Source of the DNA: Isurus oxyrinchus
Taxonomy: Eukaryota
Assembly (NCBI GenBank): GCA_026770705.1
Contig: JANJGN010000557.1
Coordinates: forward strand, 248,001 to 312,000
Length of the DNA stretch: 64,000 nucleotides
Reading direction: 5' to 3'
Part shown: in pieces, positions 1 to 64,000 of the stretch
How the letters are laid out: the number at the start of each line of letters is the position of its first letter
How positions within the stretch are numbered: position 1 is the stretch's first letter
Program-made: the position numbers and the translations under genes
Notes under the pieces: model-generated
What the model saw: only the letters and a program-made list of their open reading frames with translations
Databases searched by the model: none
Told to the model about the DNA's origin: nothing

Positions 1-173
1 ACTCTCTGCAGAGCACCTATCATCCCACAGATAATCAAATTAGTCTGAGAAAACATTGTCTAAAAGCAGTTCTGATCTCTCGAGAGCTGTCGGACAAGAG
101 GTGAGGTCTCATTAACTCCTTTCTCTTTCACAGCTTGAGAGTCAGAAGTGGATGGAATATCTGGGAGTGGACA

Positions 174-213
174 ATGATCGGGAAATATTACTTCCTCCTG
201 TCACTTCTCCAAG
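174..213 (+). CDS. Gene A signal peptide exon (MIGKYYFLLSLLQ)
   Basis: ATG at 174, hydrophobic stretch, CAAG|GTAATA phase-1 donor. Ends in SLLQ like the gene B and D leaders. Confidence 0.8.
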
Positions 214-3200
214 GTAATATCATCGTCAGCTCAGACAGATTTATGGCTAATAGTCTTTGTAAAAGACCATTCTTATTGAGTGTGATTGGGAACCGATTCA
301 GCAGTGAGCCAGTGTACAAACTGACACCAAGTCCCATTCACCCATCACCCCTGTGCTCACTGATATACACTGACTCCCTGTCTGACAGCAGAATTGGAGG
401 AGAGCAGAGATCTCAGAGGGTTTTAGGGTTGGAGCAGGTTACAGGGATCGGGAGTGTAGAGGGGGGATGGTGGGGTAAGAAATCAATGATGATAATTTGA
501 AATTTGAGTCATTGCTGGACTGGGAGCCAGTGTAGGTCAGCCAGTGACAGGGGAGCGATCGGCTGAATAGAGAAACAGGGATAAAAACTGGGGAATGAGG
601 TCTATCCTGATGTTAGGACTCGGATAACAATGCCCTGAAATTTTGTGTCATTTGCTGATTTTAGTCAGGACTTCCCATGAAGACAACACAGCAGCTCCTA
701 GAATAGACAGGCTGTTCAGTGTCACACTTCCTGTCCATTCTCACCTTGCTAGATACTTCAATAAGGGAGCAAGATAACTGAAAGAGAGAAGGAAGGTAAA
801 GCTGTCTGTGTGTAAAACTGTCAAATATTCTGAGTTATCATGATTGTCTCTGACCTGCTGCAGAGTTTAAATTTCACAGAATCTGAGCACTTTGCAGCTC
901 AGAGAGAGACCATTGACTCACTGCCTGAAAGGCCGGTGGAAGCAGATTCAACAGGAACTTTCAGAAGGGGAACTGGATAAATACTTGAAGGAGACATTTT
1001 GCAGGGCTGTGGAGGAGAGAGCAGAGGTGACAGTGGGACTTATTGGACAGATCTTTCAAAGGTCCAGCACAGGCTTGATGGGCCAAATGACTTCCTTCTC
1101 TTCCAGATCATTCTGCAATCTGATAAATTAAGCCCCACATCAATAACTCTTAAGGCTCCTGCTGCAGGGATGGAGCTTTGAGAAGGACAGAGAATAAGAG
1201 GTTTCTGGTATCATTTTCATATTGTACTGAATCTTGCTGCCAGAATGTTTGGCCACCGCTGATCACCATGTTGTGTTTTTATAATGATATAAAGGTACCA
1301 GCCACTGATACGGAATTGGGTAAATACATTGTGGGTTCAGTTATTTAGAACAGGGACATGAGAACAGATATACAAGGATAGAAAGCTGGGAGACACCTGC
1401 AGCCAAACTGTGTGAGCTGTGTTCTGCTCACAGACCAAAGTGAAACTTGAACTGGATGGTGTTATCATCCCAGCTGATGTTACTACTGGGCAAGTCAGAT
1501 CCCAGGGTGGAGCTCAGCTTGATAGGTCCTAACTTTTATTTTTTATTTAGGAATGTGGAGTGCGGCTACTGAACAGAGTCACAGGAGTCATCTGATGAAC
1601 TTCTAACAAAAGAATAAAACACTTATTAAACTAGGAAAGACAAACGATATGACATTACTCCTTCACCCAGACCTATACATTTACAGTTTCATAAGGATAA
1701 CACAATTACAATAACTAACTTATACTCTCATGTTCACACTAAGTACACAGTCGATGTAAAACAGTAGACGACCTGGGGTCAGGGACACCACATTCTGAAA
1801 CCAAGTGACAGAACCCACTTGGAACAAATGCTCCGGGTCCCTCCTCAACGGACTCTAGACGCTTGTTACACCGTGAGGCAACTGGTCTAACGAAACTGCT
1901 TCTTTCACATGAGAGTTTCCAATCTCTACTCACCAAGTGCTCTCTTTGGAATCTTCTCCAACATGACACTTTCACTCAGACACCTTCCACACGGGTCCAC
2001 TTTCACTATTTCAAACTCTCCTTCCCATGTTCCTGCCCCCTGGATCGCCACGTGCATTCAGCCTTCCTTCCACGCCCTGTCTCTCCAATGCTCAGCCGTG
2101 TCAATGGAACACCATGGCTTCACATGGCCGTAGTAATGAGTCACCAACCTGTGGTGTCTCCTAGGATCTTCTGGCTTCTCGCAAGCCTAGTTTGCTTTGG
2201 GTCTGTGTCCTTTTGCCCATTCTCTTTTAGCTTGGATCCCTCCTCTGAACCTCAACCTTAACTTGACTTAACAGGACCTTGTCCAGATTCCTGATCTTCC
2301 TTGGACGAGAAGGTCTTCTTGGGCCCTTTCTCCTGTTCCACTCGATGGTTTTTGCTTCTTCTTTACTTTGGGACTGACTATCTGTCCCGCTCCTTTGCTG
2401 CTTCTCCTGGCAACTCCTTTCAACCAAACTGAAAGCACATTTCTGTTTTTCTCTGTCTCTGTGAGTCCCTCCCTCTGGATCACTGTTGCTTAGCAATAGC
2501 ACAGTTTCTTACACCTTGAATTTGTTTTGACTTCCCTTCAACAGTCACCAAACCCCATTAGATTGCTGGCTTCTATAAAAATGAAACTAAAAGTCAAGTT
2601 TCCCCCTTTCTTAACACACAAATACAGAAATCAAACTAAACTTGAACTTAAAGATAGACCTTATGCCTAACACACACAAATACACATAGAACTTACTTAA
2701 CCTATCCCCACTTCCTAAAAATCACATGACACACTTCCCCTCGAGTGATGTCATGCTGCTATCCCTGAAAGGCATATTACAACAGTGTTATCACTTGGCA
2801 GGTGATGTGTGCCAGGCAGACCAAGTCCATGAGAGAAAGGTGGTCACACGATCATAATGATTTTGCAATTTGTTTTTATTATGAGATGTGTGCACTGAAT
2901 TCAGAAGCAATAATTACTCTAGGAACTTTAGAGATTTGAAAATTAAATTAAAATACTTGCTCTGAGAATAAATGATATCATGCATGTACATGACACTACA
3001 ATTACCATTTTAATAATAATTCTTAAAATTCCGAAATAACCTGACTCCCAGTTACACTCCCTTTAAGGCAACGGTCCAAAAATAGAGTTTATATTTAAAA
3101 CAAACTCAGCAAGTTAACACAATATAAAAGCAATACCCTGCACAGAGGAATTCCAAGTGGCTTTTCCCCAACTTCAGTTCTGTTGGATAGCAGGCTTGTG

Positions 3201-6200
3201 CACAAATGCTAGTGGTTTCATTAAGACTATATCACACACTCCTGTTAGATCTTACATGGCATTCTGACACATAGCCTTTCATTCTCCCTGATAGATATAT
3301 ATTTCTCTCTTTGTAACATGAAAATTCTATTGTTCCAAATGTTTTTGAAACTGTATCTTCCTCATAACAAATTCTTTCGTGGTGCCCATATTGCCAGGAG
3401 CCTTTGAGAAAAATAAGCACATTCCTTAGTCTTGCTTATCTGGCTAGTTGTAAACAAACTAAGATTCCTTTGAAATCCAACAACCCCTTCATTGAAATAA
3501 AAATGCAAATTCTCTTCATACCTTCCATGCTAAGCAGCATCCATGTTTACTCAATAGCATGTCAAGCACCTAGCTCCTTTTGATCATTTTAAACTTCCAA
3601 TCTAATTAACTCCAAATGTACTTAAATCACATGCAGACCCATCATGCGTACCCCCATAAACCTACTTCACAATATACTATAAAATATTATGAAAATTATT
3701 ATACTTTCATCACAATAGGAACCACTGCCTTAGACACTGAGGATCTAGGACAGCTAGGCCAATTCATGATTCATGATGGTGATAATGGGGGAATTCTGAA
3801 GGCTCCTAATCCATTGTCCTAGTTTGTAAATCAGCAGTGAACTCACTTCAATTAGTGTGTCTTGTAGACACTGTGTTGGGTAGAAGACTGGCTTCACTAA
3901 ACAGGTTCCTGAGGGCCACGAGCCAATGTAGAATGAACTTGTCCACTCCTGTATCCAGGATTCTCTTCAATGTGTTGTGAAACATTGGGGCATTCATTGT
4001 GAGTCCAGACTGCAGCCACTGTGCCCCAGTGATGGAGGGGGTGGATTTTGAGTCTAGTGGATTGACAAAACATTCAGAGTTAAATATTGATATTTCTCCC
4101 CCTAGCTGGACTACCACAAGTGTGGAAAGGTGACACTCCACGAGAGGTGACAGCGCAGGAAGGTTCGTGTGTACAGATTCCGTGTCATTACAGCTACCCA
4201 TCATATTTAGTACCGAGATCACCTGTTGGAATCTGGTATATGAGAAGGAATTGGGAAACATGGTCTATAGCCTTTCACTCCAAGGATCACAGTCGCGAGT
4301 TACCACGGTTCCACAATCGGACCCGGCTTTCTGGAGACCTGAAAGATGGTGACTGTTCCCTGATTATAAACAACATCAGACGGGAAGATGCAGGATATTA
4401 TTTATTCAGAACAGATTTTGACAGCAGGAATAGATACAACGACCGTCCTGAAACCCAGCTTCATGTTTCTGGTAAGTGCTGTGTTATAATTACTCAACAA
4501 TTCACATCCAACACTCAATGGGAAATAATAGTGTTTGATTTGCTTGTTTTTTGGCCGTGTTAACCAGCGTCACTATTTTTAATGATTTGTCTATTTCTGC
4601 TCCCAGATCCATGAGCTTATTGTGTGTGATTGAATCCACATCATAGCTGTAACGTAAACCAAGCTGAGGGGTGATGACACCTCCCCCCTGAGTGAAGTGT
4701 CTCCTCCCCACTACACCTTCCACCCCTCACACTGTCTGTGTAATCTCCCGTCCCATCCCCAGCCTCTCTTTCCCCTCCAAAGTCCTGCAACGTGTTTCCA
4801 TCTCCCGAATCCGTTCCCATCTTTCCCGGAACTCCATGTTTGAATCCCTCCAATCAGGTTCCCACCCCAGCCACTGTGCTGAAACAGCTCTTATTTTTAT
4901 TGAGCAAATGCCAAGCCCCGATACCGAGCGAGAGCCTCCTCATTTGCTGAGTTTAAGGTGATGAGTCAGCCCCTTAGTCCGTAGACGGGATTCTCCTCGG
5001 TAATGTGCAGCCTTGTTTGTGTCTCTCCACAAGCGCATGAGGGGTTTGTACAGAGGCTGCAGCGCTGGAGGGGGTCTGCACAGGGGTCCTGGCCTGTCCT
5101 GAGCCAGTTTTAGCAAGGACAACTCTGGCCTTGGCAGCTGAAAGCCAGCCATTGGACAGACGGGGCCTGTCACAAGGAGCCTGTTAGTCACTCACCCCCG
5201 TGTCTCCTGTGCTCAGATCCAGACCATGTTGGCTGGTGGATCTGGCTCAGGAAGGGTCCTCCCCATGGGACCCCCAGAGGGAAGGTGGGTCGAGCGGGTC
5301 ACTCACTTGCATGTTTATTCTGCAGCTTTAATATTTTAAGAAGGTAAGAATGTAGGAACATAAGAAATAGGGACAGGAGCAGGCCATTCGGTCCCTCCAG
5401 CCTGCTCTCACTGATCTGGTTGCGGCCTTAACTCCATTTTCCTGCTTGTCCCCCAAACCCTTGACTCCCTTGTCGATCAAAAACCTGCCTCACTCAGCCT
5501 TGAGTCTATTCAATGGCCCAGTCTCCACTGCTCTCTGGGGAAGAGAATTCCACAGGCTAGCGCCCCTCTGAGAGAGGAAATTCCTCCTCATCTCAGTCTT
5601 AAATGGGAGAGTCCTCATTCCGAAACTGTGCTCCCTGGTTCTAGATTCCCCCACGAGGGGGAAACATCCTCCCAGCATCCACCCTGTCAAGCCCCCTCGG
5701 AATCGGATATGTTTCAATAAGGTCACCCCTCATTCTTCTAAACTCCAATGGATACAGCCCCAACCTGCTCAACATTTCCTCACAGGACAAACCCTTTAAT
5801 CCCAGGAATCAGCCCAGTGAAGCTTCTCTGAACTGCCTGTACACAATGATCCAGTTACAATCTCACTAACACCCTGTGCAGCTGTTGCAAGACTTCCCTC
5901 CTTTTATACTCCATCCCTTTGCAATAAAGGCCAACATTCCACTTGCCTTCCTCATTCCGTGGTGTTCCTGAATGCTGACTTTCTGTGATTCATGTACCAG
6001 GACACCCAGATCCCTCTGTACTGCATTCTGCAGCCTGTCTCCATTTAAATTATATCCTGTTTTTCTATTCATCCTGACAATATAATTTGTTGCCACTCTC
6101 CTCAGTATTGACCATCCCCCCAATTCAGCCTCATCTGTAAATATCGGGTTCAGTGGATCCACAAACCATTCAGAGTTAAATATTGAGATTTCTCTCCCCA

Positions 6201-9200
6201 GCTGAACCCTCGCAAGAGTGGAAAGGTGACAATCCATGAGAGGTGACAGTGCAGGAAGGTTCCTGTGTACAGATTCCATGTCATTACAGTTATCCATCGT
6301 GTCTGGAAAACCAACCGCGAGGTGGAGTCTGGTTTAATAATGAGGAATGGAGAACATCGTCTATAGCCTTTCACTCCAAGGATCACAGTCACGAGTTACC
6401 ACGGTTCCACCATCGGACCCGGCTGTCTGGAGACCTGAAAGATGGCGACTGTTCCCTGATTATAAACAACATCAGACGGGAAGATGCAGGACCTTATTTT
6501 TTCAGAATAGAATTTGACAATGGTCCGCGCTATAACTATTACCCTGTAACCCAGCTTCATGTTTCTGGTAAGTGCTGTGTTATAATTACTCAACAATTCA
6601 CATTCAGCACTCAATGGGAAATAACACAAACTGTGACATTTACGTATTAACACAAAACACAGCTTATTATAACACACTGTCTGATTCTCAATAACCTGGT
6701 GATCGCTTCCAATTCACTCCTAAAGCAACCTCTAATACTCACTTTAATATCAATGATTAAATGTATTGACTGTGTCCATCAATGTTATCAGGTTATCCAC
6801 TACTATCGATCTCTCTAATCCTGTCTCGAAGTCTGACTTAGCGACAGAAGAAAGATTCACATTTCTGTAGCACCTTTCACCACCTCAGCATGGACCAAAT
6901 CACTTCACAGCCAATGAGCTGATTCCTGAATTGTAGTTACTATTGTAATGTGGGAAACACAGCAACCAATTTGCACACAGCAAGCTCCCACAAATTGCAA
7001 AGTAAAAAATGGCCCAGATCGCTGAGTGAATGATGGGGTAGTGCACTCCAAACTCTGGTCTGCTCCACCACCCTCACCCACTATTATCAGTTCAAGTGTC
7101 TCGGAGTGAACGTGTATTAAGCTGAGAGACAGAAACACCAAAGTCTCAAAGCAGGAAATTCTCTCCTAATCATTGTAACCTCTCAGATCTGATATCATCC
7201 TTGTAAAAGTGCTTTTTCTTGTGGGACTGTGATTTCTATTTGAACTGATGCTTCACGTTATATTTCTCTAAAAGGATCCATTCTCTGTCTGTTAGATTTC
7301 ACAGATAAACCCACGATATTCCCTGCTGAAATTATTGCAGGAAAGCCTGTGGATGTAAGCTGCACCTTCAACACAACGTGCAATGGAACAGCAGCACCTG
7401 TCTTAACCTGGGACACTCCCACTGACGTACCTGGATCAGTCTCAAACACTGTAACTCAGCATGGTGTCACTCTGACCTATACTTCTGTTCTGACCCTGAT
7501 CCCATCACTCAAACACCACGGACACACTCTCAGCTGCAGAGTGAGATATCCATCTGTTTCATCGGAGCGGACCCTCGTACTAACTGTGCAAGGTAAGTAC
7601 AGACACCCTTCATTCTACATCAGCACTCCCTCAGCGCTGACCCTCTGACAGTGCAGCCCGATCTCAGTATCCACATTCTCAGACCTCTCAAAGTGCTTCA
7701 CAGTCGATAGAAGTTAACTGATCTTTATTTGATTGTTGCTGAATGAAGAGACAAGCTGTCTAAACTTTACATCTCACACACATTATTTTCCATGGCAACA
7801 CCTCCTCCAATCAGAGACCACTTGCTGATTAACCAGCACTCTCTTCCCTTTAAATATAAATTGTTGTTCACTTTCTGTTGGTAAACCTGCAATCTGCCTT
7901 GTTGAGTCCGGTCCTGACATCTGAATATCACAATGAACAGAACAAGTTCCAACAATGAGCTGTGGTTGGTGATTCCTCACGTTACATCCAGGGACACTGG
8001 AGACTATCAGTGTGCTCAGAGAATGAACATGGAGCAGTGGAGGGGTTCATAACCATCACTGTGGAACGTTAGTTAAGGCAAACTTCAACATCTCTCTCAG
8101 ATTGAAACACTACAAAAACACACATAAATATCCAGCCTTAAATAGACACCTGCAGACAAACAATCCCACATCTATGAGCACACACAAAGGCACACTCACA
8201 AACAAACACACTAGCACATACTCCCCTGTGGATTACCTGACCTCCCTCAGTGCTGCACCGGAGAGTTGACCTGGATTCTGGGATTTGTGTTCCCTTTCAT
8301 ATTTATGGAAGAATATGGAAATTGCAAAGTCTATTACAGACACTCAGATGCACAGAGTTACTCACAGATACTCTCTGCCTCTCCAACTCTCTATCCTACT
8401 TTAAGAACCTTCCTGAAATCTAACTCTTTGACCAGTCACCTGTCCCAATTCCTCCTTACGTGATTTTGTGTGAAATTTTGTTTGAGTATCTGAGAGTAAG
8501 AGGGAAGTGGAGAGGTTAAGGAAGGGAATTCCTGTTGCTGAAAAGCTTACATCAAGTTCTCAGCTTTCCAGTGCCCATTTTTCACATGATGTCCATGTTC
8601 ATAATGGGGATTGCCTATGTAAACGTCACGCTGTAGTTACACTCTCCCACCAGTGGTAGCACGGTAACACTTAACCCTTGCATCTCCAAGCTTTTCAAGC
8701 AATTTCACTTCCTAATTTGCTACTATTCACCTCAACCATTCCCTGTGGGAGCGAGTTCCACATTCTCCCCTCTCTCTGGGTAAAGATTGGAACTGTTTAT
8801 TAAGCGGGGTGTGTAAGTCCGTGGGGGAGTCCATCTCGATCCTGCCCGATTCGCACACGCGTCCGAGATGGATTTCCACCCTGCACTAAACGTTTCCAGA
8901 ATTTTCTACAGCACAATCCTGTACACAGCGATGGAGAGAAACATTGGACAGAGAGTCCAACAGCACAATGATCCATTCTCACCAATGTTCCACGCTAAGG
9001 GGAAAGTTCCGATTGTCCACTCTTAGAGTGTTTACAGTGAAAACATTCATTCCACATTGAATCCCAGTGGATGGGTCAATATTACAGCAAATGTTGCAGT
9101 GATATGAAGCTTGATTGTTCAGCCAGAGTGAGAGATTGAAAGCGGAGAGTCAGTGATGATTTCTTTCTGTGTGTTCTCTAGACAGTGGAGGAGAGATTCT

Positions 9201-9321
9201 GCACGTGATCCTGATCCTGGGAATACGAGCTGTGATATTCCTTGTGGCTGTGGTTATCACTATCGCTGGAGTCTGTGTCTGGGAGAGACAAACAGTGAAA
9301 GGAAGTCGACAGACTGTTTGA
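174..9321 (+). CDS. Gene A: activating-type Siglec-like receptor. In-frame model 174-213, 4106-4471, 7296-7592, 9182-9321 (280 aa; leader-V-C2-TM). May be partly pseudogenised.
   Basis: All four exons have GT/AG boundaries in phase 1 and sum to 843 nt with no stop. Siglec V-set motifs are present and the TM contains Arg. The model requires skipping two damaged exons (6202-6567 and ~7927-8067). Confidence 0.75.
1460..2784. mobile_element. Probable solo LTR-like element in gene A intron 1
   Basis: Block bounded by TGTT...AACA with no coding capacity. No clear target-site duplication. Confidence 0.4.
2786..3714. mobile_element. Solo LTR-like element (~0.9 kb family)
   Basis: TG...CA termini; clearly homologous to 31950-32859 and 60588-61500. 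Confidence 0.65.
4106..4471 (+). CDS. Gene A V-set exon V1 (intact)
   Basis: ccctAG acceptor and G|GTAAGT donor; 366 nt. SCVQIPC and DCSL give the Siglec cysteine pattern. DAGYYLFR keeps the essential Arg (AGA 4408-4410). Confidence 0.92.
5350..6070 (-). mobile_element. CR1-type LINE 3' fragment
   Basis: FKTEMRRNFLSQRGASLWNSLPQRAVE and QRDLGVLVHESQKVS motifs of the CR1 ORF2 C-terminus. Confidence 0.85.
6202..6567 (+). pseudogene. Gene A V-set exon V2 with an in-frame stop
   Basis: Same length and flanks as V1. TGA at 6237-6239 where V1 has CGA. DAGPYFFR keeps the Arg (6504-6506). Confidence 0.9.
7296..7592 (+). CDS. Gene A C2-set Ig exon
   Basis: gttAG acceptor and G|GTAAGT donor; 297 nt. 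DFTDKPTIFP..VSCTFNTTC..LTW..HHGHTLSCRV, with the extra Cys typical of Siglec domain 2. Confidence 0.9.
7927..8067 (+). pseudogene. Gene A broken second C2 exon (3' half only, frameshifted)
   Basis: ITMNRTSSNNELWLVIPHVTSRDTGDYQCA, then a 1-nt frameshift, then ENEHGAVEGFITITVE with a C|GTTAGT donor. The 5' half and acceptor are not recognisable. Confidence 0.8.
9182..9321 (+). CDS. Gene A transmembrane and short-tail terminal exon with intramembrane Arg
   Basis: ctctAG acceptor. SGGEILHVILILGIRAVIFLVAVVITIAGVCVWERQTVKGSRQTV*; Arg is CGA 9226-9228; no Tyr in the tail. Confidence 0.85.
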
Positions 9322-9704
9322 AGCTTTGTACAGCAACAATCTGGTCAGTCAGTGCGGACAAATAACGTGTGATGTTGTGTTAAGTTGTAATGAAACTGGT
9401 CAGTGTCCTGGTTAGAATCATCTCCGTATCATCGAGTCATTCCAGCAATGGAGGAGGACATTTGGCCCATTGAGTCTATGCTGTCTCTCTGTAAAGCAAT
9501 CCACTCAGTCCCATCCCCCGCTCTATCCCCGTATCCCTGCAAATTTATTTCCAATTTCCGTCCAATTTCCTTTTGAAATTGTTCATCGAATAGGAATGAA
9601 CAGAAATGTGACGTCGCTAAACTCTGTTCTCTGATTGGAATGAGCTTTCTGAATGCTGCACCTTTTTCATGCTGCGATAGATTGTAAGAAGCATTTGGCT
9701 TATG

Positions 9705-9710
9705 AATAAA
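9705..9710 (+). terminator. Candidate polyadenylation signal of gene A
   Basis: AATAAA about 385 nt after the stop codon. Confidence 0.5.
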
Positions 9711-10057
9711 ATTACATTGATTAACTCAAGTGATTAAAATGCTCAGCCTGTTCTGTAGATATTTAAAGATTAAAATTCTTGTTTTGCTGCAAAATACTTG
9801 GCTCAAAGACATTACTTCCTGTTGTCACGTTTTCCAATCAGATGAATTCCTCTGTCCATCTTTATAATAGAAATTTCCAATGTAAACATGTCACATTGTA
9901 GCTGCACACACTTGCCAGTGGCTGGTGTGATACCAAAGCTGTCTTGCTGCAGAGAAACAGCGAGAAATATTCCTGTTGTGTGCATGAACTTCATGTTAGC
10001 ATGAGACACAGGCATCAGATGCAATTTTGTGCAATTTGTACAATGTTCTTTAGACAG

Positions 10058-10405
10058 CACAGCACTCCCTCAGTTCAAACCCTCCAACAGTGCAGGACTC
10101 CCTCAGATCAGACCCTCCGACAGTGCAGCACTTCCTCAGTTCAAACCCTCCGACAGTGCAGCTCTCCCTCAGTTCATACCCTCCGACAGTGCAGCACTCC
10201 CTCAGTTCAAACCCTCCAACAGTGCAGCACTCCCTCATTTCAGAGCCTCCGACAGTGCAGCACTCCCTCAGTTCAGAGCCTCCGAAAGTGCAGCATTCCC
10301 TCAGTTCAGACCCTCTGACAGTGCAACACTCCCTCAGCTCAGACCCTCCGACAGTGCAGCACTCCCTCAGTACTGAACCTCCGACAGTGCAGCACTACCT
10401 CAGTT
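10058..10405 (+). repeat. 33-bp minisatellite, TTCAAA/TTCAGA variant
   Basis: About 10 units of CAGTGCAGCACTCCCTCAGTTCAAACCCTCCGA. Confidence 0.95.
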
Positions 10406-11899
10406 CTTCTCCGCCGATGCTGCCAGACCTGCTGAGTTTTTCCAGGTATTTCTGTTTCTGTTTCTGTTTTGGATTTCCAGCATCTGCAGTTGTTTTGCTT
10501 TTAGTGCTGGGCAGTTCCTCAGCAAGGATTCGGGCCACAAAACATTGCGAGTGCTGTGGGTCTGCGCCACGATTTAGAGAGCTGTGCTTGGCACGCCTAT
10601 TCTAGTCCCAGTCCAGTGTGGTGGGGAGAGCCTGGCAGTCCTGGGTTGGTGGTGCCCAGCATGGTGTGCAGGACGTGGTCAGTCCCTCACACACGTCCAT
10701 CCTGGGGGTGGGTGGCTTGATACTAGGCCGCAGGTGGCACAATCCCAGTCAGGGGAGGCATCTGCAGCCTGTCAGTGGGGAGCAGGTAATATAGAGGGTA
10801 GGGGTGGGGGTGGAAAAGAGGGGGGCCGGTGGTCTCTGTAAGTCACAGTACAATGGGCCTCTAGTGGGAGAGAGGTCAGGTCTACATGGGGCATTGGGAT
10901 GTCAACATCAGACAGTCTAGGGAGGAGGACTGGCATGTCAACCCCGAACACAATAAGATCAAGGATTAGAGAGGAAGGGAGGAGACTGATTGGAAGGAGG
11001 GGAATGTGCACATTATGCTCCTCCAGCACGATGGGAGGGACTGTGATGGTTACGGGGGTGGGGGGGGGTGACGTGTGAGGGGATAGACGCTTACCTGGTG
11101 GTATTGCCTCAGCCCCACCCTTTTTCAAGCTGATCCAATGTCGCAGTTGAAGAATAAGCTACAAAACAAATTGGCAGGGGAGGTCTCCCAGGGCCTGTGG
11201 GAGACATCACCCACTGCATCTTCGGCCTGTTTGAAGGGGCACCCGAACAATTCCGGCTTTTCCAAATGATGAGGAAGACACAGCTGCACCCCGAGTCCCC
11301 TACTGGGGATCCAGAAGGTTGCAATAGCGCTGCGAGGGACTCATGGGCTCCACAGTGACTCCCTAATTAGCGACTGGAAGGTTTATGTTCATTTATCTTT
11401 ATTATCCGTTCATATTGAGCAATGGAGCTCCTGATTTGTCACCTTCCTGTACCTCGTCCAATGCTTCTGTTATCAGGACTTCCACATCGATGTGAAAGAG
11501 CCATGATGATAGCAGACAGTCGCACAATGGGAATGGCACTAGGCCAGTGATCCAGAGGCCCAGGTGAATGCTTTGAAGGCACGGGTTCAAATCCCACCAC
11601 GGCAGCTGGAGGAATTTCAATTCGATTAATCAATAAATTTAATTGATTAATACATTTTTTTCTTATTCATTTCAGGGATGTTGGTGTCGCTGACTAGGCC
11701 AGTATTTGTTGCCCATCCCCATTTGCCTTTGAGAACATATGGATATCTGAGTTAGGATCAGGAGTAGGTCACTCAGCCCCTCGAACCTGCTCCGCCATTC
11801 AGTAAGATCATGGCTGATCTGATTGTCACCTCAACCTCACATTCCTGCCTACCCCCAATGACCTTTCACCCCCTTGTTAATCAAGAATCTATCTAGCTC

Positions 11900-13860
11900 T
11901 GTGGAAGGGGAGCCAATCAATCGGGCTGCTTTGTCCTGGATGGTGTCAAGCTTCTTGAGTGTTGTTGGAGCTGTGCTCATCCAGGCATGTGGAGAGTATT
12001 CCATCACACTCCTGACTTGTGCGTTGTAGATGGTGGACAGGCTTTGGGGAGTCAGGAGGTGAGTTACTGTCTGCAGGGTTCCCAGCCTCTGACCTGCTCT
12101 TGCAGCCACAGTGTTTATATGGCTGGTCCAGTTCAGTTTCTGCTCAATGGTAACTCCCAGGATGTTGATATTGGGGGATTCATTGATGGTAATGCCATTG
12201 AATGCCAAGGGGCGATGGTTATGAATGGTCTGTGGGATACTCTGGTACAAAATTTCAACACTCGGACTCCAGATGCAATATTCAAGTGGTTCCTTTATTA
12301 GGCATGTGGGGAGCAAACGCTGGGCAGTACAGGTGCTTCTCCACCGAGGTTCAAATGAGCACAGTTTATATATTTTTTACTCTCAGTTACAAGGTAATGG
12401 TATTAGTTAGACAAAGGCCACAGCACAATGATCCTCCGGTGGGCTGATAATTGTGTTCTTGTATAGTAATTACAGGGCAGAGACTGGCTATTGTCCTTTT
12501 GAGACAGCAAAGAATCTATGTTTGTTCGATACAAAAGGTTTCCGGAGGCTGACTGGATGTGGTTCAAGGCCATCGGAGGGTGTGAAATAACCTTCCCCAT
12601 TTCTTGATTGAGTCACCCTGTGTCCTTGTGTGTGTGTCTCCCATTTCCTCATTGCAAATTTCCAACTGAGCCCTTTGTACAGGTTTTTAGCTTTCACGTA
12701 AGGATGTGTACGCTTTGGCACCCTAGCTGCTGGTCCTGGCTGGCTCTTTAAAATAAATCCAAATTTTCTGCGCCTTCAGTTAGATTCTCTCTTGTTGGAG
12801 CTGGTCATTGCCTGGCACTTGTGTGGCATGAATGTTACTTGTCACCTGTCAGCCCAAGCCTGGATGTTGTCCAGGTCTTGCTGCATTTGGACATAACTTG
12901 CTTCAGTATCTGAGGAGCCGTGAATGGTGCTGAACATTGTGCAAACATCAGCAAATATCCCCACTTCTGACCTTATGATGGAAGGAAGGTCATTGATGAA
13001 GCAGCTGAAGATAGTTGAGCCTCGGACACTACCCTGAGTAACTCCTGCAGTGATGTCCTGGAACTGAGATGATTGACCCCCAACAATCACAACCATCGTC
13101 CTTTGTGCTGGGTATGACTCCAAGCAGCGGAGAGTTTTCCCCCGATTCCCATTGACTCCAGTTTTGCTCGGGCTCCTTGTTTTGCCACACTCAGTCAAAT
13201 GCTGCCTTGATGTCAAGGGCAGTCACTCTCACCTCACCTCTGGAGTTCAGCTCATTTGTGCATGTTTGAACCAAGGCTGTAATGAGGCCAGGAGCTGAAT
13301 GATCCTGGTGGAACACAAACTGAGCGTCAGTGAGCAGGTTCTTGCTAAGCAGGTGCTGCTTGCAAGCGCTGTTGATGACCCCTTCCATCACTTTAGTAAT
13401 GATCAAGAATAGACGGCTGGGGAATTGGCTGGGTTGGATTTGTCCTGCTTTTTGTGTACAGGACGTACCCCATAGCCGGGTAGTTGCCAGTGTTGCAGCT
13501 GTACTAGAAAATTCCAGAAAAGCTTGGCTAGGGGCGCAGCAAGTTCTGGAGCACAAGTCTTCAGTACTATTGCCGGAATATTGTCAGGGTCTGGAGCATT
13601 TGCAATATCCAGTGCCTTCAGCCCTTCCTTGATATCACGTGGAATTAATCGAATTGGCTAAAGATTGGCATCTGTGATGCTGGGGACCTCCGGAGGAGGC
13701 CGAGATGGATCACCCACTCAGCACTTCTGGCTGAAGATTGTTGCGCATGCTTCAGTCTTGTCTTTTGCACCGATGTGCTGGGCTCCTCCATCATTGAGGA
13801 TGGGGATATTTGTGGAGCCTCCTCCTCCAGTGAGTTGTTTAATTGTCCACGACTGGATGT
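11900..13860 (-). mobile_element. Degenerate LINE (CR1/L2 clade) reverse-transcriptase region, interrupted at ~12215-12780
   Basis: ALDIKAAFD, GVTQGSVRGSTIFSCFINDLP, FADVCTMF, ILGVTIEQKLNWTSHIN motifs. Confidence 0.9.
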
Positions 13861-15734
13861 GACATCTGGAATGCGAAGCTAGTCTCAGTAATGGTGACCA
13901 TGAAACTAAGGCCAATTGTTACAAAAACCCATCTGGGTCACTAATGCCCTTTGGGGAAGGAAACCTGCCGTCCTTACCTATTCTGGCCTACGTGTGACTC
14001 CTGACCCACAGCAATGTGGTTGACTCTTAACTGGCCCCTGAAATGGCCGAGCAAGCCACTGAGTTATATCAAAACCCGCCACAGACCAGTCAAACCAGGT
14101 GAACTGCAGCACTTCGAAAAGGCAGCTCAGCACCCCCTTCTCAAGGGGTCAGTCAGGAACAGGTAACAAATGCTGTCCACATCCCGTGAAAGAATTTTGG
14201 TAAAAAGGTAGCCGTGTATCACCACCCACGGCCAGCGCCAACCCCCCCACCCCTACCTGATTGCACCAGTTTCAGATTACACCAGGTCAATGAACGGATA
14301 GAAACCCAAACCAATGAGATGAGCACAGAGCAGGATCAAGCCAGAGAGAGTTGGTGGGAAGAATTGGGAAAGCAACAAAAAAGGCAGAGCGGACACTAAC
14401 ACTATAACAAAGTAAAGACCAGAGGAGGAAGGAAGCAAGTGCGAAGAGGAATTGAGAGCAGAGCTGGTAGGCTGCTTGTCGAAGCCAAGGAACCTCCATA
14501 GGGCACATCCACAGTGCTGTTGGGGAGGGTGATACATGATTTTGACCCAGGATCATCAAGTGTTGCACTGGCAGAGCCTTTAAAGTAAAGGGACCTTTAC
14601 TACCCATGCACCCCCCCGCCCTACAAAGCTGTTGACCTGCTGAGTCCACCTGTACAGGCAACCTCCAGACAGTTGGCTACAGAGGCCATTGCAGCTGCTG
14701 AATATGACTTCCAGTTTCAAACCCTTCATGAATGCAAGGATGGAGAATTCAACAGGAATATTCCTGCACACCCTGTGGCAGATCCTGTAAATAAAAGGGA
14801 CCTTCACTCACTCCCCAAAGCTGCTGACCTGCTGATTCACATCTACAGGCAACCTCCAAATAGTCAACTAGAGAAGACAACGCAGCTGCTGAATGTGACT
14901 CCTAGTTTTAAACCCTTCACTCTGGAAAGAAGGAATCCAGAGCAATGGCCTCAGTATGATTCTTCACAGAAACTGATTTTAAATCTCATGTCTAAGTATT
15001 ATTTTTCCTTTGCTTACATTTTAATCCCTGCACCTGATGGCTTTATCGCTTCAACTTAAATAACTTTCAGCAGGAGCCAGGTTCAAATTGAATGGACAAG
15101 CTGGCTTGGGGGGCCAAAAGGCCTACTCCTGCTTCTGTTTATTTATGTTGGTGTTGTTATGTAGTGGAACTAGAGAGGTTATAGCAGTTATGAGAACATT
15201 AAGCAAACAGCAGCAAGAATTGAACACCTACGTTGTGGTTTATGAAAAGGTTTTCAACCTGGTCAACTGGTAAAATCTGTTGAAAGTGGGCTATCATGGC
15301 GTGTGCCCTTTGTGAGATATTTGTAACAACGTTCTCGATGTCGGAACAGCTTGCATTGAACAAAGCTGATCTTTACCCAGAACTTCAGAGGAAGGGGGGA
15401 CAATTGTTCCCTGGTGTGGGGGGCATGGTGGGGGGGGGAGGGTGAGGGGGAGACAAGTAGCCTGAAATACCAAGCCAGACACTTTGTGAAGACAAAAGTT
15501 GTTTATTCATTTTTTTTTACAAATCATAATCTTTACAATTAAAGTCCCGACAAGATAATGGTGAATCATGAACACATTGTCGGGGTGAATCTGTGCCCGG
15601 GAGCATAAAGCAGCAAAATCAGGAGCCCGCTTTACATCTCTCTGAATTTTAACTATCATTAACCCCAGTAACATCCATTCAAATGACTTAGTCAATAGAT
15701 TCCTCACACATTCACTTGCACACTCACACACCCA

Positions 15735-15983
15735 CACCCACACAGACACACTGACACACTCACTCATTCACATTGACACACACTGACACAGTCACACACA
15801 CCCACACAGACACACTGACACACTCACTCATTCACATTGACACACACTGACACAGTCACACACACCCACACAGACACACTGACACACTCACTCATTCACA
15901 TTGACACACACTGACACAGTCACACATACCCACACAGACACACTGACACACTCACTCATTCACATTGACACACACTGACACAG

Positions 15984-16027
<44 letters not shown>

Positions 16028-16140
16028 ACACAATCACACACATTCACATTGACACGCACTGACAGTCACACATACACACACACACGCTGACACAATCACA
16101 CACATTCACATTGACACACACATATTGACAGTCACACACA
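15735..16140. repeat. CA-rich 64-bp tandem repeat plus (CA)n
   Basis: CATTGACACA recurs at 15771, 15835 and 15899. Confidence 0.9.
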
Positions 16141-16679
16141 CACGCTCATAAAGACAGACACAAACACAGTCACGTGAGGTGAATAGTGTCGATGTATTTA
16201 AGGGGAAGCTGGATAAACACACGAGGGAGAAATGAATAGAAGGATATGGTGATGGGGTGAGATGGAGAAGGGGTGGGCGGAGACTCGTGTGGAGCAGAAA
16301 TACCAGCATGGAGCAGATGGGCCGAATGGCTTCTTTCCCTGCTGTAAAACGCAGGTAAAGTTTCAGCTGGAATTAATGAACAGGGCCTGTGTGAAATAGA
16401 TTGCTAAGCAGTAGATAAGGAGGGGAGAGGCTGTGGCATGGTGCAGGATGACCTTGCGTGAATGAGGCCAGGGTCTAATATCTACAGCAGAGACCACAAG
16501 TCTCATTTGGTCCTCTCCAATTACAGCAGTTACAGCAGAATCTGCAGAGCTGCTGTCTGCCCATTCTCTTCTGGCGCTGCAGCAAGGAGCCCAGGAAAAG
16601 CAGGAGGACAATAGGTGAGAACATTCCGGAAAGAAAGAAGGCATCATTTCAATCAGGCGCGTCATTGGAAGGAGGATGG

Positions 16680-17290
16680 CGCATTTCTATAGCGCCTTTC
16701 CCCTCCTCGGGATGGCCCAAAGTGTTCCACAGCTGAAGGAAGGACTTTTTCTGAAGTGAGCTCACCGCTGTAATGTAGGAAACGCAGCAGGCAATTCACG
16801 CACAGCAAGATCCCACAAACAGAAATGTGATAATGGCCCCGATTTTCAGTTTTTTACCAATGTCAGTTGAGGGATAAATGTTTGCCCCAGGAAAGCGGAC
16901 ATAACTCCACCCCATCCACCCCCCACCACCCCCTCCACGCATACCCCCAACTCCTGACGCACTTCATTTAAATTGTGGCCATGGAATCCTCTACATCCAT
17001 CTGAGAGGGCAGATGTTGTCTCAGTTTAATATCTCATCTGAAAGACAGCGCCTTCAACAGTGCAGCACCCCCTCAGTACTGACCCTCCGACTGTGCAGCA
17101 CTCCCTCAGTACTGACCGTCTGACAATGCAGCACCCCCTCAGTACTGACCCTCCGACTGTGCAGTCCCCCGCCGGTACTGACCCTCTGACAGTGCAGCAC
17201 TCCAAGACTGACCGTCTGACAATGCAGCACCCCCTCAGTACTGACCCTCCGACTGTCCTGCCCCCCCGCCGGTACTGACCCTCCGACAGC
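16680..17290. mobile_element. SINE (DeuSINE-like core) running into the 33-bp minisatellite
   Basis: CACAGCAAGATCCCACAAAC...GAGAGGGCAGA...TCTCATCTGAAAGACAGCGCC, then 33-bp units. Confidence 0.7.
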
Positions 17291-18979
17291 TCGGTAATTT
17301 CTCAATTACGCCTGGTGGTCCTTTTAACTCAGAGCTGAGAGTTGCAGAGAATCGAGCAGACACCCTGAACTGACACTTGCAGTGCAAGTACTGGGAGCGC
17401 GCTGGTCATTATCATGCTGCTGTCTGTGGGATCTTACTGTGCGCCAATGGCTGATTCTTTTCCCACAGTACATCAGTGACCTCACATGAAAGAAAAAAAG
17501 CACTTGATTGTCTGCGAAACAGTTTGGGACGTCCTGATGTGTTGGAAGGCGCTAGAGAAATGCAAGCCCTCTTTGTCTTTCACTCGATCCTCTAAGGTGT
17601 CTGTTGATTAACCAGCCTCTCGGTGTATGATGTAGGCCTGGTTATAAACAGTTAGAAGGATCAAATATCAAAAGTGCTTTGGCTGACAGTCAAACCGATT
17701 GTGCATTCGGAGAGATTAGATACGGTCTGCGCACAATGACTCCAGTCTCTGGCACTGACTGCCGCCTGGGGTCTCCCTTCCACATAACACTCACAACTTG
17801 CATTTACACAGCGCCTCTGACATTGCAAAATGTCCCAGCCCACATTACCGGAGCGTAAATCAGAGAGAAGTCTAACACTGAGTCACATATGGAGATATTA
17901 GGGATAGGTGACCAAAAGCTTGGTCAAAGATGTCAGTTTTTAAGGAGCGTCTTAAAGGAGAGAGAGAGAGAGAGGCAGAGAGGTTAAGGGAGGGTATTCC
18001 GGAGCTCAGGGCCCCAGGCAGCTGAAGGCACGGCCGCCAATGGTGGAGCGATGGGAATCAGGGGGACCCGGGAGATGCAGTAATGTCAGAGATTTTGGAG
18101 GAACATCGGGACCGGAGGAGGTGTTCTCCTGCTCCATATCTCTCTCTCTCTTCCTCTCATCCACTCCTCCTCTCCCTGTCTCTCTCTCTCCTACTCTTCC
18201 TCTCAATTGCCCTCTCTCCCAATCTTTCTCTCCTCTCTCCCTTTTCCTGTCTCTCTCCCTCTCTCTCCCCTGTCTCCTTCTCCCACTCTGTATCTCTCCC
18301 TCTCTCTCACACTATTTTTGTAACTTTCGCTCACTCTGTAACTCTCCCTTCCCTGTTAATTTCTCTCTCTTAGACAATCTCTCTTCCCTTTTCACTTTCC
18401 CTCACTCTGCATCTCTTCTTTAATTTCTCCCTCTGTCACTCTCTCCCACTTATGTTCTTTCCCTTTCACCCCTCCCCGTCCCACTCTCTGTCTCTCTCTT
18501 CCAATCCCTCCCTCCCCCATTCCATCCCTCTCTCCGACTCTCGACTCCCAGCCTCTCTTTAACCCACTCCCAGGCTGGATCAGTCTCCCTCTCACTATTC
18601 CCGGCGTGGGTTACATTTAAAATTCCTGTGGGGATATGTTCACTTCCTTGGAATTGCCTCTTCCCAGCTTTGCAAAAAAAGGTGGGGGGGGGGGCTCGAT
18701 TTCAAACCTGCCTCCTGAGTATAACCGAGACAGACTGCCACTGAAATCAGCTTGAAATCAGAAAACTTTCTGTGGAAGAAACGAGCAGGGAGAAACCTTA
18801 AAATAAGGAATGAATTTCCACCTACCGTGTCCGGGGAATCCACAGATTTCTCAATCGTCGAAGAACCTAAAGCAGTGTCAACCTGCAAAAAGAAAGAATT
18901 TATCAGGGAGAAAGTGAGAGGAGGATTGAGGGAGAGGGAGAGAGAGAGAGAGGTACAGGAGAGAGAGGGGGAGGAGGAC

Positions 18980-19570
18980 AGACTTGCATTTCTCTAACGC
19001 CTTTCACCACATCCCAAAGCATTTCACAGCCACTGAAGGATGTTTTTGAAGTGCACTCACACTGTAGGAAATGTGGCAGCTGATTTGTGCACAGCAAGAT
19101 CCCACAAATAGCAATGTGATCATGGCCTAGATCATCTGTTTTTGGTGATGTTGGGTGAGGGATAAATATTGGTCCCAGGACACCGGGGAGAACACCCCCT
19201 GCTCTTCCTCCAAATAGTGGCTGTGGGATCTTTCACACCCGCCCGAGAGGGCAGACGGGGGACTCAGTTTAATGTCTCATTCAACATTGTTGTGCTCCCT
19301 CAGTACTAACCCTTTGACACTGCAGCACTCCCTCAGTACTAACCCCTCGATAGTGCTGCACTCCCACAGTATTATCCCTCCGTCAGTGCAGCGCTCCCTC
19401 AGTACTGACCCTCCGACAGTGCAACACTTCCACAGTACTGACCCTGTAACAATGCAGCACTTCCTCAGTACTGACCTCCGACAGTATAGCACTCACTCAG
19501 TACTGTTCCTCCAATAGTGCAACACTTCCACACTACTGACCCTCTGACAGTGCAGCACTCCCTCAGCACG
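18980..19570. mobile_element. SINE of the same family with a 33-bp minisatellite tail
   Basis: Homologous to 16680-17290. Confidence 0.7.
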
Positions 19571-19604
19571 GAGTGTTGACCGATGTTATAGAGTTCATCA
19601 GCAT

Positions 19605-20270
19605 TGTAGGGGCTGGAGGAGGTTACAGTGATTCTGAGCGTCGTGGGGCCTGGAGGAGGTTACAGAGATAGGGAGGGTTGTAGGGTCTGGAGGAGGTTAC
19701 AGAGATAGGGAGAGTTGTAGGGTCTGGAGCAGGTTACAGAGATAGGGAGGGTTGTAGGGTCTAGAGGAGGTTACAGTGATCATGAGGGTTGTGGGGCCTG
19801 GGGGAGGTTACAGAGATAGGTAGGGTTGTAGGGGCTGGAGGAGGTTACAGAGATAGGGAGGTTTATAGGGGCTGGAGGAGGTTACAGAGATAGGGAGGGT
19901 TGTAGGGGCTGGAGGAGGTTACGGAGATAGGGAGTGTTGTAGGGGCTGGAGGAGGTAACAGAGATAGGGACAGTTGTAGGGGCTGGAGGAAGTTACAGAG
20001 ATAGGGATTGTTGTAGGGGCTGGAGGAGGTTACAGATATAGGGAGGGTTGTAGCGGCTGGAGGAGGTTACAGAGATAGGGAGGGGTGTAGGGGCTGGAGG
20101 AGGTTACAGAGATGGGGACAGTTGTAGGGGCTGGAGGAGGTTACAGAGATAGGGAGGGGTGTAGGGGCTGGAGGAGGTTACAGAGATAGGGAGGGGTGTA
20201 GGGGCTGGAGGAGGTTACAGAGATAGGGAGGGTTGTACGGGCTGGAGGAGGTTACAGAGATAGGGAGTCG
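19605..20270 (+). repeat. 37-bp G-rich minisatellite
   Basis: GAGGGTTGTAGGGGCTGGAGGAGGTTACAGAGATAGG, about 18 units. Confidence 0.95.
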
Positions 20271-21224
20271 CTGAGGAGGGATTGAAAACAAGAATGAGAA
20301 TTTCAGGGGAAATGACAGAAGGAAATGATGTTAAATTCATAGAGGGCGACAATATTAAAGGCACGAACATAATAATATCAAACTGCGGAAGAGACCAGTC
20401 TATCTGGGTGGTAGACGTAGAGTCATGTGCAAGAAACACCTCACCCAGAGGGACATCTCTTAGCTTACCCTCGACAAGGAGAAGAAGTGACTCAGCTGCA
20501 GGGAGAGCAGCAAAGTCAGAGTGAACAAGACAAGTCGCCATTTCATCTGGGAGCTTCCCATCTCTGCCTGTCTCTTCTGATCTTCTGGCTCTGCTTTGAT
20601 GCTTTGGTTTGTAACTAGAGGAGCTTCCTGCTCTTATACCTGAAACACTTGAAGGGGACAGCCGCGGGTGGGTAGCTGTGTGGTATCACACCCATTTCTG
20701 GATATTGCAGTGTCGATGTTCCCTGTCCCACTGGCCTGGGACCAGCAGTAAGGTCACTGGGACATTGACTGTCTGGCGCCGAGAACTATCAGTCCCTCCG
20801 CAACGCCCTTCACCTTGTGCAAATATGTGTTCATATTGACGCAACACAACATAGCAAAAACGGAGGGGCTGGTTCTTATGTCGGCAAATCAGGTGAACCG
20901 CATGCCCCCTAACCCCTTACTCCTCTCATTGCTACACTTACTATTTTACAAATTGTGTGCGTTGCTTTTATTTTGGACAAGGGGCCTCGAGGGGGAACTG
21001 ATTTACGCTGAGGTTTAAGGGTTAACAGCCATGTCATGTGTTGATCGGTCAGTGTTTACCATGTGGAGACTGTCTGGCACCAGCTTTGTTCATGGTTTAT
21101 CCAGGAACATTGAAGGGCATGAACGTTCTTGCTTTGTATGGAACAAGTTACCAACTGGGTTCAGTCATCGACTCAGACTCACATCAACATAAACTGGCTT
21201 CTGACAGGTAAGTTTCTATTACAT

Positions 21225-21860
21225 GAGGGTAGGAGGAGGCCATTTGGCCCCTCGAGCCTGCTCCACCATTCAATGAGATCATGGCTGATCTGCAAACTAG
21301 CCCCATATGGCTTTGTCCCATCTCCTTTAATACCTTTGGATAACAAAAATCTATCAGTCTCACAGGTTTAAAATGAACAACTTGATCGTGCATCAGTTTC
21401 AGTTTGGGGAAGACCGTTCCAAATTTCTCCCACCCTTTGTGCTTCCTAATTTCACTCCTGAAAGGTCAGCCTCTCCTTTTTAGGCTCTGACCCCGAGTCC
21501 CAGACTCCCCCCAACCAGGGGAAATGGTTTCCCTTTATTGCCCCCAATCTGTTCCCCTTAGTTTCATGCAAACTTTCATCAAATCTCCTGCTTAACATTC
21601 TAACTTCCAGGGAATACAAGCCGAGTTTGTGTTTAATCTCTCCTTGTGATTTAACCCTTGGAGTCCCGGTCTCATTCTGGTAAACTGACACTGCTCTCCC
21701 TCCGAGGTCAATATATCCTTCCTAAGGTGTGGGGCCCAGAATGTCTCACAGTGACTCCAGGTGTGGTCTAGCCAGGGCTTTATGTAGACTGAAGCATGAC
21801 CTCTGCCCCCTTATATTCTAATCCGTGAGATAGAAAGGGCAGAGTTCCAGAATTGTTGTG
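21225..21860 (-). mobile_element. CR1-type LINE 3' fragment
   Basis: LGLYSLEVRMLS and GLEYKGAEVMLQ motifs, with a typical 3' tail. Confidence 0.75.
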
Positions 21861-22924
21861 TTTATTCGACAACAGAATAACAGAGGAAGGTTTCCTCTCT
21901 GCCCTCTTCAGCCCCACTGGGAAGGTCAGGATGAGAAGGTTGGGCTGGGTCCCCTGTACTGGACACTCGCTGAATCTTCCAATGATAGTTCTGGGCTGGA
22001 TTTCAAAACGCATAGACAAGGATTCAGTGTTCCATCACATTCTGCCTTTGTCTCTTTTCCTCTCGTTCTCTTTCTCTACCATCCTCTCTCTCTATCTATC
22101 TATCTTTCTCCTCATTCTCTCCTGCTTCATCTCTATCACTTTCTTTCTACTTCTTTGTGTGTCTCTGTCTGTCTCTCTCTCTCACTCTTTCTTTCCTTGT
22201 CCTTATCTCTTTCAGTGTCTCCCTCTTTCTCTCTCTCTCTCTCTCTCTAAATGTGACCCTCTCTAACTGTTTGGCCCAGTACTCTTATTTCCCTGTTTTA
22301 CTGGTGTTCCATTTGAAGGTATACAAGACCAGATCAGACCAGAATGTTTATTTTCCAGTGTTTACTGTGTTTTTTTCATTCTGGGTGTCTCTCAACTCTG
22401 TCTGTCCCTCTCTGTCCTTTTATTTCATTCTTTCATGTGATGTGGACATCACTGCCCAGGCCAGCATTTATTGCCCAACCCTAATTGCCCTTGTTCAGAG
22501 GCCACTTTTTAAAAGTGAACCACATTGCTGTGGGTCTGGAGTCACATGTAGGCCAGACCAGGTAAGGACAGCAGATTTCCCTCCCTAAAGGGCATTTGTG
22601 ACCCAAATACAAGAATCAGCAATGGTTTCCTGGTCATCATCGGACTTTTAATTCCAGGTTTTTATTGAGTTCAAATTCCACCAACTGCTGTGGTGGGATT
22701 CTAACCAGGGTCCCAGGAGCATTACGCTGGGTCTCTGGATTACTGGTCCAGTGAAAATACCATCAGTCCAACACCTCCCCACTCTTCCCTTCCACCATCT
22801 TTCACACTTGTTCTGTCTCTCTCTCACTCTCCTTCTCTCTTCTCCCTCTCTCAGTCTCTGTCTGTCTCTCAATCTCTCTATCGCTCTCTATCTCCTGGAG
22901 GCTCTCTCTCTGACTGTCTCCCTC

Positions 22925-23205
22925 CCTATATCTGTAACCTCCTCTCTCTGTCCCTTTCCTCCAGCCCCTACAACCCTCCCTAAGGCAGCCTCCACCTGCC
23001 TCTACAATCCTCCCCATCTCTGTAACCACCTTCAACCCCTACACCCCTCCCTATATCTGTAACCACCTCCAACCCCCACAACCCTCCCCATCTCTGTAAC
23101 CACCTTCAACCCCCACAACCCTCCCCATCTCTGTAACCACCTTCAACCCCTACACCCCTCCCTATACCTGTAACCTCCTCCAGCCCCTGTAACCCTCCCT
23201 ATCTC
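22925..23205 (-). repeat. 37-bp minisatellite, inverted relative to 19605-20270
   Basis: CCCTATATCTGTAACCACCTCCAACCCCCACAACCCT units. Confidence 0.85.
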
Positions 23206-24435
23206 TTTAAGGGTTCTCAAAATTCCCACATTTTCCATATCATCAACAAGGATATCACTTTTGCACCTTTAAACTGCTGAGTTAAGTGGAAAACCCTGCA
23301 GACAGGAGGCTGGGCCCATGAAGGCCTGGGGCTGCACATGTCCGGGCTTATTGAGAGCAGTGTGGAATGTTTGGCCTGAAACCAGACAACGAGAGGAGAC
23401 AGAATACGCATTCTTCCCTTTAATACAATCAACCCAGAGAAAGACTTCACTTCACACGCAACTGAAGCCCATCTAAATCTTGCATCAATAATCGCTCCTA
23501 ACTTCTGAGGCCGGCAATTTAATTATGCGAACCCATCAATACTCCACACATACAATGGCTTTCAGTTCAAAACTAGTTACTGGGCAGGAAGACAATGATA
23601 AACATCATGCGAGCCCATTAACAACAACGAGATATCAATCACCTGGGGAAGCCCACCAAAGACAAACAAAGAACGAACCTTGATTTGGATTGCGATAAGA
23701 AACTCGAAAGGCAGTATAACTGGGCAGTCAGTTGGGAGAGAAACCAGCCAGCAGAAGGGTTGCAGTGTTGAAAGCTGACACAGGGCAGTGAGCAGTTGGG
23801 AGCGGTTGAAACAGAGTTTAAGCAAGGAGATCTGGAGGTTTGCAGGCCCACAGGCAACATCACGGTGAGGGGCACGGGGTGGCAGGCTCAACCGAAGATA
23901 CAAGGCCACAACCGCTGCCCTCCATGAAGATCGACCACCCACAACCGCGCCATCCACCCAACTGAAGACCCTTCACAGATTCCACAGACCAGGACCACGT
24001 GGGGATGACAGGCCCCAGAGGACACTAAGAGCGTCCCCCAAAACTGCAACCGGCTTACCTGGCTGGATTTCCACCTGTCAAGGAACCCTGGGTTGGTGAG
24101 CGTGACCCCTGACCTCTCCTAGTGCAATTTAGTTAGGGATGGGGGGTGGGACAAGGGTAAGGGCATTAGTAGCGTGATTCTCCCTCGTTATGCCGTGTGT
24201 TCCCCATTCTTAACTCAGTGTACTTTGTAAGTCTGTATAATCTCAGTGTCATCCTAATGTTAGAAGTTCATTTGTGACTTCAGTAAACTCAGTTTTTGTC
24301 TTGCACCAAAACCAGTTGTCTGCTGCACTTTGTGACAAGCCCCGAATAAGTCCAAGGTCTAGAACCCAGGGAGTGGGAGCGATTCAGACGGCTCAGAAGT
24401 CGCAGGTGAAGCTGACACACACCACCACACCCTAC
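23206..24435. mobile_element. Possible solo LTR
   Basis: Non-coding 1.2-kb block with a TATA-like GTATAA, ending ACCCTACA. The left terminus is degenerate. Confidence 0.35.
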
Positions 24436-24930
24436 AAGGGGCTGAATGGCCTCCACCTGTTCCTGTGTAACGGGCATCAGTGGCTGAATGGGCCTCGTCC
24501 TTTTTCTGTGTAACAGGCTCAATGGGGCTGAATGGGCCTCCTCCTGTTCTTGTCTAACAGGCTCGAGGGGGCTGAATGGGCCTCCTCCAGTTCTTGTGTA
24601 ACAGGCTTGAGGAGCTAAATGGGCCTCCTTCCGTTCCTGTGTAACAGACATCAGTGGCTGAATGGGCTTGCTCCTGTTCCTGTGTAACAGTCTTGAGGGG
24701 GCTGAATGGCCTCTTCCTGTATCTGTGTAACAGGCTCAATGGGCTGAATGGCCCCCTTCTGTTCCTGTGTAACAGTCTCGAGGGGGCTGAATGGGCCTCT
24801 TCCTGTTCCTGTGTAACAGGCTCGACGGGCTGAATGGCCTCCTCCTGTTCCTGTGTAACAGGCTTGAGGGGGCTGAATGGCCTCCTCCTGTTCCTGTGTA
24901 ACAGGCTCAAGGGGCTGAATGGCCTCCTTC
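24436..24930. repeat. ~43-44-bp minisatellite
   Basis: GGGGCTGAATGGGCCTCCTCCTGTTCCTGTGTAACAGGCTCGA, about 11 units. Confidence 0.92.
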
Positions 24931-24934
24931 TGCT

Positions 24935-25190
24935 CTGTAAACTTGTTGTGATACTGTAACTGCCTCTTTGGTTTCATTCAGCTGAATCTTCAGCTCTTCA
25001 GTCTCTTCCTTGTATCTCTTGCCTTCCTCCTGGAACATTGGACATGGTTGGGTCTTCCCTGCCAACTGTTTCTTCAGTTTGCTCAGAGCGGCACAGAATT
25101 CGCTTTCTTTCTCTTCAGGATTTTCCAGTGGAACCAACTCTGACCTGAGGGACACTTGCAGCCTGTGAGGATGCTTCAATTCTTCAAACT
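24935..25190 (-). pseudogene. Isolated coiled-coil coding fragment, UACA/RAI14-family-like
   Basis: LQVSLRSELVPLENPEEKESEFCAALSKLKKQLAGKTQ..QEEGKRYKEETEELKIQL resembles my recollection of the UACA coiled coil. Not searched. Confidence 0.5.
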
Positions 25191-25194
25191 CATT

Positions 25195-26301
25195 CCGAGA
25201 TACACTCTCATATTCCCCCAGCAACTCAGCAACTCCTCCAGTGAAACATTTCAGAGCAGCTGAGCTTGGTTTTCTGGAACCAGTCTCGGCCCAGAAGACT
25301 AGGGCCCTCACCTGTCGCTATGATCACTGGAAGCTGGGCTGTCTGCTGCCTGTAGGACACAGGTACTGGGATGAGGTCCTTTCCCTGTATGGATTCTCCA
25401 GTGTGTGTCTTCAGCTGATCCATTGTTGGCTCTAAATTCAGCGTCTGGGTTCCTTCATTTAGCTGTTTAAATGTGGGCTCTTCCACCACTGTGTCTGAGG
25501 CTCCCGTATCTGCCCCATTACTAGTGGCTGCCCATTCACTTGGGTTGTGATGGTTATAGGTTCAGTTTTTACCACTGTGACATTGGACAGGGAATAGACA
25601 TCGGTATCAGCAGCTTCAGGCTCTGTGATATTATTCACTTCCATCATGTTGGTGCACTGCCTGATGGGCTGTCTCGATTTCACCCTGCATTGCTTTATTA
25701 CCCGCCCCTTTCTTGTGGCAGTGATGGCATTCTGCCCCCTTGAACCTGCAGGTGTCCGGTACGAGCTCACTCCCCCCCACATCGAGAACAGGCCAACTTC
25801 GGAGTTGCTGCTGAAATACTCCCACGAAGCCTTTTAGTTTCTGGAGCGGCAGAGACTGTCTCTCGCTTGGCGGCTGTCTCTCTCTCTCTCTCTCTCACTC
25901 CAGTTTGAGCCTCACGCCCGGTGGTTGGTTCCTGTCCCAGCTGAGGACTGGTGCCATGTTGTACATCCTGTAAATCCCACCAGTCTCTCCCAGCACTTTC
26001 CATGCCTGGCGCTATTTCCATGGTGCGCTTCAAATCGATGTCGGCTTCTGCGAGTAAACGGCTCTGAATGGCGTTGGGGTGAACGACACAAACCAATCGG
26101 CCCCGCAACATGTCATTGAGTGTGTCTCCGAGGTCCCAGTGCTCAGTCACCTGCTTCCACTTCACTGTATAGGTTGCGATGGACTCTCCCTGGGCCCTTA
26201 CTCTGGAGTTAAACTTAAACCTCTGCATTATTACCCACGGCTTCAGCTGAAAATACATCTTCATGAGGACGACTAATTGGTGAAAAGATTTAGAATTGGG
26301 T
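25195..26301 (-). mobile_element. Gypsy/Ty3 LTR retrotransposon gag-protease fragment (degenerate)
   Basis: VIMQRFKFNSRVRAQGESIATY..LNDMLRGRLVC gag; zinc knuckles CSRCGG and CRFKGAECHHCHKKG; protease VNGQPLV..GPSLLGRDW; frameshifts. Confidence 0.9.
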
Positions 26302-27457
26302 GTAATACACGTCACTGTCTTCAGCTCTGAGACTGTCAATCCTCACCGAACAATTCTTCCCTTCCAAGTCACCGATTATTTTAGCACGTCCCACGAATGT
26401 GGCCATCCCATAATTGGGATCTTTGGTGTATGTGATGGTATATTTCCATCTATACCAATATTTATACCAAGCTCCGTGCAGTGCTGTGTAAGAGTGGGAA
26501 GGAAAGTCAAAGCTACACGGAATAACCACACAAGAGCTGCTGATGGCCCTCCGAGGTAGCGCCTTCATAGACCATCCCTCTGACGTCACTCCTGAAAGGC
26601 AACAAGGGAAGAGACAGGACATCAAAAAGCAGAATATTACTTCAATGGAGAGAGGCAGCAGAATGCGGTACAGAGGGATCTGGGTGTCCTTGTACATGAA
26701 TCACAGAAAGTCAGCATTCAGGAACAGCACGGAATGAGGAAGGCAAGTGGAATGTTGGCCTTTATTGCAAAGGGATGGAGTATAAAAGGAGGGAAGTCTT
26801 GCTACAACTGTACAGGGCGTTGGTGAGATTGTATCAGGAGCAGTGTGTACTGTTCTGGTCTCCTTACTTAGGGAGGGATAGACTCTGCATTGGAGGCAGT
26901 TCAGAGGAGGTTCACTGGGCTGATTCCTGGGATGAAGGGGGTTTGTCCTGTGAGGAAATGTTGAGCAGGTTGGGCCCTGTATCCATTGGAGTTTAGAAGA
27001 ATGAGAGGTGATCTTATTGAAACATATAAGATTCTGAGGTGGTGGGGGGTTTGACAGGGTGGATGCTGATGGGATGTTACCCCTTGTGGGGGAATCCTGT
27101 GAAGCAATAAGGATGTTTTACTGCATTAAAGGTGCTGTATAAATGCACTGTCATTCCTATTGAAACAAGCTCTCTGATGCACAAACAGAAAATGCTGGAA
27201 AAACTCAGCAGGTCTGACAGCATCTGTGGAGAGAGAAACAGAGTTGGTGTTTCGAGTCCGTATGAGCCTTTTTCTTTTGCTATATTCTCTGACTCGCTAT
27301 TCACTCACTCTCTGTGTGATCACTAACCCTGTTCTCTAAAATTAAATGTTCACTTCCTCACTCCAGGAAAGAATCCAATTCCCTGAGTTCCGATCAGTAA
27401 TGAATTTGTACCTTGCAGCAAGCTGATGAAGATCAATATCAGACCGACCTCTCCCAT
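26302..27457 (-). pseudogene. Gene D: truncated paralogue of gene B (leader 27457-27412; V exon 26591-26302, cut after DVYY)
   Basis: Near-identical to the gene B leader and V exon. Homology stops at 26302, where Gypsy gag begins. No donor and no downstream exons. Confidence 0.92.
26630..27095 (+). mobile_element. CR1-type LINE fragment in the gene D leader-V intron (paralogous copy at 52340-52805)
   Basis: MEYKRREVLLQLYRALVRLYQEQCVLFWSPYL motif. Confidence 0.88.
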
Positions 27458-27724
27458 CTTCAGTTCCTCATCTAAATGGAAATGATAAAGACAGAGACTT
27501 TTTCATAAATTGTCCCCAGCGTTTCTTCCTCAAACAACAACAACTTGTGTTTAAATGGCACCTTTCAGTGAGTTAAACAGCCCCAGGGAATTATCTAATG
27601 TCAAGACAAGGAAGGAGAGATTGAGAAGGGACATCGCAAACTGATTCACCAAAGACGGCAAAAATTCATTGTTCCCTCACTCCCTGTGCTGGGTGTCCAG
27701 CTTTTTCTCTCAGTGAGTTTAGTC

Positions 27725-28402
27725 CTCACAATCTCTATCTATCGCACTCTTCTGCTCTATCTCTCTCTCTCACACACACATTCTCTCTCTAACACTCACA
27801 ATCTGTCTCTATCACACTCTTCTGCTCTATCTCTCTCTCTCACACACACATTCTCTCTCTAACACTCACAATCTCTCTCTATCACACTCCTCTGCTCTCT
27901 CTCTCTCTCACACACACACATTCTCTCTCTCACAAACACAATCTCTCTCTATCGCACTCTTCTGCTCTATCTCTCTCTCTCAAACACACTCATTCTCTCT
28001 CTGACACACACATTCTCTCTCTCTCAAACTTTCACCTTTTCTCTCTATCTCGCTCTTCTGCTGTCTCCCTCTTTCTCTCTCTCACACACAAGTACCCTCT
28101 CTCTCTCTCGCACACTCTCTCTCACACACAAGTACCCTCTCTCTCTCTCGCACATTCTCTCTCACACACACTCTCTCTCACACACACTCTCTCTCACACG
28201 CACATTCTCTCCCTCACACACACTCTCTCACACACACACTCTCTCTCAAACACACTCTCTCTCACATGCACACTCTCTCCCTCATACACACACACTCTCC
28301 CTCACACATGCACACACTCTCTCTATCTCTTTTTCTCTCTCACACTGTCTCTCTCTCCCTCTCTTTCTCTCTCTCTCTCACACTCTCTCCCTCTTCTCTC
28401 TG
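27725..28402. repeat. CT/CA-rich compound microsatellite
   Basis: CACAATCTCTCTCTATCACACTCTTCTGCTCTATCTCTC units followed by (CT)n(CA)n. Confidence 0.9.
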
Positions 28403-28462
28403 ATACGGAAGGATTTAAGACCTGCTCATGATTTCAGCTCAAAACCCAGGCAGATTCTCCCC

Positions 28463-29125
28463 AGTGAGGGAGTGCTCAGGGGGTGCTGCACTGTCAGAGG
28501 GTCAGTGCTGAGGGAGTGCTGCACTGTCAGAGGGTCAGTGCTGAGGGAGTGCTGCACTGTCAGAGGGTCAGTGCTGAGGGAGTGCTGCACTGTCAGAGTG
28601 TCAGTACTGAGGGAGTGCTGCACTGTCAGAGGGTCAGTGCTGAGGGAGTGCTGCACTGTCAGAGGGTCAGTGCTGAGGGAGTGCTGCACTGTCAGAGGGT
28701 CAGTACTGAGGGAGTGCTGTACAGTCAGAGTGTCAGTACTGAGGGAGTGCTGCACTGTCGGAGGGTCAGTACTGAGGGAGTGCTGTACAGTCAGAGGGTC
28801 AGTACTGAGGGAGTGCTGTACTGTCAGAGTGTCAGTACTGAGGGAGTGCTGCACGGTCAGAGGATCAGTACTGAGGGAGTGCTGCACTGTCGGAGGGTCA
28901 GTGCTGAGGGAGTGCTGCACTGTCAGAGGGTCAGTAGTGAGGGAGTGCTGCACTGTCAGAGTGTCAGTACTGAGGGAGTGCTGCACTGTCAGAGGGTCAG
29001 TACTGAGGGAGTGCTGCACTGTCGGAGGGTCAGTACTGAGGGAGTGCTGCACTGTCAGAGGGTCAGTACTGAGGGAGTGCTGCACTGTCAGAGGGTCAGT
29101 ACTGAGGGAGTGCTGCACTGTCAGA
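28463..29125 (-). repeat. 33-bp minisatellite
   Basis: About 20 units of GAGGGAGTGCTGCACTGTCAGAGGGTCAGTACT. Confidence 0.97.
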
Positions 29126-30427
29126 ACTACCGTAATTCAGATGATGTTTGAAATTAGCAACATGCCTCATCTAAAATTCTATATCATCAGCTCAATATAA
29201 ATAGATTAGTCCTGTATGTTTCACTTTACTGCAAATTATTCATGGTTTCATTTCCTTGTTAACCAGGCTCATGTGATGACTATTTTTAAATAATGTTTGT
29301 TATTTGGAACAAGGGGCCATGCCTGAACAGATAACTGTCGGATCAAGCAGCTGGGATTTTTCTTGTACCTGGCTTCATTCAGATGTTTGCTGCTGGACAT
29401 GAGATCATTAATGTGTGAATGTAGAATCGGAGTCACCTCAGTGAACAGCAGCATTGGTTGAACAGCCTGATCTGCAATAAGAACTGCTGAACACAATGTC
29501 CGTTCAGAACAGCTCGGTCCCCGATCAGAGAAACAGCCTCAGACAGAACCAACTGACGCTGGAATCCATACAATTCATCAACGTGTTGGGAGTTAGTTTG
29601 ATGTCGGAGATGGAGTGTTACTGGGAAGGATGGAACCCGTCAGGATGAACAGCTCGATGTACGACAAGGAAAGGATGAGCTAAGAGGGGTTGGTTACGGA
29701 CAGACGGAGCGTGTGAAGACTCAACAAGCTAATGGCAGGTGAATAGCTGGAAAGGTGTCTTTTCCACACAAGGTTTAGACACAGAACTCGATGTTTGATC
29801 AGGTATTTCAAACCAGAGAAACTCTTTACAGGGTGAATGGACCTTGTCAATAATCCATCCAGCCAACCTCGCCTGGAGATTAGTCCAATATTAGACACTA
29901 AACCGAGTCCCCCGTCTGCCCTCTCGGGCGGGTGTGAAAGATCCCACAACCACTATTTGGAGGAAGAGCAGGGGGGATATCTCCCCGGTGTCCTGGGACC
30001 AATATTTATCCCTCAACCAACATCACCAAAAACAGGTGATCACATTGCTGTTTGTGGGAGCTTGCTGTGCGCTAATTGGCTGCTGCATTTCCTACATTAC
30101 AACAGTAACCACACTTCGAAAAAAGGGTGAACTCAACTGTAAAGTGTTCTGGGACATCCAGAGACCATGCTGTACAGAAGAGATTTGACAGGAGCAGCAA
30201 GTGTTTTACTTACAGGAGAATGAGTCCCCAGGGTTGTAGAGTCAATCCTGTCAGATGAATGTCTAACTGGAGACACTTCAGGGAGCTGATCTAATTCTGG
30301 AAATGTTCAGTTTACCAGGATCGGAGGAGAGATGATCTTCCTCTCCTGACTGCATCGGACACGAGGTGAACTGGCTCTGGGAGGAGGGTCAGTGTTAACC
30401 CAGTTTTTCTGTGTTTGAGGGAGATGT

Positions 30428-30462
30428 GAAACTGGGGAAGTCACGTGGTTTATTGGTGTGGT
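30428..30462 (-). promoter_or_regulatory. Candidate leukocyte-type promoter or enhancer upstream of gene D
   Basis: GGGGAAGT (ETS/PU.1), CACGTG (E-box), ATTGG (CCAAT) and TGTGGT (RUNX) within 35 bp. A minus-strand GTAAGT donor lies at 30213. Confidence 0.4.
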
Positions 30463-30846
30463 CACTCCATGTCTTTATTTGGTGCAGCACTCGTTTAGTT
30501 CATGTCATTCTTTCAATGCTACAAAACCACAGCACATTCTGGACTATTTCTGCCTGACCTGCTGTCAGATACACACAGTCTCACAGAGAGGCACAAACAC
30601 ACACCTGCACACACACACACACACACAAATACAACAAATAAACATACACAAACACTGCACACGAACACACAAACACACACACACACACACATACTCACAA
30701 CCAGAAACACACACACACACACACGCACAAAAACACACACACATACAGGCACACACTCATACACACAAACACACACATGCTCAAACACATACACACACAC
30801 ATACACTCGAATCTCTCTCTCACACACACACATACACACGCGTAGA

Positions 30847-31033
30847 NNNNNNNNNNNNNNNNNNNNNNNNNNNNNNNNNNNNNNNNNNNNNNNNNNNNNN
30901 NNNNNNNNNNNNNNNNNNNNNNNNNNNNNNNNNNNNNNNNNNNNNNNNNNNNNNNNNNNNNNNNNNNNNNNNNNNNNNNNNNNNNNNNNNNNNNNNNNNN
31001 NNNNNNNNNNNNNNNNNNNNNNNNNNNNNNNNN
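30847..31033. other. Assembly gap
   Basis: Run of N. Confidence 1.
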
Positions 31034-31086
31034 AGTGAAACCTCCCTGAATATGGCTGGTGTGTTTAACATTTGAGACACTCAGAC

Positions 31087-32960
31087 TTGGAGGGGAACTT
31101 CCAGGTGGTGGTGTTCCCATGTGTCTGCTGCCCTTGTCCTTCGAGATGGTAGTGATCATGTGTTTGGAAGGTGCCGTCTAAGGAGTGTTGGTGAGCCCCT
31201 GCGGTGCATCTTGTAGATGGTACACACACTGCTGCCACTGTGCGTCAGTTGTGGAGGGAGAGAATGTTTGTGGATGAGGTGCCAATCAGACGCGATGCTT
31301 TGTCCTGGACGGTGTCGAGCTTCTTGTCTGTTGTGAGAGCTGCACCCACCAAGGCAAGTGGGGAGTATTCCATCACACTCCTGACCTGTGCCTTGAAGAT
31401 GGTGGACAGGCTTTGGGGAATCAGGAGGTGAGTTATTCACCACATGATTCCCAGCATCTGGCCTGGTGTTGTGGCCACAGTATTTATATGGCTAGTCCAG
31501 TTCAGTTTCTGGTCAATGGTAACCCCCAGAATGTTGATAGTGGGGGATTCAGCAATGGTAATGCCATTGAATGTCAAGGGGAAATTAATAGATTCTCTCT
31601 GGTTGGAGATGGTCTTTGCCTGGCAATTGTGTGGCATGAAAGTTACTTGCCACTTGTCAGGCCAAGCCTGGATAATGGCCAGGTCTTGCTGCATTTGGAC
31701 ATGGGCTGCTTCAGTATCTGATGAGTCACGAATGGTGCTAAACATTGTGCAATCATCAGCGAACATCCATAATTCTGACCTTCTGATAGAATGAACGTCA
31801 TTGATGAAGCAGCTGAAGATGGTTGGGCCGAGGACACTACACTGAGCAACTCCTGCGGTGATGTCCTGGAACTGAGATGAATGACCTCCAACAACCACAA
31901 CCTTTGTGCTAGGTACGAATCGAACCAGCTGAGTGTTTCCCCCCCACCTTATGACATGGCAGATGATGTGTGCGAAATCCACAATGGCAACTTGATTGTG
32001 CTATCACAACAGTTTTGCAATTTATATTTATTACGAGATGCATGTACTGAATTCAGGAGAAATTAATCGATGAAGACATCTAGAGATCTTAAAAACTAAT
32101 TTAAAATATTTATTGACAAAATAAAAGATTTCAAGCACGTATCTAAGGCAGCAGTTACTACTAAAACAAATCCTAACATTCCTAATTAACCTGACTCCCA
32201 GTTACATACCCCGTTTAAGGCAACAGTCCAAAATAAGATTTTAGATTAAAAACAAACCCAGCGAGTTAACACAGCACACACTTGACACTGGAATTCTAAA
32301 CGGGTTTCTCCAACTTTATTTACTCAATATAACAAACTTTTGCACAAATGCCTGGAGGCTTCTTCAAGCCTGTTTCACACACTCCTGTTAGATCTTACAT
32401 GGCCCCCAACATAGCCTTTCATTCTCCTTTAAATGTGTTTCTCCCTCTTTGATGTGTAAATTCGATTGTTTATATGTCTTTGGAACTGTAACTTTCTAAT
32501 AATATAATAACTTTTATGTTGCCAATATTGTCAGTAAACTTTGGGAAAAATTAAAACACTCCTCAGCCTTGCTTATCAGGACAGTTGTAAACAGACCAGC
32601 GTGCCTTTGAAATCCAAACAATCCCTTAACTTATCTAAAAATGCAAATTCTCTTCACACCTTACATGCTGAGACAGCCTCCATTTCAACATTTCCAGTAC
32701 ATTTCTACACCTAGCTTCTTTTGATAATCTCAAGCTTATAGTCTACCTGACTCCAGATGTAATTAAACCACACAGACAGACCCATCTACACTCACACCCA
32801 TAAACCTACTTTACAACAAACCAGAAAAATATTATGAAAGTTATTGGATTTTCATACCACCCCTGATTCACATTGACTCCAGTTTTACTCGGGCTCCTAG
32901 ATGCCACACTCGGTCAAATGCAGCCTTGATGTCAAAGGCAGTCACTCTCACCTCACCTTG
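31087..32960 (-). mobile_element. LINE (CR1/L2 clade) RT fragment with a nested solo LTR at 31950-32859
   Basis: GVAQCSVLGPTIFSCFIND, MFADDCTMF. LINE sequence resumes at CCCCTGATTC after the insert. Confidence 0.88.
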
Positions 32961-33149
32961 TATTAACAGATGTAAAATTATACATAATTCATAAGCTTCT
33001 CACAATCTTTTACAGCATGGAAAAAGGTGCAGCATTCAGAAAGCTCACTCAGAACTGATAAAAAAAATTGAGCAACATCATATTTCTGTTCATTACTATT
33101 TGACCATGTTGGCTGCACACACCCCACAGCCCCGCTCCCTGTTTCACAC

Positions 33150-33398
33150 TCAGTTTTTCTGGAATCCAATCAGTGTGTATTCCGTGTCCTCGCTCCTGTG
33201 CACAGTCCTGTCACCGCTGGGCAGCTTTGAAAAGTTGATGTTGGCGTAGAGAAGGTCGTCGGGATTGTCGGGGTTCCCATGTCCAGCATCGCCTCCCACT
33301 GGACTTTCAGAGAGACCCCGGGGAGCTAGGGTCTGCCCCTCACTAGTTGTGTCTCTGGTTGTGTCCCGGGGCTCAGTAATCAGCATGTTCTGTTCATC
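33150..33398 (-). CDS. Gene B terminal exon with ITIM (LLYANI, 33254-33237) and ITSM-like motif (TEYTLI, 33185-33168)
   Basis: ctgtAG acceptor, phase 0, 249 nt to TGA. Typical Siglec two-tyrosine tail. Confidence 0.92.
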   Translation of the reverse strand, partial: DEQNMLITEPRDTTRDTTSEGQTLAPRGLSESPVGGDAGHGNPDNPDDLLYANINFSKLPSGDRTVHRSEDTEYTLIGFQKN

Positions 33399-36300
33399 CT
33401 ACAGAGAAATGGAAACAGAAGACATCCTCACATCATTTACTGGCACTGATAGGGTTAAATTATTGTGCAGCCTCGTTAGTGTCAGTCGTGGCTCAGTGGG
33501 TTTAACCCTTTTTTCGCTCTCTCTCTTTCCCTCTCTCTCTCTCTCTCTTGCTCACCTGAGTCTGGAAGTCCTAGTTACCATCTGAATCGTGAGATTTGTG
33601 CTCCATTCATCACAAACACAGGCATCCAAAACACCTCACGCCAATGAAGGAATTTTATTGAAGTGTGTCACTGCTATAATGTTGGATCTTATATGCCCAC
33701 CTGAGAGGGTAAACATGGTCAGCATTACACAACTGTTCTGCAAGATGGCACTTTGAACAATGCAACGTTCTCTCAGTGCTGGCTCCTGACAGTGCGGCAC
33801 TCCCTTGGAACTGCCCCTTCGAGAGGGCAGCATTCCTTCAATATGGACCCTCCAACAGTGCGGCGCTCCCTCAGTATTGAACATCCGACAGTGCAGCACT
33901 CCCTCAGTTCTGACCCTCCGACAGTGCAGCACCCCCTCAGTACTGACCCTCCGATAGTGCAGCAGTCTCTCAGTACTGACCCTCTGACAGTGCAGCACTC
34001 TCTCAGTACTGAGCCTTCTCCAATGCATCACTCTCTCATTACTGACCCTCCAATGGTGCAGCACACCCTCAGTACTGATTCTCCTTCTGTGTTGCTCTCC
34101 CCCAGTGCTGACCTCAGATGTATCGGCATTTTTGTGCTCAGGTTTCTGGAGAAAGAGAGACTGAGGGAGAGAGAGAGAGAGCAAGAGACAATGCTAAAAA
34201 CTGAGCCATTGCTGACTCCACAGTTAGAAGTCAGTGGGTAACCTGGCTGAGAATCTGGGACACGTGTTGTCTACACACTGAGATTGAAGCTTTGGAGTGA
34301 GTGTAAACAGCTCCTGTACCTGGTGCTTCACAGAGAGTGACCTGGGGGTCAATGCAATGTCTCTGGTCCCTGAAACTCTCTCCTCCATCGCTGTCTTTCT
34401 CCTGCAATAACACAATATCACACTGTGGTTATCATATAGCAGAGAGTCAGTGCAGCACAGACACAGAGCCCAGTGTAACCTTACACCAACGACTGGACTG
34501 TCTCTAGTTCCAATAAGGGATATCAGCGTGACATCACTATAATGGAAGTGTGTCATGTGATCCAATCTTAGTTTCACTTTTGCTTTGAGCAGAGCACACA
34601 CTCACAGCTCTGATGCCTCCAAGCTTTATCCGTATGTATAACTGTTCTTGATAAACGAGCCCATAACATTCTCACCCAATCCCTGTGTGCGATTGGTGCT
34701 TTGTGTCTTGTACAGTAAATAAGCCCAAGGTATAATATCATTATAATAACACGCCATATCTTTGACCCCCCCTCCACCCCTGCTCTTGCCCCCATAGCCC
34801 TTCAAATTTTGCCCCTTCAAGTATTTATCCAATTCCCCTTTTGAAAGTTCCTATTGAATCTGCTTCCACCTCCCTTTCAGGCAGCACCTTCCAGATCACA
34901 GCAACTGATTATTATTCATCTGGATAACGGGCAATGAAAAACACTCTCTGGATCATAAGGGACAAAGAGACCAGTTACGGAGAGGCATCTGGCGCTTAAC
35001 ACAAGGGAAACAATCACCGACTTCAGGAAAGAACATTGAAGCAAATGTTTATCCAGGAGTAATCGTGCAGAGTGAGGAATCTCTGGGTCTCGTGATTGTT
35101 TACCTGGATACAGGACAATGAAAGGTTCTCTCCGGATCAGAGTGGACACAGGGACCACTTACCGAGAGGGACCTGGTGCTGATCCCAAGGGAAACAATCA
35201 CCGACTTAAGGAAAGAACATTGAAGCAAATGTTTATATTAAAATCAAGTTAAATCTTCAGACTTACTTTCTCACACAGATGAAGATGAAGATTCCAGCCA
35301 GGAAAACACTCAACATGATCCCAGCCGTGAGCAATCCTACTGTCCATTTACTGCAGTCTCTACCTGTAAAAACAGCCATTAATTACTGCACTACAGGTTT
35401 AGAATGATGCTCCGATGTATCTCGAGAAGCGATACACTCACTCAATGTTTAAATACTCATTCTCGGGCAATGCTGACATTTATTGTCCATCCCTAGTTTC
35501 CCCTTGAGAAGGTGGTGGGGGGTCTTCCTCCTGAACCACTGGTTTGTCCCAAACTGGGAGACCAGTTCAGAGGGCAGGTCAGAGTTAATTACATTGGTGT
35601 TTGAGACTGGAGTCACATATACACCCAGACAGGTTTCCCTCCCTAAAAGGTTATTAGTGATCCACCTCCTAAATGTAATCTCTTTGTATGAATCAACTAA
35701 CCTCACTAAAATTATCGATTATCAGTTCATTATCACAATGCTGATTGTTGGAATCTTGCTGTGCACAAATCAGTAGCTGCGTTTCCAACAATACAACAGT
35801 GAGCTCACTTCGAAACTGCTTCATTGGCTGTTGAGAGTTTCAGGAATTTCTAAGCAATTTATGAATAAACTTCTTGCATTTCCATATAACCTATCTAATA
35901 TTTATATGTAATATTTATCGATGTAATCTTTGTAATATTTATATATAATATTTATCGATGTAATCTATGTAACATTTATAGATGTTACAATACAGCAGTT
36001 GGTAAAAGCTGTGGTTTAAAATCCCAGAGGGGAACTTTAAACAACTGTTAAAACCTATATTTCCCAGTGGAATGTTTGAGATGCAGCTCAAAATTCAGGA
36101 ATAAGACCACCGGTTCTCTAGAGGTTTTTATATCAAACTAAATTTGCCAACTTATAACAAGTTAAATATAGACACATGGCTAAAAGTTACAACGATCAAA
36201 ACTTTTTATCAAATTCCCAAACTAATCTCCTCTAAGACAACCCATAGACTTTAAGCAGACACCAGGCAAAGCATTTTAACCTCACAAATTCCAAATGAGG

Positions 36301-39300
36301 TTCCTTTCACTTTGGTTCCTTTGCAGACAGGTGTAGGCTTACAGCTGCTTTGATGTTACAAGCCTCTGACTTCCACAGACAAAACTCTCTCAGGTCTCTC
36401 AGCATCTCGGTTTGGACCAGTGTCCCGCATGTCACGGGTTGAGGGGGCAGCCATGCAGCGCACTCATCTCTGGCCGTCCAAGCGGTGACCAGCACTTCCC
36501 GGGAAGCATTGAGGGGCAGTCACACAGGGCCAGGAAAGGTGCTAAGTACAGCCACGATAACCAAGTCTCTCTCTCTCTCTTTTTCATGGTGCAGGAGGGC
36601 CATGTCGGGATGATGGACCCTGGTGACCTAGCTGTGTGCCTGATGGTCCACGGAGACTGTAGAAGACGGAGGAGAGAGTGACTGAGGCTCCTGGCCGCAC
36701 AAAGGCAGGAACAGCAACCTCATGAAGAAGGGGCAGTGGAGCTCTCGCATACGCTGTCGAGGAGCGACAGTGAGCCGTGGCTGGTCAACGCCTAGCGACA
36801 CCCAGAGTCTATAGACACCGCCTGTCATTCCTGCAGATGACTGAGAACCAGCGTCACTGATGTCTGTGCATGTCTAGGGACCTGTTGGCTCACATCTGCC
36901 ACTTACTGTACCAAGGGAACATAGAGGGCATCCACTGCCAGTGCCTGTGACAGTGACCGTGGTGCTCAATTTCTCTGCCAGTGTCTCCTTTCATGGCTCC
37001 ACAGGCGACCTCTGTGGGATATCACAATTCTCCACCCACAAATACATCCATGAGGTCCCGGATGCATCTTCTCCATGGCAACAACTTTGTGCATTTCGCC
37101 CGGGACTGGGACAGCCAGGATGCAAGGGCCTTTCGATTTGCCCTGATCTCGGGATTCCCATAAGTGCAGGGTACGATTGACTGCACTCATGTGGCGCTCA
37201 GGTCTCCATCGCTACACCCAGTGGACTTCATCAACCACAAGGGTTTCCACTCATTGAATATGCAGTTGGTATGTGACCAGCAGCAACACATCCTGTGGTA
37301 TGCACACGGTTTACAGGGAGTGCGCACATAGCCTACATCCTGAGTCACTCTCAGATCCCTGCAGTTTTCCAGGGTCCACAGAGGCTGCAGGGTTGGCTCC
37401 TTGGGGACAAGGACTACCCGCAGTGGTTGTGGCTGATGACACGCGTGCAGAGGCCTCAGACTGCAGCAGAGCGACGCTATAATGAGGCTCAGGCAGCAAC
37501 TCGTAACTTGGTAGCACAGACCCGGGATGCTGAAGATGTGGTTGCGGTGCCTGGACCAGTCTAGTGGAGCCCAGCAATACAGTCCGCAGAGGGTATCGCA
37601 CATCGTCATCGTCTGCTGCGCCCTTTACAACCAGGCGCTGCAACTGGGAGAGGAGCTGGCTGAGGAGGAGATGGAGGAGCTGGAGGTCTCCTCTGATGAG
37701 GAGGACATCAATGGGGATGAGAGATGGGGTGTAGGTAGAGTGAGATTGAGCTGCCCAGCATCCCTCTCACCTGAACACTGTAGGAGGCCAACTATGACAT
37801 TAGAGATGGGGTTAAACCCGTGTAGCAGTACGTGAGCAACGTCCTGGACCAAGGTCTCCATGGCGGCCGTCATCCTGCCAGTGTTGACCTCAGTGCGTTG
37901 CCATGCTGGCACTATCACCTCAACCTGAAGGCAGACGGACTCCTCCATCATGCCTTGCAATCTGAGGAGTGCAGCGGACATCCCTTCCTGATGTTCCCCA
38001 GCTTGCCTTTGCAGCTCCAGCAACTGTGACATTACTGAGTCAGAAGCTCATCATCCGACTCGGACTCAGCAACGTTCTGGCCTCCAGCAGTCCTCCGAGT
38101 GCCGGGGACCTGGTAGGTCCCTGCCTCAGCCTGCTGTGAATCAAACAGTGCGATGTGCTCACCAGAGGCTACTCTAAAGCTAGGTCCCACCGAGGTGTGT
38201 GTCTCTGCGCTGATGGAGGGTGAGGATGAGCGCTGTGAGGGGAGTTCAGGGAGGGTGCCTTCAGATTCCTCTTCGGAGGTTTCTTCGGAGCTTGCTTGGA
38301 GGTTCTGGGTCGTGGACTCTGTCTGCTGCTTCCCAGATGTGTCTGTGAAAGCATTGGGAGCTAATTAGTGCATGGCAGTGGCCTGTGAAAGAGGACACAT
38401 CACTCACAGCATGGTTGTTTGATGGATGTTGCACTTCTGGATCCTCACTTGGGAAAGCAGCGCTGAACTCACTGTCAGCACAGGACCGATCCCGGTCATT
38501 GCCGGCCAGCTGGATGACTCTGTTTTCCAATTCTGTCAGAGCTTTGATCTCCGACATCTCTCCACCTGTCTGTGACCTTCCCCTCCTGTTGTGAGCCAGT
38601 TTGTCCTGCATGGATAGAGATGGGGAGAGTGTATCAGGATGCCTGCCAGGCCAGATGATAAGTATGCCTGACCTGTGTGGGTGGTGAGTGGTCCTACGGA
38701 TGGGATGTGGACAATGACGGTGTGAGTGAGAGAGTGAATGGTGATGTCTCTTGCGCTGGCAGTGAGTGAGGGCCCTGTGGGTGTGTGATGTGTTTGTGAG
38801 TGTGTGAGTTAGGAGTGATGAAAAGGGTGACTTACGCTGGTGGAACGGAGGAGATCATTCATCCTTTTCCGGCACTGAGTATTGGTGTGAAAGGAGACAT
38901 TCTGTCAAAGCTTTTCATCTTTCACTCATCAGGACAGAATTGCAAGAATACCAAATCTCAAAGGGAACAACAATACTGCATGAGAAGAATGTGCTGATTG
39001 GCTGGCAAGCAGATAATTGTGGACAAATTGTGGCCCAAGTGTCAAATGTCCACTTGCCAACCAATTCAATTAGAATCTGGAATTGAAAATCTAACTTTGA
39101 CCATGGAAACATTGCCGATTGTCGCTAAAACCCCATCTGGGTCACTAATGTCCTTTAGGGGGGGAAATCTGCCATCCTTACCTGGTCTGGTGTACATGTG
39201 ACTCCAGACCCACAGCAAAGAGGTTGATTCCTCAAAACCCTCTGAAATGGACAGCAAGCTACTCTGTTCCAGGGTAATTTGGGATGGGCAATAAATGTTG

Positions 39301-42300
39301 GTCTCGCCAGTGAGACCTTCATCCCATGAACAAATAAAAAAATTACTCACATTCTGTGGGAATTCTAATGGGCAGAGACTTGGAACTGCCCAGGATACTT
39401 GTTGCTTCACAGTAGTAGGAGATTTCCTCATCGACTCCATCAGGAACCATAATAGTTTGACCAGTGAGTGTCAGATTAATGACCTTTCCTTGGGAGATCT
39501 TAAACCAGGTGAAATTGTGGACTGCTGGATTCCCGTCACTGGAGCAACTGAGAGAAATCATCTTTCCTTTTTCCCATGTCATCCTGACAGACGTATTGCG
39601 AGGAGAATCTTTCAAATACAAAATTATCAATACATTAACCAATGAGCTAAAGTCAGGAGTGTGATGGAACACTCTCCAGTTGCCGGGATGAGTGCAGCTC
39701 CAACAACACTCATGAAGCTCGACACCATCCAGGACAAAGCAGCCCACTTGATTGGCATCCCACCCACCATCTTCAACATTCACTCCCTCCACCTTGAATG
39801 CACAGTAGCAGCAGTGTGTACCATCTACAAGATGCACTGCAACAGCTCACCAAGGCTCCTTGAAAAGCACCTTCCAAACCTATCACCTCTAACATCTAGA
39901 AGGAAAAGGGCATCTGTTCATGGGAACACAACCACCTGCAAGTTCCCCTCCAATCCACACACCATCCTGAGTTGGAAATCTATCGTCATTTCCTTCACTG
40001 TCACTGGGTCATAATCCTGGAACTCCCTGCCTAACATTGCTGTGGGTGTACCTACAGCACATGGAGTGATTAGGGATGGGCAATAAATGTTGCCCATATC
40101 AGCAAATGAATTTAATATGGGCAAACTCATGTGGTTTAAAATCTAGAATTGAATAGTCTCTTTATATAATTATGGACTGGATACAGATCCAACACTAGCA
40201 CATGTACAGACTGCACTGTATTCCTCACCTGCAGATAATGTTACACAGAATTACAAGTAGTCTACAGCTGCGCATTCGGCCCATCTTTTCTATGTCAGAA
40301 GCCAAGACTGTACACAGTACTCCTGATGCAGTCTCACCAAGAGCCTATAGAGTTGTAACATGCATCCCTACTTTTACACTCAAGCTTGCTTACAATAAAC
40401 ACCAACGTTCCATTTGCCTTCCTAACACCTTGCTGCACCTGCATACTAACTTTCTATGATTCATGTACCAGGAATGATGTGTTAGTCATTGGAGAGAGTA
40501 TTCAGGATTCTGATTTACAGAAGACGATGTTTATAGTCACTTGGCAGCACAGAACCTGAGCATTGGTGTGAAAGGAGACATTCTGTCAAAGCTTTTCATC
40601 TTTCACTCATCAGAATTGCAAGAATACCAAATCTGAAAGGGAACAACAATTGATACTGCATGAGGAGAATGTGCTGATTAGCTGGCAAGCAGATAATTGT
40701 GGACAAATTGTGGATAAAGTGTCAAATGCCCACTTGCCAACCAATTCAATGAGAATCTGGAATTGACATTCTAACGATGACCATGAAAACATTACCGATT
40801 GTCGTTAAAAACCTATCTGGGTCACTAATGTTCTTTAGGGAGGGAAATTTGCTGTCCTTACCTGGTCTGGCCTACATGCAAGTCCAGACCCACAGAGATG
40901 TGGTTGACTCTTCAATACACTCTGTAATGGCCCAGCAAGCCATTCAGTTCCAGGGTAATTTGGGATGGGCAATAAATGTTGGTCTAGCCAGTGACACCTC
41001 CATCCCATGAACAAATGAAGAAAAGTACTCACATTCAGAGGGAATTCTAATGGGCAGAGACTGGGAACTGCCCAGGATGCTTGTTGCTTCACAGTAGTAG
41101 GAGATTTGCTCTTCAAATCCATAAGGAACTGTAATAGTTTGACCAGCGAGTGCCAGATTCGTCACTTTTCTTTGTGAGATTTTAAACCAGGTGAAATTGT
41201 GGACTACTGCATTCCCTTCACTGGAACAACTTAGAGAAATCATCTTTCCTTTTTCCAGTGTCATCCTGACAGACGTGTTGTGAGGAGAATCTTTCAAATA
41301 CAAAATTATCAACACATTAATAACTGAGTTAAAGTCAGGAGTGTGATGGAACACTCTCCAGTTGCCTGGATGAGTGCGGCTCCAGCAACACTCAGGAAGC
41401 TCGACACCATCCAGGACAAACAGCCCACTTGAACGTCATCCCACCCACAATCTACAACATTCACTCTCTCCACCATGAATGTCCAGTGTGTACCATCTAC
41501 AAGATGCACTGCAACAGCTCCCCAAGGCTCCTTGAACAGCACCTTCCATTCCTTAATACCAGAAGAACAAGGGCAGCAGAAAAATGGGAACAATGCCACC
41601 TGCAAGTTCCCCGCCAAGCCTCTCACCATCCTGAATTGGAAATGTATCGGCCGTTCCTTCACTATCGCTGGGTCAAAATCCTGGAACCCCTTCCCTAACA
41701 GCACTGTGGGTATACGTACAGCACATGGACTGCAGCAGGTCAGGACAAGGGGTAATTAAGGATAGGCAATAAATGTTACCCATATCAGCAGCTCCCACAT
41801 CCTGTGAATGAATTAAATATGGGCAAACTCATGAGGAGTAAAATCGAGATTTGAATAGTCTCTTTATATAATCATGGACTGGAAACAGCTCCAACACTAG
41901 CACAAGTAGAAACTGCACTGTATTCCTCACCAGCAGATAACATTACCCAGTATTACAGGTAGCCTTCAGCTGCACATTTGGCCCATCTTTTCTATGTCAG
42001 AATCAAAGACTGTACACAGTACTCGTGATGCAGACTCACCAAGAGCCTGTACAGTTGTAACATGCGTCCCTACTTTTACACGCGAGCTCCCTTACAATAA
42101 ACAGCAACGTTCCATTTGCCTTCCTAACCACTTGCTGCAGCTGCATACTAACTTTCTATGATTCATGTACCAGGAATGATGTGTTAGTCATTGGAGAGAG
42201 TATTCAGGATTCTGATTTACAGAAGACGATGTTTACAATCACTTGGCAGCACAGAACCTGAGCATTGGTGAGAAAGGAGACATTCTGTCAAAGCTTTTCA

Positions 42301-45300
42301 TCTTTCACTCATCAGGACAGAATTGCCAGAATACCAAATCTCAAAGGAAACAACAATTGATACTGCATGAGAAGAGGGTGCTGATTAGCTGGCAACAGAT
42401 AATTGTGGACCAATTGTGGCCAAAGTGGTCAAATGTCCACTTGCCAACCAATTCAATTAGAATCTGGAATTGAAAGTCTAATGATGACCATGAAAACAGT
42501 GCTGATTGTCGTTAAAACCCCATCTGGGTCACTAATGTCCTTTAGGGAGGGAAATCTGCTGTCCTTACCTGCTCTGGCGTACCTGTGACTCCAGCAATGT
42601 GGTTGATTCTTCAATACCCTCTGAAATGGCCCACCAAGCCACTCTGTTCCAGGGTAACTTGGGATGGGCAATAAATGTTGGTCTAGTCAGTGACACCTCC
42701 ATCCCATGAACGAATAAAAAAATTACTCACATTCTGTGGGAGTTCTAATGGGCAGAGACTGGGAACTGCCCAGGATACTTGTTGCTTCACAGTAGTAGGA
42801 GATTTCCTCATCGAATCCAGAAGGAACTGTAATAGTTTGACCAGCGAGCACCAAATTCATCACTTTTCCTTGGGAGCTCTTAAACCAGGTGAAATTGTGG
42901 ATTGGTGGATTCCCGTCACTGGAACAACTTAGAGAAATCATCTTTCCTTTTTCCAGTGTCATCCTGACAGACGTGTTATGAGGAGAATCTTTCAAATCCA
43001 AAATTATCAACACATTAACCACTGAGCTAAAGTCAGGAGTGTGATGGAACACTCTCCAGTTGCCGGGATGAGTGCGGCTCCAGCAACACTCAGGAAGCTC
43101 GACACCATCCAGGACAAAGCATCCCACTTGAACGGTACCCCACCCACCATAGTCAACATTCACTCCCTGGTGCACAGTGGCAGCAGTGTGTACCATCTAC
43201 AAGATGCACTGCAACAGCTCACCAAGGCTCCTTGAACAGCACCTTCCAAACCCTAACATCAAGTAGGACAAGGGGAGCAGATAGGTAGGAACAATGCCAC
43301 CTGCAAGATCCCCTGCAAGCCACTCACCATCCTGACTTGGAAATCTATCGCCATTCCTTCACTGTCACTGGGTCAAAATCCTGGAACTCCCTCCCTAACA
43401 TTGCTGTGGGTGTACCTACAGCACATGGACTGCAGCAGTTGAATACAGTGGCTCATGGGGTAATTAAGGATGGCTAATAAATGTTGCCCATATCATCAAA
43501 TGAATTAAATATGGGCAAACTCATGAGGTTTAAAATCTAGATTTGAATAGTCTCTTTATATAATCATGGACTGGATACAGCTCCAACACTAGCACAAGTA
43601 CAAACTGCACTGTATTCCTCACCAGCAGATAATGTTACACAGTATTACAGGTAGTCTACAACTGCGCATTCAGCCCATCTTTTCTATGTCAGAAGCCAAG
43701 ACTATACACAGTACTCCTGATGCAGTCTCAAAAAGAACCTGTACACCTCCACCCTACATCCCTAATACTTTTACTTAATCTCCCTTGCAATAAACACCAA
43801 CATTCCATTTGCCTTCCTAAACACTTGCTGCACCTGCATACGAACCTTCTATGTTTCATGTACCAGAAATTATATATTAGTCAATTGGGAGAGCATTCAG
43901 GAGAATTTACAGAAGAAGATATTTATAGTCACTTGGCGGTAAAAAATTTGAGCGTTGGAGAGAAAGGAGACATTCTGTCAAAGCTTTTCATTTTTCACTC
44001 ATCAGGACAGAATTGCAAGAATACCAAATCTCAAAGGGAACAACAATCGAGATTGCATGAGGAGGTGGTGCTGATTGCCTGGAAAGCAGATAATTGAGGG
44101 CAAATTGTGGATAAAGTGTCAAATGTCCACTTGCCAACCAATTCAATTAGGACCTGGAATTGAATTTCTAACGATGACCATGAAAACATTACCGATTGTC
44201 ATTAAAAACCCATCAGGGTCACTAATGTCCTTTAGGGAGGGAAATCTGCCGTCCTTACCTGGTCTGGCCTGCATGCAGGTCCAGACCCACAGAGATGTGG
44301 TTGACTCTTCAATGACCTCTGAAATGGCCCAGCAAGCCATTCAGTTCCAGGGTAATTTGGGATGGGCAATAAATGTTGGTCTAGCCAGTGAGATCTTCAT
44401 CCCATGAACGAATAAAAAAAGTACTCACATTCAGTGGGAATTCTAATGGGCAGAGACTGGGAACTGCCCAGGATACTTGTTGCTTCACAGTAGTAGGAGA
44501 TTTCCTCATCGAATCCATAAGGAACTGTAATAGTTTGACCAGTGAGCACCAGATTCGTCACCTTTCCTTGGGAGATCTTAAACCAGGTGAAATTGTGGAC
44601 TGCTGGATTCCCGTCACTGGAACAACTTAGAGAAATCACCTTTCCTTTTTCCCGTGTCAGCCTGACAGACGTGTTGTGAGGAGAATCTTTCAAATACAAA
44701 ATTATCAACACATTAACCACTGAGCTAAAGTCAGGAGTGTGATGGAACACTCTCCATTTGCCGGGATGAGTGCAGCTCCAGCAACGCTCATGAAGCTGGA
44801 TACCATCCAGGACAAAGCAGCCCACTTGAACGGCATCCCACCCACCATCTTCAACATTCACTCCCTCCACCATGAATGCACAGTGGTAGCAGTGTGTACC
44901 GTCTACAAGATGCAATGTAACAGCACACCTAGGCTCCTTGAACAGCACCTTCCAATCCCTAACACCTAGAAGTACAAGGGCAGCAGGAAAATGGGAACAA
45001 CGCCACCTGCAAGTTCCCCACCAAGCCTCTCACCATCTTGAATTGGAAATATATCGGCCGTTCCCTCACTATCGCTGGGTCAAAATCCTGGAACTCCCTC
45101 CCTAACAGCACTGTGGATATACGTACAGCATGTGGACTGCAGCAGGTCAGGACAAGGGGTAATTAGGGATGGGCAATTAATGTCGCCCATATCAGCAGCT
45201 CCCACATCCTGTGAATGAACTAAATATGGGCAAACTCATGAGGTTTAAAGTCTAGATTTGAATAGTCTCTTTATATAATCATGGACTGGATACAGCTCCA

Positions 45301-48300
45301 ACACTAGCACATGTACAAACTGCACTGTATTCATCACCAGCAGGTAATGTTACACAGAATTACAGGTAGTCTACAGCTGCACATTCGGCACATCTTTTCT
45401 ATGTCAGAAGCCAAGACTGTACACAGTACTCGTGATGCAGACTCACCAAGAGCCTGTACAGTTGTAACATGCGTCCCTACTTTTACACTCAAGCTCCCTT
45501 ACAATAAACAGCAACGTTCCATTTGCCTTCCTAACCACTTGCTGCACCTGCATACTAACTTTCTCTGATTTGTGTACCAGGAATGATGTGTTAGTCATTG
45601 GAGAGAGTATTCAGGATTCTGATTTACAGAAGACGATGTTTACAGTCACTTGGCAGCACAGAACCTGAGCATTGGTGTGAAAGGAGACATTCTATCAAAG
45701 CTCTTCAAATATTCTTTCCTTTTTCCAGTGTCATCCTGACAGACATGTTGTGAGGAGATTCTTTCAAATCCAAAATTATCAACACATTAACCACTGAGCT
45801 AAAGTCAGGAGTGTGATGGAACTCTCTCCAGTTGCTGGGATGAGTGCAGCTCCAACAACACTCAGGAAGCTCGACACCATCCAGGACAAAGCATCCCACT
45901 TGACTGGCATCCCACCCACCATCTTCATCATTCACTCCCTCCACCACCGACGCACAGTGGCATCAGTGTGTACCATCTACAAGATGCACTGCAACAGCTC
46001 ACCAAGGCTCCTTAAGCAGCACCTTCCAAACCTGTGACCTCTAACATCTAGAAGGACAAGGGCAGCAGACTCATGGGAACACCACCACCTGCAAGTTCTC
46101 CTCCAAGCCACACACCACCTTGACTTGGAAATCTATTGCCGTTCCTTCACTGTCACTGGGACAAAATCCTGGAACTCCCTGCCTAACATTGCTGTGGGTG
46201 TACCTACAGCACATGTAGTGAAGCGGTTCAAGACAATGTCTCAAGGGGTAATTAGGGATGGGCAATAAATGTTGCCCATATCAGCAAATGAATTAAATAT
46301 GGGCAAACGCATGTGGTTTAAACTCTAGATTTGAATAGTCTCTTTATATAATCATGGACTGGATACAGCTCCAACACTAGCACACGTACAAACTGCACTG
46401 TATTACCCACCAGCAGATAATGTTACACAGAATTAAAGATAGTCTACAGCTGCGCATTCGGCCCATCTTTTCTATGTCAGAAGCCAGGACTGTACACAGT
46501 ACTCGTGATGCAGTCTCACCAATAGCCTGTACAGTTGTAACATGCGTCTCTACTTTTACACTCAAGCTCCCTTGCAATAAACACCAATGTTCCATTTGCC
46601 TTCCTAACCACATGCTGCACCTGCATTCTAACTTTCTCTGATTTGTGTACCAGGAATGATATGTTAGTCATTTACGAGTGTATTCAGGATTTTGATTTAC
46701 AGAAGACGATGTTTACAGTCACTTGGCAGGACAGAACCTGAGCATTGGTGAAAAAGGAGACATTCTGTCAAAGCTTTTCATCTTTCACTCATCAGGACAG
46801 AATTGCAAGATTACCAAATCTCAAAGGGATAACAAATTATACTGCATGAGAAGAGGGTGCTGATTGGCTGGCAACAGATAATTGTGGACAAATTGTGGCC
46901 ATAGTGTTCAAATGTCCACTTTCCAACCAATTCAATGAGAATCTGTAATTGAAAGTCTATTGTTGACCATGAAAACATTGCCAATTGTCGTTAAAACCCC
47001 ATCTGGTTCACTAATGTCCTTTAGGGAGGTAAATCTGCTGTCCTTACCTGGTCTGGCCTTACATGTGACTCCAGACCCACAGCAACGTGGTTGACTCCTC
47101 AATATCCTCTGAAATGGCCCACTAAGCCTCTCTGTTCCAGTATAATTTGGGATGGGCAATAAATGTTGGTCTAGCCAGTGACACCTTCATCGCATGTATG
47201 AATAAAAAAAGTACTCACATTCAGTGGGAATTTTAATGGGCAGAGACTGGGAACTGCCCAGGATACTTGTTGCTTCACAGTAGTAGGAGATTTCCTCATC
47301 GAATCCATAAGGAACTGTAATAGTTTGACCAGTGAGCACCAGATTTGTCACCTTGCCTTGGGGGATCTTAAACCAGGTGAAATTGTGGACTGCTGGATTC
47401 CCATCACTGGAACAACTTAGAGAAATCATCTTTCCTTTTTCCCGTGTCAGCCTGACAGACGTGTTGTGAGGAGAATCTTTCAAATACAAAATTATCAACA
47501 CATTAAACACTGAGCTAAAGTCAGGAGTGTGATGGAATTCTCTCCAGTTGCCAGGATGAGTGCTGCTCCAACACACCCAAGAAACTCGACACCATCCAGG
47601 ACAAAGCCCAATTGATCGGCATCCCAACCACCATCTTCAACATTCACTCCCTCCACCAATGACGCACATTATCAGCAATGTGTACCATCTACAAGATGCA
47701 CTGCAGCAACTCACCAAGGCTCTTAAGACAGCACCTTCCAACGCATGACCTCTGAAACCTATAAGGACAAGGGCAGCAGATACATGGGAACATCACCACC
47801 TGTAAGTTCCCCTCCAAGCCACACACCATCCTGACTTGGAACGATTTCACTGTTACTTCATTGTTTCTGGGTCAAAATCCTAGAACACTCTCCAGGAAGC
47901 ACTTTTGGTGCACCTTCACTACATGCTGTGCAGCAGTCCCAGAAGTCAGCTCACCACCACCTTCCAAAGGGACAATTAGGAATGGGTGATAAATGCTGGC
48001 CCCAGCCAGTAATGGCCACATCCCAGAAAAGAATGAAAAAAAGAGTGAACTGATGAGGTGTAACATCCAGATTGGGATAGGGTCTGTTTTGAATCATGGA
48101 CTGGATACAGCTCCAACACTAGCACCTGTACAAACTGCACTGTGTTCCTCACCAGCAGATGATGTCACACAGAATTACAGCGAGTCTACAAGTGGCTATC
48201 TCACCCCATCCCCATAACCTTTTCTTACTTTCTCCCTCATGTGTTTATCCCTTAAATACATCGATACTATTCACCTTTACCACTCCCTGTGGGAGCGACT

Positions 48301-51300
48301 TCCACATTCTCCCCACTCTCTGGGTAAAGAAGTTTCTCCTGAATTCCCCACTGGATTTATTAATGATTATCTTATATTGATGGATCCTAGTTCTGGCCTC
48401 GCTCCAACAAGTGGAAACATCTTCTCTACATCTACCCTATCGAAACCGTTTCATCATTTTAAGGACCTCGATCAGGTCACCCCCTCAGCCTTCTCTTTTC
48501 TAGAGACAAGAATACCAGCTTGTTCAGTCTTTCCTGTTAGTTATAACCTCTCAGTTCGGAGATCATCCATGTCAATCCCACTTGCACCTTCTCCAATGCC
48601 TGATTTAATAGGAGACTGACTCCCCCTCCATCACAAGCAGGATGTTCTAACCAATACTTACACTTTACACTCAGAGTAACTGAGTTGACCACTCGATGGC
48701 TGGTTTGAGGGTAGTCACAGGTACAGCGGAGAGTTCGTCCATGATGCTTGAACGAAGGGTTAAAGGTCAGTAGAGCAGAAACCTCACCACCGTTCTCTGT
48801 GATGGTGCTGACCGAGGAAGTCAGCAATTCACTCCAGGTTAGATTGGGGTGGTTATCAGGGCAGGTGTCGAGGCATTTACAGATGATATGTGCAGGAGTG
48901 CCCTCCTGTAAATCCTTCAGGAGCACAATAACTGGCTTATCTGGAACATCTGTAATAGAAAGTTCCAGATGTTAACAGACAAGTAGAAAAGAGATTTGAT
49001 TTGTCCTTTGATTTTTCAATAGGGTCACAGACACTCAGAACACAGAAGGAGGCCATTCAGCCCATCGAGTCCATGCTGTCACTCTGTAGACCAATCCAGT
49101 CAGTCCCATTCCCCCTCCTCTATCCCCGTATCCCTGCGAATTTATTTCCCTCAAGTGTCCGTCCAATTTCATTTTGAAATCGCCCATCGTCTCCACTTCC
49201 ACCATCCTCGTAGGCAGCGATTTCCAGCTCATTACCACTCGCTGTGTAAAAAAGTTCCTCCTCACATCCCCCCTCTTCCCACAACCTTCAATCTGTGTCC
49301 CCCAGTCCTTGTCCCATCAGCTAATGGCAACAGCTTCTCTTTGTCTACCTTATCTAAACCCATCATCATCTTGTACACCTCGATCAGATCCCCCCTCAAT
49401 CTCCTTTGCTCCAAGGAGAACAACCCCAGCTTCTCCAACCCAACCTTGTAGCTAAAATCCCTCATCCCTGGACCCATTCTGCTCAATCTCCTCTCCACCC
49501 AGAAGCAAAAAAACAGCTCAGACCAGGACTCTTATTTCCCAGTTTTACTGGTGTTCTATATTATTCTATACAAGACCAGTTTGGACCAGGACTCTTATTT
49601 CCCAGTTTTACTGGTGTTCTATATTAAGCTATACAAGACCAGTTTGGACCAGGACTCTTATTTCCCAGTTTTACTGGTGTTATATGTTAAGCTATACAAG
49701 ACCAGTTTCGAGCAGGACTCTTATGTCCCAGTTTTTACTGTTTTGTCCTCTTTGACACCCTTTCTGAAGCTCTTACATCTTTCCTGAAGTGTGGAGGCCC
49801 AGCGTTCTGAACAATATTCCAGCTGAGTTCTAACCAGTGATTTATAAAGTTCCCGCATGATCTCTTTGCTTTTAACTCGGTTCCTCAGTCTGTTAACACA
49901 AGGAAAATATTTGCTTTCTTAATCCCCTCAACAAGTTGCCCTTTAATCTTTCAGAATGTGTGCAGAGAGACACCCAGGTCTCTATTGTCCAACACTTGTC
50001 CAAATTGTTCGTGTCCAATATCTTTCTGTATTCATCCTGACAAAGTGCGTCACTTCACACTTCACTGCACTAAAATGCATCAGCTATGTGTCTGCCCACC
50101 TCACCCTGATCCTGCCCCTCTCGTGCCCAATCTCTCCTTATCACTACCCACTGCTTTGCCAATGATCCTCAGACTGTGGAGCACTCACGCAGCACTGACC
50201 CCCAACCATGCAGAACTCCCTCAGTACTGACACTCCGACACTGCAGCACTCCCTCAGTACTGACACTCTGATAGTGCAGTACTCCCTCAGTACTGACCCT
50301 CTGACAGTGCAGCACTCCCTCAGTACTGACCCTCCGACAGTGCAGCACCCCATCAGTACTGACTCTCTGAAAGTGCAGCACCCCCTCAGTATTGACACTC
50401 TAACAGTGCAGCACCACCTCAGTACAGACCCTCTGACAGTGCAGCACTCCCTCAGTACTGACCCTCTGACAGTGCAGCACTCCCTCAGTACTGACCATCC
50501 GACAGTGCAGCACTCCCTCAGTACTGACCTTCTGACAATGCAGCACTCCCTCAGTACTGACCTTCTGACAGTGCAGCACTCCCTCAGTACTGACCCTTCG
50601 ACAGTGCAGCACTCCCTCAGTACTGACCCTCTGACAGTGCAGCACTCCCTCAGTACTGACCCTCCAACAGTGCAGCACCCCATCAGTACTGACTCTCTGA
50701 AAGTGCAGCACCCCCTCAGTATTGACACTCTAACTGTGCGGCACCCCCTCAGTACTGACCATCTGACAGTGCAGCACTCACTCAGTACTGATCTTCTGAC
50801 AGTGCAGCACTCCATCAGTACTTACCCTTCGACAGTGCAGCACTCCATCAGTACTGACCCTCTGACAGTGCAGCATTCCCTCAGTACTGACCCTCCAACA
50901 GTGCAGCACCCCATCAGTACTGACTCTCTGAATGTGCAGCAGCCCCTCAGTATTGACACTCTAACAGTGCAGCACCCCCTCGGTACTGACCCTCTGACAG
51001 TGCAGCACTCCCTCAGTACTGACCATACGACACTGCAGCACTCCCTCAGTACTGACCTTCTGACAGTGCAGCACTCCCTTTTCACTGACCTCTGACAATG
51101 CAGCACTCCCTCAGTACTGACCTTCTGACAGTGCAGCACTCCATCAGTACTGACCCTTCGACAGTGCAGCACTCCCTCAGTACTGACCCTCTGACAGTGC
51201 AGCACTCCCTCAGTACTGACCCTCCAACAGTGCAGCACCCCATCAGTACTGACTCTCTGAAAGTGCAGCACCCCCTCAGTATTGACACTCTAACTGTGCG

Positions 51301-53166
51301 GCACCCCCTCAGTACTGACCTTCTGACAGTGCAGCACTCCCTCAGTACTGACCATCTGACAGTGCAGCACTCACTCAGTACTGATCTTCTGACAGTGCAG
51401 CACTCCATCAGTACTTACCCTTCGACAGTGCAGCACTCCATCAGTACTGACCCTCTGACAGTGCAGCATTCCCTCAGTACTGACCCTCCAACAGTGCAGC
51501 ACCCCATCAGTACTGACTCTCTGAATGTTCAGCAGCCCCTCAGTATTGACACTGTAACAGTGCAGCACCCCCTCGGTACTGACCCTCTGACAGTGCAGTA
51601 CTCCCTCAGTACTGACCCTCTGACAGTGCAGCACTCCCTCAGTACTGACCATACGACACTGCAGCACTCCCTCAGTACTGACCTTCTGACAGTGCAGCAC
51701 TCCCTTTTCCCTGACCTCTGACAGTGCAGCACTCCCTCAGTACTGATCCTTTGACACTGCAGCACTCCCTCAATACTGACCCTCTGACAGTGCGGCACTC
51801 CCTCAGTACTGTGCCTGATCACATCCTGGACTTTGTTCTGACATCTCCTGGAGCAGGAATTGAACCCATGACTGCCTGGCTCTGAGATGAGAACATGACC
51901 CCCTTGTGCTGAGAGACTGAGTGTGAAAGGAACTGGGACTTACCAAGAACCTGGAGTTGGACTGGTTGTGTAAAAGTGTGATCTGTGTAGCCCTCCACAT
52001 CCACATAAAAGTAATACACATCACTGTCTTCAGCTCTGAGACTGTCAATCCTCACCGAACAATTCTTCCCTTCCAAGTCGCCGATTATTTTAGCACGTCC
52101 CACGAATGTGGCCATCCCATAATTGGGATCTTTGGTGTATGTGATGGTATATTTCCATCTATACCAATATTTATACCAAGCTCCGTGCAGTGCTGTGTAA
52201 GAGTGGGAAGGAAAGTCAAAGCTACACGGAATAACCACACAAGAGCTGCTGATGGCCCTCTGAGGCAGCGCCTTCATAGACCATCCCTCTGACGTCACTC
52301 CTGAAAGGCAACAAGGGAGGGGACAGGACATCAAAAAGCAGTATATTACTTCAATGGAGAGAGTCTACAGAATGTGACACAGAGGGATCTGGGTGTCCAT
52401 GTACATGAATCACAGAAAGTCAGCATTCAGGAACAGCACAGAATGAGGAAGGCAAGTGGAATGTTGGCCTTTATTGCAAAGGGATGGAGTATAAAAGGAG
52501 GGGAGTCTTGCTACAACTGTACAGGGCGTTGGTGAGATTGTATCAGGAGCAGTGTGTACAGTTCTGGTCTCCTTACTTAGGGAGGGATAGACTCTGCATT
52601 GGAGGCAGTTCAGAGGAGGTTCACTGGGCTGATTCCTGGGATGAAGGGGGTTTGTCTTATGAGGAAATGTTGAGCAGGTTGGGCCCTGTATCCATTGGAG
52701 TTTAGAAGAACGAGAGGTGATCTTATTGAAACATATAAGATTCTGAGGTGGTGGGGGGTTTGACAGGGTGGATGCTGAGGGGATGTTACCCCTTGTGGGG
52801 GAATCCTGTGACGCAATAAGGATGTTTTACTGCATTAAAGGTGCTATATAAATGCACTGTCATTCCTATTGAAACAAGCTCTCTGATGCACAAACAGAAA
52901 ATGCTGGAAAAACTCAGCAGGTCTGACAGCATCTGTGGAGAGAGAAACAGAGTTGACGTTTCGAGTCCGTATGAGTCTTTTTCTTTTGCTATATTCTCTG
53001 ACTCGCTATTCACTCACTCTCTGTGTGATCACTAACCCTGTTCTCTAAAATTAAATGTTCACTTCCTCACTCCAGGAAAGAATCCAATTCCCTGAGTTCC
53101 GATCAGTAATGAATTTGTACCTTGCAGCAAGCTGATGAAGATCAATATCAGACCGACCTCTCCCAT
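33150..53166 (-). CDS. Gene B: inhibitory CD22/MAG-like Siglec receptor, 7 Ig domains, 813 aa. Exons 53166-53121, 52300-51944, 48949-48662, 47476-47219, 44686-44429, 42988-42731, 41290-41033, 39608-39351, 35363-35267, 34401-34320, 34145-34113, 33398-33150.
   Basis: Twelve GT/AG exons with compatible phases sum to 2442 nt (814 codons) and are open throughout: leader, V, six C2, TM, ITIM and ITSM. Confidence 0.88.
33780..34085 (+). repeat. 33-bp minisatellite (degenerate) in a gene B intron
   Basis: About 9 units. Confidence 0.9.
34113..34145 (-). CDS. Gene B cytoplasmic mini-exon (KPEHKNADTSE)
   Basis: Long CT tract with cAG acceptor, GAG|GTCAGC donor, 33 nt, phase 0-0. Paralogue at 62869-62837. 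Confidence 0.65.
34320..34401 (-). CDS. Gene B cytoplasmic exon 1 (RKTAMEERVSGTRDIALTPRSLSVKHQ)
   Basis: ttgcAG acceptor and CAG|GTACAG donor, phase 2-0, matching the TM exon. Confidence 0.8.
35267..35363 (-). CDS. Gene B transmembrane exon (uncharged TM)
   Basis: ttacAG acceptor and AA|GTAAGT donor. RDCSKWTVGLLTAGIMLSVFLAGIFIFICVR. Confidence 0.9.
36600..37725 (+). mobile_element. PIF/Harbinger DDE transposase, degenerate
   Basis: GFPxVQGTIDCTHV, NHKGFHSLNMQLVCD, WLLGDKDYP, RYNEAQAATRNLV, IVIVCCALYN, with stops and frameshifts. Confidence 0.9.
37726..38880 (-). mobile_element. Harbinger ORF2 (Myb/SANT-like) relic, convergent with the transposase
   Basis: TQCRKRMNDLLRSTS|GTAAG, then DKLAHNRRGRSQTGG..LTELENRVIQLAG. 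Confidence 0.8.
39351..39608 (-). CDS. Gene B repeated C2 exon (domain 7)
   Basis: 258 nt, phase 1-1, ISLSCSSDGNP..FTW..ISYYCEAT. Confidence 0.9.
41033..41290 (-). CDS. Gene B repeated C2 exon (domain 6)
   Basis: 258 nt, phase 1-1, open. Confidence 0.9.
42731..42988 (-). CDS. Gene B repeated C2 exon (domain 5)
   Basis: 258 nt, phase 1-1, open. Confidence 0.9.
44429..44686 (-). CDS. Gene B repeated C2 exon (domain 4)
   Basis: 258 nt, phase 1-1, open. Confidence 0.9.
45714..45760 (-). pseudogene. Truncated C2 exon copy (acceptor plus ~47 nt)
   Basis: SPHNMSVRMTLEKGK, then a deletion. This unit is ~620 bp shorter than the others. Confidence 0.9.
47219..47476 (-). CDS. Gene B repeated C2 exon (domain 3)
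   Basis: 258 nt, phase 1-1, open. Confidence 0.9.
48662..48949 (-). CDS. Gene B C2 exon (domain 2)
   Basis: ttacAG acceptor and T|GTAAGT donor; 288 nt. DVPDKPVI..IICKCLDTCPDNHPNLTW..LTFNPSFKHHGRTLRCTC. Confidence 0.92.
49035..49500 (-). mobile_element. CR1-type LINE 3' end
   Basis: LGLFSLEQRRLRGDLIEVYK..TRTGGHRLK and RRNFFTQRVV motifs. Confidence 0.92.
49521..49740. repeat. 63-bp tandem repeat, about 3.5 units
   Basis: GACCAGGACTCTTATTTCCCAG at 49521, 49584 and 49647. Related sequence at ~22270-22370. Confidence 0.92.
50170..51812 (+). repeat. Large 33-bp minisatellite (~50 units) in the gene B V-C2 intron
   Basis: Direct inspection. Confidence 0.97.
51944..52300 (-). CDS. Gene B V-set exon; essential Arg replaced by Tyr
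   Basis: tttcAG acceptor and G|GTAAGT donor; 357 nt. SCVVIPC and NCSVRI Siglec cysteines; F strand reads DSDVYYFYVD. Confidence 0.93.
53121..53166 (-). CDS. Gene B signal peptide exon (MGEVGLILIFISLLQ)
   Basis: Acceptor before 53180, ATG at 53166, CAAG|GTACAA phase-1 donor. Confidence 0.85.
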
Positions 53167-53434
53167 CTTCAGTTCCTCATCTAAATGGAAAATGATAAAG
53201 ACAGAGACTTTTTCATAAATTGTCCCCAGCGTTTCTTCCTCAAACAACAACAACTTGTGTTTAAATGGCACCTTTCAGTGAATTAAACAGCCCCAGAGAA
53301 TAAACTAATGTCAAGACAAGGAAGGAGAGATTGAGAAGGGACATCGCAAACTGATTCACCAAACACGGCAAAAATTCATTGGTCCCTCACTCCCTGTGCT
53401 GGGTGTCCAGCTTTTTCTCTCAGTGAGTTTAGCC

Positions 53435-55583
53435 CTCACAATCTCTCTCTATCACACTCTTCTGCTCTATCTCTCTCTCTCTCACATAGATTCTCTCTCT
53501 AACACTCACAATCTCTCTCTATCACACTCTTCTGCTCTATCTCTGTCTCTCTCACAGACACATTCTCTCTATAACACTCACAATCTCTCTCTATCACACT
53601 CTTCTGCTCTATCTCTCTCTCACACACACACATTCTCTCTCTAACACTCACAATCTCTCTCTACTGCACTCTTCTGCTCTATCTCTCTCTCACACACACA
53701 CACATTCTCTCTCTAACACTCACAATCTCTCTCTATCACACTCTCCTGCTTTATCTCTCTCACACACACACACACATTCTCTCTCTAACACTCACAATCT
53801 CTCTCTATCGCACTCTTCTGCTCTCTCTCTCTCTCACACGCACACTCTCTCTAATATTCACAAGCTCTCTCTATCACACTCTCCTGCTTTATCTCTGTCT
53901 CACACACACACATTCTCTCTCTAACACTCACAAGCTCTCTCCATCACACTCTTCTGCTCTATCTCTCTCTCACACACACACATTCTCTCTCTAACACTCA
54001 CAATCTCTCTCTATTGCACTCTTCTGCTCTATCTCTCTCTCTCACCCACATTCTCTCTCTAACAATCACAATCTCTCTCTATCACACTCTTCTGCTCTCT
54101 CTCTCTCTCACACACACGCATTCTCTCTCTTACACTCACAATCTCTCTCTATCACACTCTTCTGCTCTATCTCTCTCACACGCACACATTCTTGCTCCCT
54201 CTCCCAAACACACACTCTCTCGCACTGACACTCTCTCTCACACAGACACACTCTCATACACACTCTCTCACACACACAATCTCTCTCTCAAACACACACT
54301 CTCGCACATTCTCTATCTCAAACACATACATACTCACTCACACAAACTCTCTTTCTCTCACAAACATTCTCAAACACACACTCTCGTACAGACAATCTCT
54401 CACACACACACTTTCGCTCACACACACTCTCACACACACAATCCCTCTCTCTCAAACACACACTCTCGCACAGACATTCTCTATCTCAAACACATACATA
54501 CTCACTCACACAAACTCTCTCTCTCTCACAAACATTCTCAAACACACACTCTCGTACAGACTCTCTCTCACACACACTCTTTCGCTTACACACACTCTCT
54601 CACACACACAATCCCTCTCTCAAACACACACTCTCGCACAGACATTCTCTATCTCAAACACATACACACTCTCACTCACACACACTCTCTCTCTCTCAAA
54701 CACACTCTCTCTCAAACACACTCTCTATCACACATGCACACAGTCTCTATCAAACACACACACTGTCACACACACACACTCTCACACACACACTTTCTCT
54801 CACACACTCTCTCTCACACATGCACACACTCTGTCAAACACAGACACTGTCAAACATACACACTGTCACACACACACACTCTCTCACACACACTCTCACA
54901 CATGCGCACAGTCTCTATCAAACAAACACACTGTCACACACACACACTCTCACACACACACTCTCTCTCACACACACTCTCTCACACATGCACACATTCT
55001 GTCAAACNNNNNNNNNNNNNNNNNNNNNNNNNNNNNNNNNNNNNNNNNNNNNNNNNNNNNNNNNNNNNNNNNNNNNNNNNNNNNNNNNNNNNNNNNNNNN
55101 NNNNNNNNNNNNNNNNNNNNNNNNNNNNNNNNNNNNNNNNNNNNNNNNNNNNNNNNNNNNNNNNNNNNNNNNNNNNNNNNNNNNNNNNNNNNNNNNNNNN
55201 NNNNNNNNNNNNNNNNNNNNNNNNNNNNNNNNNNNNNNNNNNNNNNNNNNNNNNNNNNNNNNNNNNNNNNNNNNNCACACTCTCTCTCTCTCAAACATGC
55301 ACACTCGCCCTATTTCAAACACACTCTCGCACAGTCACATACACACACTCTCTCACACTCACACACACTTCCTCACACACACACTTGCTCCCTCTCTCAA
55401 ATATGCACACACTCTCAATCTCTCCCATGCACACTGTCTTACATGCAGTCTCTCACATTCTCTCTCTCTCACACACTCTCTCACACACTTTCTCATGCAC
55501 ACTCTCTCACATTCTCTCTCTCTCACACTCTCTCACACACACAGTCTCTTGCTCTCTCTCCCACACACACTCTCTCTCTCTCT
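53435..55583. repeat. Expanded CT/CA compound microsatellite, containing the gap at 55008-55275
   Basis: Paralogue of 27725-28402, about 3 times longer. Confidence 0.92.
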
Positions 55584-55646
55584 GACATGGAAGGTTGTTA
55601 TTTTAAGACCTGCTCAAGATTTCAGCTCAAAACGCAGTTGGACACA

Positions 55647-55980
55647 CAGTGAGGGAGTGCTGAGGGATGTCAGAATTGTTGGAGGGTCAGTACTGAGGAA
55701 GTGCTGCACTGCCAGAGGGTCAGTACTGAGGGAGTGCTGCACTGTCAGAGGGACAGTATTGAGGGGGCACAGCACTATCAGAAAGTCAGTACTGAGGGAG
55801 GGCTGCACTGTCGGAGGGACAGTACTGAGGGAGTGCTGCACTGTCGGAGGGACAGTACTGAGGGAGTGCTGCACTGTCAGAGGGTCAGTACTGAGGGAAT
55901 GCTGCACTGTCGGCGGGTCAGTACTGAGGGAGTGCTGCACTGTCAGAGGGTCAGTACTGAGGGAGTGCTGCACTGTCAGA
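55647..55980 (-). repeat. 33-bp minisatellite
   Basis: About 10 units; paralogue of 28463-29125. Confidence 0.95.
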
Positions 55981-57281
55981 ACTGTCGTATTTTAGATGAT
56001 GATAGAAATTAGAAACATGCCTCGTTTATAATTCTATATCAGCAGCTCAAAATAACTAGATTAGTCCTGTACATTTCACTTCACTGTAAATTGATTGAGG
56101 CTTCATTCCCTTAGAAACCAGGCTCGTGTGATGACTATTTTTAAATAATGTTTGTTATTTGGAACAAGGGGCCATGCCTGAACAGATAACTGTCGGATCA
56201 AGCAGCTGGGTTTTTTCTTGTACCTGGCTTCATTCAGATGTTTGCTGCTGGACATGAGATCATTAATGTGTGAATGTAGAATCGGAGTCACCTCAGTGAA
56301 CAGCAGCATTGGTTGAACAGCCTGATCTGCAATAAGAACTGCTGAACACAATGTCCGTTCAGAACAGCTCGGTCCCCGATCAGAGAAACAGCCTCAGACA
56401 GAACCAACTGACGCTGGAATCCATACAATTCATCAACGTGTTGGGAGTTAGTTTGATGTCGGAGATGGAGTGTTACTGGGAAGGAGGGAACCCGTCAGGA
56501 TGAACAGCTCGATGTACGACAAGGAAAGGATGAGCTAAGAGGGGTTGGTTACGGACAGACGGAGCGTGTGAAGACTCAACAAGCTAATGGCAGGTGAAGA
56601 GCTGGAAAGGTGTCTTTTCAACACAAGGTTTAGACACAGAACTTGATGTTTGATCGGGTATTTCAAACCAGAGAAACTCTTTCAGGGTGAATGGACCTTG
56701 TCAATAATCCATCCAGCCAACCTCGCCTGGAGATTAGTCCAATATTAGACACTAAACCGAGACCCCCGTCTGCCCTCTTGGGCGGGTGTGAAAGATCCCA
56801 CAGCCACTATTTGGAGGAAGAGCAGGGGGGAGATCTCCCCGGTGTCCTGGGACCAATATTTATCCTTCAACCAACATCACCAAAAACAGATGCTCACATT
56901 GCTGTTTGTGGGAGCTTGCTGTGCGCTAGTTGGCTGCTGCGTTTCCTACATTACAACAGTAACCACACTTCGAAAAAAGGGTGAACTCAACTGTAAAGTG
57001 TTCTGGGACATCCAGAGACCATGCTGTACAGAAGAGATTTGACAGGAGCAGCAAGTGTTTTACTTACAGGAGAATGAGTCCCCAGGGTTGTAGAGTCAAT
57101 CCTGTCAGATGAATGTCTAACTGGAGACACTTCAGGGAGCTGATCTAATTCTGGAAATGTTCAGTTTACCAGGATCGGAGGAGAGATGATCTTCCTCTCC
57201 TGACTGCATCGGACACGAGGTGAACTGGCTCTGGGAGGAGGGTCAGTGTTAACCCAGTTTTTCTGTGTTTGAGGGAGATGT

Positions 57282-57316
57282 GAAACTGGGGAAGTCACGT
57301 GGTTTATTGGTGTGGT
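57282..57316 (-). promoter_or_regulatory. Candidate promoter or enhancer upstream of gene B
   Basis: Same ETS, E-box, CCAAT and RUNX cluster as 30428-30462. Confidence 0.4.
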
Positions 57317-57458
57317 CACTCCATGTCTTTATTTGGTGCAGCACTCGTTTAGTTCATGTCATTCTTTCAATGCTACAAAACCACAGCGCATTCTGGACTA
57401 TTTCTGCCTGACCTGCTGTCAGATACACACAGTCTCACAGAGAGGCACAAACACACAC

Positions 57459-57505
<47 letters not shown>

Positions 57506-57724
57506 TACAACAAATAAACATACACAAACACTGCACACGAACACACAAACACACACACACACACACATACTCACAACCAGAAACACACACACACACACAC
57601 ACGCACAAAAACACACACACATACAGGCACACACTCATACACACAAACACACACATGCTCAAACACATACACACACACATACACTAGAATCTCTCTCTCA
57701 CAAACACACATACACACGCGTAGA

Positions 57725-57984
57725 NNNNNNNNNNNNNNNNNNNNNNNNNNNNNNNNNNNNNNNNNNNNNNNNNNNNNNNNNNNNNNNNNNNNNNNNNNNN
57801 NNNNNNNNNNNNNNNNNNNNNNNNNNNNNNNNNNNNNNNNNNNNNNNNNNNNNNNNNNNNNNNNNNNNNNNNNNNNNNNNNNNNNNNNNNNNNNNNNNNN
57901 NNNNNNNNNNNNNNNNNNNNNNNNNNNNNNNNNNNNNNNNNNNNNNNNNNNNNNNNNNNNNNNNNNNNNNNNNNNNNNNNNNNN
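57725..57984. other. Assembly gap
   Basis: Run of N. Confidence 1.
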
Positions 57985-58659
57985 TTCTCAGAGTGAAACC
58001 TCCCTGAATATGGCTGGTGTGTTTAACATTTGAGACACTCAGACAGGATGTGGTTAAAACGTGAAGCCACAAGGAGCGAGTGTCTTTCCCAGTGACTGTC
58101 ACTCTGTGGGTTTCCTGTGGGTTTCTGTGGGCTTAAGTGAAAACATGAGATGGATTCACAAGACACAGACTCGGAGTTGGCATTGTCCCACCACCACTCG
58201 CTGGTACAGATATTCTGCAGTCATGTGGTTAGCTGCCAAAGACTCAGAGGGTGGACGAATGATGGACAGTGCCATGCTCATTATCACATCCATTTGCCCC
58301 CTTGCCACCCGTCCATCAGCAGGTGCCCACACTGTTGACCCTTGCCCAGGTCCCTCGCAGCTGCTCACTGTCACGACATAACAGCTTGAGTCAGAGGGAG
58401 GAAACCGGTAGGGCTGTGGGTGGTGACGGAGCACCGCGTGTTCCCACAGAGTCACAGCCACAACATGCCTGGCACCGAGCATTCTTGCAGAGCCGGTCTC
58501 TCCACCAAACCTTCCCAGTAATCACTGGTGATGCAGTGAAAATGGTTCGTGTGGACAAGCACACAAAAGTCAACGGGAGCTTTGTAATCTGAATGGACCG
58601 TGACCCTTTTCACCTTACCTTTCCGTTGATAGAATGTCACACAGCGGGGACGCTGGGGA

Positions 58660-58870
58660 AGGGCTGGGTCCAGCTGCTCCGTGCTCTCCTGATAGGACCT
58701 TCCTGTTTTGGTGGAAGAGATCCAGAAGAGGAGAGCAGCCCTGTATTCGGCTGGTCACCGTAATGATCCTGCAGCAACCAAGAGGGCCTGGGTTCAAATA
58801 GCGGCTGTGGTGAGTGCAATACGAGCCCATCAGCGCTGGACAAAGTTCAATGAGCTGCTGCGTTCTCTCT
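58660..58870 (+). mobile_element. Harbinger-type Myb/SANT-like domain relic
   Basis: LVEEIQKRRAALY..TKRAWVQIAAVVSA..QRWTKFNELLRS. Confidence 0.7.
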
Positions 58871-59509
58871 ATTGCCCATATCAAAGCCTTTAATCATCAT
58901 AAACCCCTCGATTAGATCACCCCTTAATCTTCGAGACTCGAGGGAACACAAGCCTGGTCTGTGCAACCTGTCCTCGGGATTTAACCCTTTCAGCCCCGGG
59001 ATCATTCTGGTGAATCGGTACAGCATCCTCTCCATGGACAATATATCCTTCCTAAGCTGCAGGCCCCAGACCTGAACGCAGTGCGGGGACCTTTATAAAA
59101 CTGTGCCAGACACTTCAAAAATCTCTTCAATTCAACCTTGTAAACGCAGTAGGAAAAATCCCATGGGGCCATTGTATCTTAGCAACATCATAAACTTGGC
59201 CGAAAGAATCCCCCTGGTCACCCCTGAGTGTTACTCATATTGTAAACACAACGTATAGAGCTCCTCCAGTCTCTGAGAAGCAAAACTAGGACACTAGAGC
59301 ACCACCACTGGCAGGAGGCTGTAATTACAGTGTGACATGTTTACATGGGAATGTTCCATTACCAATGACACAGGAATTTAAATAATCAGAAGGGCATGTG
59401 ACAACAGGAAGTGATGCCTTGGAGAATGGAATTATTCATAAGAGTATGTGTTTAATTTGATAAAAATGTACAGAAATGTCAGAGCATTTTAGTTACTTCT
59501 TTATTTAAT

Positions 59510-61600
59510 TCATTCATGGGATGTGGACGACACTGGCTAGGCCAGAATTTATTGCCCATCCCTAATTGTCCTTGAGAATATGGTGGTGAGCTGCCTTCTT
59601 GAGCTGCTGCAGTCCCTGTGGTGTATGTACACCCACAGAACTGTTTGGGAGGGTGTTGCAGGATTCTGACCCAGCGACAGTGAAGGAACGGTGATATATT
59701 TCCAAGTCAGGATGGTAAGTGGCTTGGAGGGGAACTTCCAGGTGGTGGTGTTCCCATGTGTTTGCTGCCCTTGTCCTTCTAGATGGTAGTGATCATGTGT
59801 TTGGAAGGTGCTGTCTAAGGAGGCTTGGTGAATCCCTGTGTTGCATCTTGTAGATGGTACACACACTGCTGCCACTGTGCGTCAGTTGTGGAGGGAGAGA
59901 ATGTTTGTGGATGGGGTGCAAATCAAGCGGGGCTGCTTTGTCCTGGACGGTGTCGAGCTTCTTGAGTGTTGATGGAGCTGTACTCATCTAGGCAAGTGGG
60001 GAGTATTCCAACACACTCCTGACCTGTGCCTTGAGGTTGGTGGACAGACTTTGGGGAGTCAGGAGGCGAGTTACTCACCACAGGATTCCCAGCCTCTGGC
60101 CTGCTTTTGTAGTCACAGTATTTATATGGCTAGTCCAGTTCAGTTTCTGGTCAATGTTAACCCCCAGAAAGTTGATAGTGGGGGATTCAGTAATGGTGAT
60201 GCCATTGGACGCTAAGGGGAGATGGATATATTCTCTCTGGTTGGAGATGGTCATTGCCTGGCACTTGTGTGGCATGAATGTTGCTTGTCACTTGTCAGGC
60301 CAAGCCTGGATATTGTCCAGGTCTTGCTGCATTTGGACATGGACTGCTTCAGCATCTGATGAGTCATGAATGATGTTGAACGTTGTGCAATCATCAGCAA
60401 CCTTCCATAATTCTGACCATCTGATAGAATGAATGTCATTGATGAATCAGCTGAAGATGTTTGGGCCTAGGACACTACCCTGAGCAACTCCTGCGGTGAT
60501 GTCCTGGAATTGAGATGACTGACCTCCAACAACCACAACCACCTTCCTTTGTACTTGGTATGAATCCAACGAGTGGAGAGTTTTCCCTGTGACATGACAT
60601 GGCAGATGATGTGTGCTTGGTGCTCCAAATCCACAAGGGAAAATTGGTCATTCTATCACAATAGTTTTGCAATTTGTATTTAATACAAGAAGCGTGCACT
60701 GAATTCAGGAGTAATGAGTTGACCACAACCTTTAGAGATTTTAAAAATTCGATTAAGATATTTATTAACAAAATAAAAGATTTCAAGCACATACATAATG
60801 CCACAGTTAGTTACAGCTAAAATAAATTCTCAAATTCCTAATTAACCTGACTCCCAGTTACAGAGCCCGTTTAAGGCAACAGTCCAAAATAAGATTTTAG
60901 ATTAAAAACAAATCCAGCGAGTTAACACAGCACACACTTGACACTGGAATTCTAAATGGATTTCTCCAACTTTATTTACTGAACATAACAGACTTATGCA
61001 CAAATGCCTGGAGGCTTCTTCAAGCCTGTTTCACACACTCCTGTTAGATCTTACATGGCCCCCAACATAGCCTTTCATTCTCCTTTATAAAAGTTTCTCT
61101 CTCTTTGATATGTAAATTCCATTGTTCCATATGTCTTTGGAACTGTACCTTTCCCATAATATAAACTTTCATGTTGCCAATATTGTCAATGAAGTTTGGG
61201 TAAAATTAAAAAAAAACTCCTTAGCTTTGCTTGTTGGGCTTGTCCTAAACAGACCGACATCCCTTTGAAATCTAAACAACCCCTTCACACCTTACATGCT
61301 AAGGCAGACTCCATGTGTTCTCATTAGCATTTCAAGTACATTTCTACATCTAGCTTCTTTTGATAATCTCAAACTTGCAGTCTACCTGACTCCAGATGTA
61401 ATTAAACCACACAGACAGACACACATCTACACTCACACCCAGAAACCTAGTTTACAACAAACCAGGAAAATATTATGCAAACAATTATACTTTCGTACCA
61501 CCCCTGATTCACACTGACTCCAGTTTTGCTCGGGCTCCTAGAGGCCACACTCGGTTAAATGCAGCCTTGATGTCAAAGGCAGTCACTCTCACCTCACCTT
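59510..61600 (-). mobile_element. LINE (CR1/L2 clade) 3' part with a nested solo LTR at 60588-61500
   Basis: NFLGVNIDQKLNWTSHIN. The insert TGTGAC...TACCA splits the LINE sequence TTTTCCC|CCCCTGATTC. Confidence 0.88.
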
Positions 61601-61792
61601 GTATTAACAGATGTAAAATTATAGATAATTCATAAGCTTCTCACAATCTTTTACAGCATGGAAAAAGGTACAGCATTCAGAAAGCTCACTCAGAACCAAT
61701 AAAAAAAAAGTTGAGCAACATCATATTTCTGTTCATTACTATTTGACCATGTTGGCTGCACACACCCCACAGCCCCGCTCCCTGTTTCGCAC

Positions 61793-63900
61793 TCAGTTTT
61801 TCTGGAACCTGATCTGTGTGTATTCCGTGTCCTCGCTCCTGTGCACAGTCCTGTCACCGCTGGGCAGCTTTGAAAAGTTGATGTTGGCGTAGAGAATCTC
61901 GTCGGGTTTGTCAGGATTCCCATGTCCAGCATCGCCTCCCACTGGACCTTCAGAGAGATCCCAGGGGAGCTGGGGTCTCCCCCTCACTAGTTGTGTCTCT
62001 GGTTGTGTTCCGGGGCTCAGTAATCAGCACGTTCTGTTTACCCTACAGAGAAATGGAAACAGAAGACATCCTCACATCATTTACTGGCACTGATAGGGTT
62101 AAATTATTGTGCAGCCTCGTTAGTGTCAGTCGTGGCTCAGAGCGTTTAACCCTTTTTTTCAAAGACATCCAAAGAACCTCACGCAAATGAAGAAATTTTT
62201 GTTGAAGGGTGTCACTGCTATAGTGTTGGAAATGTGGCCGTGGGATCTTATACGACCACCTGAGAGGGTAAACATGGTCAGCATTATACAACTGTTCTGA
62301 AAGACAGCACCTTGAACACTACAATGTACTCTCAGTGCTGGCTTCTGACAGTGCGGCACTCCCTCACAACTGCCTCTTCGAGAAGGCAGCACCACTTGAA
62401 TATTGACTATGCGACAGTGCAGCACCCCCTCAGTACTGACCCTCGCACAGTGCAGCACCCCCTCAGTACTGACTCTCCGACAGTGCAGCACTCCCTCACT
62501 ACTGACCCTCCGACAGTGCAGCACTGCCTCAGTACTGACACTCCGACAGTGCAGCACTCCCTCAGTACCTACCCTCCGACAGTGCAGCACTCCCTCAGTA
62601 GTGACCCTCCGACAGTGCAGCACTCCCTCAGTACCTACCCTCCGACAGTGCAGCACTCCCTCAGTACTGACCCTCCGACAGTGCAGCACTGCCTCAGTAC
62701 TGACACTCCGACAGTGCAGCACTCCCTCAGTAGTGACCCTCCGACAGTGCAGCACTGCCTCAGTACTGACACTCCGACAGTGCAGCACTCCCTCAGTACC
62801 TACCCTCCGACAGTGCAGCACTCCCTCAGTAGTGACATCAGGTGCCTTGTGATTATTGTGTTCAGGTCTCTGGACAAAGAGCGAGTGATGGAGGGAGAGA
62901 GGGGGGAGGGACCGAGAGTCAGTATTACCTACTGAGCCATTGCTGACTCCACAGGTAGATATCTGTGGGTAACTGGGTTGGGAATCTGGGACACGTGTTG
63001 TCTACACACTGATATTGAAGCTTTGGAGTGAGTGTAAACAGCTCCTGTACCTGGTGCTTCACAGAGAGTGGACTGGGGCTCAATACAATGTCACTGGTCC
63101 CTAAAACTCTCTCCTCCATCGCTGTCTTTCTCCTGCAATAACACAATATCACACTGTGGTTATCATATAGCAGAGAGTCAGTGCAGCACAGACACAGAGC
63201 CCACTGTAACCTTACACCAACGACTGGACTGTCTCCAGTTGCAATAAGGGATATCAGTGTGATATCACTATAATGGAAGTGTGTCATGTGATCCAATTTT
63301 GCCTGACCCCTCCATCCCTGCTCTTCCCCCCGTAGCCCTTCAAATTTTGTCCCTTCAAGTATTTATCCAATTCCCCTTTTGAAAGTTCCTATTGAATCTG
63401 CTTCCACCGCCCTTTCAGGTAGCACCTTCCAGATCACAGCAACTGATTATTATTCATCTGGATAACGGGCAATGAAAAACACTCTCTGGATAATAAGGGA
63501 CAAAGTGACCAGTTACGGAGAGGCATCTGGCGCTTAACACAAGGGAAACAATCACCGACTTCAGGAAAGAACATTGAAGCAAATGTTTATCCAGGAGTAA
63601 TCGTGCAGAGTGAGGAATCTCTGGGCTCGTGATCGTTTACCTGGATACAGGACAATGAAAGGTTCTCTCCGGATCAGAGTGGACACAGGGATCACTTACA
63701 GAGAGGGACCTGGTGCTGATCCCAAGGGAAACAATCACCGACTTAAGGAAAGAACATTGAAGCAAATGTTTATATTAAAATCATGTTAAATCTTCAGACT
63801 TACTTTCTCACACAGATGAAGATGAAGATTCCAGCCAGGAAAACACTCAACATGATCCCAGCCGTGAACAATCCTACTGTCCATTTACTGGAGTCTCTAC
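61793..63900 (-). CDS. Gene C: 3' end of a gene B paralogue (TM 63900-63804; cytoplasmic exons 63132-63051, 62869-62837, 62042-61793). The last exon is frameshifted. Ig exons lie beyond the window.
   Basis: Exons align with gene B. The last exon is 250 nt against 249 in B, giving TGA at 61952-61950 before ILYANI and TEYTQI. Confidence 0.85.
62340..62835 (+). repeat. 33-bp minisatellite in a gene C intron
   Basis: About 14 units; paralogue of 33780-34085. Confidence 0.95.
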
Positions 63901-64000
63901 CTGTAAAAACAGCCATTAATTACTGCACTACAGGTTTACAATGATGCTCCGATGCATCTCGAGAAGCGATACACTCACTCAATGTTTAAATACTCATTCT

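Follow-up and report, generated by a model that had tools for sequence, protein, structure and literature searches.

Activating-type and inhibitory Siglec-like receptor genes side by side in a shark genome

Introduction

Does a shark locus that carries both an activating-type and an inhibitory Siglec-like gene hold a receptor pair of the mammalian kind, and did sharks build it on their own? The published picture of Siglecs in fish comes from teleosts, in which four Siglecs are conserved and inhibitory CD33-related members are absent (PMC7226832). We analysed a window of 64,000 nucleotides from Isurus oxyrinchus (assembly GCA_026770705.1, contig JANJGN010000557.1, positions 248,001 to 312,000), for which a preliminary description, made from the letters alone, had proposed an expanding, independently built cluster of paired activating and inhibitory receptors in a probable cartilaginous fish.

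Results

Contents of the window

The close relatives of the genes are shark proteins throughout, with Carcharodon and Cetorhinus nearest, which bears out the cartilaginous-fish origin. The window probably belongs to a large cluster of Siglec-family receptor genes in a lamniform-type shark, which grows by tandem duplication and is subject to birth-and-death evolution. It contains one intact inhibitory gene (B), an activating-type gene in which one exon is damaged (A), a frame-shifted tail (gene C) and a truncated remnant of a gene start (Table 1). All exons of A and B have AG/GT sites in the right phase, and both chains close at a stop. The three assembly gaps (N at 30847–31033, 55008–55275 and 57725–57984) are all intergenic, in micro- or minisatellite DNA, and none lies inside an exon or gene body.

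Table 1. Coordinates of the receptor features in the window (position 1 is its first letter).
Feature	Position	Strand	Description
Gene A leader exon	174–213	+	MIGKYYFLLSLLQ; phase-1 donor G/GTAATA
Gene A V1 exon, intact	4106–4471	+	366 nt, phase 1-1; Siglec Cys pattern; Arg (YYLFRTDF)
Gene A V2 exon	6202–6567	+	85% identical to V1 at the nucleotide level; retains Arg (PYFFRIEF)
Gene A C2 (domain 2) exon	7296–7592	+	Siglec d2 C-x5-C motif; Pfam C2-set_2 1e-7
Decayed Ig exon remnant	7918–8066	+	only the 3′ half left, with a 1-nt frameshift; skipped in RNA
Gene A last exon	9182–9321	+	DSGGEILHVILILGIRAVIFLVAVVITIAGVCVWERQTVKGSRQTV; TM with Arg and tail; stop 9319–9321
Remnant gene start	26302–27457	-	leader copy 27457–27412; V fragment 26591–26302
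Segmental duplicate	26302–35463		copy of 52011–64000, 88–97.5% identity
Gene B last exon	33150–33398	-	ITIM LLYANI 33254–33237; ITSM-like TEYTLI 33185–33168; stop
Gene B cytoplasmic exon 1	34320–34401	-	RKTAMEERVSGTRDIALTPRSLSVKHQ
Gene B TM exon	35267–35363	-	CRDCSKWTVGLLTAGIMLSVFLAGIFIFICVRK; span LLTAGIMLSVFLAGIFIFICV at 35334–35272, uncharged
Gene B C2 array	39351–47476	-	~1.7-kb tandem units; five with intact 258-nt C2 exon
Gene B domain-2 C2 exon	48662–48949	-	IICKCLDTCPDNHPNLTW; MAG domain 2 at 1.8e-4
Gene B V exon	51944–52300	-	357 nt; Siglec Cys pattern; YYFYVDVEG; Pfam V-set 2.3e-7
Gene B leader exon	53121–53166	-	MGEVGLILIFISLLQ; donor G/GTACAA
Gene C 3′ part	61796–63900	-	TM 63900–63804; cytoplasmic exon 1 63132–63051; last exon from 62042

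Siglec family membership

Judged by their V and second domains, genes A and B are members of the Siglec family. In Pfam, the V exons hit V-set and Ig_CD22 (2.8e-14 and 2.9e-9 for A V1). Against solved Siglec V domains in the PDB, A V1 matches sialoadhesin (3e-15), MAG (1e-13), Siglec-5 (1e-12) and CD33 (2e-11), and the V domain of B matches MAG (2e-14), sialoadhesin (2e-11) and Siglec-5 (9e-11). This ranking of scores puts sialoadhesin and MAG at or above CD33-type V domains and bears on any placement in the CD33-related clade. The Siglec cysteine pattern consists of C-x4-C in strand B and one Cys in strand E of the V domain, and of C-x5-C in domain 2, where the additional, third Cys is for a bond between the domains. 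The pattern described earlier for the V exons of A and B is confirmed by alignment with the cysteines of sialoadhesin and MAG (SCVQIPC and DCSLII in A, SCVVIPC and NCSVRI in B), and in domain 2 VSCTFNTTC (A) and IICKCLDTC (B) align with VSCMVPDNC of MAG. The C2 exon of A matches domain 2 of MAG, CD33, Siglec-10 and Siglec-5.

Neither gene is a 1:1 orthologue of Siglec-15 or CD22 by V-domain scores. A is not a Siglec-15 orthologue, since that match (31 bits, E 1.7e-6) falls far behind sialoadhesin (59 bits), MAG and Siglec-5 (E 1e-12 to 3e-15). CD22 is absent among the best 60 of 98 PDB matches of B's V domain and matches A's V domain marginally (E 3e-3). The form of A without V2 nevertheless resembles Siglec-15 in its V-C2-TM order and basic membrane residue, from which Siglec-15 differs by a Lys in the TM and a longer tail. 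B shares seven Ig domains and an inhibitory tail with CD22 (Siglec-2), but its stalk is a recent array that is present as one copy in the Cetorhinus models. The tail of CD22 has more Tyr motifs.

Gene A and its transcripts

The leader of gene A agrees in 12 of 13 residues with the N-termini of the shark proteins P0003, P0009 and P0012. The Arg-bearing TM and short Tyr-less tail that had been reported can be read directly in the last exon: the Arg (CGA, 9226–9228) lies about 8 residues into a hydrophobic span of about 25 residues, and the span VILILGIRAVIFLVAVVITIAGVCVW is followed by the 13-residue tail ERQTVKGSRQTV. With the corresponding exons of P0006 and P0014 it shares 80–83% identity. 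The V2 exon is damaged: it carries an in-frame TGA at 6237–6239.

RNA contigs from three runs of three studies contain GT..AG joints at 6567/7296 (V2-type exon to C2) and 7592/9182 (C2 to Arg-TM), the latter bypassing the Ig remnant. Of the exon chains that had been put forward, splicing of the A-type V2-C2 and C2-TM joints is thus seen in RNA, while V1 is used by none of the listed joints. At 6528, 6531 and 7347, the contigs over the V2-C2 joint do not agree with the window and may therefore stem from a paralogue or another allele. RNA contigs also carry an additional T after 8014, within the Ig remnant; these probably stem from paralogues.

It could be argued that gene A is a dying pseudogene copy in this haplotype and that near-identical paralogues at other sites of the genome are the source of the spliced RNA. 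The TGA in V2 stands where V1 has CGA and Carcharodon P0178 has Arg, and V2 carries two derived changes, reading GPRYNYYP where its relatives have GPSHNYYP or GLSHNYYP; the RNA contigs differ at 6528 and 6531 such that PSH results. The Ig remnant is frameshifted as well, its tblastn HSPs being split over two frames. We nevertheless consider this reading unlikely. The V1, C2 and TM exons are intact with good splice sites, and leader-V1-C2-TM (A without V2) makes 840 nt, a clean frame of 280 codons to the stop. Over the C2-TM joint, a contig from run X5 (7378–7590/9180–9343) has no mismatch to the window in 377 nt, a 71-nt RNA contig matches the variable part of V2 exactly, and the AG at 6239–6240 could act as an in-frame alternative acceptor.

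Gene B, gene C and the duplications

Gene B is intact, with an exon sum of 2406 nt that ends at the stop, 802 codons and seven Ig domains. Its exons correspond one by one to those of the Cetorhinus RefSeq models P0201 and P0198, except that the array C2 exon has a single copy there. The leader matches MGVVGLILIFISLLPG of P0201, the V domain is 93% identical to P0201 and 90% to P0198, and the domain-2 exon shows 87–88% identity with the two. Towards the 3′ end, the TM exon is 69–79% identical to P0003 and P0032, and the last exon 77–85% identical to shark tails. TEYTLI follows LLYANI after 23 residues, both in frame.

The five array exons (47476–47219, 44686–44429, 42988–42731, 41290–41033 and 39608–39351) have identical acceptor and donor sites, and there is one truncated unit with an exon stub (45760–45707). 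Exon divergence in the array is 7.5% vs 12.1% in introns, with a pN/pS of 0.52.

The segmental duplication (26302–35463 and 52011–64000) accounts for both B/C and the remnant gene start. The TM of gene C (LFTAGIM... at 63871–63809) is uncharged like that of B, as had been stated for both genes. The shared ITIM + ITSM exon attributed to them is in frame in B; in C the motifs are present (ILYANI and TEYTQI, 61897–61811), but an extra T at 61963 creates a stop at 61952–61950 upstream of the ITIM and puts the exon out of frame, so that an in-frame ITIM/ITSM tail is found in B only. Gene C is probably a sister of B with a tail that is frame-shifted in this assembly.

The third V exon, at 26.6 kb, had been regarded as part of a further receptor gene (D). 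It is 99% identical to the V exon of B, breaks off at the duplication boundary (26302) and adjoins gag-like retroelement ORFs, and no exons were found downstream of the fragment (26591–26302). It is a truncated duplication remnant instead, part of a fourth gene start that is dead. The segmental copy (88–97%), the array of C2 exons and the copied V exon show duplication at work, in agreement with the idea of an expanding cluster.

Sialic-acid arginine

In Siglecs, the Arg of strand F binds the carboxylate of sialic acid. That only the activating gene keeps this residue was correctly noted: it is present in V1 (LFRTD) and V2 (FFRIE) of A, aligned to R97 of sialoadhesin, and replaced by Tyr in the V exon of B and in the remnant V. 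A ligand of B is thus probably not bound in the canonical manner, to go by the V sequence.

Whether B-type receptors are still lectins at all we regard as an evenly balanced question, the alternative being that they bind a protein or non-sialylated ligand, or serve as adhesion or spacer molecules of variable length. The Tyr of B aligns against both R118 of MAG and R97 of sialoadhesin, and it is kept (YYFYVD) in P0201 and P0198, two Cetorhinus paralogues with 90–93% V identity; because of this conservation, the exchange is not a recent defect. On the other hand, some Siglecs have non-canonical sialic-acid binding sites. A comparable state is known from human Siglec-12, which bears an ITIM and an Arg-less V domain, as B does. 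Siglec-12 (Siglec-XII) also has two tandem V-sets, as in A-type genes (Carcharodon P0160, P0164), but lineage and substitution are different, and the shark Arg-less state is conserved between species.

Discussion

The cluster holds an Arg-TM gene with a short tail together with genes that have ITIM/ITSM tails, and in several respects gene A looks like human Siglec-14 and -16, which combine an Arg-keeping V domain with C2, a basic TM residue and a short tail free of motifs, and which share their cluster with ITIM-bearing relatives. However, the V domains of primate pairs (Siglec-5/14, Siglec-11/16) are near-identical through gene conversion, whereas A V1 and the V domain of B are 31% identical. 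This figure supports the preliminary description in that the two V domains are very divergent, and it speaks against an activating/inhibitory pair in the strict mammalian sense of similar ectodomains; with 31% identity, A and B are neighbours and not a classical pair. We somewhat favor the view that they stem from two old Siglec-like subfamilies and lie next to each other without being related or forming a functional activating/inhibitory pair, and that the inhibitory partner of A, with an A-type ectodomain, lies elsewhere in the cluster. Going by exon composition, the inhibitory counterpart of the A-type ectodomain in other sharks is a different type of gene, as in Carcharodon P0032, where an A-type V (81%) and C2 (96%) are joined to an inhibitory TM and tail, and the B type is kept as a lineage of its own in Cetorhinus. 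Expression of A and B in the same cell and a common pathway would still be compatible with the data, adjacency being the only link examined.

Gene A would encode a small V(-V)-C2 receptor with an Arg in the membrane span and a tail without signalling motif. By analogy with Siglec-14, -15 and -16, it would signal through contact of this Arg with an acidic residue of an adaptor chain bearing an ITAM or YxxM motif, and by analogy only we infer that the adaptor may be DAP12. Somewhat less probable than its opposite, in our view, is that the Arg pairs with another adaptor (FcR-gamma-like, DAP10-like, CD3-zeta-like or shark-specific) or merely has a role in retention or assembly. The depth at which the Arg sits in the span would suit several adaptors, and the literature gave no paper showing DAP12 in sharks. 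Human Siglec-14, also with an Arg, uses DAP12, and GIRAV is nearly invariant over three shark orders, which points to a specific partner. FcR-gamma was not found in shark data in a 2014 survey (PMC4016189). Gene B would be a seven-Ig receptor with a neutral membrane span, whose tail, with its ITIM and ITSM-like motif, would recruit SHP-type phosphatases when phosphorylated and thereby damp signalling.

The nearest relatives are RefSeq models of lamniform and other sharks with an Arg-TM or an ITIM tail as in A and B. Carcharodon P0178, P0160 and P0032 and Cetorhinus P0201, P0198 and P0003 have the same exon chains and Arg-TM or ITIM tails, at 80–96% identity per exon. Shark Siglec-like genes are thus already in the automatic annotation of many sharks, as predictions under borrowed mammalian names (Siglec-8, -10, -12, -13, -14 or CD33-like) that are mutually inconsistent; in the literature we found no experimental or descriptive paper on them. 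Four other species from three shark orders (Carcharodon, two Scyliorhinus species and Chiloscyllium) have the Arg-TM exon (ILILGIRAVIF...) with a tail of 13–17 residues, and the inhibitory TM with the ITIM/TEYxxI tail is present in many sharks.

B shares the V and domain-2 Cys pattern with CD33, Siglec-5, -7, -9 and -10, and its tail, with a proximal ITIM (LLYANINFSK) and a distal TEYxxI about 20 residues on, is arranged as in the amniote Siglec-like proteins matched. It differs from the CD33-related Siglecs in that its V domain matches MAG and sialoadhesin best and lacks the Arg, and in having seven Ig domains, of which five arose when an exon was recently duplicated. The shark Arg-TM exon is unrelated in sequence to that of Siglec-14 and -16. 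The order ITIM-TEYxxI is also found, as is the FSK context, in Siglec-like proteins of the match set that are not from sharks, including one of a turtle; together with an Arg-TM common to three shark orders, this lends no support to an independently built family.

We put forward, very tentatively, that elasmobranchs possess an old, large, CD33-related-like Siglec system in which conserved Arg-TM and ITIM/TEYxxI tail modules are shuffled among ectodomains. Should the tail module be a homologue of its counterpart in amniote CD33-related Siglecs, the design would date to the jawed-vertebrate ancestor and would have been lost in teleosts, which would overturn the notion of CD33-related-like Siglecs as a mammalian or tetrapod invention. 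The ectodomains of such a system would comprise lectin heads that bear the Arg, heads that lack it, and stalks made of one to many C2 exons.

The window itself mainly shows turnover within a Siglec-like family. Evidently, dozens of Siglec-like genes exist in sharks, with inhibitory tails and with an activating-type membrane anchor, and the Siglec on/off design, or a convergent version of it, thus has its origin moved to the base of the jawed vertebrates. The shark genes also offer natural experiments: heads that have or lack the sialic-acid Arg, stalks that vary in length and a conserved Arg-TM.

Results

Membership of the Siglec family, as proposed in the preliminary description, is borne out by V and C2 exons that match both Pfam Siglec-type domains and solved Siglec structures. 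In gene A, the activating-type gene, Pfam assigns V-set and Ig_CD22 to both V exons and C2-set_2 to the C2 exon. V1 finds the solved structures of sialoadhesin (3e-15), MAG (1e-13), Siglec-5 (1e-12), Siglec-10 and CD33 (2e-11), Siglec-15 (1.7e-6) and CD22 (3e-3), and its alignment keeps both cysteines of strand B, that of strand E and the arginine equivalent to sialoadhesin R97 in register. The C2 exon aligns to domain 2 in MAG, CD33, Siglec-10 and Siglec-5, extra cysteine included. In the inhibitory-type gene B, the V exon finds MAG (2e-14), sialoadhesin (2e-11) and Siglec-5 (9e-11), domain 2 matches MAG domain 2, and the tyrosine of YYFYVDVEG stands opposite MAG R118 and sialoadhesin R97.

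The Ig exons of gene A are all phase 1-1, and leader, V1, C2 and TM exons together make 840 nt, or 280 codons. A full protein from this copy would depend on skipping of V2, with its stop codon, or on use of another acceptor in the same frame, for example the AG at 6239-6240. Compared with each other, V1 and V2 form a mosaic: both pS and pN rise in the C-C' and F-G blocks and fall in the stretch that separates these. Such a pattern points to exchange or conversion in patches and not to plain divergence; no hint of positive selection emerged from the comparison. Synonymous divergence between V1 (4108-4470) and V2 (6204-6566) reached 0.58 for C-C' and 0.43 for F-G, against 0.06 for the intervening part.

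RNA contigs from four public runs (X4-X7, with X5, X6 and X7 representing three studies) were aligned to 3700-9650. GT..AG joints at 6567/7296 and 7592/9182 were present in X5, X6 and X7, and since they fall exactly on the predicted V2 and C2 donors and the predicted C2 and TM acceptors, passing over the decayed half-exon, it is certain that these sharks make a spliced A-type transcript, V-C2-TM(Arg). One X5 contig joins 7378-7590 to 9180-9343 with 0 mismatches to the window. Contigs spanning V2 and C2 depart from the window sequence at 6528, 6531 and 7347, the first two changes turning GPRY into the GPSH of other sharks, and contigs over the decayed exon have an extra T after 8014, so paralogues or other alleles are the source of part of the RNA. 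No V1-to-C2 joint was among the joints listed for the contigs over 3700-9650. On the (+) strand, X6 and X7 contigs carry A at 9212 (Leu to Gln, giving VIQILGIRAV) and G at 9286. The motif VIQILGIRAV is shared with Carcharodon models P0160 and P0164, which suggests that X6 and X7 are runs of that species or that the contigs are paralogue-derived.

The exons of gene B sum to 2406 nt, that is 802 codons with a stop at the end, and its tail closes with ...DDLLYANINFSKLPSGDRTVHRSEDTEYTLIGFQKN and the stop. The C2 repeats measure 258 nt apiece, with acceptor ...GAAAG and donor T/GTGAGT, and a sixth unit of the array, cut at 45707, retains an exon stub only. The five repeat exons diverge by 7.5% vs 12.1% for their introns, with a pN/pS of 0.52, which indicates moderate constraint. 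The gene model agrees exon by exon with two Cetorhinus maximus RefSeq models, P0201 and P0198 (V 93% and 90% identity, domain 2 87-88%), which share its tail and the CRDxSKW-TM junction. Because both also read YYFYVD in the V domain and have a single C2 repeat each, the B-type head without the arginine is conserved across species and stalk length is variable. With five intact C2 exons in gene B vs one in the Cetorhinus models, the stalk differs in length between genes and species. A 42-nt mini-exon after the TM exon of gene B (35.2 kb) was considered and rejected, as the shark homologues run from the TM exon directly into cytoplasmic exon 1.

The right end of the window contains the 3' part of gene C, a sister of B, whose last exon has one T more than B and the shark relative P0003, at 61963. 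The shifted frame meets a TGA at 61952-61950, upstream of ILYANI/TEYTQI, and gene C as assembled is thus without inhibitory motifs. Near 26.6 kb a remnant copies the leader of B and part of its V exon; the similarity stops abruptly at 26302, where the segmental duplication also has its boundary and gag-like ORFs adjoin. Neither the rest of this V exon nor B-like downstream exons were found in 1-26302, for which reason we reject a third gene; the remnant is a dead fragment. The cluster first described is real, with three points to be amended: a stop in V2 of gene A, a frameshift in the tail of gene C and a truncated third V exon.

The window has a G+C content of 47% and a vertebrate-like CpG observed/expected ratio of 0.30. 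Its three N runs are all located in intergenic micro- or minisatellite DNA (none in a defined exon or gene body), so continuity across them is irrelevant to any reading frame. The two copies of the duplicated segment (31086-33514 vs 59723-62158) have a (TG)n tract and a gap (30847-31033 and 57725-57984) at corresponding positions, and in the right-hand copy some 1.7 kb of additional DNA separates the gap from the shared sequence. Given this extra sequence, the left gap, whose size is an estimate, may hide sequence. A 33-nt minisatellite occurs in at least six places, on both strands, in introns and intergenic DNA, and one of its frames reads ...LSTDPLTVQHS....

Coordinates of exons, gaps, duplications and repeats in the window
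Feature	Position	Strand	Remarks
Gene A leader	174-213	+	MIGKYYFLLSLLQ; donor G/GTAATA; 12 of 13 residues as in the N-termini of shark models P0003, P0009 and P0012
Gene A V1	4106-4471	+	intact
Gene A V2	6202-6567	+	acceptor and donor context as V1; in-frame TGA 6237-6239 where V1 has CGA
Gene A C2	7296-7592	+	
Gene A decayed half-exon	~7918-8066	+	frameshift; two-frame match to second C2 exon type of relatives
Gene A last exon	9182-9321	+	encodes DSGGEILHVILILGIRAVIFLVAVVITIAGVCVWERQTVKGSRQTV, then stop
Gene B leader	53166-53121	-	MGEVGLILIFISLLQ
Gene B V	52300-51944	-	
Gene B domain 2	48949-48662	-	
Gene B C2 repeat 1	47476-47219	-	
Gene B C2 repeat 2	44686-44429	-	
Gene B C2 repeat 3	42988-42731	-	
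Gene B C2 repeat 4	41290-41033	-	
Gene B C2 repeat 5	39608-39351	-	
Gene B TM	35363-35267	-	
Gene B cytoplasmic exon 1	34401-34320	-	
Gene B last exon	33398-33150	-	
Gene C TM	63900-63804	-	
Gene C cytoplasmic exon 1	63132-63051	-	
Gene C last exon	from 62042	-	
Remnant	27457-27412 + 26591-26302		copy of B leader and first 290 nt of V exon; 99% identity
N run	30847-31033		
N run	55008-55275		
N run	57725-57984		
Segmental duplication	26302-35463 vs 52011-64000		88-97.5% identity; self-comparison
Tandem array	38875-47886		C2 stalk of gene B (- strand); units of ~1.7 kb; self-comparison
470-bp block, two copies	4056-4528 vs 6152-6624		85% identity; self-comparison
33-nt minisatellite	10050-10400, 28470-29125, 33750-34115, 50160-51810, 55650-55980, 62330-62840		
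DDE_Tnp_4 (Harbinger/PIF-type) transposase remnant	37295-37835	+	Pfam E 1.2e-5; in long intron of gene B, last C2 exon to TM exon
LINE reverse-transcriptase fragments	12.8-13.2 kb, 31.4-32.0 kb		
Gag-like ORFs	24200-26339	-	adjoin break point 26302 of truncated V exon; no Pfam match
42-nt repeat region	24.4-24.9 kb		beside gag-like ORFs

All searches for relatives were made exon by exon. With V1 of gene A, HMMER returned 1238 matches, 31 of them below 1e-30, and the ten close matches that were named are without exception RefSeq shark models (Scyliorhinus canicula, S. torazame, Cetorhinus maximus, Mustelus asterias, Hemiscyllium, Stegostoma, Chiloscyllium and Carcharodon), labelled Siglec-8/10/11/12/13/14, CD33-like or hemicentin-like. 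The C2 exon of gene A is 96% identical to Carcharodon P0032 and 93% to P0018 of the same genus. Together with the 93% identity of the B V exon to Cetorhinus, these shark relatives confirm the cartilaginous fish host and place it as a shark near the Lamniformes. A search with P0032 added over 100 models of shark, ray and skate proteins, B-type relatives among them; the RefSeq names of the distant matches (CD22-like, sialoadhesin-like, hemicentin-like) are too inconsistent to serve as anchors in a tree.

Among the relatives, two kinds of signalling module appear repeatedly. The first is an Arg-bearing TM, (V/I)ILILGIRA(V/G)IF..., followed by a tail of 13-17 residues, and is found in Carcharodon P0160, P0164 and P0178, S. 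canicula P0181 and P0197, S. torazame P0216, Chiloscyllium P0014, and P0006; querying with this exon by itself gave just 5 proteins within the length range, none beyond the carriers already found. In the second module, LLYA(N/S)I and TEYAQI come after a neutral TM, LLTAGIMLSVFLAGI.... Both signalling types are present in the window as first described, gene A having the Arg-TM with a short tail and gene B the neutral TM with an ITIM/ITSM-like tail.

Discussion

To present genes A and B as an activating/inhibitory pair was an overstatement, as their V domains share only 31% identity. Among the Carcharodon models, P0160 and P0164 read V-V-C2-TM(Arg), and P0178 (270 aa) reads V2-type-C2-TM(Arg). 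P0032, in turn, carries the inhibitory TM and tail under an A-type V and C2, and since an A-type head is here combined with an inhibitory tail, pairing in the classical sense, in which similar heads sit on opposite tails, does exist in the shark family. Judged from these gene models, such pairing is between A-type genes, and not of gene A with gene B of the window.

The independent origin that had been proposed for the system likewise goes too far. The order of the distal tail of gene B, xYAxIxFSK, about 20 residues and TEYxEI, recurs in non-shark proteins among the matches, for example turtle P0045 (LHYASVDFSK...TEYSEI) and also P0064, P0140, P0098 and P0145. These matches are individually weak (E 0.005-2), and their recurrence suggests, but does not prove, that the tail module is shared and was not newly invented. 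The Arg-TM exon had no evident counterpart outside sharks among the proteins found.

It is well established that mammalian Siglec-14, -15 and -16 use adaptors. For gene A the adaptor step is pure inference from these receptors, as the literature yielded nothing on a shark DAP12 and, in a 2014 survey, the shark data of the time gave no FcR-gamma chain (PMC4016189). Regarding Siglecs themselves, fish regularly have only Siglec-1, CD22, MAG and Siglec-15, without inhibitory CD33-related Siglecs, according to a study of teleosts (PMC7226832), and in the whale-shark genome paper Siglecs appear only in a list of gene families of gnathostomes (PMC8455134). Full-text searches for Siglecs under shark, elasmobranch, Chondrichthyes, cartilaginous fish and species names turned up no paper on shark Siglecs. 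The cluster thus appears not to have been described in print; such a system is already visible, by gene prediction, in many shark genomes.

What the first reader, a model, noticed from the sequence alone, without database searches (positions are those of the whole stretch)
4050..6625. Two tandem V exons with conserved framework and divergent ligand loops share one leader and one C2/TM
Seen: V1 and V2 are both 366 nt, phase 1-1, with shared flanks. Long framework stretches are almost identical (SIAFHSKDHS..TRLSGDLKDGDCSLIINNIRREDAG). The B-C and C-C' regions (YLVPRSPVGIWYMRRNWETW vs CLENQPRGGVWFNNEEWRTS) and the F-G region (YLFRTDFDSRNRYNDRPE vs YFFRIEFDNGPRYNYYPV) differ heavily. Known: these loops set Siglec glycan specificity. 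Inference: diversifying selection, plus either alternative V-cassette splicing or replacement of the binding domain through unequal crossover.
Basis: partly seen in the sequence, partly recalled or inferred. Interest (0 to 1): 0.7.

Follow-up and report, generated by a model that had tools for sequence, protein, structure and literature searches.

The report
Multi-headed shark Siglec, damaged copy

Summary
Both 366-nt V exons, their shared flanks, the single leader and the C2/TM are real. V2, however, has an in-frame TGA at codon 12 (6237-6239). The unit belongs to a shark Siglec-like paired-receptor cluster (at least 378 C2 and 674 V exons). Units are leader-V(1 to 10)-C2-tail; this one has an Arg-TM tail. 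V1 and V2 are two old classes. A B-C-loop cysteine, at nearly the position of the C2 inter-domain cysteine, is in 32 of 33 internal V and 0 of 22 first V of multi-V units (other elasmobranchs 32 of 40 against 0 of 23), though it changes only 3 times on the tree. RNA contigs of one run join V to V. Tandem inclusion is therefore likelier than cassette choice; skipped forms are not excluded. Loop dN/dS for the pair is about 1; family site models suggest positive selection mainly in first-V loops, confounded by recombination. This copy is probably a recent null, or is rescued by skipping V2. The scan noted the cysteine before on other DNA (e1-9575185). No paper on this cluster was found in nine searches.

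The parts
134..213 (+). Leader exon (ATG at 174, 13 codons, phase-1 donor). A 5' exon, apparently untranslated, lies about 280-360 nt before the window start
   Evidence: leader-to-V joints in RNA contigs X3 and X4
4106..4471 (+). V1: first-class (distal) Siglec V-set exon, open; Cys21 (4168), Cys26, Cys83, F-strand Arg101 (4408); Tyr at the B-C-loop site
4056..4528 (+). First copy of the duplicated block (V exon plus short flanks)
   Evidence: 85% identical to 6152-6624
6152..6624 (+). Second copy of the duplicated block
6202..6567 (+). V2: internal-class V-set exon, splice sites intact, Arg101 kept, interrupted by a stop
6237..6239 (+). In-frame TGA at V2 codon 12 (CGA in close paralogues; CpG site where 16 V exons genome-wide have the same stop)
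   Evidence: not confirmed by reads
6300..6302 (+). B-C-loop Cys33 of V2, the mark of internal V; inferred disulfide partner of V1 Cys21
7296..7592 (+). First C2-set exon, open, with Cys22, Cys28 (7379, B-C loop) and Cys80
   Evidence: V-to-C2 GT..AG joint in RNA contigs
7918..8066 (+). 5'-truncated, frameshifted remnant of a further Ig exon, passed over by the C2-to-TM joint
9182..9343 (+). TM exon with intramembrane Arg (9226) and short tail without tyrosine, stop at 9319, 22 nt before the donor; activating type by inference
   Evidence: C2-to-TM joint in X1-X3

Best explanation
The unit is a shark Siglec-like receptor gene whose two V exons are likely spliced together (leader-V1-V2-C2-TM), with V1 as the variable outer head and V2 as a conserved inner extender probably disulfide-locked to V1, and this copy carries a stop codon in V2 that would likely disable that form. 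Shown: exon layout, stop, position-specific cysteine, 1-10 V per unit, three tail types, V-to-V joints in one RNA run. Inferred: each V's spare Cys21 pairs with the B-C-loop cysteine of the next domain (V2 Cys33 or C2 Cys28), so every cysteine is paired only if the chain starts at a first-class V; unequal crossover changes V number and so reach and valency; conversion homogenises frameworks; the Arg-TM couples to an ITAM adaptor. For this copy: null by nonsense-mediated decay about 65%, rescued by in-frame V2 skipping about 25%, assembly error or minor allele about 10% (judgement).
For: Cys in 32 of 33 internal V, 0 of 22 first V of multi-V units and 3 of 22 parsed single V, also where V1 and V2 are otherwise nearly identical (U07, U14, U47). 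Database models of other elasmobranchs: 32 of 40 internal, 0 of 23 first, 1 of 63 parsed single-V proteins. C2 keeps both Cys22 and Cys28 in 35 of 35 full-length exons; Cys28 aligns with the second Cys of MAG domain 2. A Siglec V-C2 inter-domain disulfide is described for Siglec-6 (PMC10122656, passages). Arrays of near-identical internal V (4, 5, 7, 10 V) add length, not variety; loop entropy is 1.18 bits in first V and 0.32 in internal V. All V are intact in 19 of 22 multi-V units. V-end to V-start joints in 2 contigs of run X1. An intact white-shark model of the same type exists (P0107). 8 of 13 close units are intact in V1, V2, C2 and TM.
Against: The counts are not independent: the Cys changes only 3 times on the tree and only 2 independent pairs exist (not significant). 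Exceptions: an internal V with His in U28 and its copies L040, L044; an intact single V with Cys (U23); rays 2 of 6 internal V; white-shark models P0104, P0106, P0108, P0117 begin with a Cys-type V and isoform P0115 skips V1. V-to-V joints come from one run of one sample, 11 informative letters each, and from paralogues rather than this copy; joint tables were cut (80 and 15 rows not shown). No disulfide, ligand or adaptor was measured. The TGA was not checked against reads.
Confidence: 0.72

Rival explanations
1. Alternative V-cassette splicing is the main use: each transcript takes one V (leader-V1-C2 or leader-V2-C2) to vary specificity.
For: All V exons are phase 1-1, so any skip keeps frame. 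White-shark isoform X4 (P0115) skips V1, and catshark isoforms differ in V content (P0003, P0135, P0008). Internal V keep the sialic-acid Arg (30 of 31 intact). L032 and L033 have a V2 with both a stop and a lost donor in otherwise intact units.
Against: Internal V in arrays are nearly identical, so choice adds no variety. A leader-V2-C2 form would expose an unpaired Cys at the tip (inference). V-to-V joints exist. Database isoforms in multi-copy families can arise from mis-mapped reads (own knowledge).
Confidence: 0.13
2. V1 is a replacement head brought in by unequal crossover, and V2 is a decaying leftover that is skipped; the Cys is a hitch-hiking CpG mutation.
For: V2 is broken in 4 of 13 close units against V1 in 2 of 13. 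Codons at the site (CGT, CAT, TGT) fit CpG decay of an Arg codon, so Cys is easily gained. Recombination is significant. U28 looks like a V1 placed in front of a His-type V.
Against: 31 of 33 internal V are intact; internal omega is 0.62-0.65 and loops are conserved. Internal V of different shark lineages share more loop identity (0.61) than first and internal V of one lineage (0.51). A neutral Cys would not stay confined to internal positions across eight other shark genera.
Confidence: 0.1
3. The V exons are co-included, but the extra cysteine makes inter-chain dimers or serves another purpose, not a V-V staple.
For: The spacing is +7 from the B-strand Cys against +6 in C2. Some internal V lack it.
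Against: Its absence from first V, which are the most exposed, is best explained by need for an upstream partner; the upstream V keeps its spare Cys in 20 of 20 intact first V.
Confidence: 0.05

Closest known systems
[quoted passage not shown]
   Same: Two Siglec V-set domains before the first C2; Arg loss in an outer V and null alleles also occur.
   Different: One gene with two V there; here 1-10 V per unit across hundreds of units, all three tail types, and a position-specific B-C-loop Cys. Whether Siglec-12 V2 has such a Cys was not tested (no Siglec-12 among listed hits).
Paired Siglecs 5/14 and 11/16 (PMC6288428, PMC13358205, passages)
   Same: Near-identical ectodomains joined to inhibitory (ITIM-type) or charged-TM short tails; concerted evolution by gene conversion; frequent null activating alleles.
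   Different: Scale (at least 213 Arg-TM exons), variable V and C numbers, a third tyrosine-tail type; adaptor unknown.
Sialoadhesin, MAG, CD33, Siglec-10, Siglec-5 structures
   Same: Best sequence hits of V1 (E 3e-15 to 1e-11); the last V plus C2 of a white-shark V-V-C2 model matches MAG at Z 19.4, rmsd 3.9 over 212 residues and CD33 at Z 17.7, rmsd 4.8 over 207.
   Different: These lengthen with C2 repeats and have a single V; no listed Siglec structure covers the V-V pair.

Membership tests
Siglec (I-type lectin) | N-terminal V-set domain followed by C2-set domain(s), TM and tail | tested here: met
   Pfam V-set, Ig_CD22, C2-set_2 above cut-off; exon layout
Siglec (I-type lectin) | Intra-sheet B-E disulfide and no F-strand Cys in the V domain; spare Cys before the B-strand Cys | tested here: met
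   Cys21, 26, 83 only in V1, aligned with sialoadhesin and MAG; the pattern as a hallmark is recalled
Siglec (I-type lectin) | Partner Cys in the B-C loop of the first C2 domain | tested here: met
   Cys28 in 35 of 35 full-length C2 exons, aligned with MAG; the bond itself not measured
Siglec (I-type lectin) | Essential F-strand arginine and A/G-strand aromatics | tested here: met
   Arg101 in V1 and V2, Trp6 and Tyr110 aligned with sialoadhesin Trp residues; Arg kept in 14 of 20 intact first V and 30 of 31 internal V
Siglec (I-type lectin) | Sialic-acid-dependent binding | not testable with these tools
   needs glycan array with Arg mutant
Activating paired receptor (Siglec-14/16 type) | Basic residue in TM, short tail without ITIM, inhibitory counterparts with near-identical ectodomain | tested here: met
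   Arg at TM-exon codon 15; of 42 units 21 Arg-TM, 10 ITIM-type, 6 other tyrosine tail, 5 none found
Activating paired receptor (Siglec-14/16 type) | Association with DAP12 or FcR-gamma | not testable with these tools
   no adaptor tested
Siglec-12 orthologue / mammalian CD33-related clade | Orthology by tree and synteny | not tested
   all 102 and 120 listed hits were elasmobranch; no mammalian sequence was in hand; database names are automatic
Mutually exclusive cassette system (Dscam or clustered protocadherin type) | Alternative exons never joined to each other, or each with its own promoter and leader | tested here: not met
   V-to-V joints in X1; no leader between V1 and V2; limited to one run
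Functional gene (this copy) | Open frame through all exons | tested here: not met
   TGA at 6237-6239; open only if V2 is skipped

The most novel reading that the evidence does not exclude
Sharks carry a Siglec-like paired-receptor cluster of several hundred genes built as modular accordions: a hypervariable, positively selected outer head sits on 0-9 disulfide-stapled inner V domains that keep the sialic-acid arginine, giving tunable reach and multivalent self-glycan sensing, combined with activating or inhibitory tails; skipping inner V exons would tune length further and rescue copies like this one.
Probability: 0.4. Interest if true: 0.75.

Novelty: new variant of a known kind. Interest (0 to 1): 0.52.

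Why it matters
Siglecs are described as one V head on a C2 stalk, with Siglec-12 the odd two-V case. A family with 1-10 V domains, a cysteine that marks inner position across sharks, and hundreds of activating and inhibitory members would show another way to build reach and valency and a large germline innate repertoire in cartilaginous fish. It makes a clear test: does the inner V replace C2 as disulfide partner, and which V binds sialic acid? The rule also flags a probably fused database model (P0001, alternating pattern). This particular copy matters little, being damaged.

Tried and rejected
Complex prediction of V1 with V2 of P0012 as two chains gave no answer (score 0.01, alignment not used). 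The AlphaFold model of P0012 (pLDDT 74, pTM 0.49) gave no coordinates, so the Cys-Cys distance was not measured; structural rows mostly cover V2-C2 only. RNA contigs could not resolve V1-to-C2 or leader-to-V2 joints: none in the rows shown, tables cut, V ends shared; position 6237 was not among the rows shown. No DNA run was laid. Synonymous contrast loops against framework is weak: 3 of 14 against 7 of 72 same-residue codons, fourfold sites 0.135 against 0.087 with 3.5 loop sites per pair, so framework homogenisation rests on PHI and cross-species patterns. The Fisher p of 4e-17 is set aside as non-independent. The zero count of leaders between V exons follows from how units were split and is not used. 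First codon-model scripts failed to parse omega, fixed. Separate leader and misassembly rejected. Siglec-12 was not retrieved.
Full report
OBSERVATION. V1 (4106-4471) and V2 (6202-6567) are 366-nt phase 1-1 exons with intact splice sites inside a duplicated block of 85% identity. Loop regions share 14 of 39 residues and framework 72 of 77; clustering of differences beats all 10,000 shuffles. The only leader is at 134-213; a profile of 43 leader exons and a mechanical scan find none between the V exons. C2 is 7296-7592 and the TM exon 9182-9343. Of 20 loci fetched around the best V1 matches, 12 have the same V1-V2-C2-Arg-TM layout and all 12 read CGA there. The same stop occurs in 16 V exons genome-wide, in several V types (12 examined), so it fits a recurrent CpG mutation. 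It was not checked against reads.

IDENTITY. V1 matches Pfam V-set and Ig_CD22 and has sialoadhesin, MAG and Siglec-5 as best solved relatives. All listed database relatives are elasmobranch; the nearest are white and basking shark. The TM carries an Arg and the tail is short and tyrosine-free, the pattern of activating paired receptors (PMC13358205, passages).

THE CLUSTER. Exact-pattern counts in G000 are 674 for a V framework motif, 378 for the C2 start, 213 for the Arg-TM and 262 for the Cys-loop motif (controls 0, 0, 0, 3). They are lower bounds on exons and include pseudogenes and possibly haplotype duplicates, but contig C52 alone holds at least 98 C2 and 64 Arg-TM matches. In 1.06 Mb mapped (of which 60 kb was chosen for holding an array) there are 49 units. 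Of the 42 with V and C2, V number is 1 in 20, 2 in 18, and 3, 4, 5 and 7 in one each. A further region, chosen through the Cys pattern, holds a 10-V gene with open frames in the matched stretches. Tails: 21 Arg-TM, 10 ITIM-type, 6 other tyrosine tail, 5 none found; 0-8 extra Ig exons (motif names recalled). C2 exons differ by only 1.9% on average.

TWO V CLASSES. A Cys seven residues after the B-strand Cys is in 32 of 33 internal V, 0 of 22 first V of multi-V units and 3 of 22 single V (one more unparsed, one short remnant dropped). In database models of other species it is in 32 of 40 internal V (sharks 30 of 34, rays 2 of 6), 0 of 23 first V and 1 of 63 single-V proteins; 6 and 6 domains were unparsed, and three isoform duplicates and one apparently fused model were left out. 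C2 has its second Cys at +6, kept in 35 of 35 and aligned with MAG; a V-C2 disulfide is described for Siglec-6 from a model and mutants (PMC10122656, passages). Inference: the internal V stands in for C2 as partner of the preceding V's spare Cys, which implies co-inclusion. Against: only 3 changes on the tree and 2 independent pairs; exceptions in U23, U28 and several white-shark models, one of which skips V1. First V are diverse in the loops (1.18 bits against 0.32) and lose the essential Arg more often (6 of 20 against 1 of 31).

RNA. Contigs of runs guessed to be RNA show GT..AG joints V-to-C2 (3 of 4 runs, 4 of 4, two studies) and C2-to-TM (3 of 4), leader-to-V (X3, X4), and two V-end to V-start joints, both in X1. 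X1, X2, X3 and X5 are one sample. The contigs come from the family, not provably from this copy. Skip joints were not among the rows shown, which proves nothing.

SELECTION AND CONVERSION. For the pair, loops give pN 0.41 and pS 0.42, framework 0.02 and 0.13: constraint is relaxed in loops but dN/dS is not above 1. Single-ratio omega is 1.08 for first-V loops and 0.65 for internal loops. My own M2a against M1a test (branch lengths scaled from one tree) gives p 5.5e-4 for first V (23% of sites, omega 2.7; 4 of 5 top sites in loops), p 0.007 for internal V (7% of sites) and p 0.45 for C2, a control with less power. PHI tests show recombination (p 0.0005 for all and internal, 0.008 for first), which inflates such tests. 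Across species, the loop tree follows class (9 changes against 14 for lineage) and the framework tree follows lineage (8 against 17; 76 rows, no shuffled control), as expected from old classes with homogenised frameworks. Direct synonymous support is weak.

MECHANISM. Main product of intact units: leader-V1-V2-C2-TM, likely stapled by inter-domain disulfides, with a variable head, conserved extenders and an adaptor-coupled TM. Unequal crossover varies V number. In this copy the stop lies upstream of further junctions and would trigger decay; skipping V2 would restore a canonical V1-C2 receptor. Of 13 close units, 8 are intact in V1, V2, C2 and TM, V2 is broken in 4 and V1 in 2 (one has both), which fits ordinary birth and death.

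KNOWN AND NEW. Two V domains are known from Siglec-12, and paired Siglecs with conversion from primates (PMC6288428, PMC12654080, PMC13358205; passages). Nine searches (listings only) found no paper on a shark Siglec cluster or multi-V Siglecs; the whale-shark paper mentions Siglecs once as a gnathostome novelty (PMC8455134, passages). Subscription papers and supplements were not seen, and automatic annotations already hold multi-V models. I noted the Cys rule, before the look-up showed that the scan had reported it on other DNA. Verdict: new variant of a known kind; the locus is a damaged copy and the family is the point of interest.

Noticed in passing
G000:C52:2280276-2299937 (L182-L183): Gene with ten tandem V exons at about 2.04-kb spacing; first lacks the loop Cys, nine have it; ITIM-type tail.
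   Followed up: partly
G000:C557:247643-247723 (just before the window) and about 500 nt upstream of most leaders: The apparent 5' untranslated exon is homologous to the first cytoplasmic exon of the tyrosine-tail receptors, suggesting exon co-option.
   Followed up: no
window 33153-52256, minus strand: A different MAG-like gene: V with Tyr at the essential-Arg position, C2, at least five repeated Ig exons at about 1.7-kb spacing, and the same ITIM-type TM and tail exons.
   Followed up: partly
window 26302-26547, minus strand: Truncated second copy of that V exon within a segment duplicated between about 26-33 kb and 52-62 kb.
   Followed up: no
L032:6395-6760 and L033:6394-6759: V2 has both a stop and a GT-to-AT donor change while V1, C2 and TM are intact: candidates for a return to single-V receptors.
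   Followed up: partly
window 152-154: Out-of-frame ATG 22 nt upstream of the leader ATG, present in many but not all leader exons.
   Followed up: no
units U13, U16, U18, U28, U04 on C52: The two-exon cytoplasmic module with tyrosine motifs is duplicated in tandem in several inhibitory-type units.
   Followed up: no
G000:C34:15129543-15189593 (L188-L194): Three more divergent single-V units on a 19.9-Mb contig, a possible anchor for placing the cluster.
   Followed up: no
P0001 (basking-shark model): Seven V domains with alternating absence and presence of the loop Cys, suggesting several V1-V2 units merged in one model.
   Followed up: no

Follow-up and report, generated by a model that had tools for sequence, protein, structure and literature searches.

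What does a receptor read when it keeps the Siglec scaffold and an inhibitory-type tail and lacks the arginine that holds sialic acid? The Arg-less Siglecs known so far are recent primate losses, usually taken as decay or pathogen escape; what is new here is an Arg loss fixed across sharks and rays. The gene that raises the question lies in the window, by which we mean the whole stretch of 64,000 nucleotides of Isurus oxyrinchus DNA that was analysed.

The gene and its first immunoglobulin exon

The gene lies on the minus strand between 53166 and 33150; its 11 exons all have AG..GT borders and encode 802 amino acids with no internal stop, provided that a broken C2 exon at 45760 is skipped (if it is included, a stop falls at residue 317). 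The encoded parts are a leader and a V domain, then a single second domain of Siglec type and five C2 domains that are nearly identical, and finally a transmembrane segment without charge and a tail with the motifs LLYANI and TEYTLI. An ITIM with a distal ITSM-like motif and an uncharged transmembrane segment is what characterises MAG-type and CD33-related inhibitory receptors, and the statement of the earlier note that this is an intact ITIM receptor is borne out by the gene model. Its features, together with a truncated duplicate in the same window, are the following:

53121..53166, minus strand: signal-peptide exon, ATG to GT donor, phase 1; the same peptide opens P0001
51944..52300, minus strand: Siglec-type V-set exon (Tyr-type), AG..GT, phase 1, 357 nt
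52149..52172, minus strand: KYWYRWKY (residues 43-50) at the tip of the C-C' hairpin, placed by alignment and model strands E36-45 and E48-54
52005..52007, minus strand: Tyr98 codon TAT where Siglecs encode the sialic-acid Arg (Arg118 of MAG), placed by alignments to structures
48662..48949, minus strand: second Ig exon of Siglec D2 type with the extra Cys expected for a D1-D2 disulfide, from the gene model; RNA-type contigs show it spliced to the exon that follows
39351..47476, minus strand: five tandem 258-nt C2 exons (47476-47219, 44686-44429, 42988-42731, 41290-41033, 39608-39351)
starting at 45760, minus strand: broken sixth C2 copy among the tandem C2 exons
35267..35363, minus strand: transmembrane exon, hydrophobic core without a charged residue
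34320..34401, minus strand: first cytoplasmic exon; the same reading in P0004
33150..33398, minus strand: last exon; carries LLYANI (ITIM) and TEYTLI (ITSM-like), whose tyrosines are 23 residues apart
26302..27457, minus strand: truncated duplicate with a leader (27457) and a V exon that starts at 26591 and breaks off behind its base 290

Exon 52300-51944 translates into a V domain of 118 residues, with Tyr98 in the F-strand context DSDVYYFYVD and with the C-C' stretch AWYKYWYRWKYTITY. In a phmmer search of solved structures the best match was MAG (5LFR, E 2e-14), whose F-strand Arg is aligned with Tyr98; sialoadhesin and Siglec-5 follow in the same register, again with Arg opposite Tyr98. The central observation of the earlier note, Tyr (TAT, 52007-52005) in place of the sialic-acid Arg, is upheld by these three structures as well as by all full-length copies and homologues described below. 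That TAT is at least two changes away from any Arg codon follows, as had been stated, from the genetic code. Nor is there another Arg or a Lys on the F, FG or G strands, residues 89-118 being free of both. The comparison with gene A, offered earlier as the Arg-bearing counterpart, holds in part. An AGA Arg codon is present in both of its V exons (at 4408 and 6504), but its V sequence is only ~30% identical to that of the window V, so that gene A represents a separate lineage and not the ancestral state of exon 52300-51944. Similarly, of the aromatic/basic character ascribed to the C-C' segment, KYWxxWKY is invariant across genera, whereas Arg47 of the window is not conserved among them. Since the F-strand Arg that is essential to Siglecs is absent, the proper name for this domain is 'Siglec-like', not Siglec.

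Cysteines of the precursor lie at 36, 41 and 96 in the V domain and at 158, 160, 164, 210 and 212 in the second domain; C20, C25 and C80 of the V domain are invariant in an alignment of one sequence per genus plus the window. The odd-Cys pattern of Siglecs is thus present in the sequence, with a predicted B-E intrasheet pair and a Cys for the predicted D1-D2 bond. MAG has such a disulfide, C37-C165 (PMC5150538).

Splicing was followed in sequencing runs presumed to be RNA (none is recorded as such), from which only joints between exons were taken as evidence. The GT-AG intron 48661-47477 is removed in contigs of X1 and X6, two runs that differ in study and in coded organism, so that the second exon is followed directly by the first C2 exon. 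In a 702-nt contig of X6 the V exon is complete to the base at both borders and runs on into the second exon, contigs of X3 and X6 end exactly at the V exon borders, and the signal-peptide exon is covered to the same depth as the V exon. These data show spliced transcripts that belong to the subfamily and are not attributable to the window copy.

Copies, homologues and relationships of the Tyr-type domain

In a search of the 5-Gb shark assembly 150 matches were scored, namely 16 V exons of full length (94-100% identity), 103 rows (~102 copies) that are broken off and 31 distant paralogues, counts that possibly include both haplotypes. As to the survey of paralogues suggested earlier, Tyr occupies the Arg site in 16/16 full-length copies, encoded by TAT in 11 and by the silent variant TAC in 5. 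These copies differ by 10 silent variants (75 sites) and 11 replacement variants (279 sites), a ratio of 0.30 (binomial p 0.006, uncorrected for transition bias). The broken-off copies stop at residue 95-98 or earlier. In all 14 that were read, the best-scoring 14 of ~102, the break comes after exon base 290, and in the window duplicate (26591-26302) it lies two codons ahead of the Tyr codon. The same 14 copies have 6 silent and 5 replacement variants and, being a biased choice, were not used as a neutral control.

Behind the 16 full V copies, 4 bodies are like that of the window gene, 2 have eleven C2 repeats and another transmembrane segment, and 10 have a third transmembrane segment. The window-type tail (LLYANI..TEYTLI) is found in 4/16. 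The other 12 have, where a tail is present, a different one (DLYANC..SVYGNL) with one ITIM-like motif only; one of them has an upstream stop and no tail found, and one is without the second exon. Consequently, 'inhibitory' is firm by motif only, and mainly for the 4 copies. A paired activating form, that is, the same V on a transmembrane segment with a charged core residue, was seen in 0/16 full-length copies. We therefore rejected a pair of activating and inhibitory receptors, every one of the copies leading to an uncharged transmembrane exon.

Arg-type domains form a larger family in the same genome, with 150/150 scored matches at 88% identity or more. Their V exons, fetched as best matches to the queries, display 12 different C-C' loops of 11-18 residues, and 3/15 of the own paralogues read have Gly at the Arg position. 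A separate Trp-type exon was not found with a Trp-type query among 150 scored matches in the assembly. Four queries likewise did not reveal a separate MAG, with 150 of ~900-1100 candidates scored in three of them, which does not imply its absence; with the frog MAG V query, the 16 Tyr-type exons rank first at 38-41% identity.

Two database searches yielded 27 close homologous proteins from 14 genera, including both sharks (Carcharodon, Cetorhinus, Scyliorhinus, Hemiscyllium, Chiloscyllium, Rhincodon, Stegostoma, Pristiophorus and Heptranchias) and rays (Pristis, Mobula, Hemitrygon, Rhinoraja and Amblyraja). All 27 have Tyr at the Arg position, and W[FY][KE]YWxxWKY is present in 26/26 of those covering the loop. 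The Tyr is thus no oddity of a single gene, as it might have seemed from the window, but the fixed state of a subfamily in two groups that split well over 200 million years ago. With one sequence per genus plus the window, 39/118 positions are invariant, among them K43, Y44, W45, W48, K49, Y50 and Y98, and position 46 is aromatic in 14/15 rows. W6 and T108, which correspond to W22 and T128 of MAG, are retained in most sequences. The position equivalent to MAG Tyr127, the G-strand aromatic that in Siglecs stacks on the glycerol chain, is His in 18/23 and Tyr in 5/23 clade domains, His being also found there in 33 Arg-type domains. Mean pairwise identity is 0.84 for residues 43-50 vs 0.69 for the whole V, and identity between sharks and rays is 0.66 for the V domain vs 0.55 for the next one; the window V protein is 96% identical to a Carcharodon protein, in keeping with a lamniform source. 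Such deep conservation of the V domain points to a surface in use. As a side observation, P0024 and P0025 annotate a Tyr-type V in one chain with Arg-type V domains and may be fused gene models.

The KYWxxWKY pattern occurs in 22/23 clade domains and in 0/586 non-clade domains. The clade was not seen outside elasmobranchs: neither holocephalans nor bony vertebrates contributed a member among the matches listed, including the best 120 of 589 and the best 150 of 1287. A HMMER search of 1.84 billion representatives produced, among the best 150 of 1287 matches, 7 clusters matching in a single stretch at 160-232 bits, all of them already known elasmobranch proteins, and the next single-stretch matches among the same 150 reached at most 82 bits; the Atlas search returned generic Siglec-like clusters only. 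Lack of the Arg itself is not rare. After 221/586 non-clade domains had been set aside for gaps or unsure register, 99 of the remaining 365, which are in safe register, were Arg-less, so that in fish a Siglec-like V domain is often found without the Arg. Among named elasmobranch non-clade domains, 11/103 are Arg-less and 0/103 are Trp-type. What sets the Tyr-type domains apart is their fixed, co-conserved surface.

In three trees the Tyr-type set forms one clade (support 100/99, 100/100 and 100/100) with short internal branches and with sharks separate from rays. Its closest relatives vary, four tree set-ups giving three different sister groups. FastTree joins the clade with MAG (0.835). Three V-only IQ-TREE runs join it with a bony-vertebrate group having Trp at the Arg site (94/88, 86/85 and 93/84, the last with the Arg-site columns removed and two long rows left out), a join that was never starred. 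A two-domain tree places it with a third group (92/85), apart from Trp-type domains. Tyr plus MAG was not rejected by the AU test (p-AU 0.41), and the clade profile scores MAG at a mean of 77 bits, Arg-type domains at 52 and Trp-type domains at 47.

MAG is the best match among solved structures not only for the window V but also for the catshark homologue P0012 (E 2e-41), and shares with the Tyr-type V the three V-domain cysteines. Frog and gecko MAG tails (YANI..EYA) even have the same 23-residue spacing as the tail in the window. However, the trees do not establish orthology, since IQ-TREE does not reproduce the FastTree grouping, and the five-Ig architecture and A-strand WxxW of MAG differ from the Tyr-type proteins, which are multicopy, vary in C2 number, are without this WxxW and have a different C-C' loop. 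Arg118, Tyr127 and Thr128, all needed by MAG for ganglioside binding (PMC5150538), correspond in the Tyr-type to Tyr, mostly His and mostly Thr.

Predicted surface and competing explanations

A model of the V domain built from a 70-row alignment (pLDDT 92.5) replaced an earlier one from 13 sequences (pLDDT 62.8), and has strands at 36-45, 48-54, 93-102 and 105-108. The folds closest to it are those of sialoadhesin (Z 19.2, rmsd 1.5 over 114 aligned residues; Foldseek TM 0.88) and MAG (Z 18.9; TM 0.89), and the next non-Siglec-like fold follows at Z 13.9; the model thus predicts an N-terminal V-set domain of Siglec fold, in agreement with the Siglec scaffold claimed before. A homodimer of two V copies, predicted without an alignment in use, scored 0.15 vs a mark of 0.32, a result given no weight in either direction. 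Faces were assigned from the strand limits of the model and the usual V-set alternation of inward and outward residues. On this basis, A40, Y42, Y44, K49, Y96, Y98 and D100 would belong to the face by which Siglecs bind sialic acid (W41 and F97 being core), and Tyr98 would point outward on the GFCC' sheet among Tyr42, Tyr44, Tyr96, His107, Asp100 and Trp6. Such a patch, aromatic and acidic without an adjoining basic residue, would disfavour a carboxylate. K43, W45, W48 and Y50 would face the other way, at the back of a hairpin whose two strands meet in a turn of two residues, and part of the conserved segment may therefore be structural.

We consider the most probable reading, at roughly 60%, to be that of an old shark-and-ray receptor of inhibitory type in which the GFCC' face has been remodelled to suit a conserved host ligand other than sialic acid. 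The premise of the earlier note, that binding of sialic acid is abolished with the Arg, does not hold for every Siglec: Siglec-6 can largely dispense with its Arg in binding sialylated glycolipids (PMC12953582, PMC10122656), its R122A mutant retaining ~75% of glycolipid-liposome binding via Trp127/Lys126 and W127A losing ~95% (PMC12953582). In the manner of Siglec-6, the Tyr-type V might still recognise sialylated or sulfated glycolipids, with the hairpin dipping into the membrane and Lys43 or Lys49 holding the acid off the canonical site. Both proteins do have V-domain Trp and Lys residues, and in the Tyr-type K43, W45, W48 and K49 are invariant in 15/15 rows, next to the mostly aromatic position 46 and the largely retained W6 and T108. 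Yet Siglec-6 keeps its Arg, requires it for free oligosaccharides and still needs sialic acid, and its Lys-Trp pair stands after the F strand in the FG region, where the window V has Glu-Gly-Tyr and three acids, and not on the C-C' hairpin. Moreover, R118A of MAG did not bind GT1b liposomes (PMC5150538), and on balance we regard recognition of acidic glycolipids, although the foremost rival, as unlikely. It is less probable again that the aromatic segment is merely structural, a Trp-Trp closed hairpin packed against domain 2 or the base of its own domain, and that the V domain is a ligandless spacer or a cis partner of neighbouring Arg-type Siglecs. W45 and W48 do flank the two-residue turn in the model, and a cis partnership could be read from P0024 and P0025, if their chains are genuine. 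However, in 16/16 own copies the Tyr-type V is N-terminal and the sole V up to the transmembrane exon, related domains fold without the motif, and Tyr98, Tyr44 and Tyr96 are invariant even though they are predicted to face outward.

Alternatively, W45-x-x-W48 might be kept for C-mannosylation, which would decorate or stabilise the loop by the old pocket, as may be thought of from MAG W22, which is C-mannosylated (PMC5150538). WxxW is indeed present in 21/21 clade loops, against 11/104 other elasmobranch loops (5/96 named and 6/8 own exons, the latter chosen as best matches to the query) and 1/428 others, and 16/26 Trp pairs in non-clade loops are spaced three apart. C-mannosyl transferases, however, need a small +1 residue (PMC10154233, PMC12990085, PMC8433626), and here this residue is bulky (Tyr, His, Phe or Asn) in 15/15, contrary to the sequon rule; nor would the modification explain Tyr at the Arg site, and we give this explanation little credence. 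The smallest chance of all, close to negligible, we assign to recent degenerative loss of the Arg. Such losses are published: human Siglec-XII has R122C, great-ape Siglec-5/14 have Arg changed to His or Tyr, and one orangutan SIGLEC14 has precisely Arg-to-Tyr (PMC6288428, PMC7379906). Truncation of about a hundred V-exon copies in the shark genome would also agree with decay. The primate proteins do share with the Tyr-type the scaffold and the signalling tail without the essential Arg, but their losses are recent, species-level and often polymorphic, whereas the shark and ray Tyr is fixed in 14 genera, strongly conserved, spliced and accompanied by a co-conserved new surface.

A possible change of ligand

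If the face was indeed re-surfaced for a non-sialic ligand, the change from the sialic-acid Arg to Tyr would predate the split between sharks and rays, with the KYWxxWKY hairpin fixed alongside it on the Siglec V fold. The V exon would then encode the putative ligand-end domain of an intact, spliced receptor that damps cell activation, with the Tyr98-centred patch as its predicted ligand face. A surface kept for so long seems to fit a slowly changing host ligand better than a pathogen ligand. Among candidates we would place a host protein first, at something near even odds, then a membrane lipid head group and then a neutral glycan. In Siglecs, ligand clustering leads to tail phosphorylation and recruitment of SHP-1/SHP-2; the ITIM/ITSM-type tail may, by its motifs, act in the same way.

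Fixation of Tyr together with a new invariant surface across sharks and rays is how a ligand change under purifying selection would be expected to look. In the main texts of the freely accessible literature we found no description of the Tyr-type subfamily; the available part of PMC7226832 deals with teleosts only, and PMC8455134 mentions Siglecs a single time. Database names such as CD22-like, MAG-like and Siglec-13 imply a sugar specificity that these proteins probably lack. The Tyr-type V also offers a concrete, expressible domain with which to ask what, besides sialic acid, the inhibitory receptors of early vertebrates read as self.

It is tempting to speculate, tentatively and with more doubt than belief, that the receptor serves sharks and rays as another checkpoint of 'self', built on the Siglec scaffold yet independent of sialic acid, in which an aromatic/acidic site dating from their common ancestor recognises one conserved host molecule. 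The lineage could then be a descendant of MAG or the elasmobranch branch of an unrecognised Arg-less family of jawed vertebrates, with Tyr in elasmobranchs and Trp in bony fishes, amphibians and turtles. The Trp-type V domains of gar, teleosts, a tailed frog, a caecilian and a turtle (P0207, P0080 and others) resemble the Tyr-type in having an aromatic residue at 98, and have Asp at 100 in 122/128 and Tyr or Phe at 44 in 106/128, though they are without KYWxxWKY.

Receptor bodies and broken copies of the Tyr-type exon

The same Tyr-type V exon, a Siglec-like V-set exon with Tyr98 at the position of the sialic-acid Arg, is carried by three distinct transmembrane/tail sets and is followed by 1 to 11 C2 repeats (loci L031-L075). 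Because one V exon is joined to bodies of such different kind and length, both head shuffling and variation of receptor length are suggested.

About 100 copies of this exon have a common breakpoint, two codons 5' of the Tyr, as read in the best 14 of about 102 broken copies.

26302-27457, window: broken Tyr-type copy (further copies among loci L017-L030)

Past the breakpoint the DNA is degenerate and of what we take to be retroelement-like character; a Pfam search of it gave no match. The cut exons descend from a single old break that was multiplied by segmental duplication.

Size of the cluster and the search for MAG

With at least 150 Arg-type and about 118 Tyr-type V exons, counts that may cover both haplotypes, the Siglec-like cluster of the source assembly is very large.

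Cluster contigs: C52, C71, C121, C150, C189, C323, C385, C546
Remaining cluster contigs: C557, C646, C724, C838, C926, C1130, C1184, C1343

Four frog MAG queries found no clear MAG orthologue in this assembly (for three of them, among the best 150 of about 900-1100 candidates), and the best V-domain matches were Tyr-type exons.

Other changes at the Arg site and other features

In three Arg-family V exons (L078, L079, L081) the Arg is replaced by Gly (YYFFGIEF), a change separate from the Tyr-type one, and their C-C' loop reads WxxWxxW. WxxW or WxxWxxW is frequent in this loop among Arg-type shark V domains (window 4117-4467, L076-L094), several having a small +1 residue; these loops may serve for C-mannosylation, or they may be repeats produced by 9-nt slippage.

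A group of about 170 Siglec-like V domains in bony vertebrates, from gar to turtle (including the proteins P0207, P0209, P0080, P0165 and P0222), has Trp at the Arg site, with the F strand Y-x-W-[IV]-D-P, and is apparently new to the literature.

Two further features lie in the window, the second recurring at 10050, 28470, 55650 and 62330.

61690-63400, minus: tail of an upstream paralogue, motifs ILYANI and TEYTQI
50150-51800: 33-bp-type minisatellite, in the intron between the V and second-domain exons
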